Below are positions 1 through 64,000 of a DNA stretch of 64,000 nt, piece after piece. The DNA comes from a virus (Duplodnaviria > Caudoviricetes). A program made the translations under genes and the position numbers. The first letter of the stretch is position 1, and every line of letters starts with the position of its first letter. Location of the stretch: IMG/VR virus record IMGVR_UViG_3300027864_000205, positions 9,929 through 73,928 of that record; one strand, written 5' to 3'. The notes below the pieces were generated by a model. The model saw only the letters and a list, made by a program, of their open reading frames with translations, made no database searches and was not told where the DNA came from.

Positions 1-223
1 CCGAGTCTAAGTTTGCGATTCCAAGCGAATCGGCTCTTGTTTTGTAGATGTTTTCACCCACTGATATGACAGTACCCTCAATTACAGCCAAAGAATTGTC
101 GCCGTCTGTTGTCAGGTATTCGTTGGTATGTGCAACCACATCAGATGATGCAGCTATTTTTGCTGTAGTTATCAAAGCCAATGGGTCTAGTCGAGTCGGG
201 TCGTCAATCATAAGTTTAGGCAT
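1..223 (-). CDS. Tail fibre / receptor-binding protein, N-terminal part (runs off the window)
   Basis: Not in ORF track; ATG at 223-221 overlaps the upstream stop; open to the edge: MPKLMIDDPTRLDPFALITTAKIAASSDVVAHTNEYLTTDGDNSLAVIEGTVISVGENIYKTRADSLGIANLDS; follows baseplate genes. Confidence 0.65.
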   Translation of the reverse strand, partial: MPKLMIDDPTRLDPLALITTAKIAASSDVVAHTNEYLTTDGDNSLAVIEGTVISVGENIYKTRADSLGIANLDS

Positions 224-650
224 TTTTAAGCACCCCCAAAATAAAGTTTATTTCGTCAATCTCGAAACCATTTTGTTTTAGCCAGTTATCCTGATTGAAT
301 ATTGATAGCGTTTCCCTATCGTTAGGAGCTTTGCTGAGTGTTACTACAGTCTCGGAGTACTGTGTTCCTTCGCTTTCCTCTTGCTCGGGATTTTCTGTAT
401 GCGACACGGACTTAACGGTCAATCCGTCCGCAGTGACATCGCCTTCCTTTACCTCGGGGAAGTATCTGGTCGTGACCACTGCCCTATCTGCCAATATAAT
501 TGGTACCGTGCGGTACTGTTTGCCTAGCAAAGACCTGATAAGTTCTTCAAGTTCTGCTATTTCGGTCTTGTCTAACTCCCCTCGTTGTGCCATGCCTACA
601 AGGTTTGTCATGTCCAGGCGGGTCTGCAATATTTGTGGTATACCTCTCAT
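216..650 (-). CDS. Hypothetical tail-associated protein
   Basis: 144-aa ORF, AAGGAGG RBS, tail module position. Confidence 0.75.
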   Translation of the reverse strand: MRGIPQILQTRLDMTNLVGMAQRGELDKTEIAELEELIRSLLGKQYRTVPIILADRAVVTTRYFPEVKEGDVTADGLTVKSVSHTENPEQEESEGTQYSETVVTLSKAPNDRETLSIFNQDNWLKQNGFEIDEINFILGVLKNA

Positions 651-690
651 TGAAAAATTTCCTCCTTACAATTATTGTTTGAGATATTGT

Positions 691-1167
691 TTAACTTGGT
701 CCTGAATTACTATTTTCTGGTTCTGTTGGAATATGTGGTGGTGCCGGTATGGCAGGACCACTTCCTCCACCAACGCCTGATAAGAACGCCGAACCGAAAA
801 AACTCGCGCCAAGCCAAGCGACATTGGAACTCGGCCCACTGCCCCCTATAGGTACCCATATGAATTTACCTTCTACAATGGCGGCAAGCACAAAAACACC
901 ACCAGTGTCAAGGTTCAAGAAAAACTGACCTACCGCACCAACGGTAGTGTCGAGTGGGTCAATCCACCCAAGAAGCGTTCGTATTTTGTCATCACTCAGT
1001 CTTAGGAAGTGGATATTATTAAGAATCCGCTGAAACAACGGGTTAAATGTGAAGGTTGCGCTTGCAGGGTCATTGTCTCGTAGCCTTGATATATGTGGGT
1101 TGTATTCAGGATTCTCTGGTATATCGAATTCAACGTATGCGTTTGGATTATGTACCGAGTTACTCAT
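691..1167 (-). CDS. Hypothetical tail/baseplate-associated protein
   Basis: 158-aa ORF with AGGAGG RBS; Gly/Pro-rich C-terminus. Confidence 0.7.
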   Translation of the reverse strand: MSNSVHNPNAYVEFDIPENPEYNPHISRLRDNDPASATFTFNPLFQRILNNIHFLRLSDDKIRTLLGWIDPLDTTVGAVGQFFLNLDTGGVFVLAAIVEGKFIWVPIGGSGPSSNVAWLGASFFGSAFLSGVGGGSGPAIPAPPHIPTEPENSNSGPS

Positions 1168-1181
1168 AGATTTTTTACCTC

Positions 1182-1580
1182 CTAAAATTCGTCGTCGAAC
1201 TGGAAAGTGAAGGTCACGCCGCCCTCTTTCCGTTTGTCGAAGAATGTTTTAATTGCACACAACTCACCGTCGGCATCAACGAGTGCAGCTTCATTCAGAA
1301 CCTCCCCTGCCAACTCTAATGCAGGGATGATAGCCGTATACCTTGCAGTGGTCGAGTATGGAAACTCAACAGGCTCTATTGGGTATCGTGCAATCTCACG
1401 GGTGAGTGATGTTGCCAGTTCGGACGGATGTATCGGATTGCCTTCTGCATCCGTGCCTCCGCTGCCGAAAGCGACATGCGTTACGGGAGCTATTGCCGAG
1501 ATTGCCCCGCTTGTAATCCGCGCAAGATTCTCCCTTCTGTGAAGCGTTGTAGTGCTGTTTTCGGGTATACTATGTGGCAT
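1182..1580 (-). CDS. Phage tail-collar fibre-like protein
   Basis: ITHVAFGSGG...LNEAALVDADGELCAIKTF-type motifs after baseplate genes. Confidence 0.7.
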   Translation of the reverse strand: MPHSIPENSTTTLHRRENLARITSGAISAIAPVTHVAFGSGGTDAEGNPIHPSELATSLTREIARYPIEPVEFPYSTTARYTAIIPALELAGEVLNEAALVDADGELCAIKTFFDKRKEGGVTFTFQFDDEF

Positions 1581-1581
1581 G

Positions 1582-2379
1582 TTATAATTCCTCCTCCTTA
1601 ATGTCTGCTGTCAGTGTTCGGGCACTATCGAGGCTCCATGAGCCATCAAGATACCAGCGGCTATCAGTAATCGCACGTGCGCGGAGTCTTGGTCGTGTGC
1701 TGAATCGATAGCTCGAAAATATAATGTTGTGCATTCCCATCCCAAGCCGAGTTGAATCGAGCAGCCAAGTACCGTCAAGCCGCTGAACTCCGTCGAGCAT
1801 AGGCTTGCGAGTCCATACACTTCTGTTCCTGAAAATAAACTGCACTTGGAAGTTGATAAGTCTAAACCTATTCCAGTTTACAACCCGTACCGGAAGCATT
1901 ATATCTGTGAGGCATAATTCAAGGTGTGCGGGTATGCGGCTTCTGAGAATCATGTTAGTATCGTACATATTGAACGGGTCCGAGAAGTTTCGAGTAATAG
2001 TTATCCGAATAAACCCTGAATCAAACGTGACATCTATCTCTCCCGCCGTGAATACCTGTATAAGTTCGATAATCTCTCGGTACCCTATGTGGTTGTTTGG
2101 AATCCAAAGTGCAAGCAGCACATTCCGTCGCTCGACAAGTGTCCTCGGTCCTGAATAAGTTATTCTCAGAGCCTTTTCGAGTTTTGCGACAGTTTGCGCA
2201 TCCATCTTCGCTATAAAGTGATTGTTGACCGCGCGTATATTTGCCAACTGCATATCATCCATATGTGCGCCGAACGCCCGCCAAAGTGCGTCCATTTCGC
2301 GGACATCCCTATACCAAACCGGGTACCAAGTCTTTATTTCCTCGTACTTGCTCGGCAAGGCGTTATCATACAGGCGCAT
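1582..2379 (-). CDS. Baseplate protein, XkdU/YmfQ (DUF2313)-like
   Basis: Directly after baseplate J; IPAHL motif; C-terminal LDG-x-W-x-LD repeats. Confidence 0.75.
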   Translation of the reverse strand: MRLYDNALPSKYEEIKTWYPVWYRDVREMDALWRAFGAHMDDMQLANIRAVNNHFIAKMDAQTVAKLEKALRITYSGPRTLVERRNVLLALWIPNNHIGYREIIELIQVFTAGEIDVTFDSGFIRITITRNFSDPFNMYDTNMILRSRIPAHLELCLTDIMLPVRVVNWNRFRLINFQVQFIFRNRSVWTRKPMLDGVQRLDGTWLLDSTRLGMGMHNIIFSSYRFSTRPRLRARAITDSRWYLDGSWSLDSARTLTADIKEEEL

Positions 2380-3493
2380 TCACAATCACCTCCTGCACAA
2401 CGCCGACCTGCTTGACTGACAGCTCAATATTCGCAGTACCGCCATTGAGGGTTAAGCTGGTGTAGTCTATAAGCCCGGATAATGAATACAACATCTGGCT
2501 TATGGACGATATCCTGATAACAGAGGTTTGGTTGTCAAGCGGGTTAAGTGACAAATCTTTCAGCAGTGCAACCAGCCCCGCTTCTGCCTCGCTTCTGATG
2601 TGTTCAACTGAGACACCTGACGAAAGCTCAGCATTGAAACTGAGTGTTACATAAACACGCTCTGCGGCAATTGTGCCTAGGTGTGCGCCAATGTTTGCCC
2701 TGCCACCTCCACGACCGTCACCGACCGGGAAGTCCTCGCCAAGATACTCCACAGTTATGCCTAACGTCATGGGGTCGATATGCTCCTGTACACGCTCTAC
2801 GACAGGTTGACCAGCCGGAAGCCCATCAGGTCCGATGCATACAACCATGACGGTATTCGGTCCTGCAAATAAAGGAATGACCCGAGCGCGTGTACATCCG
2901 GGTATTTCTTCAGCCCAAGTTCTATAGTGCTGTTTATTTCCGTTCTCTGAAGGTGCAGCAATTCTTGCCATGATTCTTCTTCTGTAATCGCCATCACTCT
3001 CTATGTCCGCTCCCGCTTCTATCAACTTGCCAAAGGTCGCAGATTGCAGCCCCCTTGTGATACCCATGGGTATAGCGGGTGTGCCTACGGCAATGCTGTT
3101 GCTCTGCATACCGAGAGATTCCGCTTCCAGATAGAGGATGCGTTCACCGTCTAAAGTTCTTTCACGGAGCAAGAAGTAAAGATTATTGGCAAAAAAGCGG
3201 TCGCCCAGCGTGGGCTCAACCTCACCAGTCCACGAGAAAGCATATTTCGCAGCGGTCGCAGGGTTTCGCGTAACTGCGTGTTGACTGCCTCCATCATCTA
3301 AATATTCGCCTACTGCGGTTGATATGAAGGTAAGATCAAACATCGTGCTGAGATCTTGATAATATTCTGCAATTTTGAAGCATGCCGAGGCAACAGCGTC
3401 AAAAAAGATACCACCTTGCCTGATATCGACATCGGGAGGAGCAGTTTCAAGACACTCAGCCATAATATTTTCGTAGGTTCTATCTTCAAACAA
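2366..3493 (-). CDS. Baseplate J/gp47 family protein (XkdT-like)
   Basis: RTYENIM...DIRQGGIFFDA, GADIESD, GNKQHY..WA motifs; likely TTG start at 3493 after GAGGAGG. Confidence 0.9.
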   Translation of the reverse strand: MFEDRTYENIMAECLETAPPDVDIRQGGIFFDAVASACFKIAEYYQDLSTMFDLTFISTAVGEYLDDGGSQHAVTRNPATAAKYAFSWTGEVEPTLGDRFFANNLYFLLRERTLDGERILYLEAESLGMQSNSIAVGTPAIPMGITRGLQSATFGKLIEAGADIESDGDYRRRIMARIAAPSENGNKQHYRTWAEEIPGCTRARVIPLFAGPNTVMVVCIGPDGLPAGQPVVERVQEHIDPMTLGITVEYLGEDFPVGDGRGGGRANIGAHLGTIAAERVYVTLSFNAELSSGVSVEHIRSEAEAGLVALLKDLSLNPLDNQTSVIRISSISQMLYSLSGLIDYTSLTLNGGTANIELSVKQVGVVQEVIVNAPV

Positions 3494-3494
3494 A

Positions 3495-3905
3495 TCAGAG
3501 TACCTCCTCGATTGTAGTCTCACCATAGGTCGTTATGGCATTACATGAGATTAGTGCGCTCTCGTTTCTTAGCTCGATTGAAAACCCGTATAAGTCAAGC
3601 ACACGCCCGTCGGATAATACGGCATCTTTCGTATATTCAGGCAACTCAGTTTGAATATACTCAGGTGTAACATTGCTTGCTATGATTGCCTGTTTTAACT
3701 CACTGCCATACTGATTATCATAGATAGCGCACCGAAAACGAGGCGTAATGAGCGCCTTTTTAACGAACTGTTCCACCGCTTCAATTTCGTCACAACTACC
3801 AGCAGACAATATTCTGCCATTTTCAAGATCGAGTTTATATGTCCTTGACGGCGACGGAACAAACTCCTCAACTTCCGTTATTGGGATTGGGATAAATACA
3901 CTCAC
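3495..3905 (-). CDS. Baseplate wedge protein XkdS/DUF2634-like
   Basis: KALITPRFRCAIYDNQYGSEL motif; position. Confidence 0.85.
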   Translation of the reverse strand: MSVFIPIPITEVEEFVPSPSRTYKLDLENGRILSAGSCDEIEAVEQFVKKALITPRFRCAIYDNQYGSELKQAIIASNVTPEYIQTELPEYTKDAVLSDGRVLDLYGFSIELRNESALISCNAITTYGETTIEEVL

Positions 3906-4285
3906 TCTTCTTCCTCCCTATCAAGTATGTAATACTTCTTGCCACGATTAAAGCTCAGTATCATAACAGTGTCGCCTTCTTTCAATGCATTTTTAATTTT
4001 AATTTTGCCCTCTACTCCTTCGTGATTATGAGAGCCGCCTGATGCCGCGTCAGGGTGAGAGTGAATTCCGTTTCTATCCATTTCCGTTATCTCGAATTCC
4101 ACCTCATAGTCTGTCAGGTGTTTGGGCAGACAGATAATGCCGGGATGCAATTCCATCTTTTCATCATTGATTAACCTAATATGCAGAGGGTCTTCTTGTG
4201 TGACTACCCCGGAGACTACTCGAATTTCTGTTACTTGCATCCCCTGAATCAATTCTTTTATGCTTCCTGATGCCACTGCATTCAC
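3902..4285 (-). CDS. XkdR/DUF2577-like spike protein
   Basis: GVVTQEDPL, LKEGDTVMIL..GKKYYILDR motifs. Confidence 0.85.
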   Translation of the reverse strand: MNAVASGSIKELIQGMQVTEIRVVSGVVTQEDPLHIRLINDEKMELHPGIICLPKHLTDYEVEFEITEMDRNGIHSHPDAASGGSHNHEGVEGKIKIKNALKEGDTVMILSFNRGKKYYILDREEEE

Positions 4286-4295
4286 CTCCCAACGA

Positions 4296-5288
4296 TTACC
4301 TCGGACTCCTCATTATATCCATAGCCTCACACATTCCCAAGTTCATTGTGTGTAGGGAGCCTTCAAATGTGTGCGTATCCTGTTCAACATAAAATGTCCT
4401 TGATATGCCGAGTGGTCTAATCGAAACCATGACTCCAACTCCCGAAATAACATCAGGAATGCCAAGTGCCGGAAGAGTCAGGTTTTCTTGAGGTCTTCCG
4501 TTTTCGTTGATAATACCCCGGAGAAGTTGGAAGAGTTGCCCTGGGTTCATTTCATCACGGATTGTCTGCACTTCTTGAAAAATCCCTATGTTTCTTTCGA
4601 GTGACGGGTTTATTGCCCCAGCAACCACGTGCCCCTCGCTGGATAGCAACCTTATTCTCGTCATAATGTTTTCTATGCTCTTACTGTATCTGTAATCCAT
4701 AAGATTTGATTCCACTTCCAATACCCACTGAAGCACGTTCTGCCTACGCTCGATAAGGTTCAGTCTCTCGCCTCTGCACATAACGAAATAGCGAACACCT
4801 GTTGCCTGATATGTCAATCCGAGCGCATCAGCGATAGCATCCCATGCTGTTGTTTGAGGCTTAGGTAATTCAGGTATCATGAAGCCAGTATTAGCAACAC
4901 TTCCCATAGGGAGACCGAAGCGACTGCATGCATCCCTGAACACTCCGGATGCCGTCACGCCTGAGTAATTGAAAGTATCTTTGTTTCTAAGCAACCTAAA
5001 CCCATTGTCATAGGCTCTCAACGAAAGTGTTCTGCTTGATGATGGAGTTTGCCTGAGAAACATTCCACGGAAAAGTTCCCTGCCCTGCCAATTGAAAATA
5101 CAATGATGACCGTTTTCCACATCAATGCGTAAGCGCTCGTGGCCGTGGTCATCACTATCGATAAAATCCACTTGCAACGACCTTGCGGGAGAGCTTCGTC
5201 TCCCCGCCCATGTGATTTTTGACACAAGATTGCTTGCATCTATAGTCGCTCCACCCCTAGCGACAAGTAGTGTTGCAGATCCGCTCAT
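4296..5288 (-). CDS. Baseplate hub protein XkdQ/YqbQ-like
   Basis: ITWAGRRSSPARSL, RAYDNG..L motifs; position. Confidence 0.85.
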   Translation of the reverse strand: MSGSATLLVARGGATIDASNLVSKITWAGRRSSPARSLQVDFIDSDDHGHERLRIDVENGHHCIFNWQGRELFRGMFLRQTPSSSRTLSLRAYDNGFRLLRNKDTFNYSGVTASGVFRDACSRFGLPMGSVANTGFMIPELPKPQTTAWDAIADALGLTYQATGVRYFVMCRGERLNLIERRQNVLQWVLEVESNLMDYRYSKSIENIMTRIRLLSSEGHVVAGAINPSLERNIGIFQEVQTIRDEMNPGQLFQLLRGIINENGRPQENLTLPALGIPDVISGVGVMVSIRPLGISRTFYVEQDTHTFEGSLHTMNLGMCEAMDIMRSPR

Positions 5289-5944
5289 GCGGGTAATGCA
5301 AGGACTTGACCAGGATGGATTAAGTTAGGGTTGCTTATCCTGTCCCGATTCAAGTTGTGTATCTCAGGCCATCGAGCACCATTGCCAAGGTGTGTCTGAG
5401 CAATCCTCCAAAGAGTATCACCCGGGGCAACGGTATGCGTTCGTGGCATGATGCGGTTGTCCACTCGAGGTGGCGCAGGGGCTGGGGGTGGTATAAACGC
5501 CCGTTGTTGCCGCACCTGTACTTGCCTGAGAGTCACGCTTCTGTGCATTTTGAGGACAAGCGTATAATGGATAGTGCCAATATCGCCGCCTCTTTCGTGA
5601 TGTGTAAAGTTTTCTATTCTGAAGTATGCGCCAGCACTCATGCCGGCAACCAATAGTCTGATAGGTCTTTTGCTGCTTTGCCACGATTCTATCCTTGCCA
5701 CCAGATCGTTCGGGGATATCAGAGCCCCTTGCATACCCTGTATTGGTGTAGCGGGGAAGATAGAGGAAAATGTTATCACCGGCGCGGAAGGGTCATTCCT
5801 GAAAATGACCTCGCCCAGCCCCTGAATGTTGACGCTTCTGCTTGAACTGCCCTTGACAACAGTAAAAACATCAGGAAGAACGGGCATTCTTATTCTGTCA
5901 GTTCCACCATTATGCGTGAGCCACATTTGATACCTAGAAGGCAT
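5285..5944 (-). CDS. LysM-domain tail protein (XkdP-like)
   Basis: C-terminal LysM: HTVAPGDTLWRIAQTHLGNGARWPEIHNLN...NPNLIHPGQVL. Confidence 0.9.
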   Translation of the reverse strand: MPSRYQMWLTHNGGTDRIRMPVLPDVFTVVKGSSSRSVNIQGLGEVIFRNDPSAPVITFSSIFPATPIQGMQGALISPNDLVARIESWQSSKRPIRLLVAGMSAGAYFRIENFTHHERGGDIGTIHYTLVLKMHRSVTLRQVQVRQQRAFIPPPAPAPPRVDNRIMPRTHTVAPGDTLWRIAQTHLGNGARWPEIHNLNRDRISNPNLIHPGQVLALPA

Positions 5945-8900
5945 AAGCTTCTTCCCCTTCCTCAAACACTTCCTCTTGTATAATGCCCATAAAGGCTTCT
6001 TTCAACCTTGGCGCTACTGTATCCCAAATACTCTCTTTATCAACGCCGGGTGCTTCAATTTTGCCGTTGCAGTTTATGTCGAGTTTCACGGCTCTATCTT
6101 GCGATTGTCGCGCAGTGCCACGACTATCTTGCGGTGCATTAGACATGGAGGGAGGTGGCGTTATATTGATAGGTGCTCGACCGTTTTCCGCTGCTGCCAT
6201 CCTGTGTGATTCGTTTGCAGGGTAAACCCTTTCACCTCCACTGAACGCCATAAGTTCAGGACCTTCTTCACCTACCCATGCGAGACCGGGAGGTGCGGAA
6301 CGTGTGCCTGTTGCGTAACCGCCGACATCTGTTCGACCGCCTAACGCTCCGGCAACTGCATTCGCTACTGATTCCGCTGCATCTCTCGCTCCGGCTATCC
6401 CTGCCCTGATATTTGCGATATACGCATCTATCGTTGCCTGCGCCGCGGCCCCTGCTTCATTCGACATATCCATGTCATCGATAGCAATGCCCAAGTTATC
6501 CAGAATTTCATCCATTCTGTTGTCAAAATCTGTGCTGATTTCAGCCATTGTCTGAGCAGTAGTATCTCGTGCTTCTGTTAAGTTTTCAAAGGTAGAGTTG
6601 ATTTCAGCAATCTTTGCAGCGGCTTCTTCTGGGTCAAGCCCTTCGAGTTCATTAACGAGCGAGGCAACCTGCGCCATGCTATCTTGACTACCATCACTCA
6701 GTTTGGTCAAGAAATCGGTGTTAATGTCGAAGTCTTGCAGTGCTTGCAGATTGTCGTTATACGCTTCAAAGAACTTAATTTGAGATTCCCAAGCCTCGAT
6801 GATATTTTGACTTGCAATCCCGGCTCTTTCCTCTGCCATTTCAAAAAGACCAAATGTGCCTTTGAGACTTCTTTGTGCAGAGTCGAATGCCACGTCAAAG
6901 GCTTCACTAAGTTCGAGCAAGCATTCAACGACACTCTCAATTGCTCGACCGACACCTTCTTCGTAAGTAATCCCTAATTGAACCGCTTCTGCTTCCGCTC
7001 GGGCGAGTGCTTCCGCTTGACTTTCCCACATCGCTTCGGTGGTTGCTTGGATGTGTTGGTTTTCGTAAAGCGCGGCACTTAATGCCTCGTAAACTTCTCT
7101 CGCTTCATCGACTTCTCGCCTATAGCGACTATGATTAAAAGAGAAACGCCCGACCATATCATCTCTGCGCTGAGCTGCCAAGGTATATTGCTCAGCGGCA
7201 AGCTGCAACTTAGCATATAGGTACTCTTCTTGGCGTAGGGCTTCGATGAACGCTTCGTGGGCGGCGGCCGTCCTTTCGCGCTCAACTTGTGCGGCAGCAA
7301 GGTCACGCATAGCCGCTGCGCATAGTACGAGTGATCCTGTAGCCTCGTCTATGTGTTCAGCCATTTCAGGGAATTGTGCAACGAGTTCTCCCGTTATCAG
7401 AGCCATTTGTTGCTGTTGTGCAGCAGTTATATCCGTAACATCAGATAGAACCTCTAGTCTGCTTATAAGAGCGCCGGCAGACCGCTCCTCTGCATCAAGA
7501 GCGTCCATTGTGGAGTAAAGGGTATCTGCCATTTCGCGGTGATTATCAATTAGCCTGTCAACCGTAGCGTAGAACTCTTCAAGCGTGACTCGGCTTGCTT
7601 CGAAAACAAGTCGAGAGGCTTCAAGTTCTCCGCGCAGCCTTTCGGCTTCTGGTGATAATTCGCCGTGGATCTCTACTGCACGTCTGTACTCATCGTTGAG
7701 CCTTGTAATTTCGTTATAACTCTGTCTTGATGTCATTGTTAGACTGTTGAACTCGGAGTTTGCATCGCTAAGCGCATTTCCAAGCAAAACCGCACCTGCA
7801 ACCACAGCGGCAATAGCGCCGGCGATGAGAAACACGGGACCGAGCGCAACTTTTGCAGTAGCTCCGAACACCGCAGTAACAGTTGTAGCCACCGCTTTCG
7901 CGGCAGTATACACCATTACAGCAGAAGTGGCTGCAACTAAGCCAGTACCGATAGTAGCTATCGCAGCGGCAACAGCAGGGTTCTCGTTGAGGAAGTCGCC
8001 AATCCATTGAACTATATCTGCAAGGCCTTCTGATGCTACAGTTACGGCAGGGGCGAGTACCCCTGTAAATGCAGCACTAATACTGTTTGTCGCCATTGCC
8101 CAGCGTTCTTCAAGCGTAGTCGCAGCTTCGGCAGTAGCTGATAATGTGCCGTCTGCACTTGCAATCTTCTCTACCCAATCATCAAAGACCATTGCGCCGG
8201 ATTGAATTGCAAACGCCAGTTCAGGCCCAGCACGCACACCGAATACTTCCACGGCTCGAGCCGTGGCTTCCGATGCGCTTTCCATGTTATAGATTTCTTC
8301 GATAGTTTCGCTAAGTGCTTCTCTTGCATCCCTGCCTTCTTGTCCTGCATATATAAGAGACCGCCTGAGTCCATACATGGCTGCACCGTAGTCTATACCT
8401 TTTTGCTCGAGCCTTGCAAAGAGCGCTACACTCTCGTCCATGCTAAAGTTGAGAGCATCAAGGGTAGCTTGATTACCGAGTAGCTTATATGTGAGTTGGT
8501 CTACGGCTATACCCGACAGTTGCCCGGCAAGCGTAAACTTATCTAGCACCCTTTCGGTTTCAGTAACTTCTATATTCCAGCGCGACATAAGCATCGATAC
8601 TGTCTTGATGGACGAGGTAACGTCTGCACCTGTCACATCGGCAAAGTCAAGATGTAAGCGTGTTGTCCTCTCCAGTTCATCGCCTTGGAGATTCAGCCGT
8701 GTATTGACTTCCGACAGGGCGCTGGCAACCAATGACAAGTCACCGTTTCGTGCTGTCGCGAATACATTCAACATTGAATTAGATAAGCCGTCAAGTGCTG
8801 CGCCTGTCGCACCTGTAGACTTGATTATGATAGCCTCTGCGCGTGAGTGTTCGTTCGCCATTTCGATGACCGCATCCGTGACTTGATTAACGAGTTTTGC

Positions 8901-9152
8901 AAGTCCTGCGGCCACTAATGCGTTTTTTATTACATCAACAGAGTCCGCGATACTGTCGCTCGACCTCTGCATAGTGTCTGCTTGATTTTGACCTGCGGAG
9001 GCGGCATCGTCGAGAGCTCTCGCAGTGCCGGTAGCTGTACTTCCGACACTTTCTATAGCGTCACCATAGGTTTCTACATTTTGTGCTGCGCCTTCAAGCA
9101 CTGCGCTAAATTTATCTTCACCTTGTATGACTGCCGAGAGTATTGCTGACAT
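5934..9152 (-). CDS. Tail tape measure protein
   Basis: 1072 aa, Ala-rich helical with central hydrophobic segment, C-terminal GYATGT...VGEEGPEL motif. Confidence 0.93.
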   Translation of the reverse strand: MSAILSAVIQGEDKFSAVLEGAAQNVETYGDAIESVGSTATGTARALDDAASAGQNQADTMQRSSDSIADSVDVIKNALVAAGLAKLVNQVTDAVIEMANEHSRAEAIIIKSTGATGAALDGLSNSMLNVFATARNGDLSLVASALSEVNTRLNLQGDELERTTRLHLDFADVTGADVTSSIKTVSMLMSRWNIEVTETERVLDKFTLAGQLSGIAVDQLTYKLLGNQATLDALNFSMDESVALFARLEQKGIDYGAAMYGLRRSLIYAGQEGRDAREALSETIEEIYNMESASEATARAVEVFGVRAGPELAFAIQSGAMVFDDWVEKIASADGTLSATAEAATTLEERWAMATNSISAAFTGVLAPAVTVASEGLADIVQWIGDFLNENPAVAAAIATIGTGLVAATSAVMVYTAAKAVATTVTAVFGATAKVALGPVFLIAGAIAAVVAGAVLLGNALSDANSEFNSLTMTSRQSYNEITRLNDEYRRAVEIHGELSPEAERLRGELEASRLVFEASRVTLEEFYATVDRLIDNHREMADTLYSTMDALDAEERSAGALISRLEVLSDVTDITAAQQQQMALITGELVAQFPEMAEHIDEATGSLVLCAAAMRDLAAAQVERERTAAAHEAFIEALRQEEYLYAKLQLAAEQYTLAAQRRDDMVGRFSFNHSRYRREVDEAREVYEALSAALYENQHIQATTEAMWESQAEALARAEAEAVQLGITYEEGVGRAIESVVECLLELSEAFDVAFDSAQRSLKGTFGLFEMAEERAGIASQNIIEAWESQIKFFEAYNDNLQALQDFDINTDFLTKLSDGSQDSMAQVASLVNELEGLDPEEAAAKIAEINSTFENLTEARDTTAQTMAEISTDFDNRMDEILDNLGIAIDDMDMSNEAGAAAQATIDAYIANIRAGIAGARDAAESVANAVAGALGGRTDVGGYATGTRSAPPGLAWVGEEGPELMAFSGGERVYPANESHRMAAAENGRAPINITPPPSMSNAPQDSRGTARQSQDRAVKLDINCNGKIEAPGVDKESIWDTVAPRLKEAFMGIIQEEVFEEGEEAYAF

Positions 9153-9343
9153 TACACGCCGCCTCCTTTCGCTATTATGTTCAGTGTGTCAAGCCGTACC
9201 GGGTTCTCGTTTTCATAAACCTCAGAGGCGATATAAAAAAGCCGCCTCTCTCGCGGCATTTTCCAAAAATCTTCCATTCGGAGGTTGTGTTTCTGCCAGA
9301 GCGTATGAGCCCAAAAAGCCTCAGAGCCCCGGACGGCAATTAG
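9152..9343 (-). CDS. Tail assembly chaperone -1 frameshift extension (G-T type)
   Basis: Not in ORF track; -1 frame open from slippery A AAA AAC (9349-9343) to TAA at 9154-9152: LIAVRGSEAFWAHTLWQKHNLRMEDFWKMPRERRLFYIASEVYENENPVRLDTLNIIAKGGGV. Confidence 0.8.
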   Translation of the reverse strand, partial: LIAVRGSEAFWAHTLWQKHNLRMEDFWKMPRERRLFYIASEVYENENPVRLDTLNIIAKGGGV

Positions 9344-9837
9344 TTTTTTGCTTCTTCAAGCAGGCTCTCGTCGTTCGACACAGTTGTGCCCAACCCAAGT
9401 GCGTTCATAACCATAGCATTAACATGCTGATACTCACCAGATTTCCAAAACACCTTGAGCGGCATTTCGGTTATGTCGTGGCAACTGTAATACTCCATGA
9501 GTTCCTTGCTTTTGAGGTCGGGGTACACTAGGGCTTCGGCAATGATATGCCGTACCGCCCGAGGAGTATCACGTTCAGTTTTGAACATTACTTCGTTGTT
9601 TGGTCCGATATACGGCGAGCCTCTGTCGTTAGTGGCTACGCTACGAGTGCGATAACCTTCAAATAACTTTTGGATGCGCTCTTGACTCAGCACTTTGATT
9701 TCGAGTTCAATGCGATCTCCGTTTTCATCAACAAAAGATTCAGGTGCAGGAGCTTTTACAATTTCATTACGCTGTTCGCGCATGAAGAAGCTGAGGCTTT
9801 TGCTGTTTGAGGTAGCTACTTGTGTTGAAGTATCCAT
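9340..9837 (-). CDS. Tail assembly chaperone XkdN-like
   Basis: Between tube and tape measure; ALVYPDLKSKELMEYY motif; ends in slippery site. Confidence 0.85.
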   Translation of the reverse strand: MDTSTQVATSNSKSLSFFMREQRNEIVKAPAPESFVDENGDRIELEIKVLSQERIQKLFEGYRTRSVATNDRGSPYIGPNNEVMFKTERDTPRAVRHIIAEALVYPDLKSKELMEYYSCHDITEMPLKVFWKSGEYQHVNAMVMNALGLGTTVSNDESLLEEAKN

Positions 9838-9860
9838 AATTTTAAGTTCTCCTTTCTCTG

Positions 9861-10289
9861 TTAAACCACGCCTTTTGCGTTAAACGCAATTACATCGTCG
9901 AGTACCTGACCAGCGGCATCATGCATGAGCAGGTTCAGGTCGCCTGTCAAGACACAACCCGTAGCTGTTATGGTGTCGCTTCCGTGTTCTTGGAAGAAAT
10001 CACTGCCGGAATCGTTCATGATACCTTGGATGGTTAGCTCGGGAGTGCGTCCAGTTCGCAGATAGCCCATTATGGTGTTTTTGAGCCAGTTTGTGGTACG
10101 CCTACGTGTGATACTGCCTGAAATCGTGTACCCAAGCCACCTTGACGAAGGCGACCTTTCGCCAACCTGACTGCCCGACCAGACTTGGGGGGTGAAAGTT
10201 ATTGAACACGCAACCTCATCAAAGATTTCTATGCCATCAATAAACACCTTGCCCTCTTTGAGAGATATTGGGGCCATGTTATGTTCCAT
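9861..10289 (-). CDS. Tail tube protein XkdM-like
   Basis: Follows sheath; ISLKEGKVFIDG motif. Confidence 0.85.
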   Translation of the reverse strand: MEHNMAPISLKEGKVFIDGIEIFDEVACSITFTPQVWSGSQVGERSPSSRWLGYTISGSITRRRTTNWLKNTIMGYLRTGRTPELTIQGIMNDSGSDFFQEHGSDTITATGCVLTGDLNLLMHDAAGQVLDDVIAFNAKGVV

Positions 10290-10304
10290 GATTAGTTATC
10301 CTCC

Positions 10305-11633
10305 TTATCGTGTTTTGATTGTGAAGAACAGCTTTTCAGCGCTATCCACAGGCTGTATAAAAACATCAAAGAAAACTTCATCGCCAATACTTTCGCCTCG
10401 GTTCACTCTGAAATCTTCTTCGAAGTTTACATTCATGATGGCGTTGTTTCCCTCGTATCTAAGCAACAATTCTCTGCCGAGGCCTTCCATAGCATCCCAC
10501 GCATCTTCATTGTTGTGGAACCTATTTGGTGGGAACTCCAACATTACATCTTTTGCGAAAGAATCGAGTGTTCGGCGCACACGGTTCTTTCGGTAGTATT
10601 CACCTTTCGGTCTTTCAAAGGTGACGAGAGAGTTGATGTCGTACTCAACGGCAACCTCGCCCCGCTCGTTCCACGAGAAGAAGAACTCGCCCTTATTGAT
10701 GGCTGCTTCGGCTTCTTCGTGGTTTTTCTCGCCGAGTATGCTGACGGCTCCTTCGTATGGTCTGTATGTCAGACTTTCGATGTGGTAGAGAGCCGCTGCG
10801 TCGGATGCTGCAATAAAGGCGGTCGCCTTAAAGGCATCAATCTCGGTGCCATCATTAAGGACAACTCCATTCGTCACATTTATTATGCCGATGCAGTCTG
10901 CTTGCAAGCCTGAAACAGCCGCTGTACGGTATTTCCCGTTATCGCGGAGATACTTGATTTTTGAAGCAACTGCGGCTTTTAGCGCAGCCTGCGCAATCGG
11001 AAAAGCCATAGTATCCCAGCTTTGACTCTCTGAGCTGTCGATATACTTAGTAATGTCGGCATTTGTAGCATTGCCAGTCACTCCACCCGAGAGAGAGAAC
11101 CCTGCATGGGCGACTAATGCGCCACCTCCTGCGAAGTCCACCCAATCGTTATTGCCCACCTTGATAAGTTCATCAATTTCCGACAACCCGGTGACGTTAA
11201 ACACGCGGTCAGAGCCCAACCAGACTGAAACATCAAAGCCGCCAGTTGGATTTGCGGTAACTGCAACTCTCAGGTCATTACCTCTTGCGCCTCCATACTT
11301 TGCGGTAACGGTCAGGTTGTTTTCAGTTGCTGTGGCTTTTGCTCCCTGTTTCGGTATATAGACTACAACCTCAGCAGCCGCCTTCAGTGCTTCACGTACA
11401 AGCAGCAACTCCGGGTCAAACACAGAGTAACCTAACTTATGACGTTGAGCTTCAGGCGCATTGCGTGCAATTCTGATAAACTCTTCTCCCGGACCATACG
11501 GATGGTTTATAAGCGGTATTGTTACCGCACCACGGTTTCGCCCTCTGATTCTAGTCGGACGAGTGCTTTCAAAGTTGATATAGGTTCCCGGGCGCACCTT
11601 GCCGACAATTTTGTCAAATGTTCCACCTGGCAT
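10305..11633 (-). CDS. Tail sheath protein XkdK-like
   Basis: GKVRPGTYINF, TAKYGGARGN, KNRVRRTLD, QPVDSAEKLFFTI motifs. Confidence 0.93.
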   Translation of the reverse strand: MPGGTFDKIVGKVRPGTYINFESTRPTRIRGRNRGAVTIPLINHPYGPGEEFIRIARNAPEAQRHKLGYSVFDPELLLVREALKAAAEVVVYIPKQGAKATATENNLTVTAKYGGARGNDLRVAVTANPTGGFDVSVWLGSDRVFNVTGLSEIDELIKVGNNDWVDFAGGGALVAHAGFSLSGGVTGNATNADITKYIDSSESQSWDTMAFPIAQAALKAAVASKIKYLRDNGKYRTAAVSGLQADCIGIINVTNGVVLNDGTEIDAFKATAFIAASDAAALYHIESLTYRPYEGAVSILGEKNHEEAEAAINKGEFFFSWNERGEVAVEYDINSLVTFERPKGEYYRKNRVRRTLDSFAKDVMLEFPPNRFHNNEDAWDAMEGLGRELLLRYEGNNAIMNVNFEEDFRVNRGESIGDEVFFDVFIQPVDSAEKLFFTIKTR

Positions 11634-11635
11634 AA

Positions 11636-11893
11636 CTATTTTTCCTCCTTCTTCTCAGGAATGGCTGATAAGCCACACCATTCTTCGATGTGCGTTCTCA
11701 TTTCTTCAACTGTGTATGTGCCTTCCAGCGCATATGTCGCGGCATCGTAAGTGCTGGTCGATACGTTAAACAGTTCCCTGCAATCCACACAAAGTCTCTC
11801 AACACTGAACTTGGGCTTTATCTCCGGGTTCGCTTGCGACTCTGTCATGGTTGGGTTTTCGTTGGGCTTATTTTTTTTGTTGTTTTCTGCCAT
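11636..11893 (-). CDS. Small hypothetical tail-region protein
   Basis: 85-aa ORF with GAGGA RBS between tail completion and sheath genes. Confidence 0.75.
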   Translation of the reverse strand: MAENNKKNKPNENPTMTESQANPEIKPKFSVERLCVDCRELFNVSTSTYDAATYALEGTYTVEEMRTHIEEWCGLSAIPEKKEEK

Positions 11894-11897
11894 ATGG

Positions 11898-12389
11898 TCA
11901 TTCCTCCTCTTGATTTATTATGGCAAGAGCGCTATCGTAAGCACTCTTTAATTCGATTGTGGCGTTAATCGCCGCTATGGCTTGCGATTCTACTCTACGG
12001 TATGGGCGCGGACTATCCCACATGAGTGTGATTTGCGCTGCGTTGTCCATGGGTCTCAACAATGGATCTCTCAGACGGATAATCCGCTTTGTCGGATTAC
12101 CTTCGTTGTCAACAACAGGTACAGCATTCCTCACAGATTTAAGTGCATTCTGCGCAGTAAAGCCGAGGTCAAATGCCAAGCTCGATTTGCTGTGAAAGAA
12201 CTTCACAAACCAAACAAAATTGAGCGCATACGTGGACATGGTAAACCCCTGTGAATCAACTTCTGGAGGAGGGAAGTACACAGACGGCACTATAAAATCT
12301 TGCGGCATTTTTTCGTAGTATGGCTGCAGGTTTCCCGTGGCTTTGAGCATGAACGCAATAACGCTCGCCATTTCTCTATCCAATGCCAT
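11898..12389 (-). CDS. Tail completion/terminator protein XkdJ-like
   Basis: Position; PQDFIVPSVYFPPPE motif. Confidence 0.7.
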   Translation of the reverse strand: MALDREMASVIAFMLKATGNLQPYYEKMPQDFIVPSVYFPPPEVDSQGFTMSTYALNFVWFVKFFHSKSSLAFDLGFTAQNALKSVRNAVPVVDNEGNPTKRIIRLRDPLLRPMDNAAQITLMWDSPRPYRRVESQAIAAINATIELKSAYDSALAIINQEEE

Positions 12390-12403
12390 ATAGCAATCTC
12401 CCC

Positions 12404-12922
12404 CTAACTAAAGTAGCTGTTAATCCACTGCTGTACTTTTGCTTCAAGCCACTTAGGCAGTATTTTCTCTAATATGCGGATAGAAGCTTCCCAATAGTGC
12501 GCACCTTCTACCCACTGCTGTTTCAGCATCATGCCCGAGGAAGCGCCGGGCGTGTGAACAAACCTGCCTCCTCGCCAGTAACCTGGCACGAAGCGCATGG
12601 CTACACCCTGCGGATTCATCCAGTGACCATCATTTACAAAAACTGCATATGAAACATTTGTGCCAACTTCAAGGGTCATGCCCCCGTCGCTTATATTCCA
12701 CACATTGTCCTCATCGCCCTTGCTGAAGCTGTTCAGCAGCAAGCGTGAGTCCACGACATTTCGCCTGATAATTTCGTCTTGGAGGATACGTAGAAACTCG
12801 TACCCGATACTTTCGATAAAAAGCGTAAACTCTTCTTTGAAGTCGCCAGATGCTGCACTGCGTAGCTTTTGAGCAAGTCCTGTAGTATCTTCGAGTGTGA
12901 TTTTAATGAATGGTGCTGACAT
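12404..12922 (-). CDS. HK97 gp10-like neck protein (XkdI-like)
   Basis: VDSRLLLNSF, LEVGTNVSYAVFVNDGH motifs. Confidence 0.85.
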   Translation of the reverse strand: MSAPFIKITLEDTTGLAQKLRSAASGDFKEEFTLFIESIGYEFLRILQDEIIRRNVVDSRLLLNSFSKGDEDNVWNISDGGMTLEVGTNVSYAVFVNDGHWMNPQGVAMRFVPGYWRGGRFVHTPGASSGMMLKQQWVEGAHYWEASIRILEKILPKWLEAKVQQWINSYFS

Positions 12923-13296
12923 TAGATAGCCTCCTGATTCGCCCTGCGCGTCACCATTACATGAACATGGTGTCGCCTTACCTTGCGAGGCATTTCAGCG
13001 GTGAACTCCAAGCCTGTATCAAGGTCTACTATCTTATCGTTTACTCTTATATCGGTACCCCAGGGAAGCGAGAGCTTTATCCGCGCATCATAGACTGTCT
13101 GAGGTTCGCGCTGTACTACGCTTGCACTGCCGCTCCGTGCGTGAAAGTGGCACGCCACGTTTTCTATATCAGGTGTATCAGGATATGAGTGTTCAAGCGA
13201 GGCTGGAAGTCCGTAACCGGGTGATGCGCCCTCACTTATGATGTGATATACGTTGCACCGATGGAGAAGAAAATCAGAAAATCCCACAACTACCAC
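12922..13296 (-). CDS. Head-tail adaptor YqbH/XkdH-like
   Basis: Position; LPWGTDIRVNDKIVD motif. Confidence 0.75.
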   Translation of the reverse strand: MVVVGFSDFLLHRCNVYHIISEGASPGYGLPASLEHSYPDTPDIENVACHFHARSGSASVVQREPQTVYDARIKLSLPWGTDIRVNDKIVDLDTGLEFTAEMPRKVRRHHVHVMVTRRANQEAI

Positions 13297-13300
13297 CTCC

Positions 13301-13702
13301 TCACAGTTTTCGCAGACTCATATTAACAGGGTTGCGTGCCCTAGCTACAATGTAGTCCGCAAGTAGAGGCTCAATGTCAATGTTGTCAATCTTGGATTCC
13401 GTGTCATGAAGCGTGTAGGAATAATCATCAAAAGACTCACTCCTGAAATTGCCGCTATTTGCATCTGCCCCCGCAGCGCCAATTGCATACATTTCAGCAA
13501 GCAACATTACCGCAGTTTTTACATTTAGAGGTATCTCAGGGAATTCATCGGCATCATCGAAACGGTTTCCGGTGATAGCGATAACCCGCTGTTCTGCCCT
13601 GAGAATATCCACTTTGAGGCGGCTATCATCGCGTGATGTTACTCTTGGGTTCTCGGAGTAGTCTTTTACCTCTTGAGGCGTTACCCACGGCCTTGTAGCC
13701 AT
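13301..13702 (-). CDS. Head-tail connector YqbG/XkdG2 (DUF3199)-like
   Basis: WVTPQEVKDYS, FRSESFDDYSYT motifs. Confidence 0.8.
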   Translation of the reverse strand: MATRPWVTPQEVKDYSENPRVTSRDDSRLKVDILRAEQRVIAITGNRFDDADEFPEIPLNVKTAVMLLAEMYAIGAAGADANSGNFRSESFDDYSYTLHDTESKIDNIDIEPLLADYIVARARNPVNMSLRKL

Positions 13703-13706
13703 GACA

Positions 13707-14219
13707 TCACCCCGCTTCAAACATGCCTGTGCTTATCAGCCTACCCGCGAGGTCTTCGCCTACATTAACAGGTACACCTTTCAGGAATATTTGACTACCT
13801 TTTGTATACGTCGCACCCCTTACGAGTACTACCGCTTTTCCATCCCCGGCAACAGCGGTGTCGCCGCTCTGCTCGTTGCTCTGAACTTCGGGAGTAGCGG
13901 TGCTGGTGCTTTCGTTTGGCTTGCTTTCCTCGTCAGTAGCTTTCGCTTCAATGTCAGCGAATATAAGGTCAGCACGCATGTCGTTATTTGTTGCCGCAGA
14001 AATGTCAACTCCACGCTCCAGAGCAATTGCCTCGAGGCTATCTTTGCCAGCTTTTTTGAGTTGCGACAGGGTCATTCCATCCCCGGCAACAGCGGTGTCG
14101 CCGCTCTGCTCGTTGCTCTGAACTTCGGGAGTAGCGGCAAGCGGAGCCATTCCCGGCATATAAATGCCATTATCATCATCGAGCAAGGTTGAGCTACCTG
14201 TGTTGTTGTTGTCAGACAT
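13707..14219 (-). CDS. YqbF-like protein with HeH/LEM-like helical module
   Basis: Central LSQLKKAGKDSLEAIALERGVDIS...ADLI (HeH-like); C-terminal VRGATYTKGSQIFLKGVPVNV (YqbF-like). Confidence 0.7.
   Translation of the reverse strand: MSDNNNTGSSTLLDDDNGIYMPGMAPLAATPEVQSNEQSGDTAVAGDGMTLSQLKKAGKDSLEAIALERGVDISAATNNDMRADLIFADIEAKATDEESKPNESTSTATPEVQSNEQSGDTAVAGDGKAVVLVRGATYTKGSQIFLKGVPVNVGEDLAGRLISTGMFEAG
13838..14137. repeat. Perfect 63-bp direct repeat (13838-13900 and 14075-14137)
   Basis: ttccatccccggcaacagcggtgtcgccgctctgctcgttgctctgaacttcgggagtagcgg occurs twice, 237 bp apart. Confidence 0.97.
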
Positions 14220-14346
14220 ATTTATTCCTCCTAATATTATTGTGTAGGTCTATTCCGCAGCCTGTGCAACACATTTTTGTGTTTCTCCCTTATGGGATAC
14301 TCGTAATCATAAAGCGCAGCACAGGCTTATACAGAATGTGAGATGT

Positions 14347-15300
14347 TTATGGTGTCGGTGTTGTGTCAACTGTGAAATTGTCAGCAATGACAAATGCATC
14401 GGGATTGACAATTTCCATGTCGAAGTCGGCAAGCAAGGTGAACTCGTGACGGGTTTTGCGTGGCACCACCTGATGGTAGCTATGCAAGCTTTGTCCGAAT
14501 ACGCCGTATGCGAGGTTTTCAAACGGAGCAAGGAAAATGATATTATCGGGCAGGAAGCCGAGGGGGAAGATTTCGTGACCGTCGTAAGTCACATGCCTGC
14601 CGTCGATAATCATTGAGTCTCCTAGAGCTGTGTTGCGTTGCTGCAGTTGTTGTTTGTATTTGCGATTGACTTGGTGTGAGCAGAAAATTGTCAAAAGGTT
14701 CTTATCTTCCTCTTGGAAGAGTTGGAAGTATTTGCTCGGCATTGCAGTGAGCAGTCCATCAAATACCTTACCGAGGAAGTCTTCGCTGCCTTCGGTGTCG
14801 AATTTGTGGGTCAGTGTATCTTTTTTGGCAAGCTTCACCCAACCATCGTTGATACTCAGGAAATTGTCGTTAGAGTCGGTATCTCCGTTGATTGCGAGAT
14901 CAAGAGAGTCATTGACGAATTGCTGTGAAAAGAGTTTTGCAAGCGTGGTGTTGACGTTCCTGCCTTCGATGTTTTCCTTCATGTACTGGAAAGTGACGTT
15001 GTAAGGCATGATAACACCTTCTGCGGTAAGCTTGCGCCTCTTGTGGTCTGCTGTGCCGGATGCGGGGTTGTCGTCATCTTCAACCTGTGCCCTGAGTGCA
15101 CGCTTGTTGACGCTTAGGGAGTCAAGGTAGCGTGTAGTCGAACTCATGTTAATGACATCTGTACGCTTGAAAAATACAGAGTAGTCTTTCATGAATGTCA
15201 TGAATTGTCTCTGCTGCTCGGTATTCATGGCACCGCCGCTTCCAAGTGCGCTGGAATCAATCGATGCCTTAGATACTAGTGTTCTGTTATCCAAACTCAT
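14347..15300 (-). CDS. Major capsid protein (HK97 fold, XkdG-like)
   Basis: 317 aa after protease; GGAMNTEQQRQF, LAINGD, NDGWVKLA motifs. Confidence 0.9.
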   Translation of the reverse strand: MSLDNRTLVSKASIDSSALGSGGAMNTEQQRQFMTFMKDYSVFFKRTDVINMSSTTRYLDSLSVNKRALRAQVEDDDNPASGTADHKRRKLTAEGVIMPYNVTFQYMKENIEGRNVNTTLAKLFSQQFVNDSLDLAINGDTDSNDNFLSINDGWVKLAKKDTLTHKFDTEGSEDFLGKVFDGLLTAMPSKYFQLFQEEDKNLLTIFCSHQVNRKYKQQLQQRNTALGDSMIIDGRHVTYDGHEIFPLGFLPDNIIFLAPFENLAYGVFGQSLHSYHQVVPRKTRHEFTLLADFDMEIVNPDAFVIADNFTVDTTPTP

Positions 15301-15314
15301 TTTTGTTGTCCTCC

Positions 15315-16670
15315 TTAAATGAAGAAGTTGTCAAATACGCCAACTTCTGCTTTTTCTATCGGTTCCTGTTCAGCGTTGAGATTGCTTGGGATACCTCGAG
15401 CTTTGAGTAGCGGCTCAATGGCTTCGCTCACCATTTTCTTCACTGCCTCGGGTGTCACAGCTTCAGATACCTCGAGTTCAGCTTCCAAAAGCTTGGCTTC
15501 GGGCAGCTTCTCGAATTTTGCGGCGATAGTATCATCTATCATTTTCTGAATGCTGCTTAGTGTGACGGGGGCTTCTTCAACTGCATTGTCTACTTCCGGC
15601 TTCTCAACCAGTTCGGCAACGGTCTGTGTGACTAGGTCCTTGATTTCCTGCGGGTTCATGTCTGTATCCTCCTTCGTAATGTCATCCTCGCCGCCAGCTA
15701 ACGAATCACGGAGTTCCGTGAGTATGTCGCACGCTTCGTCGAGCTTTTTCTTGTTTGCAGCTGATATTTTCTTGCCTGCTTTCTCAACGGCAGCTGCATC
15801 GCTGGAAAGTGCTTTTACAACGCATGGTTGCGTGAGCAGATTTGTGATGATTTCGCCAAAATCTGCGAGAGCTTCACGGATTGTTTGCTCATCATCGACA
15901 AACACCCGACTATCTGTCTCCCAGTTCCAAGAGGCAAGGGTGGTTTCCAGCGCATCAAAGGCTGACCAGAAGTTTCGCTGCTTAATATTCTTTTCGTACT
16001 TCTCCTTAACCTCTCCCTTTTCAACCGCACTAATGCCCAAAGCTGTGCGGATTGCTTTCATCAAACCCTTTCCCGCAGTGGCCTCTTCATCAGCCTTGAT
16101 TTCTGCTGCTTGGTCTTGTGTCGTCGTGGTGGTTTCAGGCGAACCTTTTGTGAGTTCTTCCAAGTCAATATCCTCCTTGCCATATTTCCCGACTCCACCC
16201 ATCGAAAAGCCTGTGATGTCACCTTTCTCCACAGCTTCCCAAATGGCAGAATCTTCGATTTCGACCGTCATTAGCCAAGTCCCCTTAGCTATTGTCTCGT
16301 CACCTATAATCATGTCGCACGGTGCAATGTAGGTTTCTACGACAGTGACGCCATCCACAGCCTCAAAGCTGTGCTGTACGTCAATCTGGTCACCGTTCTT
16401 GGCGAACCAGTGAGCTGCCTTGCGGATTTCCTCCTCTGTCATGAAGTTTCCGTCTGTATCTTCGACCAGTGGCTCATACACTACGCCCGTGACATAATGT
16501 GTTTCGGCGTCGGCCTTGACAATCCTGCCGAATGTTTCAAACGATGCGCTACCATCTTCGGCTTTGGTTATAAGGAACTTTTTGTTGTTGGCCGCCTTGT
16601 CAACGAGTGAGACAAACCGGATTCTCGCATCGCTGATTTCAATTGCTTTTTCTATTTTTATTTTTGACAC
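15315..16670 (-). CDS. XkdF-like prohead protease/scaffold
   Basis: FVSLVDKAAN, GVVYEP..D..G.FMT..EI, ITGFSMGG; likely GTG start at 16670 after AAAGGAGG. Confidence 0.88.
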   Translation of the reverse strand: MSKIKIEKAIEISDARIRFVSLVDKAANNKKFLITKAEDGSASFETFGRIVKADAETHYVTGVVYEPLVEDTDGNFMTEEEIRKAAHWFAKNGDQIDVQHSFEAVDGVTVVETYIAPCDMIIGDETIAKGTWLMTVEIEDSAIWEAVEKGDITGFSMGGVGKYGKEDIDLEELTKGSPETTTTTQDQAAEIKADEEATAGKGLMKAIRTALGISAVEKGEVKEKYEKNIKQRNFWSAFDALETTLASWNWETDSRVFVDDEQTIREALADFGEIITNLLTQPCVVKALSSDAAAVEKAGKKISAANKKKLDEACDILTELRDSLAGGEDDITKEDTDMNPQEIKDLVTQTVAELVEKPEVDNAVEEAPVTLSSIQKMIDDTIAAKFEKLPEAKLLEAELEVSEAVTPEAVKKMVSEAIEPLLKARGIPSNLNAEQEPIEKAEVGVFDNFFI

Positions 16671-16750
16671 TCTCGTTTCACCTCCTTTCGTGTTGGGCGC
16701 ATTACGCATCGCCCTGCGGACCTTAACCTTTCCTACCCGGTTATAGGCAT

Positions 16751-16784
16751 AAAAATAGCGGGTCTCACCGTTTGGTGAAACCCG
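16751..16784 (-). terminator. Intrinsic terminator after MuF and its small partner ORF
   Basis: Minus strand CGGGTTTCACC-AAAC-GGTGAGACCCG followed by CTATTTTT. Confidence 0.7.
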
Positions 16785-16807
16785 TAGGTTAACTGTGGTT
16801 ATCTAGT

Positions 16808-16972
16808 TTATATTTCTTCGAATATTGAATCCATAGAATCATCTATGCATTTAACAAACGATTCGTATGCCTTCTTTTGCTCTTCCGTCGCATCAGCAGG
16901 CAAGACAAGATCCCCTGTTTCGGTTTTTTCCAAAACGCCTATCAGCGTATCCGGCAATCCAATTAACGCCAT
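16808..16972 (-). CDS. 54-aa acidic protein, candidate immunity protein for the MuF C-terminal domain
   Basis: Not in ORF track; AGGAGG RBS, ATG 2 nt after MuF stop; MALIGLPDTLIGVLEKTETGDLVLPADATEEQKKAYESFVKCIDDSMDSIFEEI. Confidence 0.7.
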   Translation of the reverse strand: MALIGLPDTLIGVLEKTETGDLVLPADATEEQKKAYESFVKCIDDSMDSIFEEI

Positions 16973-16973
16973 G

Positions 16974-18779
16974 TTAGAACCCTCCTTCTCTTATAAGCCT
17001 TGTGATTTCTGCCGATAGCGGAGATAAAGTTACATCACTTATTGCTTCTGCAAAAGCTTCCCTATAAGCAAATCCGAGCCCCTTCTTGTTGGCTACCGCC
17101 GAAACATAGTCAGAAATATTGAGCCACTCGTCGGCACTCATTCCGAGATTTGATAATGCTTTTTTAACAATCCTTGCCGACACATCGCCACTCTTTAACG
17201 ACTGAAACGCAGCGACTCTATCTAACATGCCATTCAGGTCGGTGGCGGTGAAGTCTACTCCGCGCCCATTGAAAGTTTCAACGAAGTCAATTGCATGCGA
17301 CACTTCATGTCGTAGAATCCCTGCGACTCCATTTTTTGAAGTCCAGTAGCCGCTATTTGTGTACTTGTTGACCATTTCAGAGATAGAGTTTAGGTCCTGC
17401 ATGTTCGCGACATTTAGTTTTAAGCTCGTGGTTATGTTTCCTTTGTCGCTTCTCACCGCAAATTCGGCAATCATATCACCAGGTTCATTGACAGCCACTA
17501 TTTTCTGCACTGAGCCCTTCAGTTGCGGAAACTCTTGATAAAGCCCCTCTAGGCTGTTGCCGACTGCATTTAACACTTCATCAGACAACCCTGTTACCGC
17601 TACTTTTTGAGTGCCTATAGTCTCCTTTAACCGCGCTATTTCTTCGCGCCTACTTGTGAACGGTTTATTTACTTCAATTATACCATCGGCTATGCTCCCT
17701 TGCAAGCCATTACCACCAATTCCAACCCCTGCGAAGCTTGCAGACGCTCGTGCGTCCATCACATTATCTTGAATCACGCCGACTCGCGCCATGTTAGTCT
17801 GCTGCAACTCACGCTCCCATGCACCATCGTCTTCGTCTATGGCTTGTTGTTGTAACGCCTGTCTCTCTTCGAGAGATAATCCGAGTATGTTTTCGTTCAC
17901 AACGGCTTGCATACAGCAATGACAGTTTATTCGTTCTTCCGGGGGAAGTATAGGGTCGCGAGGGAACATTGGGCTGAAGCCGTCAAGCGAGAAAGGTTCA
18001 TTAACCGGCACACGTTGTCCGCTGATAGCGACATGGTTCTCGCGGGGGTCGTTCATGTGACCGCCTGTGTGTTTCCACCCCTTTTCCTCGACTGCCGGAC
18101 TTTGTACATAAGATTCCTGCTGAGCTATGGAGTGCGCTGTGAGCATTTCGGTCACGGCAACACTTCTCGCCCTGTGATATTCGCTGCGTATACCGCCATC
18201 CATGAGTACCCTTGTAAACTCTGCCACGCTATGCCCTTGCGAGAGGCTTGTTGTAAGCGCCCTTTGTATCTGCCTATGCGAAGTGAGTTGCATTATTCCG
18301 GCAAGTTCCTCACTCCATTCCTCCGCCCACGCCGCCGTGCGCTTCGATATACGGTCAGCAGTATTGCCTGAGCCGAGACTTTTTGCTATGGTCGCTTCCG
18401 CAAGTTCGGGGTCTGTTTGAGCAATATAGTCTATGGTAAGTTCACAAACCATCTTCTCAAACTCATCATAGAATATTTTGGTAAGCTTCTCCGCTGTGTC
18501 ATCGGATGCGCGGATACCCTGCCAAACAAAGTCATTGAAGAACAGGAGGCCATCCGAAGCATTAAGTGCCTCTATTACTCTATTCGTAAATTCTTTCAAG
18601 CAACTTGCGACTTTTTCCTCACAAGCCGATATTTCTCCCACCGTGCCTTCGGCATCGGCAAAGCCGGCCTCGTCCAACGCCTCTACAAGATTGCTGTCTT
18701 CTTTAGCTATGTATTTGTCGATTGCCTCTATAAGTGGCTTGCAGTTGACTTTGCTCCAATCAATAACTTTCTTCGACAT
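16974..18779 (-). CDS. MuF (SPP1 gp7-like) minor head protein with C-terminal zinc-metallopeptidase-like extension
   Basis: MuF motifs KGWKHTG..PRENH..ISGQRV...EPF, PRDP.LPPEERINCHC; extension with HEVSH and EAFAE. Confidence 0.85.
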   Translation of the reverse strand: MSKKVIDWSKVNCKPLIEAIDKYIAKEDSNLVEALDEAGFADAEGTVGEISACEEKVASCLKEFTNRVIEALNASDGLLFFNDFVWQGIRASDDTAEKLTKIFYDEFEKMVCELTIDYIAQTDPELAEATIAKSLGSGNTADRISKRTAAWAEEWSEELAGIMQLTSHRQIQRALTTSLSQGHSVAEFTRVLMDGGIRSEYHRARSVAVTEMLTAHSIAQQESYVQSPAVEEKGWKHTGGHMNDPRENHVAISGQRVPVNEPFSLDGFSPMFPRDPILPPEERINCHCCMQAVVNENILGLSLEERQALQQQAIDEDDGAWERELQQTNMARVGVIQDNVMDARASASFAGVGIGGNGLQGSIADGIIEVNKPFTSRREEIARLKETIGTQKVAVTGLSDEVLNAVGNSLEGLYQEFPQLKGSVQKIVAVNEPGDMIAEFAVRSDKGNITTSLKLNVANMQDLNSISEMVNKYTNSGYWTSKNGVAGILRHEVSHAIDFVETFNGRGVDFTATDLNGMLDRVAAFQSLKSGDVSARIVKKALSNLGMSADEWLNISDYVSAVANKKGLGFAYREAFAEAISDVTLSPLSAEITRLIREGGF

Positions 18780-20370
18780 CTGCATCCCCCTTGCCTTGCA
18801 TATCACCGACATCGAGTAACAGTGAGCGAACTTCCTTCATAATGGCAGCTATATCTCTATCGCCACTCTTGGTCGCTTTCTCTATCTGTGCTGCAAGCTC
18901 CTCGGTTACAGACTCTGTAGTATCTAACCCTTTAAGCTTACCTGCAATTGCCACGGATGAGCGCAGATACGCCACAGGGATTTCGCCCCATTCGCCGGGG
19001 TAAGCTTCCGCTGTTTCTCCGAGGGCATTGTAAGCTATCTCTTTTGCTTTGTTAGGAGACAAGCCTCCGGCACGTTCGCAGATAGAGAGTATTGCACTCA
19101 GGTCTTCAGGGTTTGTCACGTTAGGTGACTTGAAGTACGCCTCAACATACTTGAAATTATAGTCTTTGAGCAACTTATGATTTATTACCCAAGCGAGACT
19201 GGCCCTCTCCGGTTGGAATACCTGCTCTTCCGTAATTTCCATAGCTGTCTGCGCCGTCGCACGGTTGAAGTCGGTCGTATATCCGACATAGAGGTCGGGG
19301 AGCAAAAATGCCGATTGAACCTTTTTGCGGTTATTATTCAGATAGTCCTGAAAGAGTTCGTCTTTCTGCAATATCTCTGCAAGCGGCACGGTCTGTATTT
19401 CGGGAGGTTTTTCTTGGTCGAGTAATGTAGTGGAATCTGCAGATTCAGCCTCCAGCACCATAAATGAATGCTGCCCGGATTCACCCTTGATATCGTTCAT
19501 GTATGCTTTAAGTTTTTCGAAGCTACCATCTGACAGTTTGCCGTTCTTAATGAGTATGAGTAGCGGAGTGTGCCGCCCTTCCCCGAAGTAGCGGTTATTG
19601 AGTTCTTCTGCTTTGCGAGCGCCGTCAACTCCGAGTATTTGACCTATCCAGCGAATCTCTCCGTAAATCTCTGTGCCTATTGCGAACTCCATTATCTCAT
19701 TCGCTTGATCCTCGGGCGCAAGCGCGTCAACGTACTTGCCAGTGGTTTTATTCATGATGCGCGGGTCGCCCATCTCCTTAAAGTATACAGTCTTATTTCC
19801 GGTGGTCTGACGGTACTTGCAGAATTTACGCTTCCTTGTCTCAGTTTGCCCATTGATGTTGTAATCAACATCAACATAAGGCTCAAGAGGCGCAGTTTTG
19901 CGGATACTCTTTGTATTGATGATAAATTCTATACCGTCAACTTCCCCGCCGACGTTTCGGAGTGCTTCGATGTATGATATGCCGTAAGTCTCACGCGCCT
20001 CAATAACGTCCTCAAACACTTCTTTGGTGTCTTTATCCATGTTGAGCAGGTTTATTATATTTTCGGCCTTGGTGTATTCGTTTTTCATTTCAGGCGTTTC
20101 TGTTGAGTAGTCCATCTTGTATCTTACGCCGATACCAAACCCTGCAATATTGTATTTGTACGCTCGTATGCACTGAGGGAGAATTGACGAATGCTTCACA
20201 TGAATCGAAAGCCCTTCGAATTCAAGCGTAGGCTCTACCCACCCAAAAGCAAATGCGTCTGCCTGTTCCTTTACCTGTGCCGACGTAGCTCCTTTTTCAA
20301 CTGGTTGTTCGGCCGGGGAATCAGCTTTGACTATATGCACATTGTATGTTTTCAAGCTTTTATCAGACAT
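18760..20370 (-). CDS. Portal protein (PBSX/XkdE family)
   Basis: SSILPQCIRAYKYNIAGFG, GARKAEELN.RYF..GRHTP, DFNRATAQTA motifs. Confidence 0.92.
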   Translation of the reverse strand: MSDKSLKTYNVHIVKADSPAEQPVEKGATSAQVKEQADAFAFGWVEPTLEFEGLSIHVKHSSILPQCIRAYKYNIAGFGIGVRYKMDYSTETPEMKNEYTKAENIINLLNMDKDTKEVFEDVIEARETYGISYIEALRNVGGEVDGIEFIINTKSIRKTAPLEPYVDVDYNINGQTETRKRKFCKYRQTTGNKTVYFKEMGDPRIMNKTTGKYVDALAPEDQANEIMEFAIGTEIYGEIRWIGQILGVDGARKAEELNNRYFGEGRHTPLLILIKNGKLSDGSFEKLKAYMNDIKGESGQHSFMVLEAESADSTTLLDQEKPPEIQTVPLAEILQKDELFQDYLNNNRKKVQSAFLLPDLYVGYTTDFNRATAQTAMEITEEQVFQPERASLAWVINHKLLKDYNFKYVEAYFKSPNVTNPEDLSAILSICERAGGLSPNKAKEIAYNALGETAEAYPGEWGEIPVAYLRSSVAIAGKLKGLDTTESVTEELAAQIEKATKSGDRDIAAIMKEVRSLLLDVGDMQGKGDADVEESY

Positions 20371-20394
20371 GCCTTAATCTCCTTGCGTTAATAT

Positions 20395-21840
20395 CTATCT
20401 CTTATCTTTTGCCGCCGGTTTATCGTCCTTCAGGTTTACCGGGAGGCAGCAGAGAAGCAGACAATCAGCCTCATCGGGTGATGGGAGTCCACGCTCTTTC
20501 ATCGCCCTTTTGCTTTCCACCACTATCTTGTTGCGTCCGTTAAGCTCATATTTCCGTGACGAAAGCTGGGCAATAAGATCTGAATCATTTGGCAATATTA
20601 AATCCACCGGTTTCTTTTTGCCCTCGTCATCAATCTGCGACAGACGGTCACGCACGAACGCCATCATTACCGTTGTGGAGTCGTGGTAGTAGGGGTGCTT
20701 ACTATAGACTTTCCCAAAGTGGACGGGCAATACTTCAAGCCACCAGTAACGCTTGGGGTCGCTTGACTTTATCTGGACAAGACGGTCAGTTACGCCACCA
20801 CCTAAGCCGCCATCGTCTATCTTGACAGGAATCTTACGAGCGAACTTGTGCCTGTGCCTCAGTCGCTCGCCGAGCAATACGATTTCAGCAGCAGTCTTCA
20901 TCAGGTTCTGCCCTCGTATTTTTTTATGAAATTTCATATGCTCATTGACTGTGTACCCGATTACCGTCTTGTCATCGCCGTACCGTGCAACGTCACACCC
21001 GATATGTATGCTATGCACTGGCACACCCTCGCCTTGCTCTGACTCGGGATCTGGTATATCCGTATACATGACTGAGTTCTCTATGAGCGAGAGAGGTATG
21101 AATACATCATCTTCTTGCAGCGGGAAGTCTCCGCGTACCCTTACTCTGACGAAATTGCTTTCCTCTCCGTATTTCCTGATATTTGCCTCGATGTTCTCTT
21201 TGTTTGTGCGCGAGCTTTTCAAAGCGTTTACCGTATGGCATTTATAGAGGTCACGGTCTGATGTATGGCTGTCATAAAATGTGCCTGCGGTCTTTGTAGG
21301 GTTGCCGCACATCAAGAGCTTGTTGTTATCGCCGGATAGGGTGCCAAGTATAGCTTCCATGATAGGCTCAGCCACGCCGGAAGCTTCGTCCACTATAAAG
21401 AGCATATTGTCTTCGTGGAATCCTTGCATATTTTCTGGCTTGGTTGCAGTCCTCGCTACTGCGAACCACCGCTTCTCCATGCCTACCATGTATATATATG
21501 TTTTAGTCCATTTCAGAATAGCAGAGAGCAACGGACTTCGTGCTTGCCATTTTGCGACCTCGGCCCACAACACGTCATGCAACTGTTGGCGGGTTGGTGC
21601 CGTTGCTACCACGCGGGGAAAGGGGAAGCATGTTAGAAACCAGAGAAGTACCGCTGCTTCAAGTCCTGTTTTTCCGACACCTTGACCACTCTTTACCGAA
21701 ACCCTTTTTGATACTGCGAGATCCATTGCCGCAGCAGCTTGCCAATCGTCAGGCTCAAAGGTGAGTACTTCTCGAAAGAACAGGACAGGGTCTTTTTGGT
21801 ACATCTTCTGCCTCTGCTTGAAAAAATCATTTCTATTCAT
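20395..21840 (-). CDS. terL: Terminase large subunit
   Basis: Walker A SGQGVGKT, Walker B FIVDEASG, nuclease GCDVARYGDD, SPDEAD. Confidence 0.95.
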   Translation of the reverse strand: MNRNDFFKQRQKMYQKDPVLFFREVLTFEPDDWQAAAAMDLAVSKRVSVKSGQGVGKTGLEAAVLLWFLTCFPFPRVVATAPTRQQLHDVLWAEVAKWQARSPLLSAILKWTKTYIYMVGMEKRWFAVARTATKPENMQGFHEDNMLFIVDEASGVAEPIMEAILGTLSGDNNKLLMCGNPTKTAGTFYDSHTSDRDLYKCHTVNALKSSRTNKENIEANIRKYGEESNFVRVRVRGDFPLQEDDVFIPLSLIENSVMYTDIPDPESEQGEGVPVHSIHIGCDVARYGDDKTVIGYTVNEHMKFHKKIRGQNLMKTAAEIVLLGERLRHRHKFARKIPVKIDDGGLGGGVTDRLVQIKSSDPKRYWWLEVLPVHFGKVYSKHPYYHDSTTVMMAFVRDRLSQIDDEGKKKPVDLILPNDSDLIAQLSSRKYELNGRNKIVVESKRAMKERGLPSPDEADCLLLCCLPVNLKDDKPAAKDKR

Positions 21841-22696
21841 CGCCAGCACCGATGAGGGACTGTATCCACTCGACTGCTATAATGTTTTGCGTAGATTCGC
21901 TCTGACTTTGCTTGAGCCTATTCAAGGATTCGATACATTTTCGCTTTTCAGACTGAACTCTCGAAAGTTCTGCATGGGCGCGTAGCAGCAAGTCGGTGCT
22001 ATCCCGTGTGATTGTATTTACACTATATGTATGCCCCGGCAGACGCTTATCAGCTTCAACTTTTTCTGTTATTCTCTGCTGGTACAATTCTTTCTCTGCA
22101 TCATTTGCGAACTCGCGAAGTGTCTCTCCCCTAATAACTTGGTCAATCATAAGTCCTCGCGAGACGTTACCGAAGTTTTGGATTTGTTGTATTTTGTCTA
22201 ACAGCCAGCGTTCCCTTATTGTGAGGATTGCAATTTGTTCGTTCAGTATACTCTCTTCATCGGTAAGCACTGCAACCATCCCATTAAACAGTTTAAGGTC
22301 ATGCTCGGACAATATGTCCGAGTACGGATTAGGGCGAGAGTATATGCCGTGCGTTTCTGCAAGAGTATTGCCTGGTTGCAAGTTAGGCTTGCCCCCTTTA
22401 TTGCCTACTGCGTTTTTATTGCCTAGTGGCGCTCCGCGCTTCTTGGCTGGCGTTCCCTCTTGTGGTGCGCTCCCTTTCGAAGTGGAGCGTTCCACTTGTT
22501 TTTTTTTCGACGATTTTGTGGGGCGTGCGCTGCCGCTCGACTTTTTGCCGTCCCAGTTGTCGAGAGACTTCCACTTGCGAACTTTGGCTGCGGGAACTCC
22601 TAGATGCGCAGCAATGTCCACAAGCTTGACCGAGCCACCCTTATCATGGTACATCTGCTCGGCTTTTATCCTTTCTTCACTCTTAGGACTTGGCAT
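21833..22696 (-). CDS. terS: Terminase small subunit (HTH N-terminus)
   Basis: LVDIAAHLGV...VRKWKSLDNW HTH; GAPLGNKNAVG; THGIYS; upstream of terL. Confidence 0.85.
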   Translation of the reverse strand: MPSPKSEERIKAEQMYHDKGGSVKLVDIAAHLGVPAAKVRKWKSLDNWDGKKSSGSARPTKSSKKKQVERSTSKGSAPQEGTPAKKRGAPLGNKNAVGNKGGKPNLQPGNTLAETHGIYSRPNPYSDILSEHDLKLFNGMVAVLTDEESILNEQIAILTIRERWLLDKIQQIQNFGNVSRGLMIDQVIRGETLREFANDAEKELYQQRITEKVEADKRLPGHTYSVNTITRDSTDLLLRAHAELSRVQSEKRKCIESLNRLKQSQSESTQNIIAVEWIQSLIGAGDE

Positions 22697-22807
22697 ATTG
22701 CTCCACCTCGTAGTCGAATTAGTGTGTGTTCCTCGGCTTAGTTGCTGGGTCGGGGCAAAAACTCGCAACCTCTCCCCAACATGGTCAAGCGACCTTTTAA
22801 GTTGACA

Positions 22808-22839
22808 GGCTGGGTGTCCGCAAGTATGAACACCCAGCC
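22808..22839. other. GC-rich hairpin between the ParB-like gene and terS
   Basis: ggctgggtgt-N12-acacccagcc, 10-bp perfect stem; no clear U-tract. Confidence 0.5.
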
Positions 22840-22844
22840 ATAAC

Positions 22845-23366
22845 CTAAATATTTGTAAGCAGTTCCGCAGGGCTGTAACTCACATCTTTCTTGACCATCA
22901 TAGTCAGGAAGTCTTCTTTTGAGAAATCGGAGAGCCTGAATATTTCCTCTGGCTTCATACCGAGTTGCTTGCTTATTTCCTCGACACTCTTGCCATCAAC
23001 CATGAGCCTCCGTATGATAGCTTTCATCGGTTCAAGTAAGTGTACTCCGCGTGCCCTGTTATGTGTTATCGTGCCATAGATATTCTCGCTCTCGCCGTCG
23101 TGCTTAACAATGACAATCGGAACCTTGCCTCCAAGCAGAGACCAAAGGGGTTCTTCTCCCGACACGGTCCAACGGTGGAAGCCGTCGATTATAACCATAT
23201 CAGGATTTACGACAATTGGTAGTGTCCATCCATTCGTCAATATGGACTGTGTGAGTAGTTTCAGGTTTTCCTTTGATACTCGATTCGGGTTGTAGTCGTT
23301 AGCTTTTAGCAACTTTCTGTCCACCCATGCAAGCGTTGATAAAGGGGTAAAAACATTATTTTTCAT
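22845..23366 (-). CDS. ParB/Srx N-terminal domain protein (IbrB-like)
   Basis: LKANDYNPN, GWTLPIVV, IIDGFHRW, TITHNRARGVH. Confidence 0.88.
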   Translation of the reverse strand: MKNNVFTPLSTLAWVDRKLLKANDYNPNRVSKENLKLLTQSILTNGWTLPIVVNPDMVIIDGFHRWTVSGEEPLWSLLGGKVPIVIVKHDGESENIYGTITHNRARGVHLLEPMKAIIRRLMVDGKSVEEISKQLGMKPEEIFRLSDFSKEDFLTMMVKKDVSYSPAELLTNI

Positions 23367-24508
23367 TTTGCCACTACCTCCCGTGCTTTTTTCGCATTGT
23401 CTATGTAGCGGCCGTATATCCTATTGAAGAGCGCCCTGTATGCCCTGAGTTTTGGGTCGCCCCTTATAAGTGATTCGTAGATTTCCCGAAAGTCACGTTG
23501 CGATGCTATTGCTGATACCTGCATGAAGAAGTTCCGGTATCTGATTGCTGTTTTCAGCTTGCTTGGTGTGTTGAAGTTTTGCACCATGTTGGCGAACAGG
23601 TTTATAAGCAAAGCTTTGTAATCTTTCTGCTCTTTACCTTCCATTTCACGCCTTGTTTTGGTGCGCCTCCCGAACATTTCAGAATCCCAATAGAGTGTAG
23701 CTAAATATGCGTTTGGTTCTCTTTTCGTTATACGCTCCATCAGGTCCGGGTAGTATTCATTCATCTGCACAAGACTCTTTGCTGTATCAACACTGAAGAA
23801 CTGCGATACCCTGAGTTGGCTTTTTGAGGTGCCAGTCTGCCAAAGGTAGAGGTATATTTCGGGGATTTCTACTCTCTGCTCGAGCAGATATTTCCACACG
23901 TCATTGTTTGTCCAGTCGTATATGGGGAATATCTGCCTTTTGTTGGTCATCTTCTTTCCAGCCATTGTCATGGTTGCGAGATTCTTTAATCGCTGTATTG
24001 ATTCCGCTGCGCGTATGCCGACGATTGTCATACCGTCCATACACATACGCGGTAGCCAATCTTGGTACGCATCTTTCCTCGGTCTGAGCATTGGGTGTTC
24101 CGTTATTGCGAATGATGGAGGTCTTCTTACCCAAACATCTTCTTTTGTTCGGTCCCAGCATATAAAGCTTTCATCTTCCGAGAGTTCATTGAAGCAATTA
24201 AAATGCTTCACTTCCACACAATACCACTCGAAGGAGGCGCCGACCGCAATGAATTTTCTGCGCCAAGCTTTCACCGTGTCCTCAATGCACTTGAAGATAG
24301 CTTCTTCGTCTACAAAGTGTACGACGAGCTGTTCGGCTTTGATTTTACCGTGCTGTATCAGGTTCATTACGACCTGTGCGAGTGCGAGGCTGTCTTTTCC
24401 TCCGCTAAAGCTCATGTAGACAGGCACTCCGTTGTCAAAGACGTTTTTGATGCGCTGCTCTGCCGCTGCAACCACATCAATATCGGCTATACATCGTTTT
24501 ATAGCCAT
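23363..24508 (-). CDS. PAPS-reductase-like PP-loop protein (IbrA-like)
   Basis: SFSGGKDS PP-loop, VGIRAAES..R, FPIYDW...DVW. Confidence 0.88.
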   Translation of the reverse strand: MAIKRCIADIDVVAAAEQRIKNVFDNGVPVYMSFSGGKDSLALAQVVMNLIQHGKIKAEQLVVHFVDEEAIFKCIEDTVKAWRRKFIAVGASFEWYCVEVKHFNCFNELSEDESFICWDRTKEDVWVRRPPSFAITEHPMLRPRKDAYQDWLPRMCMDGMTIVGIRAAESIQRLKNLATMTMAGKKMTNKRQIFPIYDWTNNDVWKYLLEQRVEIPEIYLYLWQTGTSKSQLRVSQFFSVDTAKSLVQMNEYYPDLMERITKREPNAYLATLYWDSEMFGRRTKTRREMEGKEQKDYKALLINLFANMVQNFNTPSKLKTAIRYRNFFMQVSAIASQRDFREIYESLIRGDPKLRAYRALFNRIYGRYIDNAKKAREVVAK

Positions 24509-25089
24509 ATTTCACTATTGCAATGAGGACAGATTATTCGCTTATCACTTTCGGCATCCCCCGCTTGCGGCTCTGCAGGGTTCACTTCAACGCTCGGCGG
24601 CGCCATCATCGCTTCTTTCTTTACACTTCCAGCGTTGATTTGCGCTATTTCCTCCGCGCCTATTTTGCCGTACTCGCCTATTTTCTTTGAAATCTCGCTT
24701 GCATCGGCTACCATGGAGCGAAGTATATCTTCATCGAAGCCAGGCACATCAAGGTCGTGCTTGAGTTCATCTAGAAATGTGTTAAATGTGTCAAGATCGT
24801 CTATACCGAGCCCATAAATCTTATTGTCGGCTATCATCAGTTTCTTTTTCTGATTCTCCGAAAGACCGGATACTCTGTAGAAGTCACCTTCTGTACGGCC
24901 GAGTAGTTGTAGGGTGTCGTAACACCCTACTCCCGCCATGATTGTATTGTTTTCGTCGATGACTATCGGACGTATCTGCCCGAACATCGTTATGCTGCGC
25001 CCAAACTCATGTAACTGCTTTTCTGTATGTATGCGCACGTTACGTTCAGGCTTCTTGATATCGGCAAGAGGAAGGCGTTCGATTTTCAT
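24499..25089 (-). CDS. ParB N-terminal domain protein with C-terminal CPHC zinc knuckle
   Basis: PERNVRIH, FGQIRPIVID, KLMIADNK, IICPHC. Confidence 0.85.
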   Translation of the reverse strand: MKIERLPLADIKKPERNVRIHTEKQLHEFGRSITMFGQIRPIVIDENNTIMAGVGCYDTLQLLGRTEGDFYRVSGLSENQKKKLMIADNKIYGLGIDDLDTFNTFLDELKHDLDVPGFDEDILRSMVADASEISKKIGEYGKIGAEEIAQINAGSVKKEAMMAPPSVEVNPAEPQAGDAESDKRIICPHCNSEIWL

Positions 25090-25865
25090 GCGCCCACCAC
25101 CTCTATATACCGCTTTGCTCCCGGAAGCACCGTTGCAGCCTCGCGTACTATGTCGGGGTCAATTTCAAAGACCTCTTTCCAACCGTTGTCCTCGTTTTTG
25201 GTATACTGACGTGCAGGCCATGGGTGGGTACCGCAAACATATCCACTGTGCCAGTCGTATATAGGCGGCATTGGTAATTTATGGTAATGGCAGTATGCAA
25301 GTACCTGTTCGTGCGACCACTCGGAGAGTGGACTATAGCGTGTAACACCGTTACCCGCCATGTATATGTTCGATTTCCGACCGACATAGTTACCATCAGC
25401 CCGCCTTCTGCCAAGTAACAGAAAGTCTAAGCCTTTTGATTTGTAATATAATTGCTGCGCCCTGTGTTGCACAATAGAAAACCATTTAGCCGCGACTGCG
25501 CTATTTTGCGGGAAGAGCATTTTCGGGTTTTTTGCAAGCCATTCGAGATTTAAGCCTACATTAATGACTTCGCAACTTTTGGGTTTGTTTTCCTGTATCC
25601 ATTGAATAAATGCAGGGTATTCAAGGTCGCAGACACCAATCATGCTTTCGTGGATACCGGCACTCTCGCAAACATGACCGAGTACAATGCTGTCCTTGCC
25701 GCCTGACCATGCATAAGCGGACTTTTTCCCCTTGACCGTTTTCTTAATTGCTTTTACGGTCTCGGTTGTGAGCTTTTCTACTTCCTTCAAGGAGACAAGG
25801 CTCTCTATGTTTTTAAGCGTTTCGAGCCACGCTCCGTTATCAGTTCTTTGCTTTTTACCCAGCAC
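25086..25865 (-). CDS. Second PAPS-reductase-like PP-loop protein
   Basis: AWSGGKDS, LGRRRADGN, SPLSEWS; probable GTG start at 25865 after GGAGG. Confidence 0.85.
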   Translation of the reverse strand: MLGKKQRTDNGAWLETLKNIESLVSLKEVEKLTTETVKAIKKTVKGKKSAYAWSGGKDSIVLGHVCESAGIHESMIGVCDLEYPAFIQWIQENKPKSCEVINVGLNLEWLAKNPKMLFPQNSAVAAKWFSIVQHRAQQLYYKSKGLDFLLLGRRRADGNYVGRKSNIYMAGNGVTRYSPLSEWSHEQVLAYCHYHKLPMPPIYDWHSGYVCGTHPWPARQYTKNEDNGWKEVFEIDPDIVREAATVLPGAKRYIEVVGA

Positions 25866-27234
25866 TTCGACGCACCTCCCATCTTGAAACAATGAGAGCT
25901 ATTGCGGCACTAAGCAACACAGTTGTCAGGCTTCCTATCGTTCGAAACATCGCTACCCCCGCAATATTACCGTATGCAAATATTGGAAGTCCGACAACAA
26001 GAGAAGTTAGTATGCCATAAAACATACCTTTACCTGTAAGTTTCTTACCTAAAAGTGTCAGTATCGTTGGCAGTAGTGTAGATGCCCTCTGTGTGCCATA
26101 GAGCAAAAACAGGTACGTGATGGTTATGCCCGGGATATTCGCAATTATTATCGCGAGTATCAGGGTGGCCGCCATAACAAACTTTGATTTTTTCGCTTTG
26201 TCATAATCGGTCGTGAATGATGCTGCTGCAACTAAACTGCTATCCACTGTCGAGAGCAGTCCCGAAATGACCATAAACATGAATGGCGCGAGTGTCCAAG
26301 CCGGGAATCTGTATATTATGAATTCGAGGTTTACCACTCCTGTATCGGACGGGGTGAAGCCTGAACCTGCCGCAACAAATCCGAGTATAGCCATGCAGAT
26401 AGGCACAACTGCGAATAGAAATGCTCCTATCCTGAACGATGCACCCACTTTATCGGACTTAATGGAAAATGCTCTTTGCCAAAAGCTCTGATCTCCAAAT
26501 GGACCTGATAAAAGCCCTATAGTCGATGGCAAGCCAAAGCCAAGGAAGAGTGCGAGCCCAGCCTCGCTGATAAGACTGCTGTACTGCCCGGACACTGATG
26601 ATAAGCCTCCGACAAAATCACTCATTCCCGTGCCGCTGGTCAGAGTAGTTACTGCAAATGCAACACTGGTTACAATCATTATAACCATCTGTACCGCGCC
26701 AGTTGTCATTGAAGCCTTTATCCCTGAGAATTGCGAGTACGAAAATGCAATAACAGCCAATATGATTGTCAATAGCCAAAAGGGAAGCCCTGTTGTCACC
26801 TCTAACATACGCCCGCCGGCGAGCAACTGTACGGCTGCTGCAAACATCGAAAGCATGGAGAGTTGGACTTGATATATCCCCCGGACTTTTGGGGAGTCAT
26901 ACTTCTCGCCCATGAATGCAGAAAGCGTGATGCCGTTCGGCATCTGAGCGCGTATCCGCTTTGCATAAAACGAGAAAAGGATTAAGCATGCCACATTAGG
27001 CACAAGAAACCAGAAAACGCCCGGCCAGCCCGTGAGGAAAGCCCTCTCTGCCGACACGAAAAGAGCAGGAGCCCATATCCATGTACACCCTATACAGAGC
27101 GAAGCCTTGACTAGACCCATTTTCCTGTTACCAACATGAAAACTCTCATCGCCACAGTCCGTCTTTTTAGTAAAGCCTATCGTGACAATGAGCATTAGTG
27201 CTGTGTAAACTAATAATATTATGATTCCGTTCAT
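25855..27234 (-). CDS. Sodium:solute symporter (SSS) family transporter
   Basis: 459 aa, about 13 hydrophobic segments; TWIWAPALFVS, GIKASMTT, GDQSFWQRAFS, GLLSTVDS. Confidence 0.88.
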   Translation of the reverse strand: MNGIIILLVYTALMLIVTIGFTKKTDCGDESFHVGNRKMGLVKASLCIGCTWIWAPALFVSAERAFLTGWPGVFWFLVPNVACLILFSFYAKRIRAQMPNGITLSAFMGEKYDSPKVRGIYQVQLSMLSMFAAAVQLLAGGRMLEVTTGLPFWLLTIILAVIAFSYSQFSGIKASMTTGAVQMVIMIVTSVAFAVTTLTSGTGMSDFVGGLSSVSGQYSSLISEAGLALFLGFGLPSTIGLLSGPFGDQSFWQRAFSIKSDKVGASFRIGAFLFAVVPICMAILGFVAAGSGFTPSDTGVVNLEFIIYRFPAWTLAPFMFMVISGLLSTVDSSLVAAASFTTDYDKAKKSKFVMAATLILAIIIANIPGITITYLFLLYGTQRASTLLPTILTLLGKKLTGKGMFYGILTSLVVGLPIFAYGNIAGVAMFRTIGSLTTVLLSAAIALIVSRWEVRRSAG

Positions 27235-27307
27235 TTATCGGAATCCTCCTTTTTTAGAATGTTGTTCCTCAATAGCCCGTCATTGGCGACATACCGGGTT
27301 TTCGAGG

Positions 27308-27340
27308 TTACGCTACATCAAGGAGCAGATACAGCGTCAT
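27308..27340 (-). CDS. Candidate 10-aa leader peptide MTLYLLLDVA
   Basis: GGAAGGAGG RBS 5 nt before ATG at 27340; TAA at 27310-27308; in the transporter leader. Confidence 0.45.
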   Translation of the reverse strand: MTLYLLLDVA

Positions 27341-27354
27341 TCTCGCCTCCTTCC

Positions 27355-27393
27355 AACATAAAATGCACCACCCCTCGGCGAAAGGGGTGGCAT
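27355..27393 (-). terminator. Terminator/attenuator-like hairpin in the late leader
   Basis: Minus strand ATG-CCACCCCT-TTCGCCG-AGGGGTGG-TGCAT then TTTATGTT. Confidence 0.55.
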
Positions 27394-27434
27394 GGCGATA
27401 CAAGTTTTACCTGCGGAGGGTTCTCCACGCATTA

Positions 27435-27490
27435 AGAATATCATATCTCGTTCGCTTCGTATTGTGTCACTTTGGCGCATCTTGGCGCAT
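27435..27490 (-). promoter_or_regulatory. Putative activator-dependent late promoter with tandem activator sites
   Basis: ATGCGCCAA twice at 10-bp period (27472-27490) at the 3' end of the ArpU-like gene; extended -10 TGaTATTCT (27443-27435); poor -35. Confidence 0.5.
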
Positions 27491-27886
27491 ATTTCCGAAA
27501 AATGTTTTTATTTTCCTATCAATCTGGCTTTTTGAATACCCAATAATCTTTGCAGTTGCCTCAACTGTGTGCAACTCAATGTACCGGCGTGTGAGTATTT
27601 GTCTCATTATGCTATCGTCAACACCTTCTATGAACCTCTCCACTTCCGTACACTCGTCTTCATATCTCTTAGCTCGCGCTCTGAGCCGGGGTCCTGCCTT
27701 TTTGACGTATCCCTTGATAGCAACCACATGCTTGGAGTATGGCGGCTCGTTTGACGATGCGAGTACAGTATCTGTTATTTCACATGCATCTTCGCTTGCT
27801 ATCTGCTCTTCGAGCATAATTATTTCACTACGGATATTTCCGTAGTTTTCAATTCTACGCCGAGTCATTGGTATAGCATTTTTCAT
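27467..27886 (-). CDS. ArpU/RinA-family late transcriptional activator
   Basis: 139 aa; EVERFIEGVDDSIMRQIL..RYIE C-terminal HTH; last early gene. Confidence 0.8.
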   Translation of the reverse strand: MKNAIPMTRRRIENYGNIRSEIIMLEEQIASEDACEITDTVLASSNEPPYSKHVVAIKGYVKKAGPRLRARAKRYEDECTEVERFIEGVDDSIMRQILTRRYIELHTVEATAKIIGYSKSQIDRKIKTFFGNMRQDAPK

Positions 27887-27887
27887 A

Positions 27888-27916
27888 TTGACAAACCGCC
27901 TCCCATATGTTAGAAT
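27888..27916 (+). promoter_or_regulatory. Antisense sigma-A promoter overlapping the ArpU RBS
   Basis: TTGACA (27888-93), 17 nt, TAGAAT (27911-16) with extended TG. Confidence 0.7.
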
Positions 27917-27921
27917 CAGTC

Positions 27922-27963
27922 TTGTTCAGGGGCTGTCTTCCGTCAGGAAGGCGGCTTTTCTTT
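27922..27963 (+). ncRNA. Candidate ~40-nt antisense RNA ending in an intrinsic terminator
   Basis: Promoter upstream; GCTGTCTTCC-GTCA-GGAAGGCGGC (two G-U pairs) followed by TTTTCTTT. Confidence 0.5.
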
Positions 27964-27972
27964 ATGTTGCTT

Positions 27973-28296
27973 TTACCAGTTGCCGAGAACATACCTATTT
28001 ATCCTTTTTCTGTAATCCTCATTGCTTTCTCCGTGAGCCTGATGGAATTTGCGTATGGTTTGTGCGCTCCTAGTATATACTTCGTCAAAATTTTCGACTA
28101 CTCTCACCTCGAAGTTATTTAGCTTCTTCGATAACCGCATGATGCTCCTTCTTTTTCTTTGCATGACCCGAAGCCATTTCCATCTTTCGCGTAGCGACAT
28201 TCTTATGCTTAAAAGCTCCCTGATGAACCGGATAGTTATTTTGTGAGATTCAATATACAGCTTTATGAGTTCGGTAACTTTTTGTATGCTCTTCAT
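27973..28296 (-). CDS. Hypothetical basic protein
   Basis: ATGA overlap with upstream gene; Lys/Arg-rich. Confidence 0.7.
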   Translation of the reverse strand: MKSIQKVTELIKLYIESHKITIRFIRELLSIRMSLRERWKWLRVMQRKRRSIMRLSKKLNNFEVRVVENFDEVYTRSAQTIRKFHQAHGESNEDYRKRINRYVLGNW

Positions 28297-29057
28297 GCTC
28301 CGGTACCTCCTGTAACTTGTCTGCAATTTACCTGTAACTTGCCTGTAACTTGCATATCTGTCTGATGTTTCAATTCTTCGTCTGTCTGTTCGAGTATCTC
28401 GCGCACCATCACCAGTACGGATTCTTTAACACGGACACTATCGTTATCGCAAAATATTGCCACCGTTTGAGATACCTTTCGGAATGTATTGTTGATGAGT
28501 TGACATCTGGTCTGCGTTTTATCAATCTCGCCGAACACCATTTCAGGCATTTCCTTTTTCAGCACTGCAACGCTCTCAGGCGGTGTTGCATCTGGCATAT
28601 GCGCGGGTTTGCTTTTTTCCTCTACTTTTTTATCTCGGCCGAGCTTTGCATATAAACCGTTTTTGAATTGCTTCATTGTTATCCCGTACTCGTTAGCAAG
28701 CGACTCCATGCTTTCGCCCGAGCCAAGTCTTACCATTACTCGCTCCCAATTCACTCTTTTCTCTGGTTTACCCGACACCTTGCTTGCGGGTGTGCCACTC
28801 TGCGCCTGTAGTTGTTCTGTTCCTGTAGTTGTTCTCATATTCTGCTCACTCCTATACCTTAATGCGGATTCCTCAGAAACGAATATCGCCGTTCGTCTCT
28901 TTGCTTTTAGTGCGTCCTTGTCTGTGGTGTAGTGCGTACACTCAGAAACCGGCATGCCGCGCCCACATCCTCTATGTAGCCTATAGTCGCACGACCTTGT
29001 GCTTTTTGAGAAGTATGCACAGTCTATACGTTTGCATACTTGAAATTTGTCAGCCAT
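28293..29057 (-). CDS. Hypothetical protein, Cys-rich N-terminus and possible central HTH
   Basis: CKRIDC...CDY...C..C; MESLANEYGITMKQFKNGL. Confidence 0.7.
   Translation of the reverse strand: MADKFQVCKRIDCAYFSKSTRSCDYRLHRGCGRGMPVSECTHYTTDKDALKAKRRTAIFVSEESALRYRSEQNMRTTTGTEQLQAQSGTPASKVSGKPEKRVNWERVMVRLGSGESMESLANEYGITMKQFKNGLYAKLGRDKKVEEKSKPAHMPDATPPESVAVLKKEMPEMVFGEIDKTQTRCQLINNTFRKVSQTVAIFCDNDSVRVKESVLVMVREILEQTDEELKHQTDMQVTGKLQVNCRQVTGGTGA
28309..28352. repeat. Four tandem 11-bp units (CCTGTAACTTG x3 plus one degenerate)
   Basis: cctgtaacttg|tctgcaattta|cctgtaacttg|cctgtaacttg. Confidence 0.85.
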
Positions 29058-29070
29058 GCCGCAACTCTCC

Positions 29071-29904
29071 TTATAGCTCTGCGAATTTTAGTTGTTGTGA
29101 TGCCTCGTAGTTGCACCAAAGTGTCTCTGTTCTTTCGGTTGCAGATTCGGTATGGCAAGTGGTTTCATACCGATGCCAGTCGGCAAGAGTGTCCTCGTAA
29201 AGCGGACTTTTGTATGCCGAGAGCAGTACAGGCCCGCAATGTTCCATCAGGAGTGCTAACAGTTTTCTATGTTGCTCGTTTGTGAACTCATGTTTGTATA
29301 TTCTCCCGTTACGTGTTTCCATCAAATATGGTGGATCTGCGTATATCACACAGTTATGTTGATTGTGCCGTCGTATAATCTCAAAGGCATCAATATTATC
29401 TATTTGCACTATGTTATTAGGGGAGGCGTGTTTAAGCCTTTGGCATATAGCTAGTATGTTACTAGGGATATTTGTGCAGAATCTGGCAACATTTCCATTT
29501 GCAGCCTTTATATTTTTACGCCAACCTGTCTTAGTGGAGGATTTTGCACCGATTGCTTGCCACATACGCACTATAAACCGTCGCGCACGCTCAACATCAT
29601 CTATTTCCCCGCTATCAGAATACGATTCCGCATATTCTTCTCTCGCCCATGGCGTAAGGTACACGGCTCTCGCCAATTCTTCCGGATAATCTCTTGCCAT
29701 CCTGAAAAGATTTACAACATCGCTGTCGAGGTCGTTAATTGTTTCCACTTTCGACCGCTCTTTTGTGAAGAACACTGCGCCAGACCCAAAAAACGGTTCA
29801 AGGTATGTCATGCGCTCGTAACCAGCAGGGAAATGCTCTACTATCCACGGAGCAATAGTCCATTTACTGCCCGGATATTTGAGAATGTTCTTGTTTGGTC
29901 TCAT
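29071..29904 (-). CDS. N6-adenine DNA methyltransferase (Dam/D12 class)
   Basis: KYPGSKW, YLEPFFGSGAV, YADPPY. Confidence 0.92.
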   Translation of the reverse strand: MRPNKNILKYPGSKWTIAPWIVEHFPAGYERMTYLEPFFGSGAVFFTKERSKVETINDLDSDVVNLFRMARDYPEELARAVYLTPWAREEYAESYSDSGEIDDVERARRFIVRMWQAIGAKSSTKTGWRKNIKAANGNVARFCTNIPSNILAICQRLKHASPNNIVQIDNIDAFEIIRRHNQHNCVIYADPPYLMETRNGRIYKHEFTNEQHRKLLALLMEHCGPVLLSAYKSPLYEDTLADWHRYETTCHTESATERTETLWCNYEASQQLKFAEL

Positions 29905-31642
29905 TTGCCCTCACTTTCAGGCTATCGACAATCTTTTTCATGTGTACGGTAGCTACTGCCTGCGCAATCGCCTTGTCTGCCTCAGTTTCGCCCTTGTCAC
30001 CCATGATTCCGTTGAACTGTTCTATCTTTTGACCGAGAAACTCCTGTATGACTTCATCGGTGCCTTCCTCTGCCACAAGATAGTAGCAAAGCACGCTATC
30101 TGTTTGCCCGATACGGTGAGCCCTGTCCTCAGCCTGAGTATGTATTGCCGGCGACCAATCGAGTTCCCCAAACACAACACAGGTTGCCCTTTGGAGATTT
30201 AGACCGGAGGATGCTCGAAGGCTTATCATGCATAAGTTTGTATCTCCGTTCATAAAGGCGTTGACCGATTCCTCTTTTTCTTTTGAACTTTGCCGACCTG
30301 TTATCATCACCGGACTGTGTGATTCAAGCACTTCTGCATACTCATCAAATACTTTGTGGTGGTACGCAAATACCAAGACAGCTTCTCCTGCTTCAAGTAA
30401 CATTTTGAGAAATGTCGCCACATATGGAGCTTTTGCAATGCCTATTGCCTGACGGCTTTCGCGCACAATTTCCCTTGTCATACGCCCACGTTCAAAATAA
30501 TCCTCGACACTGCCTATCCGGCCCGCCATAGAGACTGCGTTGTGTATGAGTTCAGAATACATGCCACTGTCAAAATCAACTGTCTGGATAACTCTGCGTT
30601 TAGGCGGCAATTCTTTGAGAACTTCATCTTTCGTTCTTCGGAGCATGAGCCCTTCTCGCCTCAGATAATCTCCCAAGAGGTCAGGATCTCTCACGATGTC
30701 GTTGCCGTATCCATAGCACCACTCTCTTGTAAAACTCTCCCAGTCACCCAAACAATGATACTCAATGATGTTCATAACTGCCCACATTTCGCCGCCTCGG
30801 TTATGTATCGGTGTGCCCGATAACCCTATAACATCGGGAACACTAGAGGCCAACAAGGATGCTGAACTGTACTTTTCTGTGCCTGTATGCCTTAACTCCT
30901 GTATCTCATCAAATATAACGGCTTTGAAGTCATAGTCCTGTAATGCTGTCTTCCACCCCCGGAGAAGGAGATAATGCACAATGTATATGTTCGCAGGTGG
31001 CAATTCATATGGGGTAAGCCCCTTCAGTACATGCACCGTTTCAGGTTTATCAAACATACTTAACTGGTCACCAGCTCCGGGAAGTTTTAGAAAACGCTTT
31101 ATTTGCGGTACCCAGTTTGTTGTGATTAAATGCGGTTGTACCACAATGACCGCAGGGTACGCATTTTTCGCAGCGAGGAAAGCGAGTGCTTGAATAGTTT
31201 TTCCTAACCCCATTCCATCAGCAAGCAGTGCGCGTTCTGTTCCGAGCAAGTACGAAAGCCCCTCTTTTTGAAATTCCCTTAGTTTTCCGATAAATTCAGG
31301 TGGTGCTTCTGCTTTGTTCGGCCGTTCATTGAATTCACGTATACGTACTGCATGATCGACCGCTTCCTGATAACTTTTTCCCCACGCCTCTTTGTCAATT
31401 ATTTCGAGAGGGTAGCGTAGCATAAGCCAATTAAGATTTTCGGCATTTCTTTTGGTTGCCGGGAATTTGCAATGGCGGCTACCCCTGCCGACAGAGCCCG
31501 GAAATATACGCTTAACTACCTGCACCATCCCGGGTTCTCCCGCAACTATCCATTGAGTAATCCTTCCATTCACGATGATAGGTTCAAGGGTGCCGTATGT
31601 TTCTTTGCTTTCCGGCAATTTTTGCAGATACGCGGGAATCAT
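29864..31642 (-). CDS. SNF2-family DEAD/H helicase
   Basis: LADGMGLGKT, FDEIQE, LSGTPIHN, QAEDRAHRIGQ. Confidence 0.93.
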   Translation of the reverse strand: MIPAYLQKLPESKETYGTLEPIIVNGRITQWIVAGEPGMVQVVKRIFPGSVGRGSRHCKFPATKRNAENLNWLMLRYPLEIIDKEAWGKSYQEAVDHAVRIREFNERPNKAEAPPEFIGKLREFQKEGLSYLLGTERALLADGMGLGKTIQALAFLAAKNAYPAVIVVQPHLITTNWVPQIKRFLKLPGAGDQLSMFDKPETVHVLKGLTPYELPPANIYIVHYLLLRGWKTALQDYDFKAVIFDEIQELRHTGTEKYSSASLLASSVPDVIGLSGTPIHNRGGEMWAVMNIIEYHCLGDWESFTREWCYGYGNDIVRDPDLLGDYLRREGLMLRRTKDEVLKELPPKRRVIQTVDFDSGMYSELIHNAVSMAGRIGSVEDYFERGRMTREIVRESRQAIGIAKAPYVATFLKMLLEAGEAVLVFAYHHKVFDEYAEVLESHSPVMITGRQSSKEKEESVNAFMNGDTNLCMISLRASSGLNLQRATCVVFGELDWSPAIHTQAEDRAHRIGQTDSVLCYYLVAEEGTDEVIQEFLGQKIEQFNGIMGDKGETEADKAIAQAVATVHMKKIVDSLKVRANETKQEHSQISGQ

Positions 31643-32115
31643 AAGGCAATCCCCCATTGCTTCTGCAAGCCTATTACAACACACGGCTTGCCGTTACTGG
31701 TTTCAGGTATTGGATTTCTCAGGCTTGAAGCCACGGCTATCACCACCGCTTCCACTATGTCAAACTCAGCATAGCGGCTCACCTGCGCTTCAAGTCTCGC
31801 CCAGTTAGGCTTGCCTTTCTTGACCTCAACCACTACTGCCGATGTTACTGCCAGTTCGCCACTTACCCAGCAAAGGAAGTCCGCTCGGCATCCGCGACCT
31901 AGCTTATACTCTCTTATGTGCTGAATGCCATGCTCGGCTAATATCTCAGAGATTTTATTTTGCAAAGCAGACTCGGCAATGGTAACGCCTACCCGAAGGG
32001 TCTTTAGTGCCTTTTCAATTTTGTCAACAGTCTCATTCATGTCCATACTACTCCATTCGTAAATTTTGCAAAGTAACTCTGTATCGCCATAACTTTGATT
32101 GTCCTGTGCGCTCAT
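31639..32115 (-). CDS. PD-(D/E)XK nuclease-fold protein
   Basis: REYKLGRGCRADFL...VEVKKG...QVSRY. Confidence 0.65.
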   Translation of the reverse strand: MSAQDNQSYGDTELLCKIYEWSSMDMNETVDKIEKALKTLRVGVTIAESALQNKISEILAEHGIQHIREYKLGRGCRADFLCWVSGELAVTSAVVVEVKKGKPNWARLEAQVSRYAEFDIVEAVVIAVASSLRNPIPETSNGKPCVVIGLQKQWGIAL

Positions 32116-32191
32116 TCAGCAGCCTGCGCAAAGCGTATTTTGTACATCCCTCTCGTGACGCGGGCAATATATAGGCTAAAAGCAAGGCTTG

Positions 32192-32581
32192 TTAATTGCT
32201 TTTCAGGGGCAGTTCACCGATACTTTTTATTCCGACCATGTATGACGGTGGCAGGGGGATTTTGTCTTTATCTTTTTGTGGCCGCCATAAGTGCAGACAA
32301 TAGGGGTGGTTGTTAACATACTCAGACTCAGGTGGGTGAATCTGAATTACTGTCTCTTGCGGATTGAAGAATAGAGTCTTTATCTGTTGCATTTCGTTCC
32401 AACGTGGGCACCGTTCTGTTGTGCTTACCGAAACATGGTCCCAATCCCCCTCGTATGTAGCGAGAACCGTGAACTTCAAATTGCTTCCTTCGAGGTTTAG
32501 CAAAAAGGCACCTGCTTTTTTGTCTCCCATCCATCCCATGTAAGGTGTTCTGAATTCGTCAAGGTGGCTTAAATCTCTCAT
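32192..32581 (-). CDS. Conserved phage hypothetical protein
   Basis: WDHVSVS...CPRWNEM..IK.LFF..E..IQIHP...YVN.HPYCLHLWRP motif common in prophages. Confidence 0.8.
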   Translation of the reverse strand: MRDLSHLDEFRTPYMGWMGDKKAGAFLLNLEGSNLKFTVLATYEGDWDHVSVSTTERCPRWNEMQQIKTLFFNPQETVIQIHPPESEYVNNHPYCLHLWRPQKDKDKIPLPPSYMVGIKSIGELPLKSN

Positions 32582-33129
32582 TACGTTTCTCTCCATTCAA
32601 TGTCTTCAAGGAAGTGCAGTACACCATTGTTGCACGGTACTTCAAATTTTGATAAGTCGGTCGGCTTGATGTGGCGTCGCCCGAAGATCTCCCCCATTTT
32701 TACCCATACTCGCCAAGGTATTCTATAATAACCGATGCGGTCAAACCCTATGAGTACGAAACACGCAGCACCCATTTTGGCATACTCCGTTATACGCTCG
32801 GACTGTTCTGTAGTTACCCTGCTTTGTGGGAGCTTTTCACTAGCGGAGAACTTCGCCTCGAATACCACAGCTCTGCCGGAACGTAATGCGCCTTTATAGT
32901 CGGGCTGTGCTTTCTTTTCAAAACAGGCAATAAATTTGCCGTTGTTGAGGTTCTTTATCGGTCTTAGTGGCTCGGGAGTCTTTTCAATGACCGCAATGCC
33001 TGATTTTTCGTAGTATGCACAGGCCTCATCAATAAGTGTTTCAAAATATTTACCCATGGCTTTGTTCAAAGTTCCCTGATATTGTCGCTTTGGGTCTTTT
33101 AGGGCTTGACAATTTCCGGTTCTGTCCAT
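32581..33129 (-). CDS. recU: Holliday junction resolvase RecU family
   Basis: GKYFE..I...C, IEKTPEP, PDYKG, FEAK. Confidence 0.85.
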   Translation of the reverse strand: MDRTGNCQALKDPKRQYQGTLNKAMGKYFETLIDEACAYYEKSGIAVIEKTPEPLRPIKNLNNGKFIACFEKKAQPDYKGALRSGRAVVFEAKFSASEKLPQSRVTTEQSERITEYAKMGAACFVLIGFDRIGYYRIPWRVWVKMGEIFGRRHIKPTDLSKFEVPCNNGVLHFLEDIEWRET

Positions 33130-33407
33130 CACGGCTTGCCTCCATTCCACTGTCTATGGTTCAGCCCTATTTCTAAAGCATTTCTTATGATATCGTTAGA
33201 TATTCCGTTCCTTGACATACTCGCTATCACCTGAGATAGCATAAACACAGCCGCCGCAGGATTTAGAACTTTATAGATAATTTGCACTTTACCTGTTTCA
33301 TGGTCCATGCTTGTAAAAATTTCTGCACTTTTGCCGTCCAGCATTTTTATTATGGCCTTATTTACTTGTTCCTGAGTGAGTTCGTCAGTTAGGTCTTTAT
33401 TGCCCAT
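33129..33407 (-). CDS. Hypothetical protein
   Basis: ORF in early operon, coupled to recU. Confidence 0.65.
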   Translation of the reverse strand: MGNKDLTDELTQEQVNKAIIKMLDGKSAEIFTSMDHETGKVQIIYKVLNPAAAVFMLSQVIASMSRNGISNDIIRNALEIGLNHRQWNGGKP

Positions 33408-33666
33408 TATACAATCCTCCAATTTTTTCAAGGCGGGGTTTGATTTTCTTCCAAAGCTTGGGGTGCGCAATAATTGCATTGTCTGTTATCATAAACTTGT
33501 CGGAGGGAACGTCAACAATCCCATATCTTTTCCTCCATTTTTTGTTTATGCGTTTCTTTTTGTGTGTCCGCCTTTGCGTTGTGCCCTCGGTGATGTGTTC
33601 ACTGAGAATAATATCCCTGCCGAAAAATACCGCATGTTTCATTAAGTCCACACTCCTAAAATCCAT
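33397..33666 (-). CDS. Hypothetical protein
   Basis: RRTHKKKRINKKWRKRYG basic motif. Confidence 0.7.
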   Translation of the reverse strand: MDFRSVDLMKHAVFFGRDIILSEHITEGTTQRRTHKKKRINKKWRKRYGIVDVPSDKFMITDNAIIAHPKLWKKIKPRLEKIGGLYNGQ

Positions 33667-34798
33667 CTAACATTACCTGAACAGGTTCTGGGTCTTTGAC
33701 TTTTAGCATCCTCGAGAACTCAAGTGCATCAATTTCTTTTGCGGTCAAGTGCTTGCCCGCACGGATTCTCCATATTTTGTCAAGTTCATCATAACCGACC
33801 GCGATTATCTTCTTTTCTATTTTTCGCTTATTCGCCGCCTTCCGCGCTTCCTTTCGCTGGCGCTTTTGCTCTGCAAGGGCTTTTTTGCTCACGGATTCGT
33901 GTTTCACCTCTATGCCGGCAGCGACATCAGCAAGGTCTTGCATTAAATCCCTGCTTGGTCGTGACTCCACTCGAACATTAACAATCTCCCTAGTGCAACC
34001 TGCAATACGATAGCGCAGTCTTCCGTAAGCCGCCGCATAATCAGCTTTGTAACTTTCGAGCCCATGTTCGACAAATGCTTCACATATCGTAATTGATGTC
34101 TGCTTGTCGAATACTTTAACGCCTTTTGTTATGGAAACACACTCTTTTTCAGGAAATAGACCCTCGGCTGGGTTGTGGGAAGTAAATTTAATGTCATAAT
34201 AAACATTTGCTTTTTTGGGCGACAGTGGCATTTGCAGGAAGTGGCAATATGGTATGCAGTGGTTAAAGTTGTCTCTACCGCATTGGAGAGGGTCGTAGAA
34301 CATTTTCCACTCTTTAGTGTGTCTATTATATACACTCCTGCGACGGCAAGCCCTCGTTCCCATAGTTTCGTTAAATAACTCGAAGCGACTATCAGAATCT
34401 TTCCAGACTTCATCATGCGCTTCATCGACGCTGTTTTCGTAGCTGTAAGTCTTGTTTGTGCGTTTGCATGAGCAATGGGCTATTTTATCTTTTCCTAAGA
34501 AAAAGTTGCGTAGAGCCGGATGGTTGAGTTCGCAGGGTATGCCATCAAACTTTGGGCAGGGAGTTGTTGCATTATCATTTTCAGCAGTCCAGGTTACTCC
34601 TCCATAACTCATTGTACCGGTAGCTGCTAAGCCTTTTGCAAGCAGTCCGCACGGGGTTTCCCATACCATGTCAAGTTTTGTTTTGCAGGTGTATTGCCAA
34701 CCACCATAAAAATCGTTCCACTCTGTTACCCAGTCGGGAGGGTTTTCTTTTGTATATCCTTCATCAAGCAGTTGCAGTGTAAGTTTGTTTATTTCCAT
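33656..34798 (-). CDS. Cys-rich hypothetical protein
   Basis: 380-aa ORF, many Cys, coupled to neighbours. Confidence 0.75.
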   Translation of the reverse strand: MEINKLTLQLLDEGYTKENPPDWVTEWNDFYGGWQYTCKTKLDMVWETPCGLLAKGLAATGTMSYGGVTWTAENDNATTPCPKFDGIPCELNHPALRNFFLGKDKIAHCSCKRTNKTYSYENSVDEAHDEVWKDSDSRFELFNETMGTRACRRRSVYNRHTKEWKMFYDPLQCGRDNFNHCIPYCHFLQMPLSPKKANVYYDIKFTSHNPAEGLFPEKECVSITKGVKVFDKQTSITICEAFVEHGLESYKADYAAAYGRLRYRIAGCTREIVNVRVESRPSRDLMQDLADVAAGIEVKHESVSKKALAEQKRQRKEARKAANKRKIEKKIIAVGYDELDKIWRIRAGKHLTAKEIDALEFSRMLKVKDPEPVQVMLDGF

Positions 34799-34799
34799 A

Positions 34800-35009
34800 T
34801 CAGATACCTATACATGGCCTTATTCCGAGATAAGATTCAAGCGATGCCCGGAGATGCGCCGGAGATGCGATATCATATTCCTTACACAAGCAAGACTCGC
34901 ATACTTGGAACTTTTTATATCCGAGCGCCTTTGATGCTCTCACATCCCAACTGCTCATTTGACTTTGGCACTTAGGGCAGTTCGTCTCTAACCATTTAAG
35001 TTTACCCAT
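34800..35009 (-). CDS. Small zinc-finger-like protein
   Basis: CPKC...CESCLC. Confidence 0.7.
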   Translation of the reverse strand: MGKLKWLETNCPKCQSQMSSWDVRASKALGYKKFQVCESCLCKEYDIASPAHLRASLESYLGIRPCIGI

Positions 35010-35346
35010 TGTTGGCAGCCTCTAGTTTTTCAATTAAATCCTCTACCCAACGTATTTCCATATGGAGGTCGTTGACATTGCCTGCAATCCCCGCCAACTG
35101 ACTTTGGTAATTCGAGATATTGCCATTTCGGGCACGGTAGAGATACGCCACAACTGAATCATTGTCATATTCTCGTATTTCAACAAAGTCTCCACATTCA
35201 CAGTGTTTAGCATTAAAGTTCTCCACTGCCTCTGCTAAGTCCTTGCTCTCATCAACCTCTTCCACTTTTTTGATATGTTCGTCTTTGTAATATACAGCCA
35301 ATCTCATAAGTTGAACTCCTTTAATTTGTAGTGCTTCACTTCGCAT
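35002..35346 (-). CDS. Hypothetical protein
   Basis: ORF in early operon. Confidence 0.65.
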   Translation of the reverse strand: MRSEALQIKGVQLMRLAVYYKDEHIKKVEEVDESKDLAEAVENFNAKHCECGDFVEIREYDNDSVVAYLYRARNGNISNYQSQLAGIAGNVNDLHMEIRWVEDLIEKLEAANNG

Positions 35347-35363
35347 TCACTCTGTCAAATCAA

Positions 35364-35708
35364 TTACTCATTTTTGCGATTGGCTTTTATACTGGCACGT
35401 ATAAGGCACGCTTCCGGATTTCGGTGTTCGATACTGCATAATCCGTCGTTGATGTATTGGCACTTTGTGTTGTCGCAACTCAATTTATTGTTCATTTGCA
35501 GCGGAATCATCATTTCCCGTATGCACTCGCAGACGAAATCGGTTTGCGCTTTAGATGGCAAACTGCAAAATAGCTTGGCGTTTTCGTTGAGGGAATATTC
35601 ATCTTTACTCATGTTTAGGTCTCCTTGTTGTGCGATTTGCATTTCTTGCAGATGTATTTGTCGCCATCTTTTAACATTGTAGAAATTAGCGACCCACAGG
35701 CATGGCAC
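35364..35708 (-). CDS. Hypothetical protein (true start probably the internal MSKDEY)
   Basis: GGAG RBS before internal ATG; C-terminal Cys cluster. Confidence 0.55.
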   Translation of the reverse strand: MPCLWVANFYNVKRWRQIHLQEMQIAQQGDLNMSKDEYSLNENAKLFCSLPSKAQTDFVCECIREMMIPLQMNNKLSCDNTKCQYINDGLCSIEHRNPEACLIRASIKANRKNE

Positions 35709-35827
35709 GATATTATGTTTTTAAAACGAACTTGGTTTGGCATTTTGCGCACACGATTCTTTTGACGCACGGTAAATGTATCATGCGAAACCCCTCTACC
35801 TAATCCGCGCATATAGTCATATATCAT
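35615..35827 (-). CDS. Small zinc-ribbon protein
   Basis: CHAC...CKKC; overlaps upstream stop. Confidence 0.55.
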   Translation of the reverse strand: MIYDYMRGLGRGVSHDTFTVRQKNRVRKMPNQVRFKNIISCHACGSLISTMLKDGDKYICKKCKSHNKET

Positions 35828-36708
35828 GGGGCAACCTCACTTTCATACGATTTTATCTCGTCGGCAAACCGCCAAACTTGCTGCGTTCTTCCGTTTCCAT
35901 AAAATCCTGTCGGGGTTCTGCCCGAAGCATGCCACCAAATAAACCTATTCAATGTTGTCTCGCAATGGCGGTCATAGCCCCCCCTCGACACGAAAAACTC
36001 AAACATTTCCACTAAGGTAATAAGGTTGTGTTTTGCATAAAGAAGGCTTCTTTGCTGATAGTCATCGGTCAGGCGATAGGGGCCCAGATGTATTCGTTCC
36101 CAGTGCCCGTGTAGCCAGTCAGGAGATATTTGAGTCAAGCCATGCCACGGCCCATCACGATTTATTGCACTTGCATCCCAAGTACTCTCGAGGGTGATAA
36201 TGCCTTGAATCATTCGAAGATTTATGTCGTGGTATGTTGCTATATCGTAAACGAGCCACTGTAGCTTCGGCAGGGCAACTATGGGCATTCCGTTTTTGTA
36301 GATTCGCCAGAGTGGTCTTGATCGTCTCTCGGTTTCTCGAAACGCTTCAAGTATATGCAACTCTGAATCGAGCCCGTAAATGAGCATTTCAAACAGGCTT
36401 CGCTCAATACTGGAACGCTCTGCAAGTTGCCCATAATCCTCCAGCAGTTCTCGGTATTTGTAGTAGTAGATGACATTGACCTCAACCTCACTTATCTCAA
36501 CAATTTCTTGATATATCGTGACGTACTCTATATGCGGAGGTTTATTTAACTCAACTAAATAAGCTACAAAAAATACAACGGCTGCAATGCCTAACACAAC
36601 AGTACATACGATGATTTGGTTTGTGAGTGTACCCAGTTGCGAAGCTATTTTGTTTCGATGTTTTCGCAATTTCAACAGGTTGATTTTCGACATAAATGAC
36701 TTTTCCAT
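35824..36708 (-). CDS. Membrane-anchored lytic transglycosylase (SLT-like)
   Basis: N-terminal TM segment; IITLESTWDASAIN...GLTQI motif with candidate catalytic Glu. Confidence 0.65.
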   Translation of the reverse strand: MEKSFMSKINLLKLRKHRNKIASQLGTLTNQIIVCTVVLGIAAVVFFVAYLVELNKPPHIEYVTIYQEIVEISEVEVNVIYYYKYRELLEDYGQLAERSSIERSLFEMLIYGLDSELHILEAFRETERRSRPLWRIYKNGMPIVALPKLQWLVYDIATYHDINLRMIQGIITLESTWDASAINRDGPWHGLTQISPDWLHGHWERIHLGPYRLTDDYQQRSLLYAKHNLITLVEMFEFFVSRGGYDRHCETTLNRFIWWHASGRTPTGFYGNGRTQQVWRFADEIKSYESEVAP

Positions 36709-36722
36709 CAGTATTCCTCATT

Positions 36723-36947
36723 TCAGACATTCATCGCTAAGTAGTGTATTACTAAGCCCGTGACAACAGCTAAGCCTGCGACTGATACAACTGCGGCAAT
36801 AATTGCAAGTTTTGATTTTTTGCTGATACTCTTTGGTTCTTCACCAGTGGCGACAGTATATGCTTTCATGTATCTACCTCCGTAATTACAAGAGGACACC
36901 AATCGGGGCGTTTCTTCTCGGCTTCCGCAAAATTTAATTTTTTCCAT
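36723..36947 (-). CDS. Small membrane protein (probable start at internal MKAYT)
   Basis: C-terminal hydrophobic segment; GGAGG RBS before internal ATG. Confidence 0.6.
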   Translation of the reverse strand: MEKIKFCGSREETPRLVSSCNYGGRYMKAYTVATGEEPKSISKKSKLAIIAAVVSVAGLAVVTGLVIHYLAMNV

Positions 36948-37090
36948 GTCGTAGGCACCTGCGCAACTCCTGTAGGAAGCTTAACACCCTTGCAGTACAT
37001 AACACCATCAACATCTAGGTAACAGCACGGACATTTTGCAAAGCATTTTTCAGGTGCAGGCTCAACAGTTAGTGTTGCTATTTGCTTCAT
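36866..37090 (-). CDS. Small Cys-rich protein
   Basis: CFAKCPCC...YC...RPDWCPL motif. Confidence 0.7.
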   Translation of the reverse strand: MKQIATLTVEPAPEKCFAKCPCCYLDVDGVMYCKGVKLPTGVAQVPTTWKKLNFAEAEKKRPDWCPLVITEVDT

Positions 37091-37388
37091 GTGTCAAGCC
37101 TCCTGTCATTTTCAGTCGTTCATATGCTCCCGGATATTGCCGCTCGTACTCATGGTCTATATTTTCGGGGTATATGACGTATTGCGTGTTTGCTGTTTCA
37201 ATGATTTTGTGGTCGGCGAGTATCCTGATATTCTGAATTGCCGATGTCCTTATTCTGTCGCCGTCAGAAAATCTCTCCGCGCTGTCATTGAAGATCTCTC
37301 CAACAAGTGTATGCTTCACCAATTCTGGCGCAGTGAATCCATCCGAAGTGTTTGATATATGCCAGTTTTTCATAATGGCAGTGTTCAT
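37062..37388 (-). CDS. Hypothetical protein
   Basis: F.DGDRIRTS.I...IETANTQY motif. Confidence 0.7.
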   Translation of the reverse strand: MNTAIMKNWHISNTSDGFTAPELVKHTLVGEIFNDSAERFSDGDRIRTSAIQNIRILADHKIIETANTQYVIYPENIDHEYERQYPGAYERLKMTGGLTHEANSNTNC

Positions 37389-37717
37389 GTATTAAACCTC
37401 TCGTCTTTCTCATCTTGTCCTTGTTGTTCTTTTAGACATCGCTCTGCATAAGCTGCCCAGCTTTTAGCTTCCTCATCAAGCATTTTATCTCCAAGTTTTT
37501 TTACATATTTTCTGGGAAACCATATGTATTTGCAATCTTCGTATCGAAAGTCACCTCCGTATATGGTGCAATCGTCAAAGTCAGCTGATTCATAACCCGG
37601 TGACGATACAGGACAATTTACGCAGTTGCGATATTTGTATCTCCATGCTTTCAATGCTCTGATTGGGTGCGCTATTACCCTGAAAATTCGTCTCATGCTT
37701 GATAGTCTGCATTTCAT
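37385..37717 (-). CDS. Hypothetical protein
   Basis: CVNCP...C...C motif; coupled ORF. Confidence 0.65.
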   Translation of the reverse strand: MKCRLSSMRRIFRVIAHPIRALKAWRYKYRNCVNCPVSSPGYESADFDDCTIYGGDFRYEDCKYIWFPRKYVKKLGDKMLDEEAKSWAAYAERCLKEQQGQDEKDERFNT

Positions 37718-38343
37718 CCTCGCACCTCCGATTTATCTATCCGTTCGAGTGTATAAGCCCAAACCCAATCATTGCGTTCCCATGATTCTTTGCCGTATAC
37801 GCTAATCCACAAATCCTCAAACCACTCTTTAGGAAAGTTTGTAGGGCAACTATCATCGCAGCACCCGCAATTAGAAAGCCCCACACATCTATAAGGGAAT
37901 CCTTCTAGGCGAATATCCGAATCACTTATATCCTGCACCCTTTCAACTTTCAACGCAGTCACTCTCAGGAATATCCGCGCCACTTCTTTGGGCATGTGGA
38001 TACTGGGTCGCCACATACCAACATATTCAATAGGCATTGTCTTTTCACACGCATAATCCGCTTTATACGCATAATGCGGTGGCGCGACACAGACGTTTTG
38101 CCATGCCTCTCTTACATAGAGGATGTCACCGACTTGGCAGGGTGGCTTTATCTTATCGCTTATACCGCTTTCACCATTATCAAAAAGCACTTTCCCTATG
38201 TCTCTTTTATCTCCTGTTGTGCTTGTGCAAATTCCTAAAGCTCTTGTGCCTATCGGCTGAGGCTTAATCGGTCTACGTGTCATCGTCTTTGTGCCGTCAA
38301 GTATCGCACGAACCATTTCCGTGTTGAATAGTATGGGTTTCAT
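37714..38343 (-). CDS. ASCH/PUA-like phage protein
   Basis: MKPILFNTEMVRAILDGTKTMTRR, GDILYVREAW, WRPSIHMPKE..RIFL.V. Confidence 0.8.
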   Translation of the reverse strand: MKPILFNTEMVRAILDGTKTMTRRPIKPQPIGTRALGICTSTTGDKRDIGKVLFDNGESGISDKIKPPCQVGDILYVREAWQNVCVAPPHYAYKADYACEKTMPIEYVGMWRPSIHMPKEVARIFLRVTALKVERVQDISDSDIRLEGFPYRCVGLSNCGCCDDSCPTNFPKEWFEDLWISVYGKESWERNDWVWAYTLERIDKSEVRG

Positions 38344-38666
38344 TGCTCTTCCGCTCCTTTGATTGTTGAATATACATAATCGGCGACTTGCTCGCAAAAA
38401 TTGTCTCTGTTTTCGTCCATATGCTCACAAGGCTCGTCAGCGTAATCGATTTCACTGTATCTGTATATGTCGCAATCTGGACGTTTACAACCTTTGCAAA
38501 TTTCAAGTTCTTTTATCTCGGGTGTCTTGGCTGCAATTGAATAGTAATCTGCTTCATCAACTTCTGCAAAGCGCGAATCGGTACATATGCAAAACCCGAA
38601 CCCATTTCCGCAATAATCAATAACTTCACATTCGCCGCAATGTTGTTCTAATTTTCCTATTTTCAT
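38340..38666 (-). CDS. Cys-rich hypothetical protein
   Basis: CGECEVIDYC...CIC...CKGC. Confidence 0.7.
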   Translation of the reverse strand: MKIGKLEQHCGECEVIDYCGNGFGFCICTDSRFAEVDEADYYSIAAKTPEIKELEICKGCKRPDCDIYRYSEIDYADEPCEHMDENRDNFCEQVADYVYSTIKGAEEQ

Positions 38667-38675
38667 ACTGCATCC

Positions 38676-39044
38676 TCATTTGCCTTCGGTTCGACCTGGG
38701 GCTTCATAAAATCCTGCCATACAGTTCGGACATTTGTAGTCACCTACGGGATGGTGTTCGGGCAGCACTGGCTTTTTAGTGTTTTTGCCTCTCAATACCT
38801 CAATTTCAGCTATTAGTTCCGGTAATATATTGCGAACTTCGACAATGAGTTCGAAATTCGGATTAAATGCGTGTCCGAACTGGTCAGGGATGCTGTCGCC
38901 GGGATGTTCGCGCAGCTCACTCGAAATAAGAAACGCGCCTTCCCTTTCATGGTATGCGTGAATTTCAGGATGCATGCCATCATAGCTCCATGGTCCCGGA
39001 GTCGCAGTCTCGTGTAATCTTTGTAGTTTTTCTAAGTTAATCAT
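38676..39044 (-). CDS. Ead/Ea22-like protein
   Basis: ATPGPW...N.ELIVEVRNILPELIAE. Confidence 0.65.
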   Translation of the reverse strand: MINLEKLQRLHETATPGPWSYDGMHPEIHAYHEREGAFLISSELREHPGDSIPDQFGHAFNPNFELIVEVRNILPELIAEIEVLRGKNTKKPVLPEHHPVGDYKCPNCMAGFYEAPGRTEGK

Positions 39045-39126
39045 TTCAGGTGCCTCATCTTTCTCTCTACTAAATCATTCGTTATTTTTGCGAAGTAACT
39101 CTTTAAGCATAATTTTTCAACAACAC

Positions 39127-40944
39127 CTATCCCGCCATTTCTTCCATTAGTTTTGACATTGTCACTATCTTCTTTCCACACAGCTCTGGAAGGTTTGCTC
39201 TGACAATTGCCTCTGAAAATGGCGGCGGTACCGCATTCCCACAACGGGCAACTTGTGCCGCTTTACTTATCGGTGAGCCCAATGCACCAGCATCTATCAC
39301 ATAATCAGACGGAAAAACCTGAGCATTAAAAAGCTCTCTAGGTGTGAGCATTCGCAAGCCTATGTCGGTTATTGCATACTGCTGACCGCGTATAGTAACA
39401 AGCCCTAAGCGGTCTTTTGATGTGATGGTATGTGTCGGGGCGGTTATATCTTGCGCATCATCACCGCCGTAATATTTAATCAACAACGCTCTAACTTCGC
39501 CGAAATGCCCTGCACTTGTGAGTATCGTATTGAGTGGTTCTCTGAGGTCTTGACCGTTGCTGTTATTGCGAAACAATGTGAGTTGCGAAGTGATTAGTGC
39601 GTTATGGTCGATTGCAGTTACTGTGTTTAGCGGGTCTGTGACACTGTTTCCTTTTCCATCATAACCGCCACTATAGTATTTACTAAGAAAAGACATCACC
39701 ACGCCGTAGCGGTTCTCGGTGTCCACGGTCAGTAATGGTTTCTCTATTGACTGACCTCTGGTTTCGTCCTTGCCTTGCTCGTCGTGATACTGAATGAGTG
39801 TCGGTGTGACAAGTATATTGCGACCACCTGTTGTTACTGTCGGCAAAGGCTCGTTTGCACCAGTAGGCACGTTATCACTCATGTTTGGTACGATGCATGG
39901 AGTAACGCTTGCTTCAATCACACATTGCTCTGCTTTGGAAACGATTGTTCTGACAGGCTCATCGACGGGATACGACCTGTCGCTGGTAAAGCCAGTATGT
40001 CCTATTGCAGTCATCGTCGGAACAACAATCCCAAGCCCATTTTTTCCAGTCATTGTGTTAGTAGGCTCACCTATGCTATGACCTCTAAAATCATCACCGC
40101 TTCTGTTCACCTGCACAACAAAAGGCTCAGGATTGTCGAGTACAAATTTCTTTATCCCTCGCGCAATGCGCCTAAGTGTTTTTTCTGCAAGAGGTCTTAC
40201 AGCTCTCACACCATACTGCTGTTGAATTTCCGCAGAGCTTGCGAATATGGAAGGACACGGAAGATTCCAGTCAATTATCTCTGCGGCTGTGCGCCACGGT
40301 TTCAGCTTGCCGCTTTTAACGGCTTCGCTGTCCGGGGCACCGTGCGTAGGTCGGGGCCAGACTATAGGCGCATCGTCACACCGAGCAATCAAGAAAAGTC
40401 TCTTGCGTATCGTTGGTGCCCCATAGTCGCATGCCCTAAGCTCTTCCCACTCCACTTTGTAACCGTGATGTTTTAGTGCATTCACAAAGCTGTGGAATGT
40501 ATGCCCTTTCTTTTCTTTGACAGGGTGTCCTGCTTTGTCAAGCGGACCCCAATCCTTGAATTCTTCTACATTTTCCATAGCAATCATTCTCGGCCGGACA
40601 GTTGCCGCCCATCGCACAGCTACCCATGCAAGACCCCTAATCTCTTTTTTGCGCGGCTTTCCACCACGCGCCTTGCTGTGGTGCGTGCAGTCAGGCGAGA
40701 GCCATACAAGTGCGACTCGTCGCCCTGCGGTCACTTGCCGAGGGTCAACTTCCCATACATCCTCACAATAATGCTTTGTGTATGGGTGGTTGCGCATGTG
40801 CATAGTTATTGAATCAGGGTCGTGGTTAATCGCTATATCCACAGGTCGCCCGGTGGCAAGTTCAATGCCTGTAGATGCGCCTCCTCCTCCTGCGAAATTA
40901 TCAACTATTAACTCATCGAATATTGAGGTTTGTTTTTTCGTCAT
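39127..40944 (-). CDS. C5-cytosine DNA methyltransferase
   Basis: DNFAGGGGAS, WLSPDC.HHS, MENVEEF, YGAPTIRKRLF, CGNAVPP. Confidence 0.93.
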   Translation of the reverse strand: MTKKQTSIFDELIVDNFAGGGGASTGIELATGRPVDIAINHDPDSITMHMRNHPYTKHYCEDVWEVDPRQVTAGRRVALVWLSPDCTHHSKARGGKPRKKEIRGLAWVAVRWAATVRPRMIAMENVEEFKDWGPLDKAGHPVKEKKGHTFHSFVNALKHHGYKVEWEELRACDYGAPTIRKRLFLIARCDDAPIVWPRPTHGAPDSEAVKSGKLKPWRTAAEIIDWNLPCPSIFASSAEIQQQYGVRAVRPLAEKTLRRIARGIKKFVLDNPEPFVVQVNRSGDDFRGHSIGEPTNTMTGKNGLGIVVPTMTAIGHTGFTSDRSYPVDEPVRTIVSKAEQCVIEASVTPCIVPNMSDNVPTGANEPLPTVTTGGRNILVTPTLIQYHDEQGKDETRGQSIEKPLLTVDTENRYGVVMSFLSKYYSGGYDGKGNSVTDPLNTVTAIDHNALITSQLTLFRNNSNGQDLREPLNTILTSAGHFGEVRALLIKYYGGDDAQDITAPTHTITSKDRLGLVTIRGQQYAITDIGLRMLTPRELFNAQVFPSDYVIDAGALGSPISKAAQVARCGNAVPPPFSEAIVRANLPELCGKKIVTMSKLMEEMAG

Positions 40945-40988
40945 ACCTATCTTTCCTCCATTTTTCAAAAATTGGACAAGGCTCATCT

Positions 40989-41627
40989 TTATACGTATCC
41001 TCTTGTTTTGCCTTGTTCGTGCCAGTAGTCGTTGTTCGGTTGGTTTCCTGTTTGGTGTATTACACCTCTAAGAGGGTCCTCAACTCGCACTTCGATTATT
41101 GTTTTTCCTAATTCCTTAAATATCTGGTCACGAATTTCATCGAGGGTTAGGTATTGGCTAAATCCCTCAAATCCAGAAGCATACTTACTTGTATTCCATC
41201 TTAGTTTTGCTTCTGAATATCGGTCGCGGGTAAGTCCTGTAACTATTAAAAGGGTTGATGTGGGATCATCACACCATATGGTGAGCTTTCCGTATTCCGC
41301 AGGATGGGGATACTCCTGATCTTCTGCGGGTCGTATGTCATTTTCGATTGTTGGGTCGTCACCCCAATCGTCGAGACATTCTTGACGGGTCAGAAAGTAG
41401 TTGACCCCTATGTTGTTCCATGAACTCCCGCCCTGACTGGGTATGCTGTTAAATTTGAAGCCGCCTCTCTCGGGGTGTTGCTCTATTGATAGAGGTTTCG
41501 GTGACCAATATACTTTTCCGTGATGAGCTGTTCTATCCATTTTCCATAGCACAGTCCCGATTGGGTATTGTTCCCGCTTTTGTTTTTGGTACTCAGCGTA
41601 TGTTTGCCCTTTTCTTGCCATCTTCAC
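40989..41627 (-). CDS. Hypothetical protein
   Basis: 212-aa ORF in early operon. Confidence 0.7.
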   Translation of the reverse strand: MKMARKGQTYAEYQKQKREQYPIGTVLWKMDRTAHHGKVYWSPKPLSIEQHPERGGFKFNSIPSQGGSSWNNIGVNYFLTRQECLDDWGDDPTIENDIRPAEDQEYPHPAEYGKLTIWCDDPTSTLLIVTGLTRDRYSEAKLRWNTSKYASGFEGFSQYLTLDEIRDQIFKELGKTIIEVRVEDPLRGVIHQTGNQPNNDYWHEQGKTRGYV

Positions 41628-41887
41628 CAGTCTGCCTCCTCTTCTGCCGCGCGCTTTAGTTTGTCATCAATGTCTTTGTTGTAAACACCGTTACAGTTCA
41701 TAGAGATTTTGCATGGACAGGCATGTTCCCAGCAACTATGCCAATATCCACAACCATACCTAGCGTTTATCTCATCAAAGAGTTCTTGTGTCATGCTTTT
41801 TCCATCTCCTTTCTCAAATTGAACTCCCACCTTGCTATAATTTTTCCACAATCGTTGCAACGTATCGGCTCTTCCATCACCAATCAC
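41624..41887 (-). CDS. Hypothetical Cys-containing protein
   Basis: 87-aa coupled ORF. Confidence 0.6.
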   Translation of the reverse strand: MIGDGRADTLQRLWKNYSKVGVQFEKGDGKSMTQELFDEINARYGCGYWHSCWEHACPCKISMNCNGVYNKDIDDKLKRAAEEEADW

Positions 41888-42104
41888 CTCCGCTCATTTG
41901 CGCAATATTAGACTGTACAACTACGTTAAACGGCTGCGGGTCGCCATCTGGGCTATGAGATAGACCTTTCATAAGGCAAATTGCATCTTGCGGAACAAAC
42001 AGATAAGCTTCAGGTTCATACTCGGTTATTTCATGCATCAGCTTACATAGCTCGTCAGTTAACCTCACGAACTTATTTATATGTTTTTGTTTAATCTTAT
42101 TCAT
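41877..42104 (-). CDS. Hypothetical protein
   Basis: GAGGT RBS; 75 aa. Confidence 0.7.
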   Translation of the reverse strand: MNKIKQKHINKFVRLTDELCKLMHEITEYEPEAYLFVPQDAICLMKGLSHSPDGDPQPFNVVVQSNIAQMSGGDW

Positions 42105-42198
42105 GTTACTACCTCGTATTTGCTTTCAAATTTCATTTTGTATCCCCAGCACGATTAGCATACCTGCTACTATTGGGTCGTTTGGCTCGAAGTCGTTG

Positions 42199-42597
42199 TT
42201 ATTCATCATGAGATACCGCGTGCCATGGATAGCAGCCACCACAATAACCGTTCCCACCAACTTCCTTGCCCTCTCCATCAAATATGGGAACGTAGCCACC
42301 ATCATCAGAATCGTACAACTCTTCGCATTCATGACACTTTTCATATGTATCAGGGAACACACCCAAGTGCTCCTGAAGATAGTATATGATGCTGAATGCA
42401 GTGCCGGCATCAAGCCTTGGATGATGCGCTAAAATCAGGCAATGTTCACCTTTATCGCCTTGCAGCATTTTGTAAAACGATTCCACTGCCTCTAAAGCTA
42501 CTTTTCCATTCTCAAGCTGGCTTTCACATAAATGCTTATTTTTGCACTTGCTACAGCCGTTATGCACATATCTTTCCTTAAATTCAATCTTAGCCAT
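42199..42597 (-). CDS. Hypothetical zinc-binding protein
   Basis: Probable start MAKIEF; CSKC, CHEC, CGGC. Confidence 0.65.
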   Translation of the reverse strand: MAKIEFKERYVHNGCSKCKNKHLCESQLENGKVALEAVESFYKMLQGDKGEHCLILAHHPRLDAGTAFSIIYYLQEHLGVFPDTYEKCHECEELYDSDDGGYVPIFDGEGKEVGGNGYCGGCYPWHAVSHDE

Positions 42598-42602
42598 TTG
42601 CG

Positions 42603-43343
42603 CTACCCTTTCCCTTCGTGGTTTTCCATTTCCTTTCTCAAATCGTCTTTGATATAGTAGTTTCGTCTGTGTTTTTTGCAAAGCTCGACACATTTATGAC
42701 CGAACTCGCCCCAGTTTATATCTGACGGGTGGTAGTTCATTTTGCCTATGCGGTAGAGGTCGATGAAATCATAACATTTTATAGAATTATATATTCCTGT
42801 CTCATCTATAACAGGCTCGCAAGACACCCATGTTTTTATTCTGCAATACTTAGCCAAAGCTAAGGTTGTCATTCTGTCATAATTGTCAGAAGCGTATGGC
42901 TCGCAATCGTCTTGATACCCAACGTCATCTAAACCGCCTGTATATGTCACCCCAAACCAATCGTTGCTGTCAAGCAAATCATGGTCACGCGCCGCAATTT
43001 CGCTACCCTTTGTAAGTATCTGCACATGATTTCCGCTGCCTTTTATGAGCTTGATTATCTCTCGTGTTACGGTGGTGTCGTATCCAACGGGGTATGGGTC
43101 GCACACGAACGAAAGGTGAATGAGCTTGCCTGTTATGCCCTCACGCTCTATTTGTTTTGCTGTAGCCTCAATTATGCTTTTTCGCGGCTCTACGTGGCTG
43201 TGAAACTCTTCACGGCTCTTGCGGAGTACAGAGGGTGCAAAACAGTATGTGCATGAATGTGGGCAACCAGTGTAGATGTTCAATGCAAGTGCATCCGGTG
43301 AATATTCCAAGGCTTTGCCTTTTGGTTTATATATTGGTTTCAT
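42603..43343 (-). CDS. Radical SAM protein (SPL-like family)
   Basis: NIYTGCPHSCTYCFA (CxxxCxxC), CDPYP, QILTKG, WVSCEPV. Confidence 0.88.
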   Translation of the reverse strand: MKPIYKPKGKALEYSPDALALNIYTGCPHSCTYCFAPSVLRKSREEFHSHVEPRKSIIEATAKQIEREGITGKLIHLSFVCDPYPVGYDTTVTREIIKLIKGSGNHVQILTKGSEIAARDHDLLDSNDWFGVTYTGGLDDVGYQDDCEPYASDNYDRMTTLALAKYCRIKTWVSCEPVIDETGIYNSIKCYDFIDLYRIGKMNYHPSDINWGEFGHKCVELCKKHRRNYYIKDDLRKEMENHEGKG

Positions 43344-43421
43344 TGTGAACCCTCCAATAATTTAGGACTGTTCGATGTCCTTAAAATAGTTTTGATAATT
43401 GTTGGGGCTGTTGTTTTGCTC

Positions 43422-44486
43422 TCATCGACTCGCCTCCGGGTGCAGCCTTACAGGGAGTATCATTGATGTTAGCTGGTTGTCCTTCATAACAATTGGAGTC
43501 GTTGCTGTGTTGTACGTTATTGTCACTATTTCAGACTTGTGCGCTTTTAGCGAATCACGCAAATAGCGGATATTAAAACCGATGCGAAGGCTTTCATCTA
43601 TGTCACCATCAACTTCTACTTCTTCCTTGAATTGTGCAGTAGCGGATTCTAAGGAAACAACCATTTTGCCGCCGGAAAAACTTATTGTAACCGGCGATTT
43701 TGTGAGGTCGTCCATGCAGATCTGCGCACGCTCAACGCAGTCGAGCATTGTTTTTCTGTCAACAGATACGATATTGCCTTCACAAGGCACGGCATTTTGA
43801 TAATTAAAGAACTCACCTTGTAACAAAATAGTGTATATGGCGTAATCCTCAGTTTTAAATACCATATTTTTGTCGGTATAGTTAATCTCTATTTCTCCCT
43901 CAATGCCCAACTTTAACAGCTTTTCGAGTGTTTCTTTTGGCACAACAAAAGAGAACTCATCATCAAAATCAACCTTGCTCCACGCAAGACGGAATCCATC
44001 AAGTGCTACAACATTGAGTTCGCCGCCAGTGGCCTCAAGCAGAACCCCTGTAGCTGTCGGTCTTGTTTCATTCGTTGCCACTGCATACATGACCGATGAC
44101 ACGAGGTCTTGAAGAGTGCTGATGCTGATTTTGCTCCCGTTGCTTTCGCCTGTCGGCTCGGCCGGTATAGAGAAGTTTTTAGCATCATCACTTCTGAATG
44201 TACTTTCTATCCCATCGGCAAATATCTCCACTGCTTCACCCTTGGTTGTGATTTCAATGGTGGTTTCAGGCAGTGCGGCGATAAAGTCCATTGCTTTTGG
44301 CATCAGGATTATCGGGTTCTTTAGTTCTGCTGATATTTTTGCTGTTATCCCTATTTTGAGATTATGAGCTGTGATTTGGTCGCCTGCCACCAGTACGCCT
44401 TGCTGTGCGGGGGGCAGATTCTTTTGTCCGGTGGCACTTCTGACCTTTTTTAGTTTCTCTGCAAATTCCCCTTTTTTGATTAACAT
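43422..44486 (-). CDS. dnaN: DNA polymerase III beta sliding clamp homolog
   Basis: 354 aa; RPTATGVLL, VALDGFRLA, GFNIRYL.D.L, ILPVRL. Confidence 0.88.
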   Translation of the reverse strand: MLIKKGEFAEKLKKVRSATGQKNLPPAQQGVLVAGDQITAHNLKIGITAKISAELKNPIILMPKAMDFIAALPETTIEITTKGEAVEIFADGIESTFRSDDAKNFSIPAEPTGESNGSKISISTLQDLVSSVMYAVATNETRPTATGVLLEATGGELNVVALDGFRLAWSKVDFDDEFSFVVPKETLEKLLKLGIEGEIEINYTDKNMVFKTEDYAIYTILLQGEFFNYQNAVPCEGNIVSVDRKTMLDCVERAQICMDDLTKSPVTISFSGGKMVVSLESATAQFKEEVEVDGDIDESLRIGFNIRYLRDSLKAHKSEIVTITYNTATTPIVMKDNQLTSMILPVRLHPEASR

Positions 44487-44499
44487 GCTTTAAGTCCTC

Positions 44500-44691
44500 C
44501 TATTTTGTTGTGTATTCGCCGTCCTTGAATATCTCGATATAGTGAATGTTCGGCGAATTTTGCTTTCCTTCTTGCTTCTCCTTACCGAAACGTACCATGT
44601 ATCCTGCTTTCAGTAGCAGTTGCCCAAGGGCAAGTCTGTCTTGCTCGTTCAAGGTTCCAAGCTTCTGACTGAATATCTTGTAGCTCATCAC
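44500..44691 (-). CDS. Small hypothetical protein
   Basis: DR..LG.LLLKAGY.VR.GKE motif. Confidence 0.7.
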   Translation of the reverse strand: MMSYKIFSQKLGTLNEQDRLALGQLLLKAGYMVRFGKEKQEGKQNSPNIHYIEIFKDGEYTTK

Positions 44692-46553
44692 GCGCTCCTC
44701 TCTATTGGTCTCAGCTTCTGTATGAATTCATTTGCAAAACTTCTGATTTCGCCTTTTGCAGATTGGTCACCAAAGCCGTATAACTGTAATATTTTTAGTG
44801 TTCGCATATCCACCTCTAAGGTAAAGTATGGTTTTTCTTTATTCTCGAGTTTTCTGACAAAAAACACCATCTGTTCACCTTTGATATGATTTTCGAAATA
44901 ACGGTCCATACCTACACAATGGTTGAGGGCTTGTCCTTCTGCGATAAACTCGCTCCGACTGGACGGGAATACGATACAGTGTTTCTCGTTACTGTGTTCC
45001 TTCAAGCCTGAGTATATCTTTTCTGTTGCTATTTTTAGTTTTTCATCATCTAAATGAAGCTTGACCTTGTTATAGCTTTCAACGAGCCTATCATGTGCCA
45101 CTTTGATGTTTTCAGGAAACAGTACAGATTTTCGCGACATGTCCACATTCATAGTGCTACACAATTCGAGGTAGTCGGCATACCATTTGATAGTTCGCCC
45201 TGCATTTCTTGCCATTCCTGTGACGGTTGCCTGTTTCGTAAAGTAATTTATGAATCGTTCAAAGCTCATAAGGGATACTATGCTTAAAGTCTCTCCATTT
45301 GCGACTAGGTCAAGGGCGCGGAGTTTTTCAAAATATGCAGGGCTTACCCAAGTCTTAGAACTTTGTATTATTCGGTGTTCTTCCCACGAAATATTGTATT
45401 TTCGGTACAGACTCTTGTACTCGCCGCGAACACCAAGTACCTCAGAGAAATTACGCCCTTTGTTTACAGACTCAGCGCTTGTGGATGCTAACTGTATGAG
45501 ACCTAGCTTAATGAGGTATTCAGCGACCGGGTACTTATCAATATTGCTCAGCAGACAAGGTAGCGAGACTTTGCCAGCACTTCGTAGCACCTCAGCAAGA
45601 TTTATGTTCTTGTAGACTTTCGTGTATGTTTCGGCAAGATTTTCTGTGTAAACGTGAGTGCTATCCGCGCATAAAACATCGTTTTGCTTTCGGTACCAGT
45701 AAGGTCCCCAAGCATAACCCATGTTCATCCACCTGTATGCATATGTAACCTTACCTCTTTTTGATGGTGCCTCTATCGTGCGGTAGTAATCTTTGAACGT
45801 GTAAAAGCTTTTCGGGGTCGGTGCTAAGTGTCTTTCTACGTTCACCCATTGCATGATAAGAGCGCCATTTGCACGGCTTACTATAAGAATTTTTGCTTTT
45901 TCGGGTTTCGTGCATCCCGTCCAGTCACCCCTGTAGATTGCGCTTTTTCCACACTTCGGGCAATTACTCAGGGTTCCTGACCTTGTATCTCCACTGAGTT
46001 TGAATCTCTTTCTGCAAAACGCACATACAGCACTCCGTTTTCCATTTTTCTTTTTGCTCATGAAAATATATGTTTTGTCGAACACATGCTCATCGCAGTA
46101 ATCAGCAAGGTTTGCAGGATACTCAGGGATCATTGCAAAGTGACCTTCCTGCATTGCGTACTTACTCGTTGTTCGTTTATCGCGACGCTCGCTCCCAATT
46201 TCCCACAAGTGTCCACTAACTATGCTGCGGAGAGGTTCTTCACTTTTCTTTCCGAAAAACTTACGAGCTTTTTTATCATCTTGCTCGCTTGATGATGCAT
46301 GGGGTTTGAGAATGTCATAACCTGTTTTTAAGTACCACTTCTCAGCAGGCCATTCATCGCACATAAGTGCATTCTTCCCGTCTGTGAATACTCTTTTATC
46401 GAGCTTCTTTGATTTGGCATCGTAGAAGTCGGCTACAAGAAGCTTTCCTGATCTCGGGAGTTCAACAACCTGTGCAGTAGCGACATAATAAGACTTATTG
46501 CATTTAGGGCAATCCAACAGAGGCACTGTCAGCATTTCTTTCTTTACGAGCAT
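44688..46553 (-). CDS. PcfJ-like domain protein
   Basis: CAFC, CPKC; C-terminal YADYL...FPENIKVAHD...EG.ALNHCVG...FFVRK...PYFTLE. Confidence 0.85.
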   Translation of the reverse strand: MLVKKEMLTVPLLDCPKCNKSYYVATAQVVELPRSGKLLVADFYDAKSKKLDKRVFTDGKNALMCDEWPAEKWYLKTGYDILKPHASSSEQDDKKARKFFGKKSEEPLRSIVSGHLWEIGSERRDKRTTSKYAMQEGHFAMIPEYPANLADYCDEHVFDKTYIFMSKKKNGKRSAVCAFCRKRFKLSGDTRSGTLSNCPKCGKSAIYRGDWTGCTKPEKAKILIVSRANGALIMQWVNVERHLAPTPKSFYTFKDYYRTIEAPSKRGKVTYAYRWMNMGYAWGPYWYRKQNDVLCADSTHVYTENLAETYTKVYKNINLAEVLRSAGKVSLPCLLSNIDKYPVAEYLIKLGLIQLASTSAESVNKGRNFSEVLGVRGEYKSLYRKYNISWEEHRIIQSSKTWVSPAYFEKLRALDLVANGETLSIVSLMSFERFINYFTKQATVTGMARNAGRTIKWYADYLELCSTMNVDMSRKSVLFPENIKVAHDRLVESYNKVKLHLDDEKLKIATEKIYSGLKEHSNEKHCIVFPSSRSEFIAEGQALNHCVGMDRYFENHIKGEQMVFFVRKLENKEKPYFTLEVDMRTLKILQLYGFGDQSAKGEIRSFANEFIQKLRPIERSA

Positions 46554-46566
46554 TGCCTTCCTCCTG

Positions 46567-47142
46567 TTAAAATAGTGTCAATTGCATAACTTCGGCTTTT
46601 GGCTCTTGCGGTGGTTCTGTTTTTGGTTTCTCTGCCCTTTGCTTCGGTTTTGCAGGTACTGGCGCTTTCACTTTTGGAACGCGAGTCAATTCTTCCGTTG
46701 TCGGCTCATCACCTGTTATTTCGACTTGCATAGTCATATGCACCTCAGAGTTCGGAAAGTAATACTTGACCGCAGCTCTGTACACATCAATGTCAGAGAC
46801 GGAGTTGCCGACACCCTCCATAATCTCCGCACAACAATCAGAGAGTGTCCTCGGCGTTAAGAGTACAGCTTTTGCAAATCGTTCATCCTGCTCGCTAAAG
46901 TTTGTCAGTGTCGCCGCAACAAATTTTGATACAACTTTTTCTTTTTGACCACCTTTGAACTTTTTTAGTTCATCAGAAATCTTCTCGGCGGCGGTTGCAT
47001 ATTGCTTAGGTTCGTTTGCTTCCTGTGGCTTTGCCAGTTCTGGTGATGTTTCATTCTTTTCTTCTGCCGTTGCTTCAATCGCCATTCTTGAAGCGGCCGC
47101 TCTCCATGCGTTGTCCGCGGGGTCTTTGTTAAAAATACTCAT
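46567..47142 (-). CDS. PcfK-like protein (family also labelled AcrIIA9-like)
   Basis: Upstream of PcfJ-like gene; TLSDCCAEI...VSD..VYRAAVKYYF; ends QLTLF. Confidence 0.6.
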   Translation of the reverse strand: MSIFNKDPADNAWRAAASRMAIEATAEEKNETSPELAKPQEANEPKQYATAAEKISDELKKFKGGQKEKVVSKFVAATLTNFSEQDERFAKAVLLTPRTLSDCCAEIMEGVGNSVSDIDVYRAAVKYYFPNSEVHMTMQVEITGDEPTTEELTRVPKVKAPVPAKPKQRAEKPKTEPPQEPKAEVMQLTLF

Positions 47143-47158
47143 ATCGTTCCTCCAAAGT

Positions 47159-49108
47159 TTAGAATAATTTCAATTGGGGTTCTTCACCAAGATCTGCTGT
47201 CTCGGTCGCTTCTGTTGCCTCTATCACTGATTCTTCTGCTTCATGTGTCTCAACAGGGTAAAGTTCTTCCTGCTCGTTGACGGGAGTAAGCGGTGCTACA
47301 GCACTTGTTTCAGAAATCATCATCACACCCTCGGTCGGTTCTGCTAAGAAGAAATCCGCTCTGGAAAATACTGTTTCATATGCCTTTTCCCCTTGAAAGC
47401 TGTCAACGACCTCTTTTTCATCGTCCGCCATTTCCTTATACTTCGTTTTTCCGTAGTTTGGCGGTAGCCAATTCTTATTTCGCGCTGCGTAGATATTAAA
47501 CTTTTCCACGAGTTCCATGTCTTTATACTTGATGTGGGTCGTGCCTTTTTTGAAGAGGTCAACATAGAAGTATTTGAGTTCTATGTTCTTGGTCTGACCG
47601 TTGTCGCTCGCTATGCGCAGGACATTGCGAATACTTCTTTCATCTGATGCGCTCCCGCTGAGATAGTCAAATATTTTTTCAATATCGGATAGAACCGCAT
47701 GTGCCTCGCTGACTTCAAACGCTTCTGATTTCCATTTCCAGCTTGAGAATATTCCCCATGTTGGAATTATTGACTTCTTGCCTATCTTGTGCGCTTTATT
47801 CGTTTTCCATCCGTTGTAGTAGTGAATAGTCTGCTTACACTCTGGGTAGTGGGAGTGCTCGGCTGTCAACTTGTCGAAGCAGCTAATTATAGCTTCTTTC
47901 ACGCCGTCAACTACTTGCGCATTCATTTCGTGCATGACAGTCTTGATGTTAAAAAGCGTGAAGTCATAATCTGCCATTTTGTTTACTTTGCGCACGTAGT
48001 CGTCGCGCAACTTCGATGTCAACCTGTCCATAAACTTACTGTTGCTAAAGAGGGCTCTCCAGTATTTGAGCCTTACCTCCTTCATGTATTTGTCAATATC
48101 TATGACTTGGTTATAGTTCACTTCCCTCCCTACTGTGAGCGTGAGAATGGCGTTTTTGTATGAAGCTTCCGGGTCAAGCGAGTCCAAAATGTACGGCGAA
48201 AGTGCTTTATACTGGCGTATGAGTTCCTTCGATGCGGCTACCTCGACCTTGAATCGAGTCACTGCCTGTTCTATATAATCTCCGGCTACAAGGTCGGTAA
48301 CGTCAAAATCTTCTTGCTTCTCATCTTGTGCCGCTTTCTCCATGCGTTCCCATATATCGCTGTGATACTCTGTACGATATGGGATATTCACACGTATGAT
48401 TGCTACGTTGACATCAGCCTTACGCTCGGCATCGGAGAATGCGTTATCGACAAATATCACCTCTGCTTCATGTTTTTCAAGTTCCCTCTGTAAGACCTGC
48501 CGTGACTTTGTGTATGGGTTGCGAAGTGTTTCTGCGTTGAGTAGGCAGATAATTGCACCACCGTCTTTTTGTATTTCCAGAGCCTTCAGCAAGTGCATGT
48601 CTCCATCTGCAAAGGGAGGGTTCATGAGTATTAACTGATAGTCTTTGTGGCAATTGTATGTAATGAAATTGTCGTGAATTATGTTGACTTTGCCGCGTTC
48701 AATATCGCGAATATTTTTTTCAATCTCTCGCAGATGGGCGAGGTGGTTTCCACCGTCTTTTCCTGCACTCACAGCACTTACTCTGCATTCTTCAACTTTT
48801 TTGTGCAATTCATAAAGTGGTTTCGTCCATTCAGATATGTGATTTTCTTTTATGATTGCCCGGAGAAATGGGTCAATTTCTATGCAATCTATGAATATTT
48901 CTCTGTCCCATGAGCGACCGCTATAGTTATCGGCAAAATGCTTGATCGCTGATAATACAAGGTCGCCCTTTCCTGCTGATGGCTCGAGTACGTTTACAAC
49001 ACAGGTCCAATCAACATCGTTAAGCATTTTTGTTGCGAGATAGTCTGGGGTAGGATAGAACTGGTCGTTACCTTCGGTTTTTGTGAGGTCTGTAATTTTT
49101 GTGTTCAT
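47159..49108 (-). CDS. Amino-methyltransferase fused to DUF4942-like domain
   Basis: QFYPTP, VLEPSAGKGD, ILMNPPF; C-terminal YF.VDLFKKGT.HI.Y; ends QLKLF. Confidence 0.85.
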   Translation of the reverse strand: MNTKITDLTKTEGNDQFYPTPDYLATKMLNDVDWTCVVNVLEPSAGKGDLVLSAIKHFADNYSGRSWDREIFIDCIEIDPFLRAIIKENHISEWTKPLYELHKKVEECRVSAVSAGKDGGNHLAHLREIEKNIRDIERGKVNIIHDNFITYNCHKDYQLILMNPPFADGDMHLLKALEIQKDGGAIICLLNAETLRNPYTKSRQVLQRELEKHEAEVIFVDNAFSDAERKADVNVAIIRVNIPYRTEYHSDIWERMEKAAQDEKQEDFDVTDLVAGDYIEQAVTRFKVEVAASKELIRQYKALSPYILDSLDPEASYKNAILTLTVGREVNYNQVIDIDKYMKEVRLKYWRALFSNSKFMDRLTSKLRDDYVRKVNKMADYDFTLFNIKTVMHEMNAQVVDGVKEAIISCFDKLTAEHSHYPECKQTIHYYNGWKTNKAHKIGKKSIIPTWGIFSSWKWKSEAFEVSEAHAVLSDIEKIFDYLSGSASDERSIRNVLRIASDNGQTKNIELKYFYVDLFKKGTTHIKYKDMELVEKFNIYAARNKNWLPPNYGKTKYKEMADDEKEVVDSFQGEKAYETVFSRADFFLAEPTEGVMMISETSAVAPLTPVNEQEELYPVETHEAEESVIEATEATETADLGEEPQLKLF

Positions 49109-49169
49109 CGTTTTTCTCCTTTTTTAGTCTCTATTACCCCATTCGTATCCGCGCCACTGAAACTATCTT

Positions 49170-49976
49170 TCAGAGTGAAAGTTGTGCGGGAGTCCATCGG
49201 TAATCCCGAGTTGCATCATGTGCGATGTTGATGATGTATAGACCCCCCATCTGGTTTATTCGTCCGGCGATTGCTCCATCAATTTTGCTGAGTTCATCAA
49301 TAGTGTGTTCCGATGATATGAGTGTTACCAGCTTTGCATTGTACCGTGCATTGAGTATTTCGAAAGCGAGTCTTACGTCCGCATCAGACGGCTCTGAGCC
49401 TTTCTTGCACTTAAAAAGGTCGTCTATGTATAAGACACTCACAGACTGAAGTCGCCTGACTTCTTTTTCATGTGTTTCCCCTTCGTTGACGGTAGCGCGA
49501 AGCTTTTTGATGTCGCTGCTCCAAAGCATGTAATATGTCTCTTTGCCACCGTTAAGTAGGCTTACGGCTATTGCTGTGCATATGTGGGTTTTCCCGCTGC
49601 CGGTCTGCCCTAAGACTCCGAACCATTTGCCTGTCGAATCTTTTGCAAAAGCGATAGCCTTTTGTTTGATGTTATCTTGCCATGGTGCTTTTACCAGATA
49701 GCGGTCGAAAGTGTACTCGTCCATGATAGGCTTCAATCCGCTTTTTTCGATATTCCTCAACGACCGTCTTATGTTCAAGCACTTGCAGTCCCTCGCTGTT
49801 GCTACACCGTTGACAAGCTCTGTCTTGTATCCTCGGTTAAGGCAGTCCGAACATTCGTAACCTTCAAGGTTTCCTTTGCGCGAGTTCGCCCACTCAATGC
49901 GCCGAGATTCATAATCATCGCTCGATAACGGTTCTATTTTCGGTAAATTTTTCAGTATCTCTGAAATGTTCTCCAT
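49170..49976 (-). CDS. DnaC/IstB-like helicase loader ATPase
   Basis: CSDC..C zinc site, GQTGSGKTH, LYIDDLFK, ISSE. Confidence 0.9.
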   Translation of the reverse strand: MENISEILKNLPKIEPLSSDDYESRRIEWANSRKGNLEGYECSDCLNRGYKTELVNGVATARDCKCLNIRRSLRNIEKSGLKPIMDEYTFDRYLVKAPWQDNIKQKAIAFAKDSTGKWFGVLGQTGSGKTHICTAIAVSLLNGGKETYYMLWSSDIKKLRATVNEGETHEKEVRRLQSVSVLYIDDLFKCKKGSEPSDADVRLAFEILNARYNAKLVTLISSEHTIDELSKIDGAIAGRINQMGGLYIINIAHDATRDYRWTPAQLSL

Positions 49977-49980
49977 CTTT

Positions 49981-50697
49981 CTATACCCAGTTTCCACGCC
50001 TTGCGGATGCGTTATTTTGCTGATTGGTTTCGGCAACAGTTGGCTCATCTTCCCAACGCCGCTGATTAAGCCAAGTTGCTGGATGCGGTATAAATTGGCC
50101 GCGATCTTTGGTCCACTGCTCACTCTTGCGTTGGTCATCTAGCGCGAGCATAATTTCCTTTAACAACCCTTCGTCAGGCTTAATTCTTTTCCACACGGCA
50201 TATGCTTTTGCTTTCGCTACCTTCCGAGGGTAGATTTTCCAAAATTCATCAAAGCTAACATCAATAATCTTATTTCTATTTTTATTTTCATTATCATTTT
50301 CATCTTCCGTAATGGTTTTGTTTGGGTTATGGTCTGGGTTATGCTTGGGTTTTGTTTGGGTTACGTTTGGGTTATGGTCTGGGTTTTGATATTGAGTTGT
50401 CGGTCTTCCCCCTTTCCTCCCATTTTCGGTTTGTTTGCTAATAAAATAGTTCCTTTTTTCAGCCTCAACTTCGAGGCGCTTGTTGTAGTAAAGACCATTC
50501 TCATCAATATCAAATTTGCACATGACGTCATCAGATACTTCGCCCACTGCCAGTTTAATTGCTTTTTTTGTTAATCTGCCTTTTTGATGCTGTAGGCAAA
50601 GCAGTTTGATGTACTGTCCTACTTCTTCGTTCGTGAGATCAACGACACCTGTAAGAAAATCACTGCTGTAAAAGAGAAAAGCGGGGTCTTTCTTCAT
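49981..50697 (-). CDS. Phage replication initiator (lambda O analogue)
   Basis: PAFLFYSSDFLTG N-terminus; FDEFWKIYPRK...PHPATWLNQRRWED C-terminus; upstream of loader. Confidence 0.85.
   Translation of the reverse strand: MKKDPAFLFYSSDFLTGVVDLTNEEVGQYIKLLCLQHQKGRLTKKAIKLAVGEVSDDVMCKFDIDENGLYYNKRLEVEAEKRNYFISKQTENGRKGGRPTTQYQNPDHNPNVTQTKPKHNPDHNPNKTITEDENDNENKNRNKIIDVSFDEFWKIYPRKVAKAKAYAVWKRIKPDEGLLKEIMLALDDQRKSEQWTKDRGQFIPHPATWLNQRRWEDEPTVAETNQQNNASARRGNWV
50262..50385. repeat. Putative replication origin: six TGGGTT iterons plus AT-rich tract
   Basis: TGGGTT at 50323, 50335, 50346, 50357, 50368, 50380; 20-bp repeat 50321-50340 = 50366-50385; AT-rich 50262-50302. Confidence 0.7.
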
Positions 50698-50739
50698 ACC
50701 ATAAGCCTCCTTTATGCGTTTTGTGGTGGCATAGCCGCC

Positions 50740-51186
50740 TTAGAACGGCAGGTCACCGTCGTCCATGTCCAGTTCTGTGAAATCTGAACTTTCGACCGGG
50801 GTATTGTAACCTGAGCCGAAGTCCTCTTTCGGGTCGGCAGTACCTCCCAGTGCCGCTTCTCTGCTTTTCTTGCTCTCCGTGAAATAGACGTTTTCGGCGA
50901 CAACTTCCGCACTGCGGCGTTTGTTGTTTTCTTTGTCAGTCCAGTCACGTATTTGCAAGCGTCCGGTAACAGCTGCCATTTGCCCTTTTGTAAAATACTT
51001 TGAGACAAATTCCGCTGTGTTTCGCCATGCGACTACATCTATAAAATCTGTTTGCCTCTCTCCTCCGTCTTTAGGGGAATATCCTCTATCGACAGCCAGC
51101 GAAAACGAAGCGACAGACACGCCGTTTGGCGTTTGGCGCAGCTCCGGGTCTCTTGTTAGCCTTCCCATAATTACGATTTGGTTCAT
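50740..51186 (-). CDS. ssb: Single-stranded DNA-binding protein
   Basis: MNQIVIMGRLTRDPELRQT...DDGDLPF. Confidence 0.97.
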   Translation of the reverse strand: MNQIVIMGRLTRDPELRQTPNGVSVASFSLAVDRGYSPKDGGERQTDFIDVVAWRNTAEFVSKYFTKGQMAAVTGRLQIRDWTDKENNKRRSAEVVAENVYFTESKKSREAALGGTADPKEDFGSGYNTPVESSDFTELDMDDGDLPF

Positions 51187-51190
51187 TGTC

Positions 51191-51385
51191 CTACACCCCA
51201 CTATTCACTGGTCTTTTTTCTGTGCCTGAGAAAGCCATTTCGAGCAAAACTTTAAAGGTATGCTCATCAACACCTTCTTCCCACGCATCTCTTATAAGGC
51301 AAAGTTTTGTTTCAGTTGCGATGAGTTCCGTATAGCGTGACAGGTTCACAACGATGTTGGTTTCTGCATTGTTTGTGTTATTCAT
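51191..51385 (-). CDS. Small hypothetical protein
   Basis: 64-aa ORF with AAGAAAGGA RBS. Confidence 0.65.
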   Translation of the reverse strand: MNNTNNAETNIVVNLSRYTELIATETKLCLIRDAWEEGVDEHTFKVLLEMAFSGTEKRPVNSGV

Positions 51386-51419
51386 AAAAAGTTCCTTTCT
51401 TGCGTAGGTTGTCAGCTTT

Positions 51420-54400
51420 TTAGGCAGCCTCTACACGACTTCCGCTTTCTGTCTTGATGATATCTATGCTTTGTGGGAAACGTGCTTTGAATGCCGGGTC
51501 GTGCGTTATCGCCATAACTTTGAGGCTGCTGTATCTGCGTTGTATAGCCTCCAGTGCGTCGCAGTATGCTCCGACACCGTCAGCATCTAGGAAAGGCGGT
51601 TCGTCTATAAAGAGCATACCTAATTGCACCCCCGCTTGACTGCTCTTGGCTTCGGCAAGCGAAAGTATGACCGAGAGTGATGCCTTAACTCTCTCACCGC
51701 CCGATTTGGATAGATACGGCAACGTATCTTTTCCGTATTCCTCGATTACGATGTCTAGCGTAGGTATCTCTTTTTTTGAGTTTGACTTGAGTACTCTGTC
51801 GGTAACAAAATCAACACCCATTTTTCCTCCTGTCATGGTGCCGAGAATGCTGTTGGCTGTGGCGGATAGTGTTGGCAATACGGCGCGGATAATATTGTGC
51901 GGTATGCCATCTTGACCGAATGCGCATTTTAAAGTTTCGTAGATAGAGGCTTTGTTGGCGTATTTCTTGATTTCTGCCTGCTCTGTGGTTATCTCGGTTT
52001 TCTTTTTTTCAATATCATCAAGGCGCTGCGTGTATCTGCCGATGTCCATTCGGATGGAGGAAATTTTTGAGTCATTTTGGAGTATTGCTGATTCAACCTC
52101 ACTCAGTCTCACGTCTACGTCAGATGCCGAAAATAAGGCCTGTTCTTCGCATAGTTTCTGCTCTTTTGCGGCAATATCTGCTTTAGCTCTATCTACTTCT
52201 TGCTGCAGTTCAGCGATGCGAACTTTAGCGGTAGCCATACGCTCTTTGATAATCGGGAGTTGTTTTTCACGCTCTACCCATTCGGCAGATTTGGCAATCC
52301 TTGCTGAAATATCTTCGTATTTGACATCAAGCTCTGCCTTTGCCGCTATCAACTCACGTTCTCTCTCGGCTGATTCTGTGAGTTTTGTGAGCCTTTCTTG
52401 CAACGAAGATGTTGAGATAGCCAGGGTGGCTCGTTTCTCGTTCAGGAGTGTTATTTGCGCTCTGACGGCTGTCAGTTGTTCATAGTCTTTTGTTTGTTGC
52501 TCCAAGTTTGAAGCGGTTTGAAGCAGTAGTATGCGCTTTTCAGGGTCATACTGAATAGCTTCCAATTGCGCTCTGAGATTTTCAAGGCTGTGTTTTTGTT
52601 GGTCTAGCCGTGCCATCTCACTTTCTTTCCACTCAGTACATTTTTTCCGATATGGTTCGAGTTCTGCGGCGGCGGTTTGGGCATCTTTTAAGAAGGTGCA
52701 GTTTGCTGTGTCTGGGTTTGGGCAACCACTTGACGTGAGCATAGTTGTTTTTGCTTCGAGCGAAACAATGCGTTCTTTTCGGCTTTTCGCTTCTTGCTCG
52801 AAGTTAGACTGCTCGATAGTGTACTTGCTCTGAATTGTATTTATTTCGTCAGATAATGGTAAGTATTTCTGCAACTTTTCCTCTTGCTCTGCTAAGAGTT
52901 CGAGGATTTTCTTGTGTTCGTCAGCCGCATTGCGCAGTTCATCTTCTGCATGCACCTTTTCTTCGAGAGCCATTATACGACTCTCTGCTGATTCGATTTC
53001 TGTGGTATTAGAATTGATGTTGCGACGAATTTGTTCTGCCTCAGCCTGCACTCCATTACAGCCGGCAATCTGCGAAGTTGTTGCGGCAAGCTCTTGTAAT
53101 AGCTCTTTTTCTCTTTCAAGTAGTTTAGGGTACTCCGCAGCCTTCTCGTTGATAGTCTCTTCAAGCGTTAAACTGTTCTCAGATTCGTTTATTATGACGT
53201 TTTGTGATGTAATGCTGTGGAGCAGTTCAGCAGATGACTCTTTCATCGAGGCGATGTCTGTGCGAATATTGTTTATGCGCTCCTGTACTTCCTTGCGCTT
53301 TTCAGCTTCTGATTTGAGTTCATCGCGCGTTTTTTCAAAGTTGGCTTTTTCGGATAAAAGCAACTCGGCATCTTGTTTTGCAACAGCGAGATTGCCCACG
53401 AGTTCTCTTTCATCGGTTATCTCTCGGGAGAGCGTTTCAACTATAGTTTTGCGCTTTGAGATTTCACTGCGATTTTCTCTCAACTTATTCAGTGCTAGTT
53501 GCTCCATATCGTCATAGATACCTAGTCCGAGGATGTTTCCAAGTACTGACATACGGTCCTCTTTGTCGGCTTGCATAAATAGACCGTATTGATCTTGCAT
53601 TATTAGAGCGCAGCTTCGGAATGTCATACTATCCATGCCAAGCACGCCTTCGATGGTGTTCTGCGTGTCTTTCAACTTCTCGTGAGATCGGTCTACCCAT
53701 TCATCGCTGACAAGCTCTGAGAGGTTAAGTGTCGCTTTGCCGGACTTAGCACGGGTGCGAGTTACGCGGAAGGTTTGCTCGCCGATTGCAAAGGAAAACG
53801 ATATTGAGCCGCTTCGTGCCTTTTCGTCGGCACGTATCCAGCCTGTCAAATCACCCTCACGGGGCTCCTCATAGAGGCAGTCAAGAATTGCATCCATAAA
53901 AAGAGAACTCTTGCCTGACCCATTTTTGCCGTTGATAGTGCAGAAATTGATGTTGCGAAAGTCAAAAACTTCTTCCGCATAATTGCGGTAATTCTTCACT
54001 TCAATCTCAAGCGGAGAGAAAATGCCTGTTAGTCTTGACGTGATGGCGCCGGCAAGTGCTTCCGAGATTATCGGCCGTGCTGACTCGACAACGGCGCCTA
54101 TCCGCTCGTCAGATTCTCCTCTCTCATTGAGATAGGTAATGAGGTTTGTTTCGGGATTTATGAGATCTGACATTTCTGTTTTTGTGGTGCCTATATTTAT
54201 CTGCTCCGGCGAAATCTCACTTACCCAAAATGCACCATGCTCATACAAGCATTTTTCCATAAGACTACGGTTAAACGCCTTGTTGACCTCATCGGTACAG
54301 CTATATATGACACGGACAATTTTTCCAACAAAAGAACGAGTGGGTATATCTCCAAATATATCAGTACCGCCGATAAGTATCGTATCTTCTCCGGCGACCG

Positions 54401-55283
54401 TGTTGAAAGCGTTGACCGCTCCGTTATCCAAACGCAAAGTCAAAAATTCGCGATAAGGGGTCTTAATAAAATTGCTCTCCACATTACCATTCCCAAGTTC
54501 ATGCATCCAAAAGCCGCGTTCTTGCTCCTCGTCATTAAAGTTCATTGCATTGACCGCTCCGGAATAAAATGCATTTTTACAACTTGTAAGTTTCTGCGGT
54601 CTATGTATATGCCCGAAACACACGAGGTCAAACCCTGCTGCATCGAGTACATCAGGGGCAATGACAGGTTCAAACTGTGAGAAGAACTGAGTCTGTCCGC
54701 TTTCGACATTACAGCCTGGTATAGTGTAGTGAGAGACAAGGATGTGTGGCTGGTTCGGGAATTGCTCAGCGCAAGATGCTTTTAGTCCGAGTACGGTTTT
54801 TCCGAGTTCTTCGGTAAAGACATAGTTCTCATCTTCTTTTGATAACCCGGGGAACTTCGCCCTGTAACCGCCACGGTCAAATCCGGGAAGAATGGCGAAC
54901 ACCATACCAGCTACGAAAATTGTTTCCGGCTGTGTAGTGACGAATACCTTGTGGTTACTCTCGAACGCTGAGTTAAGCATGGCGAACTGTTCGTTGCCAT
55001 CGTGGTTTGGTGTGCCACGCATTACAATTACCGGGCAGATTTGCGATAGAGCAGAAATCAACCCTATTGCATCCTTGACTTCGCTAAGACCTCTATCAGC
55101 CCATACGCGAGCTTGATGGAAGATATCGCCGGCTACTATGGCAATGTCTGGCTTTTCATTGTTAGCCGTATCGGTCAAAAACTTAATGCACTTAATAGTG
55201 TCGTGTGCGCGGAGGTTTTTTCCATCAATTTCAGGCCCGGGAAAGTTCCCAATATGCCAGTCAGACGAATGTAAGATTTTCAT
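51420..55283 (-). CDS. Fused SbcD (Mre11-like nuclease) - SbcC (Rad50-like SMC ATPase)
   Basis: DWHIG, GDIFH, GTPNHD, GHIH, then GKNGSGKSS, long coiled coil, SGGE, FIDEP, ITH in one frame. Confidence 0.9.
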   Translation of the reverse strand: MKILHSSDWHIGNFPGPEIDGKNLRAHDTIKCIKFLTDTANNEKPDIAIVAGDIFHQARVWADRGLSEVKDAIGLISALSQICPVIVMRGTPNHDGNEQFAMLNSAFESNHKVFVTTQPETIFVAGMVFAILPGFDRGGYRAKFPGLSKEDENYVFTEELGKTVLGLKASCAEQFPNQPHILVSHYTIPGCNVESGQTQFFSQFEPVIAPDVLDAAGFDLVCFGHIHRPQKLTSCKNAFYSGAVNAMNFNDEEQERGFWMHELGNGNVESNFIKTPYREFLTLRLDNGAVNAFNTVAGEDTILIGGTDIFGDIPTRSFVGKIVRVIYSCTDEVNKAFNRSLMEKCLYEHGAFWVSEISPEQINIGTTKTEMSDLINPETNLITYLNERGESDERIGAVVESARPIISEALAGAITSRLTGIFSPLEIEVKNYRNYAEEVFDFRNINFCTINGKNGSGKSSLFMDAILDCLYEEPREGDLTGWIRADEKARSGSISFSFAIGEQTFRVTRTRAKSGKATLNLSELVSDEWVDRSHEKLKDTQNTIEGVLGMDSMTFRSCALIMQDQYGLFMQADKEDRMSVLGNILGLGIYDDMEQLALNKLRENRSEISKRKTIVETLSREITDERELVGNLAVAKQDAELLLSEKANFEKTRDELKSEAEKRKEVQERINNIRTDIASMKESSAELLHSITSQNVIINESENSLTLEETINEKAAEYPKLLEREKELLQELAATTSQIAGCNGVQAEAEQIRRNINSNTTEIESAESRIMALEEKVHAEDELRNAADEHKKILELLAEQEEKLQKYLPLSDEINTIQSKYTIEQSNFEQEAKSRKERIVSLEAKTTMLTSSGCPNPDTANCTFLKDAQTAAAELEPYRKKCTEWKESEMARLDQQKHSLENLRAQLEAIQYDPEKRILLLQTASNLEQQTKDYEQLTAVRAQITLLNEKRATLAISTSSLQERLTKLTESAERERELIAAKAELDVKYEDISARIAKSAEWVEREKQLPIIKERMATAKVRIAELQQEVDRAKADIAAKEQKLCEEQALFSASDVDVRLSEVESAILQNDSKISSIRMDIGRYTQRLDDIEKKKTEITTEQAEIKKYANKASIYETLKCAFGQDGIPHNIIRAVLPTLSATANSILGTMTGGKMGVDFVTDRVLKSNSKKEIPTLDIVIEEYGKDTLPYLSKSGGERVKASLSVILSLAEAKSSQAGVQLGMLFIDEPPFLDADGVGAYCDALEAIQRRYSSLKVMAITHDPAFKARFPQSIDIIKTESGSRVEAA

Positions 55284-56410
55284 GATTTGACCCCCTTCTG
55301 GCAATTTATGCACAGTGGCACATCAAAATTTCTTTTGGAGTATCCTGCCACACTTTCGCTAATTTCTGCACCGCAGTCCATACACATATGCTGCGCCGCA
55401 GTGCCTTCTTTTGGTGTCGGAGCCGGTGTTTCGGGCGGTGTTTCTTCTTTGTCGATGATTGATTCTGTCTGTGGTTGTGGCGCTACCGGTTCGCCAGAGG
55501 CAAATGCCGGGTTATCGAAGTCGCTGATACTGAAAATATCAACATCTTCGGGTTCATCGTCATGCTGAGTGCTTCCTGCAATATGTGTTATGCCGAACAT
55601 GTTCGATATTGAGTTTAATCCCTGAGCAAGCATTGCTTGTCTGACTTCGGGGTTATTATAGTCGGGGCTGAATGTCATTCTGAGTACCGCAAATGGTTTC
55701 AAGAGTTCTGCTTTAGTGTACTGGCCTTTCATGCCGAGTAATGCGCGGATAACTCTGTTGATTGCTCCGGTCATTGCTTTCTCAGCGGCTGTTTTGCGTA
55801 GCAGAGTCATATTGACCATGACACTGCGGTCAATATATTTTTGTCTGTCCTCGTCCGCAATTTTATAAGCTTTGCATTCCTTGCCCCATTTATTCTCAGC
55901 ATCAACCCACTCGCCTTTGAACATTTTTGCCGCAGCTTTTGCAGCTTTGTCGTCCGTAATGCCTTCAATGCTCTTATCCATGAACTCTAAGCGAAAGCCA
56001 TCTTCCTCATCATCGAGGTCTATGGTTTTCTCGTCACTATGAGTCTTGAATGTGCCATCAGGAAGCCTTACAGCACCACGAGCTTTAGCTTTATAGATAT
56101 TTTTTGATACACGAGTGCCATAAGTATGCGCAGGGTCAAAGTCTATACCTGCGGCTGTGGAGAGTTTCATAAGCAAAGGTTTAGCAGGGGAGAATGTATC
56201 TACCCAGCTATCGCCTTTCTTTACGCTTCCCACTTTGAAAATGTCACCTGAATTTTCCGATACATCTGCTTGCACCTGCATAGCCGTGAGTTTGTAGTAC
56301 GGGTTGATTTGCGATTCCGTAGACATTGGGAGTAGCAGATTACACCCTTCATACTGTGACTGCATCTGCATGAGTGCTGTGTTCTGTGAATTATTTTGTG
56401 AATTTGCCAT
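55280..56410 (-). CDS. Hypothetical protein, possible ssDNA-annealing/recombination protein with C-terminal zinc finger
   Basis: Position beside SbcCD and SSB; EKAMTGA..R motif; CMDC...CINC. Confidence 0.6.
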   Translation of the reverse strand: MANSQNNSQNTALMQMQSQYEGCNLLLPMSTESQINPYYKLTAMQVQADVSENSGDIFKVGSVKKGDSWVDTFSPAKPLLMKLSTAAGIDFDPAHTYGTRVSKNIYKAKARGAVRLPDGTFKTHSDEKTIDLDDEEDGFRLEFMDKSIEGITDDKAAKAAAKMFKGEWVDAENKWGKECKAYKIADEDRQKYIDRSVMVNMTLLRKTAAEKAMTGAINRVIRALLGMKGQYTKAELLKPFAVLRMTFSPDYNNPEVRQAMLAQGLNSISNMFGITHIAGSTQHDDEPEDVDIFSISDFDNPAFASGEPVAPQPQTESIIDKEETPPETPAPTPKEGTAAQHMCMDCGAEISESVAGYSKRNFDVPLCINCQKGVKS

Positions 56411-56428
56411 TATTTTGTAAACCTCCTA

Positions 56429-56457
56429 TTGCTTTTTGTTTCTATCGGTGTTACAAT
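56429..56457 (+). promoter_or_regulatory. Antisense extended -10 promoter adjacent to the RBS of 55280-56410
   Basis: TTGCTT, 17 nt, TGtTACAAT. Confidence 0.5.
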
Positions 56458-56544
56458 ATGGCTGTACTGATAGGGCGTTCGGCATTTGCCGTTCGCTCTT
56501 TCGCCATATTGTGTACTGATACATAATTACTTGACTCTTTTCGG

Positions 56545-56721
56545 TCATGCTGTCTTGCCGTGCCTTGCCATAATAAAAAATGATTCGTTCAACGCTTCTT
56601 TTATGACTGATTCCTGTTCGTCTGTGACTTTACCCACTTGCAAAATGCGCATGAGTACGCATAGGTCTATTTGCGATGCAACCTTATCACTGCGCAACGG
56701 TTCTGTTGTTTTCGCTTTCAT
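56545..56721 (-). CDS. 58-aa hypothetical protein
   Basis: Not in ORF track; AAAGGAGG RBS; MKAKTTEPLRSDKVASQIDLCVLMRILQVGKVTDEQESVIKEALNESFFIMARHGKTA. Confidence 0.65.
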   Translation of the reverse strand: MKAKTTEPLRSDKVASQIDLCVLMRILQVGKVTDEQESVIKEALNESFFIMARHGKTA

Positions 56722-57502
56722 TGAGTAACCCTCCTTTTATCCCCTGTTGTGTCTTAAATTTGTTAATGAAATAGATTTGCCCTTTACCTGTTACCTTCGG
56801 GGTCTTGCTTATGCTCGTATACCCCGCAGTGTGTGATATACTTGTTTCCTTGATATTGAACAACCCAAGTTCCATGCTGCGTTGTGTCGGCATATTGTAG
56901 TCTGCTCCTCTTCGTTTTATGAGGTATCCGCTTTTGCGTAGCCATTCATATAGCCTGTTTTGCCCGGTATCAATGCCGTTTTGTTTGAGCAACTTTGCAA
57001 GTTCGCTGATGAGGATTGTGTCCTTTGAAGCTGAAACCGAGTGAGCAAATATAACCAGGGGCTTGTCTTTGTCTATTTGCTGCTGTAGTGCGCTGCTCTT
57101 GTCCTGCTCGTCTTTAAGTGCTGTGAGTAGCTTAATGCCGAAGTCGGGGCTTGCAATCATCTTATTGAGCGTGTCGGGGGTCATGTACGTTCCATACTTA
57201 CGGATTGATGGAAGAACATCTTCAAACACCCATCGCTCAAATCTTTCTGCGCACGGAAGTTTACTTGTGACTATTAAGCGGTAAACATCGCTTTCCGGAA
57301 GAACGCTTACTTCTTGTTTGCCACCGGTTGTAAGGATGTCACGTTTCGTTACTCCCTTGCAATGGTCTAAAACGGCTTTTCTGGGATTGGAATATCCGAG
57401 AGCTTTCGCAACGTCACCTGCAACAAAATATGGCTTCCCATCTATGTCAACAGTCCTAACCTCGCCAAACTCGGCGTTTTTAAATATCTGTAGTTCATTC
57501 AT
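56687..57502 (-). CDS. BRO-N / KilA-C phage antirepressor
   Basis: MNELQIFKNAEFGEVR...DVAKALGY; ISELAKLLKQNG...GQNRLYEWLR...TPKVTGKGQIYF. Confidence 0.93.
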   Translation of the reverse strand: MNELQIFKNAEFGEVRTVDIDGKPYFVAGDVAKALGYSNPRKAVLDHCKGVTKRDILTTGGKQEVSVLPESDVYRLIVTSKLPCAERFERWVFEDVLPSIRKYGTYMTPDTLNKMIASPDFGIKLLTALKDEQDKSSALQQQIDKDKPLVIFAHSVSASKDTILISELAKLLKQNGIDTGQNRLYEWLRKSGYLIKRRGADYNMPTQRSMELGLFNIKETSISHTAGYTSISKTPKVTGKGQIYFINKFKTQQGIKGGLLNESENNRTVAQ

Positions 57503-57515
57503 TCGGTCAACCCTC

Positions 57516-57716
57516 CTACATGTGCAAGTGCGGCAAGCGTGGCGACAATCGTTTTTGCGGTAGTATTTGGCGACATGATTGTCTGTATAGTACACAAGGC
57601 TCTTTCCCCTCAAAGCAACGTATGGGGGTGCGCATTGAACACTTACCCAAGCCACAGTACGATGCGCAGTCTTTGAGATATTCTTTCCGCTTGGCTCGTC
57701 TAAATATATTAAGCAT
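57516..57716 (-). CDS. Small Cys-rich basic protein
   Basis: Start overlaps the sigma-like stop; MLNIFRRAKRKEYLKDCASYCGLGKC... Confidence 0.5.
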   Translation of the reverse strand: MLNIFRRAKRKEYLKDCASYCGLGKCSMRTPIRCFEGKEPCVLYRQSCRQILPQKRLSPRLPHLHM

Positions 57717-58224
57717 ATTCCGGCATCCTCTCCGGGAAGTATTCCGACAAAACGGCTCGCGCTCGGGCAAGTATACTTTTCTCCGGCTTGCTGCGGATAG
57801 ATTCACCGACGTACTTGCGCTTAATTACTGCAAGTTCTTCTTCTGTAAACAACTTCATGATGTCGTGCAACGCTAAGTCGTAGCAATCATCAACGGGTAT
57901 CTCCGGAAAAGTGTTGTCAGAAAACCGCTCATCAAGATACACCACATTGATACGTTCGTTACGGGGAACACTTTTCATTCCGTGTGGCATATGGCGACGG
58001 CGTATGTCGAGCAGTTCATATTGAAGTTCGTGCCTTAAAAATGATGGCAACGAAGGGGAACGCTCTTCGTCAAACTTTCCGAGTGCCCGCCACATACGGA
58101 TAGTCAACTCTTGCCGCACATCTTCTATATCAAGCTGCAATGCAATTATTAACGGGAGATTCCTTGCTATACATCCTTCGAGTATGTTTTCGTATTCCTC
58201 TATGGCGCTTTCAATGTTCTCCAT
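57709..58224 (-). CDS. Sigma-70 region-2-like factor
   Basis: DIEDVRQEL.I.MWRAL.KFDEER...FL...L..EL.D..RR; short region-4-like tail. Confidence 0.7.
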   Translation of the reverse strand: MENIESAIEEYENILEGCIARNLPLIIALQLDIEDVRQELTIRMWRALGKFDEERSPSLPSFLRHELQYELLDIRRRHMPHGMKSVPRNERINVVYLDERFSDNTFPEIPVDDCYDLALHDIMKLFTEEELAVIKRKYVGESIRSKPEKSILARARAVLSEYFPERMPEYA

Positions 58225-58507
58225 GAGTCGTTCTCCTTTCTGCTAAAAGGGGATTGATTATTTCTATATCGCTGTGGTCGCACAGCCTCCCTTCCAGCCA
58301 AGCGATAAAGCGTTCTGTCGGGAAAGTGTAGTTTGTTCTTCGTCTGCCTTGATGCACGACGGCAAATGGATATTTCCCGGCTTTAGCCATATTCCGTACA
58401 TGCTGAGCGTCCTTTTTAAGCATACGCCCGATAATTTCGGCAGTTATGACGTTCGGGTGTTCCCTGCGTAAATCCGCTATAGTGGGAGCTGGTTGTGTGG
58501 CATTCAA
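58211..58507 (-). CDS. Excisionase-like / HTH DNA-binding protein
   Basis: ITAEIIGRML...VRNMA..GKYPFA...YTFP..RF..WL. Confidence 0.6.
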   Translation of the reverse strand: MNATQPAPTIADLRREHPNVITAEIIGRMLKKDAQHVRNMAKAGKYPFAVVHQGRRRTNYTFPTERFIAWLEGRLCDHSDIEIINPLLAERRTTHGEH

Positions 58508-58531
58508 GATAACTCCTCCTCTAAATAATGA

Positions 58532-58993
58532 TTATGCTGTATCGATGATTGTCGGTTGCTTGTCGCAAAAGCGTAAGGTGAGTACTGCCCCGGCAAGGTC
58601 AAACAACCTACTCATGAGAGTCTCAAACTCCGCTTGCTGGTCATGGCTCAATGCATTTGAATACGTAATTTCCACAAGCCTTGGTGTCAGAGTTCTGCTT
58701 GTTTCAAGTTCTTTCAAAAGCCAGAGCGTTGCCTGAGAGAGCGTGAAATCTATCATTGGCTTCGGTAGGCATTTACCCGCTATGTCATCGGACAGCAGGT
58801 GCTGAATCAGTAGCCATTCCGAGCCGTATGCCAAAGCCATCTTTTCGACGGTCTTGTTTTTCGGCACTCGCACCCCCGTTTCGTAAGCGCGGAGGCTTTC
58901 AACCGATATGTCCAGTAGTTCTGCTACCGCTTCCTGCGTTAAATCGGTAGCTTCTCTTGCCTTTTGGTAGATATTTATGTATTCGCACTGCAT
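58532..58993 (-). CDS. XRE-family transcriptional regulator
   Basis: AREATDLTQEAVAELLDISVESLRAYETG.RVP. Confidence 0.88.
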   Translation of the reverse strand: MQCEYINIYQKAREATDLTQEAVAELLDISVESLRAYETGVRVPKNKTVEKMALAYGSEWLLIQHLLSDDIAGKCLPKPMIDFTLSQATLWLLKELETSRTLTPRLVEITYSNALSHDQQAEFETLMSRLFDLAGAVLTLRFCDKQPTIIDTA

Positions 58994-59024
58994 AGACCCC
59001 GGACTCCCTTCCGTGTTATACTTG

Positions 59025-59273
59025 CTACATGGTTATCCCTAACACTCTGTTGATTTCTTCTACTTCACCCTCTCGGGCAGTAAGACTTCTGCCATTAAGC
59101 ATATGATTCAAGGTTTGCTTTTTGATGGAAAAGCCTTTGCTGTTAAGATGTTCTAAAAGAGTTTTTTGACTGTAGGGCGGGTTGCGCTCCAGTTCCCTTT
59201 CGAGCAAACGCTTTTTCACCTCAACGCCCCATGGTGTCCGTCCCGATTTGTAGATATTTGGGTCAATTCCCAT
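59025..59273 (-). CDS. Cro-like HTH regulator
   Basis: YSQKTLLEHL...IKKQTLNHMLNGR. Confidence 0.7.
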   Translation of the reverse strand: MGIDPNIYKSGRTPWGVEVKKRLLERELERNPPYSQKTLLEHLNSKGFSIKKQTLNHMLNGRSLTAREGEVEEINRVLGITM

Positions 59274-59303
59274 AGAAATATCGCCCCCTTTCCTTCGATA
59301 ATG

Positions 59304-59332
59304 TTGACAGGTGCAAGGCTGAGTTGTATAAT
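59304..59332 (+). promoter_or_regulatory. Consensus sigma-A promoter, antisense to the first early gene
   Basis: TTGACA (59304-09), 17 nt, TATAAT (59327-32). Confidence 0.75.
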
Positions 59333-59340
59333 GGTGTGGC

Positions 59341-59553
59341 TTATACCATCATGTAAACGTACTCGTCAACATCGGACGCTTGGCCGTAGTATTTTGCAAA
59401 GAGTTCGCCGTTTACGAAGATATCAAACGCTTTAGCGAATAGCGTGCCCGTCGGTACTATTCTCACTTTTGAGCCCTTTACCGCTCCGCTTTTTGTGAGG
59501 ATATCGCGCACATTCTCTTGGTCTTGCCTTGTCACTTGAAGCTTGTTTATCAT
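59341..59553 (-). CDS. First early-operon hypothetical protein
   Basis: AAAAGGAGA RBS; 70 aa; downstream of operator-promoter. Confidence 0.7.
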   Translation of the reverse strand: MINKLQVTRQDQENVRDILTKSGAVKGSKVRIVPTGTLFAKAFDIFVNGELFAKYYGQASDVDEYVYMMV

Positions 59554-59607
59554 GATGGTTTCTCCTTTTACCCTGCGTTTGTACTTGTCTTAATACTTAG
59601 CGTATGT

Positions 59608-59663
59608 TTATTATAATCCCTAATTTGAGGGAAGTCAATAACCAATCTCCCTAATTTGAGGAA
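59608..59663 (-). promoter_or_regulatory. Early lytic promoter with two operators
   Basis: Minus-strand TTGACT, 17 nt, TATAAT; spacer holds TCCCT-N6-AGGGA (59617-32); second operator TCCCTAATTTGAGGAA at 59648-63. Confidence 0.85.
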
Positions 59664-59733
59664 ATTTACCTATTGCACAAAAATAACACCCTGTTTTTGT
59701 ACAAGGTGCATGATAAAAGAAAGCGGGTTCGAT

Positions 59734-60210
59734 ATGGGTAATTCAATAGAAGAGCGAATTAAAGAGTTTGAAGAAAGCTTTAAGAAGATAGTAGAGGAAA
59801 GACAGCAGGCTGTAGAGGAGTCTGTGGCGGTATTCAAGACTCTCTATGAGGGTGTACTGCCGATCATTAAGGTCATAAAAAGGAACAAAATTATTTTTAT
59901 GCACCCTGACATAAAGGATGTGACAGTGCATGGCCCGATAATCGCAAAGGAACAAAATTATCCGTCAAACATTTACATTTATGATGGGAACTTTGCCGTG
60001 CGTGTTAACCCTGCTAAAGATGAAATCGAAACAGATTCAAAGATTTTCATTGAGAAAATTGCACATAATTTAGATTGGGATTTTGCATTCAAGGGACTTT
60101 ACACACTGAATTCATACTTAGATAATGTCATTGATTATGAAAGGGACACTATCGACAAAATCAATGATATTACGCTAGGTGTGAAATTAAGCATGGAGCG
60201 TAACTTATAG
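59734..60210 (+). CDS. AT-rich accessory hypothetical protein
   Basis: Probable start MGNSIEE; N-terminal coiled coil; visibly lower GC than flanks. Confidence 0.7.
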   Translation: MGNSIEERIKEFEESFKKIVEERQQAVEESVAVFKTLYEGVLPIIKVIKRNKIIFMHPDIKDVTVHGPIIAKEQNYPSNIYIYDGNFAVRVNPAKDEIETDSKIFIEKIAHNLDWDFAFKGLYTLNSYLDNVIDYERDTIDKINDITLGVKLSMERNL

Positions 60211-60219
60211 TCCTAGTGC

Positions 60220-60441
60220 TTATGTATCGCCCATCCTTGGAGCCCCACCATAATCTGGTTTAGGCTTATTTGCAGCGTACTTCTCTTTCAATTTTTGTTT
60301 TTCGTCATCTGCAAGCTTATTGACCAGGCTGACGATTTCTGGATCTTCAACTATTCTGCGCAACGCGCTTACGTCCTCACGAATAAGTTTTAGTTCTTGA
60401 AGTATCTCCCTAGCAATTCCAGTATAACTCATAGCAATCAC
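60220..60441 (-). CDS. Small coiled-coil hypothetical protein
   Basis: AAGGGTGA RBS; directly downstream of the second operator-promoter copy. Confidence 0.65.
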   Translation of the reverse strand: MIAMSYTGIAREILQELKLIREDVSALRRIVEDPEIVSLVNKLADDEKQKLKEKYAANKPKPDYGGAPRMGDT

Positions 60442-60462
60442 CCTTTCTGATAAGTAGTAAAG

Positions 60463-60494
60463 TTATTATAATCCCTAATTTGAGGGAAGTCAAT
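60463..60494 (-). promoter_or_regulatory. Second identical copy of the 32-bp operator-promoter
   Basis: ttattataatccctaatttgagggaagtcaat identical to 59608-59639. Confidence 0.88.
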
Positions 60495-60533
60495 GTTTGA
60501 GCATTCTTTTTTGAAAAATGAGGTGCGCGCTGT

Positions 60534-60986
60534 ATGGTATTTTTTGAAAGACTTGAATCCTTGCGCCTGAAGCGCGAACTATCTCGCAACAAGCTTTGTA
60601 GCGAACTAGGTGTCGGGAAAAACTCTATCGCTAACTGGGAGCAACGCGGCAACATTCCTGATGGAGAGGTTCTTACTAGGATTGCCACTCTTTTTGAAGT
60701 AACTACTGACTACCTCCTTGGTCGCACCGACGACCCGCATATCGTAATCTATCCGGCAGATCCTGATAAGGTAAGAGAGCATGAAGAAGAAATGCGGCAG
60801 AATAGGGAAGCATTTTATAGCAAGCTTGAATCGGAAATAGACAGGGCGGCCGCCAAGCGAAGACCGCCAGAACCCGCAAATGTATCAGTGGCAAACCTCA
60901 TTGACCTCGTACAAGATTTAAGCGAAGATGAAGCTTCTAAGGTTGCGGAGTACGCACAACTACTGAAGCGTGTGCGAAATCAATAG
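60534..60986 (+). CDS. Prophage repressor, XRE-family HTH
   Basis: LSRNKLCSELGVGKNSIANWE.RG..P...L..IA..FEVTTDYLLGRTD; divergent from early genes. Confidence 0.9.
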   Translation: MVFFERLESLRLKRELSRNKLCSELGVGKNSIANWEQRGNIPDGEVLTRIATLFEVTTDYLLGRTDDPHIVIYPADPDKVREHEEEMRQNREAFYSKLESEIDRAAAKRRPPEPANVSVANLIDLVQDLSEDEASKVAEYAQLLKRVRNQ

Positions 60987-61004
60987 GCTTTTACGAAATA
61001 AATA

Positions 61005-61033
61005 TTGACAACTCGGGGTGTGCGTGGTAGTAT
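61005..61033 (+). promoter_or_regulatory. Antitoxin RNA promoter
   Basis: TTGACA, 17 nt, TGgTAGTAT. Confidence 0.75.
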
Positions 61034-61038
61034 GTGAG

Positions 61039-61140
61039 TGTAGGTAACTACAACCGCTGTAGACAAGCGGTAACAAGAGGTCGAGAGCATATTATCCAAA
61101 AGCGAAAGCCCCGAGGTCAGCAACACCTCGGGGCTTTCTT
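61039..61140 (+). ncRNA. Type I antitoxin RNA (par RNAII-like)
   Basis: No ORF; between promoter and terminator; carries AAGAGGTC and ATTATCC, repeated over the toxin start region. Confidence 0.65.
61104..61138. terminator. Bidirectional terminator shared by toxin and antitoxin
   Basis: 14-bp perfect stem gaaagccccgaggt / acctcggggctttc. Confidence 0.88.
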
Positions 61141-61143
61141 GGG

Positions 61144-61233
61144 CTAGTCGTCGCGTTCGTCGCTATCCAACCACTTGCAGATACTATAGACAATCATACC
61201 TGCCACGATAGCGATTAAGAGGTCACATAACAC
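61144..61233 (-). CDS. Type I toxin, Fst/Ldr-like, 29 aa
   Basis: Not in ORF track; AGGAGG RBS + GTG; MLCDLLIAIVAGMIVYSICKWLDSDERDD. Confidence 0.8.
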   Translation of the reverse strand: MLCDLLIAIVAGMIVYSICKWLDSDERDD

Positions 61234-61290
61234 ATTATCCCTCCTCTCCGCTGCAAGATTGCCAGCGTTGGGAGTGGCGACAACTCAACT

Positions 61291-61319
61291 ATAATATTAG
61301 GTCATAGCTGTTTTGTCAA
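61291..61319 (-). promoter_or_regulatory. Toxin promoter
   Basis: Minus-strand TTGACA, 17 nt, TATTAT. Confidence 0.75.
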
Positions 61320-61353
61320 TGGGGTGACACTGAAAGGGTCACGGACAAAGCCA

Positions 61354-61509
61354 CTACGGTTCGGGGGTGCGGTTGGCTCGCAATGCTGAAACGAATTCGG
61401 TTATTTCGTCTGCTTCTTCGGAAGTCAGCGTGAGCAGCAATTCTTCTAACTCGATTAAGTATTGCGGCTTTTCGTGAGTGCTGTGTTTAGGCGGTACGTT
61501 GTCTTGCAT
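61354..61509 (-). CDS. 51-aa protein resembling the repressor C-terminal helices
   Basis: Not in ORF track; purine-rich RBS; MQDNVPPKHSTHEKPQYLIELEELLLTLTSEEADEITEFVSALRANRTPEP. Confidence 0.6.
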   Translation of the reverse strand: MQDNVPPKHSTHEKPQYLIELEELLLTLTSEEADEITEFVSALRANRTPEP

Positions 61510-61602
61510 GATAATAACCCTTCTTTCTTGTGTCAGGCGTCTTAGCGTCTAAGAATAATTAACCCACAGAGTGGTAGCTTACAAATAGGAGGAATTTTTA
61601 GT

Positions 61603-61947
61603 ATGAGGAAATCAATAAGTTTGATAGTTTTGGCGATTATCGTTTTGTCTGTGGTGGCGTGCGGACCGACAAGTCGGCTCAACGAAACGAATACCCTTGT
61701 AGCCACGAGAGTCATCAATGCTGTGGATGCGTACTTGGATGGAGGCTCGCTCAATTCTGTCAGAACCGTTGTTGAACGAGAGATGGGCAATGTTGACGAT
61801 AGTTGCGATACTGCGTTCCTTTTGTCTGCACGGCTGATAACTTTGAATGCGGAGTTGTTTCATTCCTCGGTGCGCGGAGAAGATGTAGAAGCGATAAGGG
61901 GATTTAGGAACGGTGTCGCTGAGCTTGCCGGCATACGCAACAGATAG
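61603..61947 (+). CDS. Lipoprotein, candidate superinfection exclusion protein
   Basis: AGGAGG RBS; signal peptide and lipobox VVAC; lysogeny module. Confidence 0.75.
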   Translation: MRKSISLIVLAIIVLSVVACGPTSRLNETNTLVATRVINAVDAYLDGGSLNSVRTVVEREMGNVDDSCDTAFLLSARLITLNAELFHSSVRGEDVEAIRGFRNGVAELAGIRNR

Positions 61948-62454
61948 ATGAGAAGTGACTTTGAAATTGATGCTGCCTTGGGTATGTCGCGAAAAGAGAG
62001 GCAGGCGTTACAGCAACAAGCCATAGACGAAGACGATGGTGCGTGGGAGCGCGAATTGCGGCAGGCAAACATGACAAGAGGCGGGGTCGATAATTCTGCC
62101 TCAGAAGGTCGAACGTGGAAAGAAGTAAATGCCATGCGGTCAAGGAGGAACGAAGGGTACAAAATGCTCGAAGAAATGAATGAGTGTTTGGCGAAGCTTG
62201 AACGTCATTACGAGCAAGACAATGAAATTCGCATATTGAGAATTGCTGCAGAGGTGGTAGAAATAGAGGGGTTGTCTCCCCATCAGACATCATTGGCAAT
62301 AAAAAGACTGGCTGATTACTATTATTCGGAAGATAACTGGCTTATGGCTCTCGACCATTATGAGATAGGTTATCGGCTGAATCCGAAATTGCCGGTGAAG
62401 CGAAGGATAGAGGAGTTGTCGTCAGAAGCTAAAACTCAATACAAACCCATATAA
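61948..62454 (+). CDS. Protein with MuF-junction N-terminal segment and TPR-like C-terminus
   Basis: ERQALQQQAIDEDDGAWEREL shared with MuF; LADYYY...ALDHYEIGYRLNP. Confidence 0.7.
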   Translation: MRSDFEIDAALGMSRKERQALQQQAIDEDDGAWERELRQANMTRGGVDNSASEGRTWKEVNAMRSRRNEGYKMLEEMNECLAKLERHYEQDNEIRILRIAAEVVEIEGLSPHQTSLAIKRLADYYYSEDNWLMALDHYEIGYRLNPKLPVKRRIEELSSEAKTQYKPI

Positions 62455-62561
62455 TATCGGTTTGCGAAATCAAAAGGGAAAGCGATTTTATCACAATTCA
62501 GAGATTAAAGTGTAGACTTAGTTATATAATGACGTTTTTCGATACAGGGGTAGGAGGTTGC

Positions 62562-63665
62562 ATGGATACCGAAAAGAAGAAAAAACGCAGACCACGGAGA
62601 TTTAACGGTACTGGTGCTGTGTGGAAAATGCAAGGGCGGCGACGGCAACCTTGGATTGCTCGTGCAAACCCTGAAAGCGATGAAAACGGAGAGCCTATAT
62701 ATATTTACTCATATCACGAAACGGCATTCGATGCTGACAAGGCAATCCCTCAGATGGAAAAAGAGTATTGGGAGAGCAAGAACAGAAATCCATTTAGCGC
62801 AGATACTGTAGCGCAGGTTTGGGAACGGTATAAACTGAGAATTGAAAAGAAAAACAAGAATACTGCAAAGGGGTACGGTCATTCTTACGCTCATTGGTCT
62901 GCATTGCACGGCAGAAGCATTGCAGAGCTGTTGACTCGTGACCTTCAGGAGCTTGTTGACGAGAAAGAATCCATGTCGTTCTCTACCTTGTCTAAAATGA
63001 AATCAATAATGGTATCAATATTTAATGAGGCTGCAAAAGATGACATTGTAAAGCGTAACTATGCAAGCCTGATTGAACTCCCCAAGAGCGAGCCTACTGA
63101 TAGTCGCCGGTCTTTTACTGATGAAGAAATGCAAAAAATACAAAAAACCGCATTCGACGGAATGCACGGAGAAGCCGTACCGTATGCGGATGTAATATTG
63201 CTTATGTGTTGTATGGGGTGGCGACCTACCGAAATGTGCGAATTAAAACCCGAAAATGTTGACATTGAGAACTGGATTATTACTGGCGGCATTAAGACCG
63301 CTGCGGGCAAGCAGCGCAGAGTTCCTGTTTATCACGCTGTGCGGCCTATAGTAGAGCGTTGGTTGAAGAAAGGCTGTAGTAGGCTTATCACTAACGAGTT
63401 AGGCGAGCCGCTTACAAAAGATACATGGCGCACCCGATATTATAATGCTATGGAAAAAATGTTCGGAGAAGTTGAAGGAGTGCCACCGTATACAACCAGA
63501 CATACTTGCGCATCAATGCTATTCGCTTGCGGAGCTGACAAAGTGACCATTGCTCGTATTATGGGGCATAAGGATTATAAGATTACCAATAGGGTATACA
63601 CACATGTTCAGCTAAGAGAACTTATGGCTGCCGTAGATACACTGGATAAGTCCTCGCTTTTGTAA
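62562..63665 (+). CDS. int: Tyrosine recombinase (phage integrase)
   Basis: GWRPTEM (R), IKTAAG (K), YTTRHT, IMGH...VY; AGGAGG RBS. Confidence 0.95.
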   Translation: MDTEKKKKRRPRRFNGTGAVWKMQGRRRQPWIARANPESDENGEPIYIYSYHETAFDADKAIPQMEKEYWESKNRNPFSADTVAQVWERYKLRIEKKNKNTAKGYGHSYAHWSALHGRSIAELLTRDLQELVDEKESMSFSTLSKMKSIMVSIFNEAAKDDIVKRNYASLIELPKSEPTDSRRSFTDEEMQKIQKTAFDGMHGEAVPYADVILLMCCMGWRPTEMCELKPENVDIENWIITGGIKTAAGKQRRVPVYHAVRPIVERWLKKGCSRLITNELGEPLTKDTWRTRYYNAMEKMFGEVEGVPPYTTRHTCASMLFACGADKVTIARIMGHKDYKITNRVYTHVQLRELMAAVDTLDKSSLL

Positions 63666-63671
63666 GTTTTG

Positions 63672-63740
63672 TTTGCTGGACTTTTGCTAGACTTTTGCTA
63701 GATACCTTCTGCTATTTACTGCCATTTTTTGCCATTTGCG
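63672..63740. repeat. Candidate integrase arm-type sites
   Basis: CTTTTGCTAGA twice (63681-63702) amid degenerate TTTGC(T/C)A units. Confidence 0.55.
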
Positions 63741-63765
63741 AAAAGGTCATAATTGGATAAACAAA

Positions 63766-63809
63766 AAAGAGAAAGCCTTGAAACGCTTGGGTTTCAAGGC
63801 TTTCTCTTT
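63766..63809. terminator. Bidirectional terminator between integrase and tRNA
   Basis: 19-bp perfect stem aaagagaaagccttgaaac / gtttcaaggctttctcttt, flanked by A and T tracts. Confidence 0.9.
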
Positions 63810-63819
63810 GCTTTTTGCG

Positions 63820-63895
63820 TGGTGGAGAATAGCGGGATCGAACCGCTGACCTCTTGACTGCCAGTCAAGCGCTCTCCCAGCTGAGCTATACCCCC
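63820..63895 (-). tRNA. tRNA-Ala(GGC), integration target
   Basis: GGGGGTATAGCTCAGCTGGGAGAGCGCTTGACTGGCAGTCAAGAGGTCAGCGGTTCGATCCCGCTATTCTCCACCA; 76 nt, encoded CCA. Confidence 0.97.
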
Positions 63896-64000
63896 ATGTT
63901 GCTGTATGTTTATTCAATTGTGCATGCCAGTCAGGCGGTGGAAGTAACTTTTTAACTGCCAGTCAGGCGGCGGAAATATTTTTGCGTGTCTACCGACCCA

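Follow-up and report, generated by a model that had tools for sequence, protein, structure and literature searches.

The inverted copy of a MuF hinge helix in a TPR-like lysogeny-module gene looks like a recombination footprint rather than a swap cassette

Orphan cassettes of CDI and Rhs loci, C-terminal toxin/immunity cassettes reportedly described by Poole et al. in 2011, sit immediately behind the main gene and point the same way; an immunity gene comes after them, and a deletion brings them into frame. In the Mu G segment (Gin) and the P1 C segment (Cin), a serine invertase acts with short crossover sites on a segment of a few kb beside the constant part of the gene. The lysogeny modules of Gram-positive phages can encode superinfection-exclusion lipoproteins, such as Ltp of TP-J34, although we know of no TPR or MuF-tail partner for exclusion systems of this type. 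The MuF polymorphic toxins (Jamet et al. 2017, PMC5576092; Apk2 and Bxa, PMC11699363) begin with a MuF domain, are encoded behind the portal gene of a temperate phage and have C-termini that vary between relatives, and a small ORF expected directly downstream of the toxin gene is the proposed immunity gene (PMC5576092). The words 'orphan', 'recombination', 'linker' and 'TPR' do not occur in the text of PMC5576092, so that the junction helix and the lysogeny-gene copy of it presented here fall, as far as this text goes, outside its description of MuF toxins.

The window, which is the whole 64-kb stretch of viral DNA analysed here, contains head genes in the order terminase, portal, MuF, protease and capsid, together with two markers of a temperate phage, an integrase and a CI-type repressor. 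The MuF gene (16974–18812, minus strand; P0001) lies directly downstream of the portal gene (18760–20370, minus strand; PF04860, phrog_12) and encodes a minor head protein of 612 aa, comprising a core, a hinge helix, and an extension of about 265 aa with an HEVSH motif. PF04233 matches residues 181–300 (48.1 bits against a cut-off of 29.6), and phrog_2468 covers residues 26–335, reaching the end of the profile (E = 2e-67). In the AF2 model the core is confident from residue 21 to 344, a single helix spans residues 314–344, confidence is lost beyond it, and pLDDT falls below 50 past residue 349.

Comparison with 80 MuF loci from IMG/VR shows that homology to this MuF stops at about residue 346. 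Just past the hinge helix, 38–43 aa after LGLS, 53 of the 79 relatives end, and the other 26 run on into at least nine unrelated extensions. The short proteins have acidic C-terminal tails such as ...AGIEEE. In further relatives the MuF part is followed by PF14436, PF15644, PF18451, PF15542 or PF06414, the types of domain represented being EndoU, CdiA-type, Ntox50, glutamine-deamidase and Zeta. The MuF core thus ends in the segment considered below, a helix at which the C-termini of relatives change, and its designation as a hinge in the preliminary description is supported. A chimeric protein that contains MuF, P0140, has an SbcCD-like N-terminus joined to the C-terminal half of MuF.

This segment occurs twice in the window. 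Positions 17868–17790 of the minus strand and 61995–62073 of the plus strand match at 71 of 79 nt, as first reported, and of the eight mismatches five are synonymous changes within a core of 21 codons. A repeat search extends the pair to 17776–17869 and 61994–62087 (94 nt, 81 of them matching; 86%); no other inverted repeat in the 64-kb window reaches 30 nt. The two copies are 44,124 nt apart on opposite strands, and about 1e-23 such repeat pairs would be expected by chance in 64 kb. Both encode ERQALQQQAIDEDDGAWEREL in frame, in agreement with the earlier observation of a shared peptide, and weaker homology continues beyond it (LGLSLE/LGMSRK on the upstream side, NMARVG/NMTRGG on the downstream side), such that 26 of 30 residues are identical when flanks are included. 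The minus-strand copy encodes the α-helix with which the MuF core ends (residues 314–344), at the junction to the variable extension, and the plus-strand copy encodes residues 17–46 of a second protein, ORF168; in all, residues 11–47 of ORF168 correspond to MuF residues 310–346.

ORF168 (61948–62454, plus strand; P0002) is located between the CI-type repressor and the tyrosine integrase. The repressor gene (60534–60986, plus strand; HTH domain, PF01381, PF07022, phrog_8) is the first of the plus-strand lysogeny genes. Immediately ahead of ORF168 is orf114 (61603–61947, plus strand), a predicted lipoprotein gene with a strong ribosome-binding site (AGGAGG, 10 nt ahead of the ATG) and a signal peptide that ends in the lipobox VVAC. 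The orf114 stop abuts the ORF168 start (TAGATG), and from the sequence ORF168 is predicted to be translationally coupled to orf114. As a small lipoprotein gene of the lysogenic strand that is located between the repressor and integrase genes, orf114 resembles the genes of Ltp-type lipoproteins, although no relationship of its sequence to any such family could be detected and Pfam, PHROG and PADLOC gave no match. The next gene after ORF168 is that of the integrase (62529–63665, plus strand; PF00589), called as 367 aa with a start possibly at 62562, and just past it ARAGORN places a tRNA-Ala gene (63820–63894, minus strand), which is probably the attachment site.

Five independent contigs encode an identical ORF168 protein, which is therefore not an assembly artefact, and together with its homologues (up to 30–46% identity), its confident AF2 model (mean pLDDT 91.8, pTM 0.66) and the predicted coupling to orf114 this indicates that ORF168 is a real gene. 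Following the hinge copy, residues 57–168 (62116–62454, plus strand) form a domain that ends in the family motif NPKLPVKRRIEEL and is modelled as helices at 57–86, 90–103, 111–127, 131–144 and 151–164. The top Foldseek and VIA rows for this region are TPR domains, in accord with the initial suggestion that the remainder of ORF168 is TPR-like. The predicted fold resembles three-repeat TPR domains (Hop/Sti1 TPR2A, SGT, kinesin light chain), but with Foldseek E-values of about 0.1, Z-scores of 9–11 (the range usual for helical repeats) and identities of 10–17% this is a resemblance of fold that implies no ligand. ESM Atlas matches have TM scores of about 0.45, and all Pfam TPR families score below their cut-offs (TPR_2, 13.2 bits against 27), as they do for other members of the family (18–21 bits).

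Related phages carry members of this family in comparable positions. The gene lies between repressor and integrase in three of them (P0005 in L011, P0021 in L119, P0003 in L009) and after the lysis genes in others (L118 and L093–L095). P0003 is the positional orthologue of ORF168 (43% identical), contains the consensus half-hinge WEKELDAKNRARAGID, and directly precedes an integrase whose start resembles that of the integrase here. The combination of hinge and TPR domain recurs in divergent members (P0015, P0003 and the P0013 type), and P0005, P0009 and the G047 copy are TPR-like proteins without a hinge. The family appears to be carried by phages of Clostridia-type hosts, between the lysis genes and the repressor and integrase genes, and ORF168, a member of this small TPR-like family of temperate phages, would be an accessory gene of the lysogeny module that is translated on its own.

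It had been proposed that ORF168 is an orphan C-terminal module, from which recombination at the hinge would provide MuF with an in-frame TPR-like C-terminus. The preliminary description is supported as to the junction, the TPR-like remainder of ORF168, the possibility of MuF::TPR joins and the consequences of an inversion, but not as to an operating swap cassette, of which we found no evidence. The hinge is the polymorphic junction of MuF relatives, and ORF168 shares with orphan CDI/Rhs cassettes a conserved junction fragment at its start, ahead of a different C-terminal domain; in those loci, too, the junction is the recombination site at which C-termini change. Fusions of the TPR module to MuF do occur by way of the hinge. 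P0006 is a natural protein with PF04233, hinge and TPR domain, and thus has the module attached to a delivery domain, and P0004 is a second, diverged and partial example, with half of MuF followed by hinge and TPR domain. L008, the contig that encodes P0006, equals a G040-like phage joined at the hinge, and assembler collapse at k = 31 is an unlikely source of the join because the parental hinge copies have no common run of 31 nt. However, this only traceable MuF::TPR join arose with the loss of 26 kb between hinge copies in direct orientation, and as all head, tail and lysis genes went with it the outcome is defective rather than a phage variant. ORF168 differs from an orphan cassette placed downstream in the same orientation with a toxin domain and an immunity gene: it lies at a distance of 44 kb on the opposite strand, begins with its own ATG, encodes a TPR-like non-toxin domain that also exists without the hinge, and is followed by no immunity-like gene. 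The inverted placement recalls Gin/Cin tail-fibre switching, with its alternative C-terminal segments inverted relative to the constant N-terminal part, but PF00239, the invertase/resolvase family, is unmatched in the 73.9-kb record, in which controls were matched. A single crossover would moreover flip 44 kb and break the late operon, as anticipated, with the gene order indicating that terminase, portal and MuF would be parted from the protease, capsid and tail genes. Gene conversion, the other route envisaged to a new MuF C-terminus, lacks a second anchor for a clean replacement because the copies are inverted and form the sole homology block, which is 14% diverged with a longest exact run of 29 nt. 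Three assemblies have the same arrangement and orientation, with no sign of the inversion that might have been looked for, and no recombinant alleles are visible, because the nearest relative of this MuF is only 55% identical. On this evidence a swap cassette is improbable, and the repeat resembles a footprint left by recombination in a functioning accessory gene.

The similarity of the two hinge copies is exceptional within this genome, as judged by sequence comparison. The ORF168 hinge matches that of the resident MuF at 77 of 90 nt and 26 of 30 aa (87%), with the same codon at 17 of the 24 identical residues; against 54 other MuF hinges it matches at no more than 61 of 90 nt and 20 of 30 aa, with 2–11 same codons among 10–19 identical residues. 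Identity to MuF of 87% in the hinge, compared with 43% between ORF168 and P0003 overall, suggests a more recent origin for the hinge than for the remainder of ORF168, and the hinge would therefore have been replaced by recombination with this MuF lineage. We infer both direction and mechanism: the hinge copy may have been replaced or patched through non-reciprocal recombination with the MuF gene of this phage lineage and subsequently conserved in its amino-acid sequence. On this view the 94-nt inverted repeat is the footprint of the exchange and does not serve to switch the C-terminus of MuF. Within the 21-codon core there are five synonymous and no non-synonymous differences (pS 0.44, Fisher p = 7e-5), the 30 hinge codons give dS 0.84 and dN 0.058, and the MuF-invariant positions at which ORF168 differs all lie towards the ends of the copied segment (L314R, E315K, A342T). 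The low dN/dS is nevertheless no proof of selection on the ORF168 copy, because it could have been inherited from the MuF of a sister phage that was the recent donor of the segment. The match to the resident MuF is also no general rule of the family, since in G040 and G037 the hinge of the TPR gene ranks the resident MuF hinge only 47th and 21st of 96. We give the account as a whole, an accessory gene with a hinge patched by recombination that left a footprint and not a switch, about an even chance of being correct.

The hinge copy could be a passive leftover of mosaicism, without function in ORF168, phage genomes being mosaic and P0140, a second chimera that includes MuF, showing such joins to be frequent in these data. 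But a core of 21 codons free of amino-acid changes while about 44% of synonymous sites differ, and the recurrence of hinge plus TPR domain in divergent proteins, make an inert relic hard to credit. In our preferred account, and by analogy, the copied helix may allow the TPR protein to engage a partner of the MuF tail in the lysogen as a mimic or decoy, for which the portal, the capsid interior or incoming MuF would be candidates; this we regard as possible but less likely than not. The preliminary description had likewise offered the shared peptide as a possible interaction tag. In another form of the idea the TPR-like domain would be a peptide-binding module for the acidic MuF tail with its tryptophan (DDGAWEREL) and, when made in the lysogen, would capture MuF injected by superinfecting phages, and the protein's own hinge copy would serve as an intramolecular lid or oligomerisation element. 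Capture of this kind would act whatever the toxin domain, conferring superinfection exclusion or general immunity. It is consistent with the place of the gene in the lysogeny module and its coupling to the gene of a lipoprotein such as exclusion systems use, and with a fold like that of TPR domains with three repeats whose ligands are short acidic peptides (Hop TPR2A binds EEVD, kinesin light chain binds W-acidic motifs). The acidic tails of short MuF proteins, the hinge-like WE motif that accompanies the TPR domain on either side in family members, and the occurrence of the hinge-less P0005 together with an EndoU-type MuF toxin in one phage point the same way. We nonetheless consider it doubtful, as the Z-scores fall within the range common to helical repeats, the profile comparison of WE motif with hinge is not significant (probability 3.7%), G001 has a TPR gene but a MuF without hinge, and PADLOC gave no match. 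The broader proposition, that a lysogeny-expressed TPR-like family recognises or imitates the MuF terminal helix and intercepts incoming MuF with a bait updated through recombination with the resident MuF gene, appears unlikely to us; if true, it would constitute a layer of immunity or exclusion independent of toxin type that also affects MuF-dependent steps of infection.

The helix could also be a tag for cargo, pairing with MuF or portal such that ORF168 enters the capsid non-covalently and reaches the next host along with the injected DNA, in effect a split MuF::effector. The idea would extend to other proteins with the hinge at their start, such as P0007, P0008, P0011 and P0015. Several unrelated architectures have their start at most about 10 residues from the hinge. 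When bound to the portal, gp7 is directed to the inside of the procapsid (PMC6316719), and delivery by that route has been proposed for toxins fused to gp7-like proteins (PMC5576092). The match of the ORF168 hinge to the resident MuF accords with a tag, and the MuF::TPR proteins P0006 and P0004 leave some room for the TPR domain as a cargo carried by MuF. Yet ORF168 is on the repressor/integrase strand, outside the late operon, some family members have no hinge, and the G040 and G037 copies mismatch their resident MuF, so that we attach little probability to a cargo tag.

The MuF gene itself shares with the MuF polymorphic toxins its PF04233 domain, its post-portal location in the head module of a temperate phage and the variable C-termini of its relatives, but differs in that its extension (residues 346–612) matches no Pfam family at significance, toxin families included, and shows only the HEVSH motif. 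The 'pilot protein' family phrog_21401 matches residues 402–609. Gene calling and translation place an acidic ORF of 54 aa (16808–16972, minus strand) 2 nt past the MuF stop, and this small ORF, below the 150 aa expected of such genes, matches in position the proposed immunity genes of MuF toxins and may be regarded as a candidate.

Comparison of the window with itself using a repeat finder shows a single inverted repeat of at least 30 nt, with one copy in the gene for the 612-aa minor head protein MuF (16974-18812, minus strand) and the other in ORF168 (61948-62454, plus strand), a gene of the lysogeny module. The preliminary description aligned minus-strand 17868-17790 with plus-strand 61995-62073 at 71 of 79 nt, and this alignment is exact; the repeat finder gives a longer extent of 94 nt (17776-17869 and 61994-62087, 86% identity), with a longest exact run of 29 nt. 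Both copies encode ERQALQQQAIDEDDGAWEREL in frame. The match is weaker over about six codons upstream (LGLSLE in MuF, LGMSRK in ORF168) and nine codons downstream (QQTNMARVG and RQANMTRGG), and outside these flanks identity is at background level. Chance similarity is ruled out by an expectation of ∼1e-23 for the pair. An assembly artefact is also ruled out, because the exact identity between the copies (no more than 29 bases) is shorter than the k of the assemblers and because identical copies of ORF168 and MuF are present on five and three contigs, respectively.

The whole virus record is 73.9 kb long, and the window spans its bases 9929-73928. MuF belongs to a minus-strand series running from the early genes through terminase (20395-21849), portal (18760-20370), MuF, a 54-aa ORF, prohead protease, capsid and tail sheath to the tape-measure gene, and its named relatives are from Oscillospiraceae and Lachnospiraceae-type organisms. 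The plus-strand right end carries a CI-type repressor gene (60534-60986), orf114 (61603-61947), ORF168, a tyrosine integrase gene and, beyond it, a tRNA-Ala gene. The product of orf114 is a predicted lipoprotein with a signal peptide and lipobox (VVAC), preceded by a strong AGGAGG ribosome-binding site; no family match was found for it, and its position in the lysogeny module is like that of superinfection-exclusion lipoproteins. The orf114 stop codon abuts the ORF168 start (TAGATG), and ORF168 is translationally coupled to orf114. An identical ORF168 in the same arrangement occurs on five contigs from four sources, two of the contigs running on into host genes, and a 120-kb ENA contig has the same spacing and orientation of MuF and ORF168 as the window. 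Strong hairpins at 61104-61138 (after the repressor gene) and 63766-63809 (after the integrase gene and just before tRNA-Ala) are potential bidirectional terminators, and therefore orf114, ORF168 and the integrase gene may be transcribed as a unit apart from the repressor.

Within MuF, PF04233 covers aa 181-300, and the head morphogenesis profile phrog_2468 matches aa 26-335, where the profile ends. The AlphaFold2 model is confident for residues 21-344, with one helix at 314-344 and confidence below 50 afterwards. Alignments of 80 IMG/VR MuF loci to the window's MuF reach residue 346-351 and no further. A complete 3′ end is available for 79 loci; 53 of these terminate 38-43 residues past LGLS with the short endings ...AKAGIEEE or ...ARAGINEEDYT, while the other 26 have extensions of 82-273 residues in at least nine unrelated clusters. 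In a larger protein collection, relatives with 40-55% identity over the core bear EndoU (PF14436), PF15644, PF18451, PF15542 or Zeta toxin (PF06414) domains. The profile end, the alignment limit, the variable C-termini and the modelled helix thus identify the shared segment as the terminal helix of the MuF core (aa 314-344) and the junction of the MuF polymorphic-toxin family described by Jamet et al. 2017 (PMC5576092); the earlier term hinge suits this segment and is retained here. The window's MuF has the defining features of that family except that its extension contains no recognised toxin domain. This extension has an HEVSH motif, yielded no significant family match and matches none of the extension clusters from the 26 loci; a PDB sequence search with MuF also gave no match.

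The second hinge copy occupies aa 17-46 of ORF168. Searched exhaustively with phmmer, 1.8 billion representatives yielded 37 matches to ORF168 in three groups: MuF proteins matching residues 8-54 (the hinge) alone, proteins matching the C-terminal 100 residues, and a few matching both the hinge and the C-terminal part. Shared possession of the C-terminal domain marks out a small family, whose conserved features include S-x-YQ-x-S, K-x-L-[AG]-D and, at the end, N-x-K-L-P-V-K-[KR]-[KR]-I. The AlphaFold2 model (mean pLDDT 91.8) has hinge helices at 15-28 and 32-44, a linker, and five helices in 57-164. Fold searches place three-repeat TPR domains first, in keeping with the preliminary description of this remainder as TPR-like; since the scores are common for helical repeats and all Pfam TPR models fall below their cut-offs, TPR-like is a fair label for the modelled domain. 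ORF168 has no match in Pfam, PHROG or PADLOC. A word-indexed protein search recovered ORF168 alone among proteins of similar length and one unrelated TPR protein among longer ones, and a tblastn search of phages detected MuF hinges and nothing else.

Members of the family combine these parts in several architectures. The hinge and TPR domain make up ORF168 and P0015, and P0003 has them with half a hinge; P0005 and P0009 are TPR domains alone. An unrelated N-terminal domain precedes hinge and TPR in P0013 and in the proteins of phages G040 and G037, or precedes the TPR domain without a hinge in G047 and P0022. P0007, P0008 and P0011 have a SAP-containing middle between hinge and TPR, the TPR domain is followed by a further helical region in P0014, P0021 and others, and P0006 joins MuF, hinge and TPR, as P0004 does in partial form. 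Homology of the MuF hinge to the C-terminal WE motif of P0021-type proteins was considered and rejected, hhalign selecting the region at a probability of 3.7%.

The genes also recur in similar places. P0003, the closest relative of ORF168 (43% identity), directly precedes an ORF starting MAETQKKKKKRGPRRFNGTGSVYK, and because the window's integrase starts similarly, with MDTEKKKKRRPRRFNGTGAVWK, P0003 is a positional orthologue of ORF168. P0021 lies directly after a repressor gene and two genes before an integrase gene, in a phage that has SbcCD-like early genes in common with the window's phage. In the IMG/VR provirus G001 (L011/L012) the hinge-less P0005 is between a CI-type repressor and an integrase; the MuF of G001 is an EndoU toxin (PF14436) without the LGLSLEER hinge, and this provirus is a useful contrast for testing whether TPR proteins interact with MuF. 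P0015 and P0013-type genes follow the lysis genes and face the early region. By these positions the TPR family is a moron-type accessory gene, found in the variable region that separates the lysis from the lysogeny-control genes, and ORF168 is an ordinary member at a usual place.

Each of thirty codons of the ORF168 hinge was compared with its counterpart in 54 distinct MuF hinges. The ORF168 hinge agrees with its own MuF at 77 of 90 nt and 26 of 30 amino acids, using the same codon at 17 of 24 identical residues, whereas agreement with any other MuF hinge is at most 61 of 90 nt and 20 of 30 amino acids, with the same codon at 2-11 of 10-19 identical residues. Both copies share the departures ELQQ/ELRQ and NM-x-R from the consensus ELDAKN[KR]A[KR]. 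Simple conservation of a motif is ruled out, the 54 other MuF hinges being far less similar in both nucleotides and codons. P0003 retains a half-hinge of the consensus form, although its TPR part is just 43% identical to ORF168, and the ORF168 hinge is therefore much younger than the rest of the gene; it was replaced or patched from a MuF of the window's phage lineage. The hinge, at 87% amino acid identity to MuF, postdates by far the split of ORF168 and P0003 (43%), which rules out one ancient displacement of a MuF::TPR 3′ end as the only cause. We infer that the mechanism was non-reciprocal recombination, in which a pre-existing, diverged hinge in the ancestor of ORF168 would have recombined with the 3′ region of MuF.

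The replacement event is not very recent. The two copies of a 21-codon core differ at 5 of ∼11 synonymous sites and at none of the non-synonymous ones (Fisher p = 7e-5), and over 30 codons dS is 0.84 and dN 0.058. The MuF-invariant positions altered in ORF168 (L314R, E315K and A342T) are all at the edges of the copy. Conservation of the core may reflect either purifying selection inside ORF168 or a donor that was the MuF of a sister phage. That a hinge tracks the resident MuF as a general rule was tested in G040 and G037 and not found; the hinges of their TPR genes rank the resident MuF hinge 47th and 21st of 96, respectively, and are closest to another MuF lineage.

The preliminary description proposed ORF168 as a swap cassette, with hinge recombination giving MuF a TPR-like C-terminus, a reading that we consider improbable. 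Such a fusion does exist in one traceable relative, P0006, encoded by L008 (Logan contig ERR14045487_17680), but the product is a 26-kb deletion derivative. L008 is collinear with phage G040 over 1428-12216 (92% identity) and then 38304-44000 (95-97%); the segments overlap by 43 nt in the hinge, the join is at the 5′ edge of the hinge homology block, and G040:C1:12216-38304 is missing. In G040 and G037 the MuF hinge is repeated directly, 26 kb away, in the hinge of the P0013-type gene; the two copies are 83-85% identical over 46-48 nt, and since they have no exact run near 31 nt, assembler collapse is unlikely as the source of the join. L008 retains terminase, portal and MuF::TPR beside early genes and has lost all head, tail and lysis genes; it is thus a deletion derivative rather than a phage with new MuF cargo, and may be a defective prophage or satellite-like derivative. 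A 1.5-kb contig encodes P0004, a diverged MuF-half::hinge::TPR protein. We also note P0140 (742 aa, 4-kb Logan contig), which has ∼590 residues of an SbcCD-like nuclease/ATPase (PF00149, PF13476) joined to the C-terminal half of a MuF core with its hinge; it is another large deletion or rearrangement involving a MuF gene and, as a second chimera, shows that MuF-containing joins are common in these data.

In the window the copies are inverted, and a crossover would place terminase-portal-MuF(1-345)::TPR beside the integrase gene and strand the protease, capsid and tail genes behind the 46-nt ORF168 leader. Gene conversion, which had been put forward as a route to a new MuF C-terminus, requires a second homology block, and the window pair has none. 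The record encodes no resolvase or invertase, all assemblies are in a single orientation, ORF168 has its own start codon coupled to orf114, and in other phages the TPR domain does without a hinge. With the nearest MuF relative just 55% identical, no swapped-end sister alleles can be seen. The likeness drawn to orphan C-terminal cassettes of CDI/Rhs systems holds in that ORF168 carries a junction fragment and the same module is fused to a delivery domain elsewhere; it fails in position, orientation, toxin content and immunity gene, and for these reasons we do not class ORF168 with them.

Among phage-delivered effectors, MuF toxins form a widespread class whose characterisation is just beginning, and we know of no description of how their C-termini are exchanged or how lysogens handle incoming copies. 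The locus pins the exchange point to a single conserved helix, shows natural recombination at that helix, which in the one traced case removed 26 kb, and reveals a lysogeny-module protein family bearing the helix. Our search of the MuF literature found neither a conserved junction helix as exchange point, nor its recurrence on a TPR-like lysogeny/moron gene family, nor a documented hinge-to-hinge deletion. In SPP1, the portal holds the MuF protein gp7 in the procapsid and gp7 supports the start of infection (PMC6316719), and injection has been proposed for toxins carried as fusions to gp7-like proteins (PMC6316719, PMC5576092). By analogy, a lysogen protein bearing this terminal helix of MuF could bind the contacts of the helix or compete for them, and mimicry by the ORF168 hinge is the role that we favour, although it is less likely than not. 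It is unlikely that the TPR domain itself binds the helix and neutralises incoming MuF, and we give little credence to a helix that loads ORF168 into capsids as a cargo tag; an inert hinge copy without function, left as a relic, seems equally hard to favour. A binding or mimicry element would offer a handle on MuF loading into or release from capsids and would suggest that prophages encode a previously unseen form of protection; otherwise, the locus is a clean example of mosaicism leaving junction fragments on unrelated genes.

Some further features were observed. BLASTP of a 51-aa ORF (61354-61509, minus strand) against the repressor gave no meaningful alignment (E = 2.3), a comparison that a short helical motif could escape. 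An exact 32-nt direct repeat (59608-59639 and 60463-60494, copies 855 nt apart) contains a near-consensus minus-strand promoter (TTGACT-17-TATAAT), and its copies flank an ORF at 59656-60210 together with small minus-strand ORFs beside the repressor gene. The minus-strand ORF 13707-14219 holds another direct repeat, exact over 63 nt (13838-13900 and 14075-14137, 237-nt spacing), which is an internal duplication in a head-proximal structural gene.

Follow-up and report, generated by a model that had tools for sequence, protein, structure and literature searches.

A five-gene phage cassette pairing a presumed importer with two PP-loop and two ParB-like proteins ahead of the terminase genes

The stretch of DNA analysed here, called the window below, comprises 64,000 nucleotides of a complete 74-kb gut phage genome, and it carries five overlapping genes ahead of the terminase genes terS and terL; every feature described for the window lies on the minus strand. 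The cassette opens with an SSS-family secondary transporter of 459 aa, a presumed importer (25855..27234; PF00474, phrog_20720), and continues with PP-loop protein 1 (PP1; about 259 aa, PAPS-reductase fold; 25086..25865; PF01507, phrog_424), an accessory member of the set, and with ParB-like protein 1 (ParB1; 196 aa; 24499..25089; phrog_620), which has an acidic linker and, in its C-terminal part, a CPxCG motif. It closes with an IbrA-like PP-loop protein 2 carrying an SGGKDS motif (PP2; 381 aa; 23363..24508; phrog_2302) and an IbrB-like ParB protein 2 (ParB2; 173 aa; 22845..23366; phrog_2159). The cassette is flanked on one side by a putative late transcriptional activator of 139 aa (27467..27886; phrog_36, E 4.4e-12; weak Sigma70_r4 match), a role that is plausible for this regulator, and on the other by terS (21833..22768; PF10668, E 2.7e-14; phrog_1889, E 2.9e-49) and terL (20395..21849; phrog_2, E 7.8e-38; phrog_5902). 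A homologue of the activator precedes the importer in the related locus L165 as well.

The first-pass annotation had described five translationally coupled genes between the activator and terS, and all five were found at the coordinates given above, with overlaps of 4–11 nt. Read from the sequence, the transporter and PP1 overlap by 11 nt, the true start of PP1 being the GTG at 25865 behind a GGGAGG and not the TTG at 25892; PP1 and ParB1 have an ATGA in common, as do PP2 and ParB2, and ParB1 overlaps PP2 by 10 nt. The leader between activator and transporter holds a terminator-like hairpin (27366..27392), with a stem of 11 bp and a T-rich stretch behind it; this leader matches no Rfam family, and the uORF that follows the hairpin is not conserved across 50 related leaders. 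Between ParB2 and terS (22808..22839) lies a perfect inverted repeat, its two 10-bp arms separated by a loop of 12 nt and no T-tract coming after it; at the corresponding position, related loci frequently show a hairpin that is unrelated to this one.

Both PP-loop proteins score above the cut-off for PF01507, a PP-loop-type nucleotide-binding fold (PP1, E 8.9e-9; PP2, E 1.3e-11). PP1 further matches phrog_424 (E 4.7e-33) and carries SGGKDS and GRRxxDGN motifs, and PP2 matches phrog_2302 over residues 1–367 (E 5.7e-90), with SGGKDS, GxRxxESxxR and PxxDW as invariant motifs. The architecture of PP2 is that of a PAPS-reductase-fold N-domain joined to a helical DUF3440-type C-domain; DUF3440 (PF11922) is not detected in PP2 of the window itself and is detected in aligned full-length orthologues, namely the distant L081 (E 4.4e-11), P0264 and P0260. 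In the AF2 model of PP2 (pLDDT 88), residues 7–250 are closest in fold to APS/PAPS reductases, the PAPS domain of FAD synthase (FMNAT) and CysD, with VIA-align Z-scores of 12–14.7. With CysH, CysD and FMN adenylyltransferase this N-domain has about 170–180 aligned residues in common, including the PP-loop and phosphate-binding motifs, but it differs from them in its 10–17% identity, its lack of a catalytic cysteine and its obligatory ParB partner, and PP2 has, in addition to what that group has, a helical C-domain in which a GDxKxR motif is invariant.

The catalytic cysteine of CysH lies in a C-terminal ECGLH-type motif, whereas neither the PP1 nor the PP2 family has a conserved cysteine: the highest columns reach 83% (A1), 76% (A2) and 75% (A5), the maxima being 83% for PP2 and 75% for PP1. 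The C-terminal half of PP2 has no conserved cysteine, and the sole C-terminal candidate in PP1, GYxCGTH, is present in 62% of alignment rows. Because conserved cysteines are lacking, PP1 and PP2 are neither PAPS reductases nor DndC-type sulfurtransferases. An identity as CysH was accordingly rejected, the catalytic cysteine being missing and the NCBIfam CysH models giving 17–24 bits against cut-offs of 154–254; taken together, the NCBIfam CysH, APS-reductase and CysD models give 16–34 bits on the PP-loop proteins against cut-offs of 154–413.

ParB1 belongs to phrog_620 (E 1.2e-42), with a Pfam ParB_N match at only E 0.11, and has homology to the ParB domain that phage DNA methyltransferases carry (phrog_498, E 1.7e-26; PADLOC MTase_II, E 3.7e-13). 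ParB2 belongs to phrog_2159 (E 5.5e-67) and consists of a ParB/Srx N-domain (DGFHRW) followed by an HTH, with NDYNPN, DGFHR and HNRARG as invariant motifs. Its model matches Noc, ParB and KorB over the N-domain and HTH (TMq 0.56), while SerK, SbnI and Srx, small-molecule kinases that share the fold, are matched over about 90 residues only. ParB2 is thus modelled as a miniature HTH-containing protein of the ParB/Noc/KorB type. Neither protein is a canonical ParB of a ParABS system, which would have a GERRxRA-type CTP-binding motif, an HTH, a C-terminal dimerization domain and a partner ParA: in ParB2, GERR is replaced by DGFHRW and the chain, 173 aa in all, stops after the HTH; the gut-clade form of ParB1 has lost the arginine of GxxR; no ParA lies nearby; and TIGR00180 reaches 22 bits where its cut-off is 58. 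The loss of this arginine counts against the reading favoured below.

The transporter matches PF00474 over residues 32–409 (E 4.7e-16; 59.1 bits against a cut-off of 22.8) and phrog_20720 (E 1.7e-156), and its ESM Atlas model is confident, with 12–13 TM segments; 2480 relatives were found at E<=1e-3 among 8000 candidates scored. It resembles the SSS family (PutP, PanF, ThiV, DUR3, CHT1) in the PF00474 core and stays under every subfamily cut-off, so that the NCBIfam models assign it at superfamily level only (PanF, 55 bits against 328; PutP, 47 against 516). DUR3 is a urea/polyamine carrier, and a DUR3-like amine substrate had been suggested for the phage protein from its TWIWA motif. DUR3 is indeed its best PDB sequence match (E 2.7e-7), mainly over the N-terminal ~170 residues (32–204), and the TWIWA/QWTWA segment is common to both in the alignment; the match appears, however, to be at fold level, with PanF and PutP profiles as good or better, which leaves the amine as a weak lead. 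There is no sign of orthology to the ThiV-type HMP importers, as no TPP riboswitch lies beside the bacterial homologues; Rfam riboswitches were found neither in the window leader nor in 20 loci with non-phage transporter homologues.

The co-occurrence that the first-pass annotation had proposed surveying across phages is borne out. In the 62 related viral loci whose sequence extends 4.2 kb or more past the transporter on its downstream side, PP2 is present in 60, ParB2 and ParB1 in 59 each, and PP1 in 46, about a quarter of related cassettes thus missing PP1; in genome loci, PP2 and ParB2 are retained beside the transporter in 31 of 50. This arrangement of five genes is far beyond chance. Marine and freshwater phages, whose transporter and PP2 have 42% and 25% identity to those of the window, respectively, carry the order ParB1–SSS–IbrA–IbrB in front of unrelated terminases (phrog_15/57 and phrog_38), and two further loci (L078 and L130) have all five genes in different orders. 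The retention of the set across distant phages with unrelated terminases supports one conserved mobile unit heading the packaging operon, and the data are best explained if the five genes work together as a phage cassette of IbrA/IbrB (YbdN/YbdM) type that spreads horizontally. Our literature search found no paper describing this five-gene cassette.

What is new here is a linkage of transporter and PP-loop enzyme outside phages and the replacement of the importer in sister phages. In eight loci, the gene immediately preceding a non-phage SSS homologue (43–54% identity) encodes an AsnB-like PP-loop enzyme; this enzyme starts with MG.. instead of MC.. and is therefore without the glutaminase nucleophile. 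In six CPR-type loci, two of them on one contig, the SSS homologue lies no more than two genes from an SGGIDS PP-loop protein. In the related locus L166 the SSS slot is filled by a NitT/TauT-type ABC importer, made up of a permease and a binding protein resembling SsuA/TauA, and in L162, L165, L167, L171, L172 and L173 by a membrane protein of 300–366 aa, for which a relationship to SSS was found in L172 only, that of L173 having no detectable one. The idea of an importer feeding adenylating enzymes gains independent support from the non-phage homologues, which lie beside two other types of PP-loop protein, and sister phages put another importer at the same slot.

The identification of the last two genes as an IbrA/IbrB-type pair is upheld by phrog_2302, phrog_2159 and the DUF3440 of the orthologues. 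As in IbrA/IbrB of E. coli and the K-12 paralogues YbdN/YbdM, a PAPS_reduct and DUF3440-type protein is followed by a coupled small ParB-like protein. Pairs annotated as IbrA/IbrB, or as a PAPS reductase with a ParB-like protein, also occur in cultured phages (S. thermophilus CHPC877, Gadjet gp4/gp5 and Flavobacterium columnare phages), where the terminase is often the next gene and a further ParB-like gene is often present; mycobacteriophage Gadjet has the order ParB, IbrA-like, ParB, terminase. The present cassette differs from these pairs in its second PP-loop protein (phrog_424), its second ParB-like protein and its dedicated SSS importer. Of 223 records of cultured or deposited phages that have an IbrA-like gene, one has the transporter and 222 lack it, which marks the importer as accessory to IbrAB. 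A combination of PAPS-reductase-fold PP-loop protein and ParB-superfamily protein recurs in the DNA phosphorothioation systems Dnd (DndB/DndC) and Ssp (SspB/SspD) and with the BrxP of BREX type 4, and the DndC and BrxP profiles match the cassette weakly, confined to the GxRxxES/PxxDW segment. In contrast to Dnd and Ssp, the cassette, which holds five genes alone, has an importer and no conserved cysteines, and no cysteine desulfurase, DndD/DndE or SspC occurs within it; without conserved cysteines its PP-loop proteins perform no Fe-S cluster or persulfide chemistry. The earlier analogy with DndC thus fails on the cysteines, and TIGR03183 (DndC) gives 30 bits against a cut-off of 290. Another parallel is the Dpd system of 7-deazaguanine DNA modification, in which the ParB-like ATPase DpdB assists DpdA in installing a small-molecule-derived group (PMC10164549, PMC12839542): there, too, a ParB-like partner accompanies an enzyme, but the present cassette has no transglycosylase, catalysis would fall to a PP-loop enzyme, and the cell apparently imports the precursor instead of making it.

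We tentatively favour, at a little below even confidence, a system of adenylyl transfer in which ParB-like proteins direct the enzymes to phage DNA and an imported solute supplies them. The SSS protein would take up a small solute late in infection; PP1 and PP2, which lack catalytic or cluster cysteines and hence are better read as adenylyl-transferases or ATP pyrophosphatases than as reductases or sulfurtransferases, would adenylylate a substrate using ATP; each would be brought to DNA by its ParB-like partner; and the solute, or a group derived from it, would be placed on phage DNA while it is being packaged or just before, the most plausible purpose being protection from host nucleases. The direction of import, the late timing, the pairing of PP-loop with ParB-like proteins, the DNA target and the protective role are all inferred, DNA being suggested as the target by the ParB2 model, the homology of ParB1 to methyltransferase ParB domains and the position of the cassette. 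Several observations count against this reading: the structural neighbours of PP2 are small-molecule rather than nucleic-acid enzymes, the importer is accessory to IbrAB, and some IbrA/ParB pairs lie away from the terminase (S. thermophilus CHPC877, Microcystis Mwe-JY13). So does the sole published IbrAB phenotype: prophage genes are reportedly activated by IbrAB (Sandt et al. 2002), an effect to which annotation notes likewise link the pair.

The same structural matches would fit a pathway without a DNA target, which we consider rather unlikely: the solute would be phosphorylated by ParB/Srx-fold kinases, on the model of SerK, SbnI and sulfiredoxin, and then adenylylated by the PP-loop enzymes, as FMN is to FAD and sulfate to APS, yielding a nucleotide-linked metabolite for host takeover, counter-defence or virion assembly. 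The best structure matches of PP2 (FMN adenylyltransferase, CysD, APS/PAPS reductases) are small-molecule enzymes, kinases of the fold are among the ParB2 matches, and bacterial relatives of the transporter sit beside AsnB-like or other PP-loop enzymes in biosynthetic-looking clusters. Yet ParB2 matches the kinases over its N-domain only and the DNA-binding ParB/Noc/KorB over the HTH also, ParB1 corresponds to the ParB module found fused to DNA methyltransferases, and the cassette has no transferase to use an activated product. A regulatory module, in which IbrA/IbrB-type co-activators or anti-silencers would act on late (prophage) genes and the transporter would supply or sense a signal, draws on the HTH of ParB2, its resemblance to KorB, a ParB-type transcriptional regulator, and the position between late activator and late genes. 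It seems improbable, as regulation alone poorly explains two invariant ATP-pyrophosphatase sites and a dedicated importer, the cassette travels among phages with unrelated terminases and regulators, and its own place after the activator probably puts it, too, under late control.

Still less probable is that the importer serves packaging directly, by supplying counter-ions such as polyamines for DNA condensation, with an independent IbrAB in the same operon. The DUR3 match, the adjacency of terS and terL and the lack of any transporter beside most IbrAB pairs agree with it, but that match appears to be at fold level, the phage transporter gene overlaps the one after it and is almost never found without IbrA/IbrB (60 of the 62 loci have them), and its non-phage homologues again accompany PP-loop enzymes. 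The reading usually given to phage PAPS-reductase genes, and found in several virome papers, is auxiliary sulfur metabolism, here two cysH products boosting host sulfate assimilation. The PF01507 matches, the CysH-like fold and the sulfonate-type binding protein at the SSS slot of L166 accord with it; the PP1 and PP2 sequences contradict it, given the missing C-terminal catalytic or other conserved cysteine in both families and the NCBIfam scores far under cut-off, and an obligatory ParB partner and a terminase-adjacent position would make no sense for sulfate assimilation. We regard it as very improbable; judged by these sequences, the cassette is not the sulfur-metabolism gene of its usual label.

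A more specific form of ParB-guided adenylyl transfer, possible but doubtful, is a novel DNA modification whose side group comes from the environment instead of being made in the cell, with a ParB-like loader bringing a cysteine-free PP-loop adenylyl-transferase to the phage DNA. The solute would then belong to a class carried by NitT/TauT-type ABC systems as well as by this SSS subfamily, such as a sulfonate or taurine-like, ureido or aminopyrimidine compound, and would be attached just before packaging, whether to a base, to the backbone or at the ends of the genome. If this is true, related chemistry may be expected in the bacteria that pair this transporter with AsnB-like PP-loop enzymes; in the SSS tree, the AsnB-linked transporters are interspersed with those of environmental phage cassettes.

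The temperate, siphovirus-like phage from which the window derives carries a DGR, an integrase and a tRNA, and its IMG/VR virus record, rated complete at 73,928 bp, supplies bases 9929-73928. Gene calls and family matches bore out the minus-strand set of five genes that the first-pass annotation had placed at 22845-27234, namely an SSS-family transporter (25855-27234; PF00474; phrog_20720, E 1.7e-156), PP-loop protein 1 (PP1; PF01507, phrog_424), whose start was placed at GTG 25865 from the junction sequences, ParB-like protein 1 (ParB1; phrog_620), PP-loop protein 2 (PP2; phrog_2302, the "IbrA" family) and ParB-like protein 2 (ParB2; phrog_2159, the "IbrB" family). The translational coupling proposed for these genes likewise held, with junction overlaps of 11, 4, 10 and 4 nt and accompanying Shine-Dalgarno motifs. 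The cassette, presumably expressed late, lies between an upstream gene for a 139-aa phrog_36 regulator with weak similarity to sigma-70 region 4 and the downstream terS, terL and portal genes, and the only convincing minus-strand hairpin of terminator type nearby is in its leader, at 27392-27366. A Leu-rich leader uORF was not conserved among 50 related leaders. Between ParB2 and terS, which are 76 nt apart, lies a perfect 10-bp inverted repeat (22808-22839) that has a 12-nt loop and lacks a T-tract; hairpins are common at this place in related phages but their sequences are unrelated, and a conserved parS-like palindrome was therefore rejected.

The expectation that these genes recur together in other phages was confirmed by an IMG/VR scan with the transporter as query, in which 80 of 103 loci were kept and the 62 loci with at least 4.2 kb downstream of the transporter were used for counting: PP2 was found in 60 of the 62, ParB2 and ParB1 in 59 each and PP1 in 46, with the exact gene order of the window kept in 42. 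PP1 is the dispensable member of the cassette. In marine and freshwater phages the order ParB1-SSS-IbrA-IbrB stands ahead of terminases from families other than that of the window (phrog_57/phrog_15 and phrog_38), at 42% identity to the window for the transporter and 25% for the IbrA-like protein; one locus (L078) has an extra PP1-like gene after IbrB, and a Chloroflexi prophage (L130) shows the order SSS-ParB1-PP1-PP2-ParB2-terL. This retention with the transporter, together with the occurrence in distant phages with unrelated terminases, indicates that the set is old, moves as a unit and has repeatedly come to head the packaging operon. A 2OG-Fe(II) oxygenase gene (phrog_81; L081:6718-7392) stands directly ahead of ParB1-SSS-IbrA-IbrB in one phage of marine or freshwater origin; L078 lacks it.

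The nearest prophage relatives of the window cassette belong to Lachnospiraceae, Oscillospiraceae and other Clostridia, and hundreds of Lachnospiraceae and Oscillospiraceae phages, prophages of cultured strains included, carry it. Cassette prophages make up 31 of the 50 loci retrieved among species-representative genomes, the cultured carriers being Otoolea muris DSM 111138, Lachnospiraceae bacterium JLR.KK009, Eubacterium plexicaudatum ASF492 and Parablautia sp. Marseille-Q6255. In the E. plexicaudatum prophage (L100:8328-12655) an insertion of ~3.5 kb splits the PP1 gene, so that this strain supplies a naturally occurring PP1 mutant; in the Parablautia prophage the transporter match (L132:7001-8363) comes as two pieces that overlap (7001-7663 and 7599-8363), suggestive of a frameshift. 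Among deposited phages, megablast with the cassette gave no match, and the only carrier at the protein level was one unannotated gut contig, MT836198.

Counted regardless of the rest of the cassette, IbrA-like genes are found in 223 deposited phage records (Flavobacterium, Mycobacterium, Streptococcus, Arthrobacter, Bacillus and others), where a ParB-like neighbour is usual and a position directly before the terminase frequent, as in mycobacteriophage Gadjet, whose gp1 is ParB, gp4 PAPS-reductase-like, gp5 ParB and gp6 the terminase; the cassette differs from these in its transporter, which only the gut contig also has. It is a real, conserved phage system, a doubled and importer-coupled form of IbrA/IbrB, a kind already known though uncharacterised; we found no functional study in the literature, whether of IbrAB/YbdNM or of the cassette itself. 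DNA-modifying enzymes with partners of the ParB superfamily are established precedents (DndB/DndC, SspB/SspD and DpdB/DpdA).

The two PP-loop proteins were examined in alignments of 29 and of 50 sequences for PP2 and of 16 for PP1. In both, the SGGKDS PP-loop is invariant, and the motifs by which the PF01507 group binds phosphate are present (GxRxxESxxR and PxxDW in PP2, GRRxxDGN in PP1). No cysteine column exceeded 83% conservation in these alignments, and none lay in the C-terminal half of PP2; the PP-loop sites are cysteine-free. CysH requires a C-terminal catalytic cysteine, and DndC and SspD require cluster and persulfide cysteines. Membership of either group was rejected on these residues, and the NCBIfam models for CysH, CysD and DndC scored far under their cut-offs, while PADLOC defence models gave weak segment matches to DndC and BrxP only. 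The PP2 model is confident (pLDDT 88), and its residues 7-250 are closest to APS/PAPS reductases, the PAPS domain of FAD synthase (FMN adenylyltransferase) and CysD (Z 12-14.7), as against Z <=11 for tRNA-modifying PP-loop enzymes; its helical C-domain, with an invariant GDxKxR motif, is the counterpart of DUF3440, which Pfam detects in distant orthologues. Fusions of IbrA-like halves to baseplate J, SSF, lambda-type portal or metallo-beta-lactamase domains (representative-library proteins P0139, P0160, P0173 and P0177) look like assembly chimeras and should not be counted as domain architectures or taken as functional hints, and an N6_Mtase fragment in two such fusion entries was given no weight.

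Of the ParB-like proteins, ParB2 (model pLDDT 76) has a fold of the DNA-binding type, its N-domain and HTH alike matching Noc, ParB and KorB (TMq 0.56; 141 columns at rmsd 3.7 A), whereas small-molecule kinases of the same fold match over ~90 residues only; it carries the nucleotide-site motif DGFHRW and an invariant HNRARG motif. ParB1 shares homology with the ParB module that stands N-terminally in phage fusions of ParB to a DNA methyltransferase (phrog_498, E 1.7e-26; PADLOC MTase_II, E 3.7e-13); it ends in a CPxCG motif, and the arginine of its GxxR motif is lost in the gut clade.

The transporter has the SSS fold but falls under every subfamily threshold. The DUR3 resemblance, from which amine import had been suggested, stands in that DUR3 is the best PDB match and a W-x-W-A segment is common to both, but the match is weak (E 2.7e-7) and lies mainly in residues 32-204. 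Homologues outside the cassette give another view of the family: 19 of the 50 genome loci hold non-phage SSS homologues, at 43-54% identity, without ParB or IbrA genes, and here too PP-loop enzymes are the neighbours. In eight genome loci, from Planctomycetota, Pseudomonadota, Spirochaetota, Clostridia, Aminicenantes and others, an AsnB-like protein of 580 aa (PF00733, E 5.5e-71), which lacks the glutaminase nucleophile because its N-terminus reads MG.. and not MC.., is encoded immediately upstream of the SSS gene; ahead of it there is usually the gene for a Toprim-like protein (~325 aa) with a zinc ribbon and 2 TM segments. The full set forms a conserved bacterial operon (L120:3782-8401; also L110, L111, L118, L121 and L133), which matched no family above cut-off and nothing in PADLOC, and two loci (L114 and L126) have the AsnB-like and SSS genes only. 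In CPR/Patescibacteria genomes (L108:1141-10265; L109, L106, L116, L117 and L122) the SSS homologue adjoins two proteins without known family, one of them a 364-aa protein with a VFYSGGIDSTL PP-loop motif, which lies at most two genes from the transporter in these six loci (two from one contig); some also encode YcaO, nitroreductase-family and SDR-family proteins and two further paralogues without known family nearby, and the whole looks like a small biosynthetic cluster.

A quick ML tree of the transporters places five of these six loci in a CPR clade, gathers the Firmicutes-phage transporters in one clade (SH-aLRT 100) and intermixes the AsnB-linked transporters with those of environmental phage cassettes. 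This SSS subfamily is thus tied to ATP-pyrophosphatase chemistry in three independent settings, which supports the solute being a substrate or co-substrate of adenylation. The idea of a ThiV/HMP importer found no support, since no TPP or other riboswitch, but rRNA matches only, was found beside 20 non-phage SSS homologues; the leader of the window transporter likewise matched no Rfam family, whether at gathering score or with the limit relaxed to E<=10. In a single case, a Bdellovibrionales MAG (L124:4939-8329), the SSS homologue starts 2 nt after the gene for anaerobic ribonucleotide reductase (NrdD).

A PP2-centred scan turned up sister cassettes with another occupant of the SSS slot. One of them (L166) has an ABC permease, with SaoP and TauC as best NCBIfam matches, and an NMT1/THI5-like family binding protein whose matches, none of which reaches its cut-off, are in descending order SsuA_fam (E 7.7e-31), TauA and a putative urea-binding family. 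Six others (L162, L165, L167, L171, L172 and L173) have a membrane protein of 300-366 aa; that of L172 has SWxWG and LLSGPxGDxxWQRA segments in common with SSS (BLASTP E 2e-7), and that of L173, to which the L165 protein is 41% identical, has no significant match to SSS. These candidate replacements confirm in part that importers are interchangeable in the slot, and they may point, loosely, to a small polar solute of the sulfonate/taurine, ureido or aminopyrimidine kind.

The reading best supported by these data is that the ParB proteins, possibly in physical pairing with the PP-loop proteins, would guide the latter, acting as adenylyl-transfer enzymes, onto phage DNA around packaging, and that a solute taken up by the transporter would feed the system. 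Three competing readings are that the pathway deals purely in small molecules, that the cassette serves in regulation, and that the transporter imports a counter-ion. A fourth, sulfur assimilation, would accord with the virome papers, in which phage "PAPS reductase/cysH" is among the most often reported auxiliary metabolic genes (gut, bee, rumen and environmental) and is used to argue for boosted sulfur metabolism, even host health; it is contradicted by the sequences, which offer no catalytic cysteine. Together with the constant company of ParB-like DNA-binding partners and the position at the packaging operon, this makes the sulfur-metabolism reading almost certainly wrong for this large class of phage "PAPS reductase". 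The importance of the cassette is therefore twofold, in the correction of a common annotation and in possible new biochemistry: under ParB-guided adenylyl transfer, uptake of an outside compound would be coupled to ATP-dependent activation chemistry, which is without precedent in phages, and once solute and product are named, a new modification of nucleic acids or a new way of countering host defence could come to light, and the long-orphan IbrAB/YbdNM family could gain a function.

Elsewhere in the window, 2 kb upstream of the cassette, the gene for a 606-aa SNF2-family ATPase (29864-31684, minus strand; E 6e-31 to ISWI/SMARCA5-type chains) overlaps by 41 nt that of a Dam-type N6-adenine methyltransferase, the pair occupying 29071-31684 on the minus strand. 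The SNF2 helicase was discarded as a conserved cassette neighbour, there being no homologue within the flanks of 213 related loci. Besides the Dam gene, two further DNA-methyltransferase-like genes lie on the minus strand at 39127-40986 and 47159-49108, with matches to phrog_116 and, in part, to phrog_6263/799; the investment of this phage in DNA modification is heavy.
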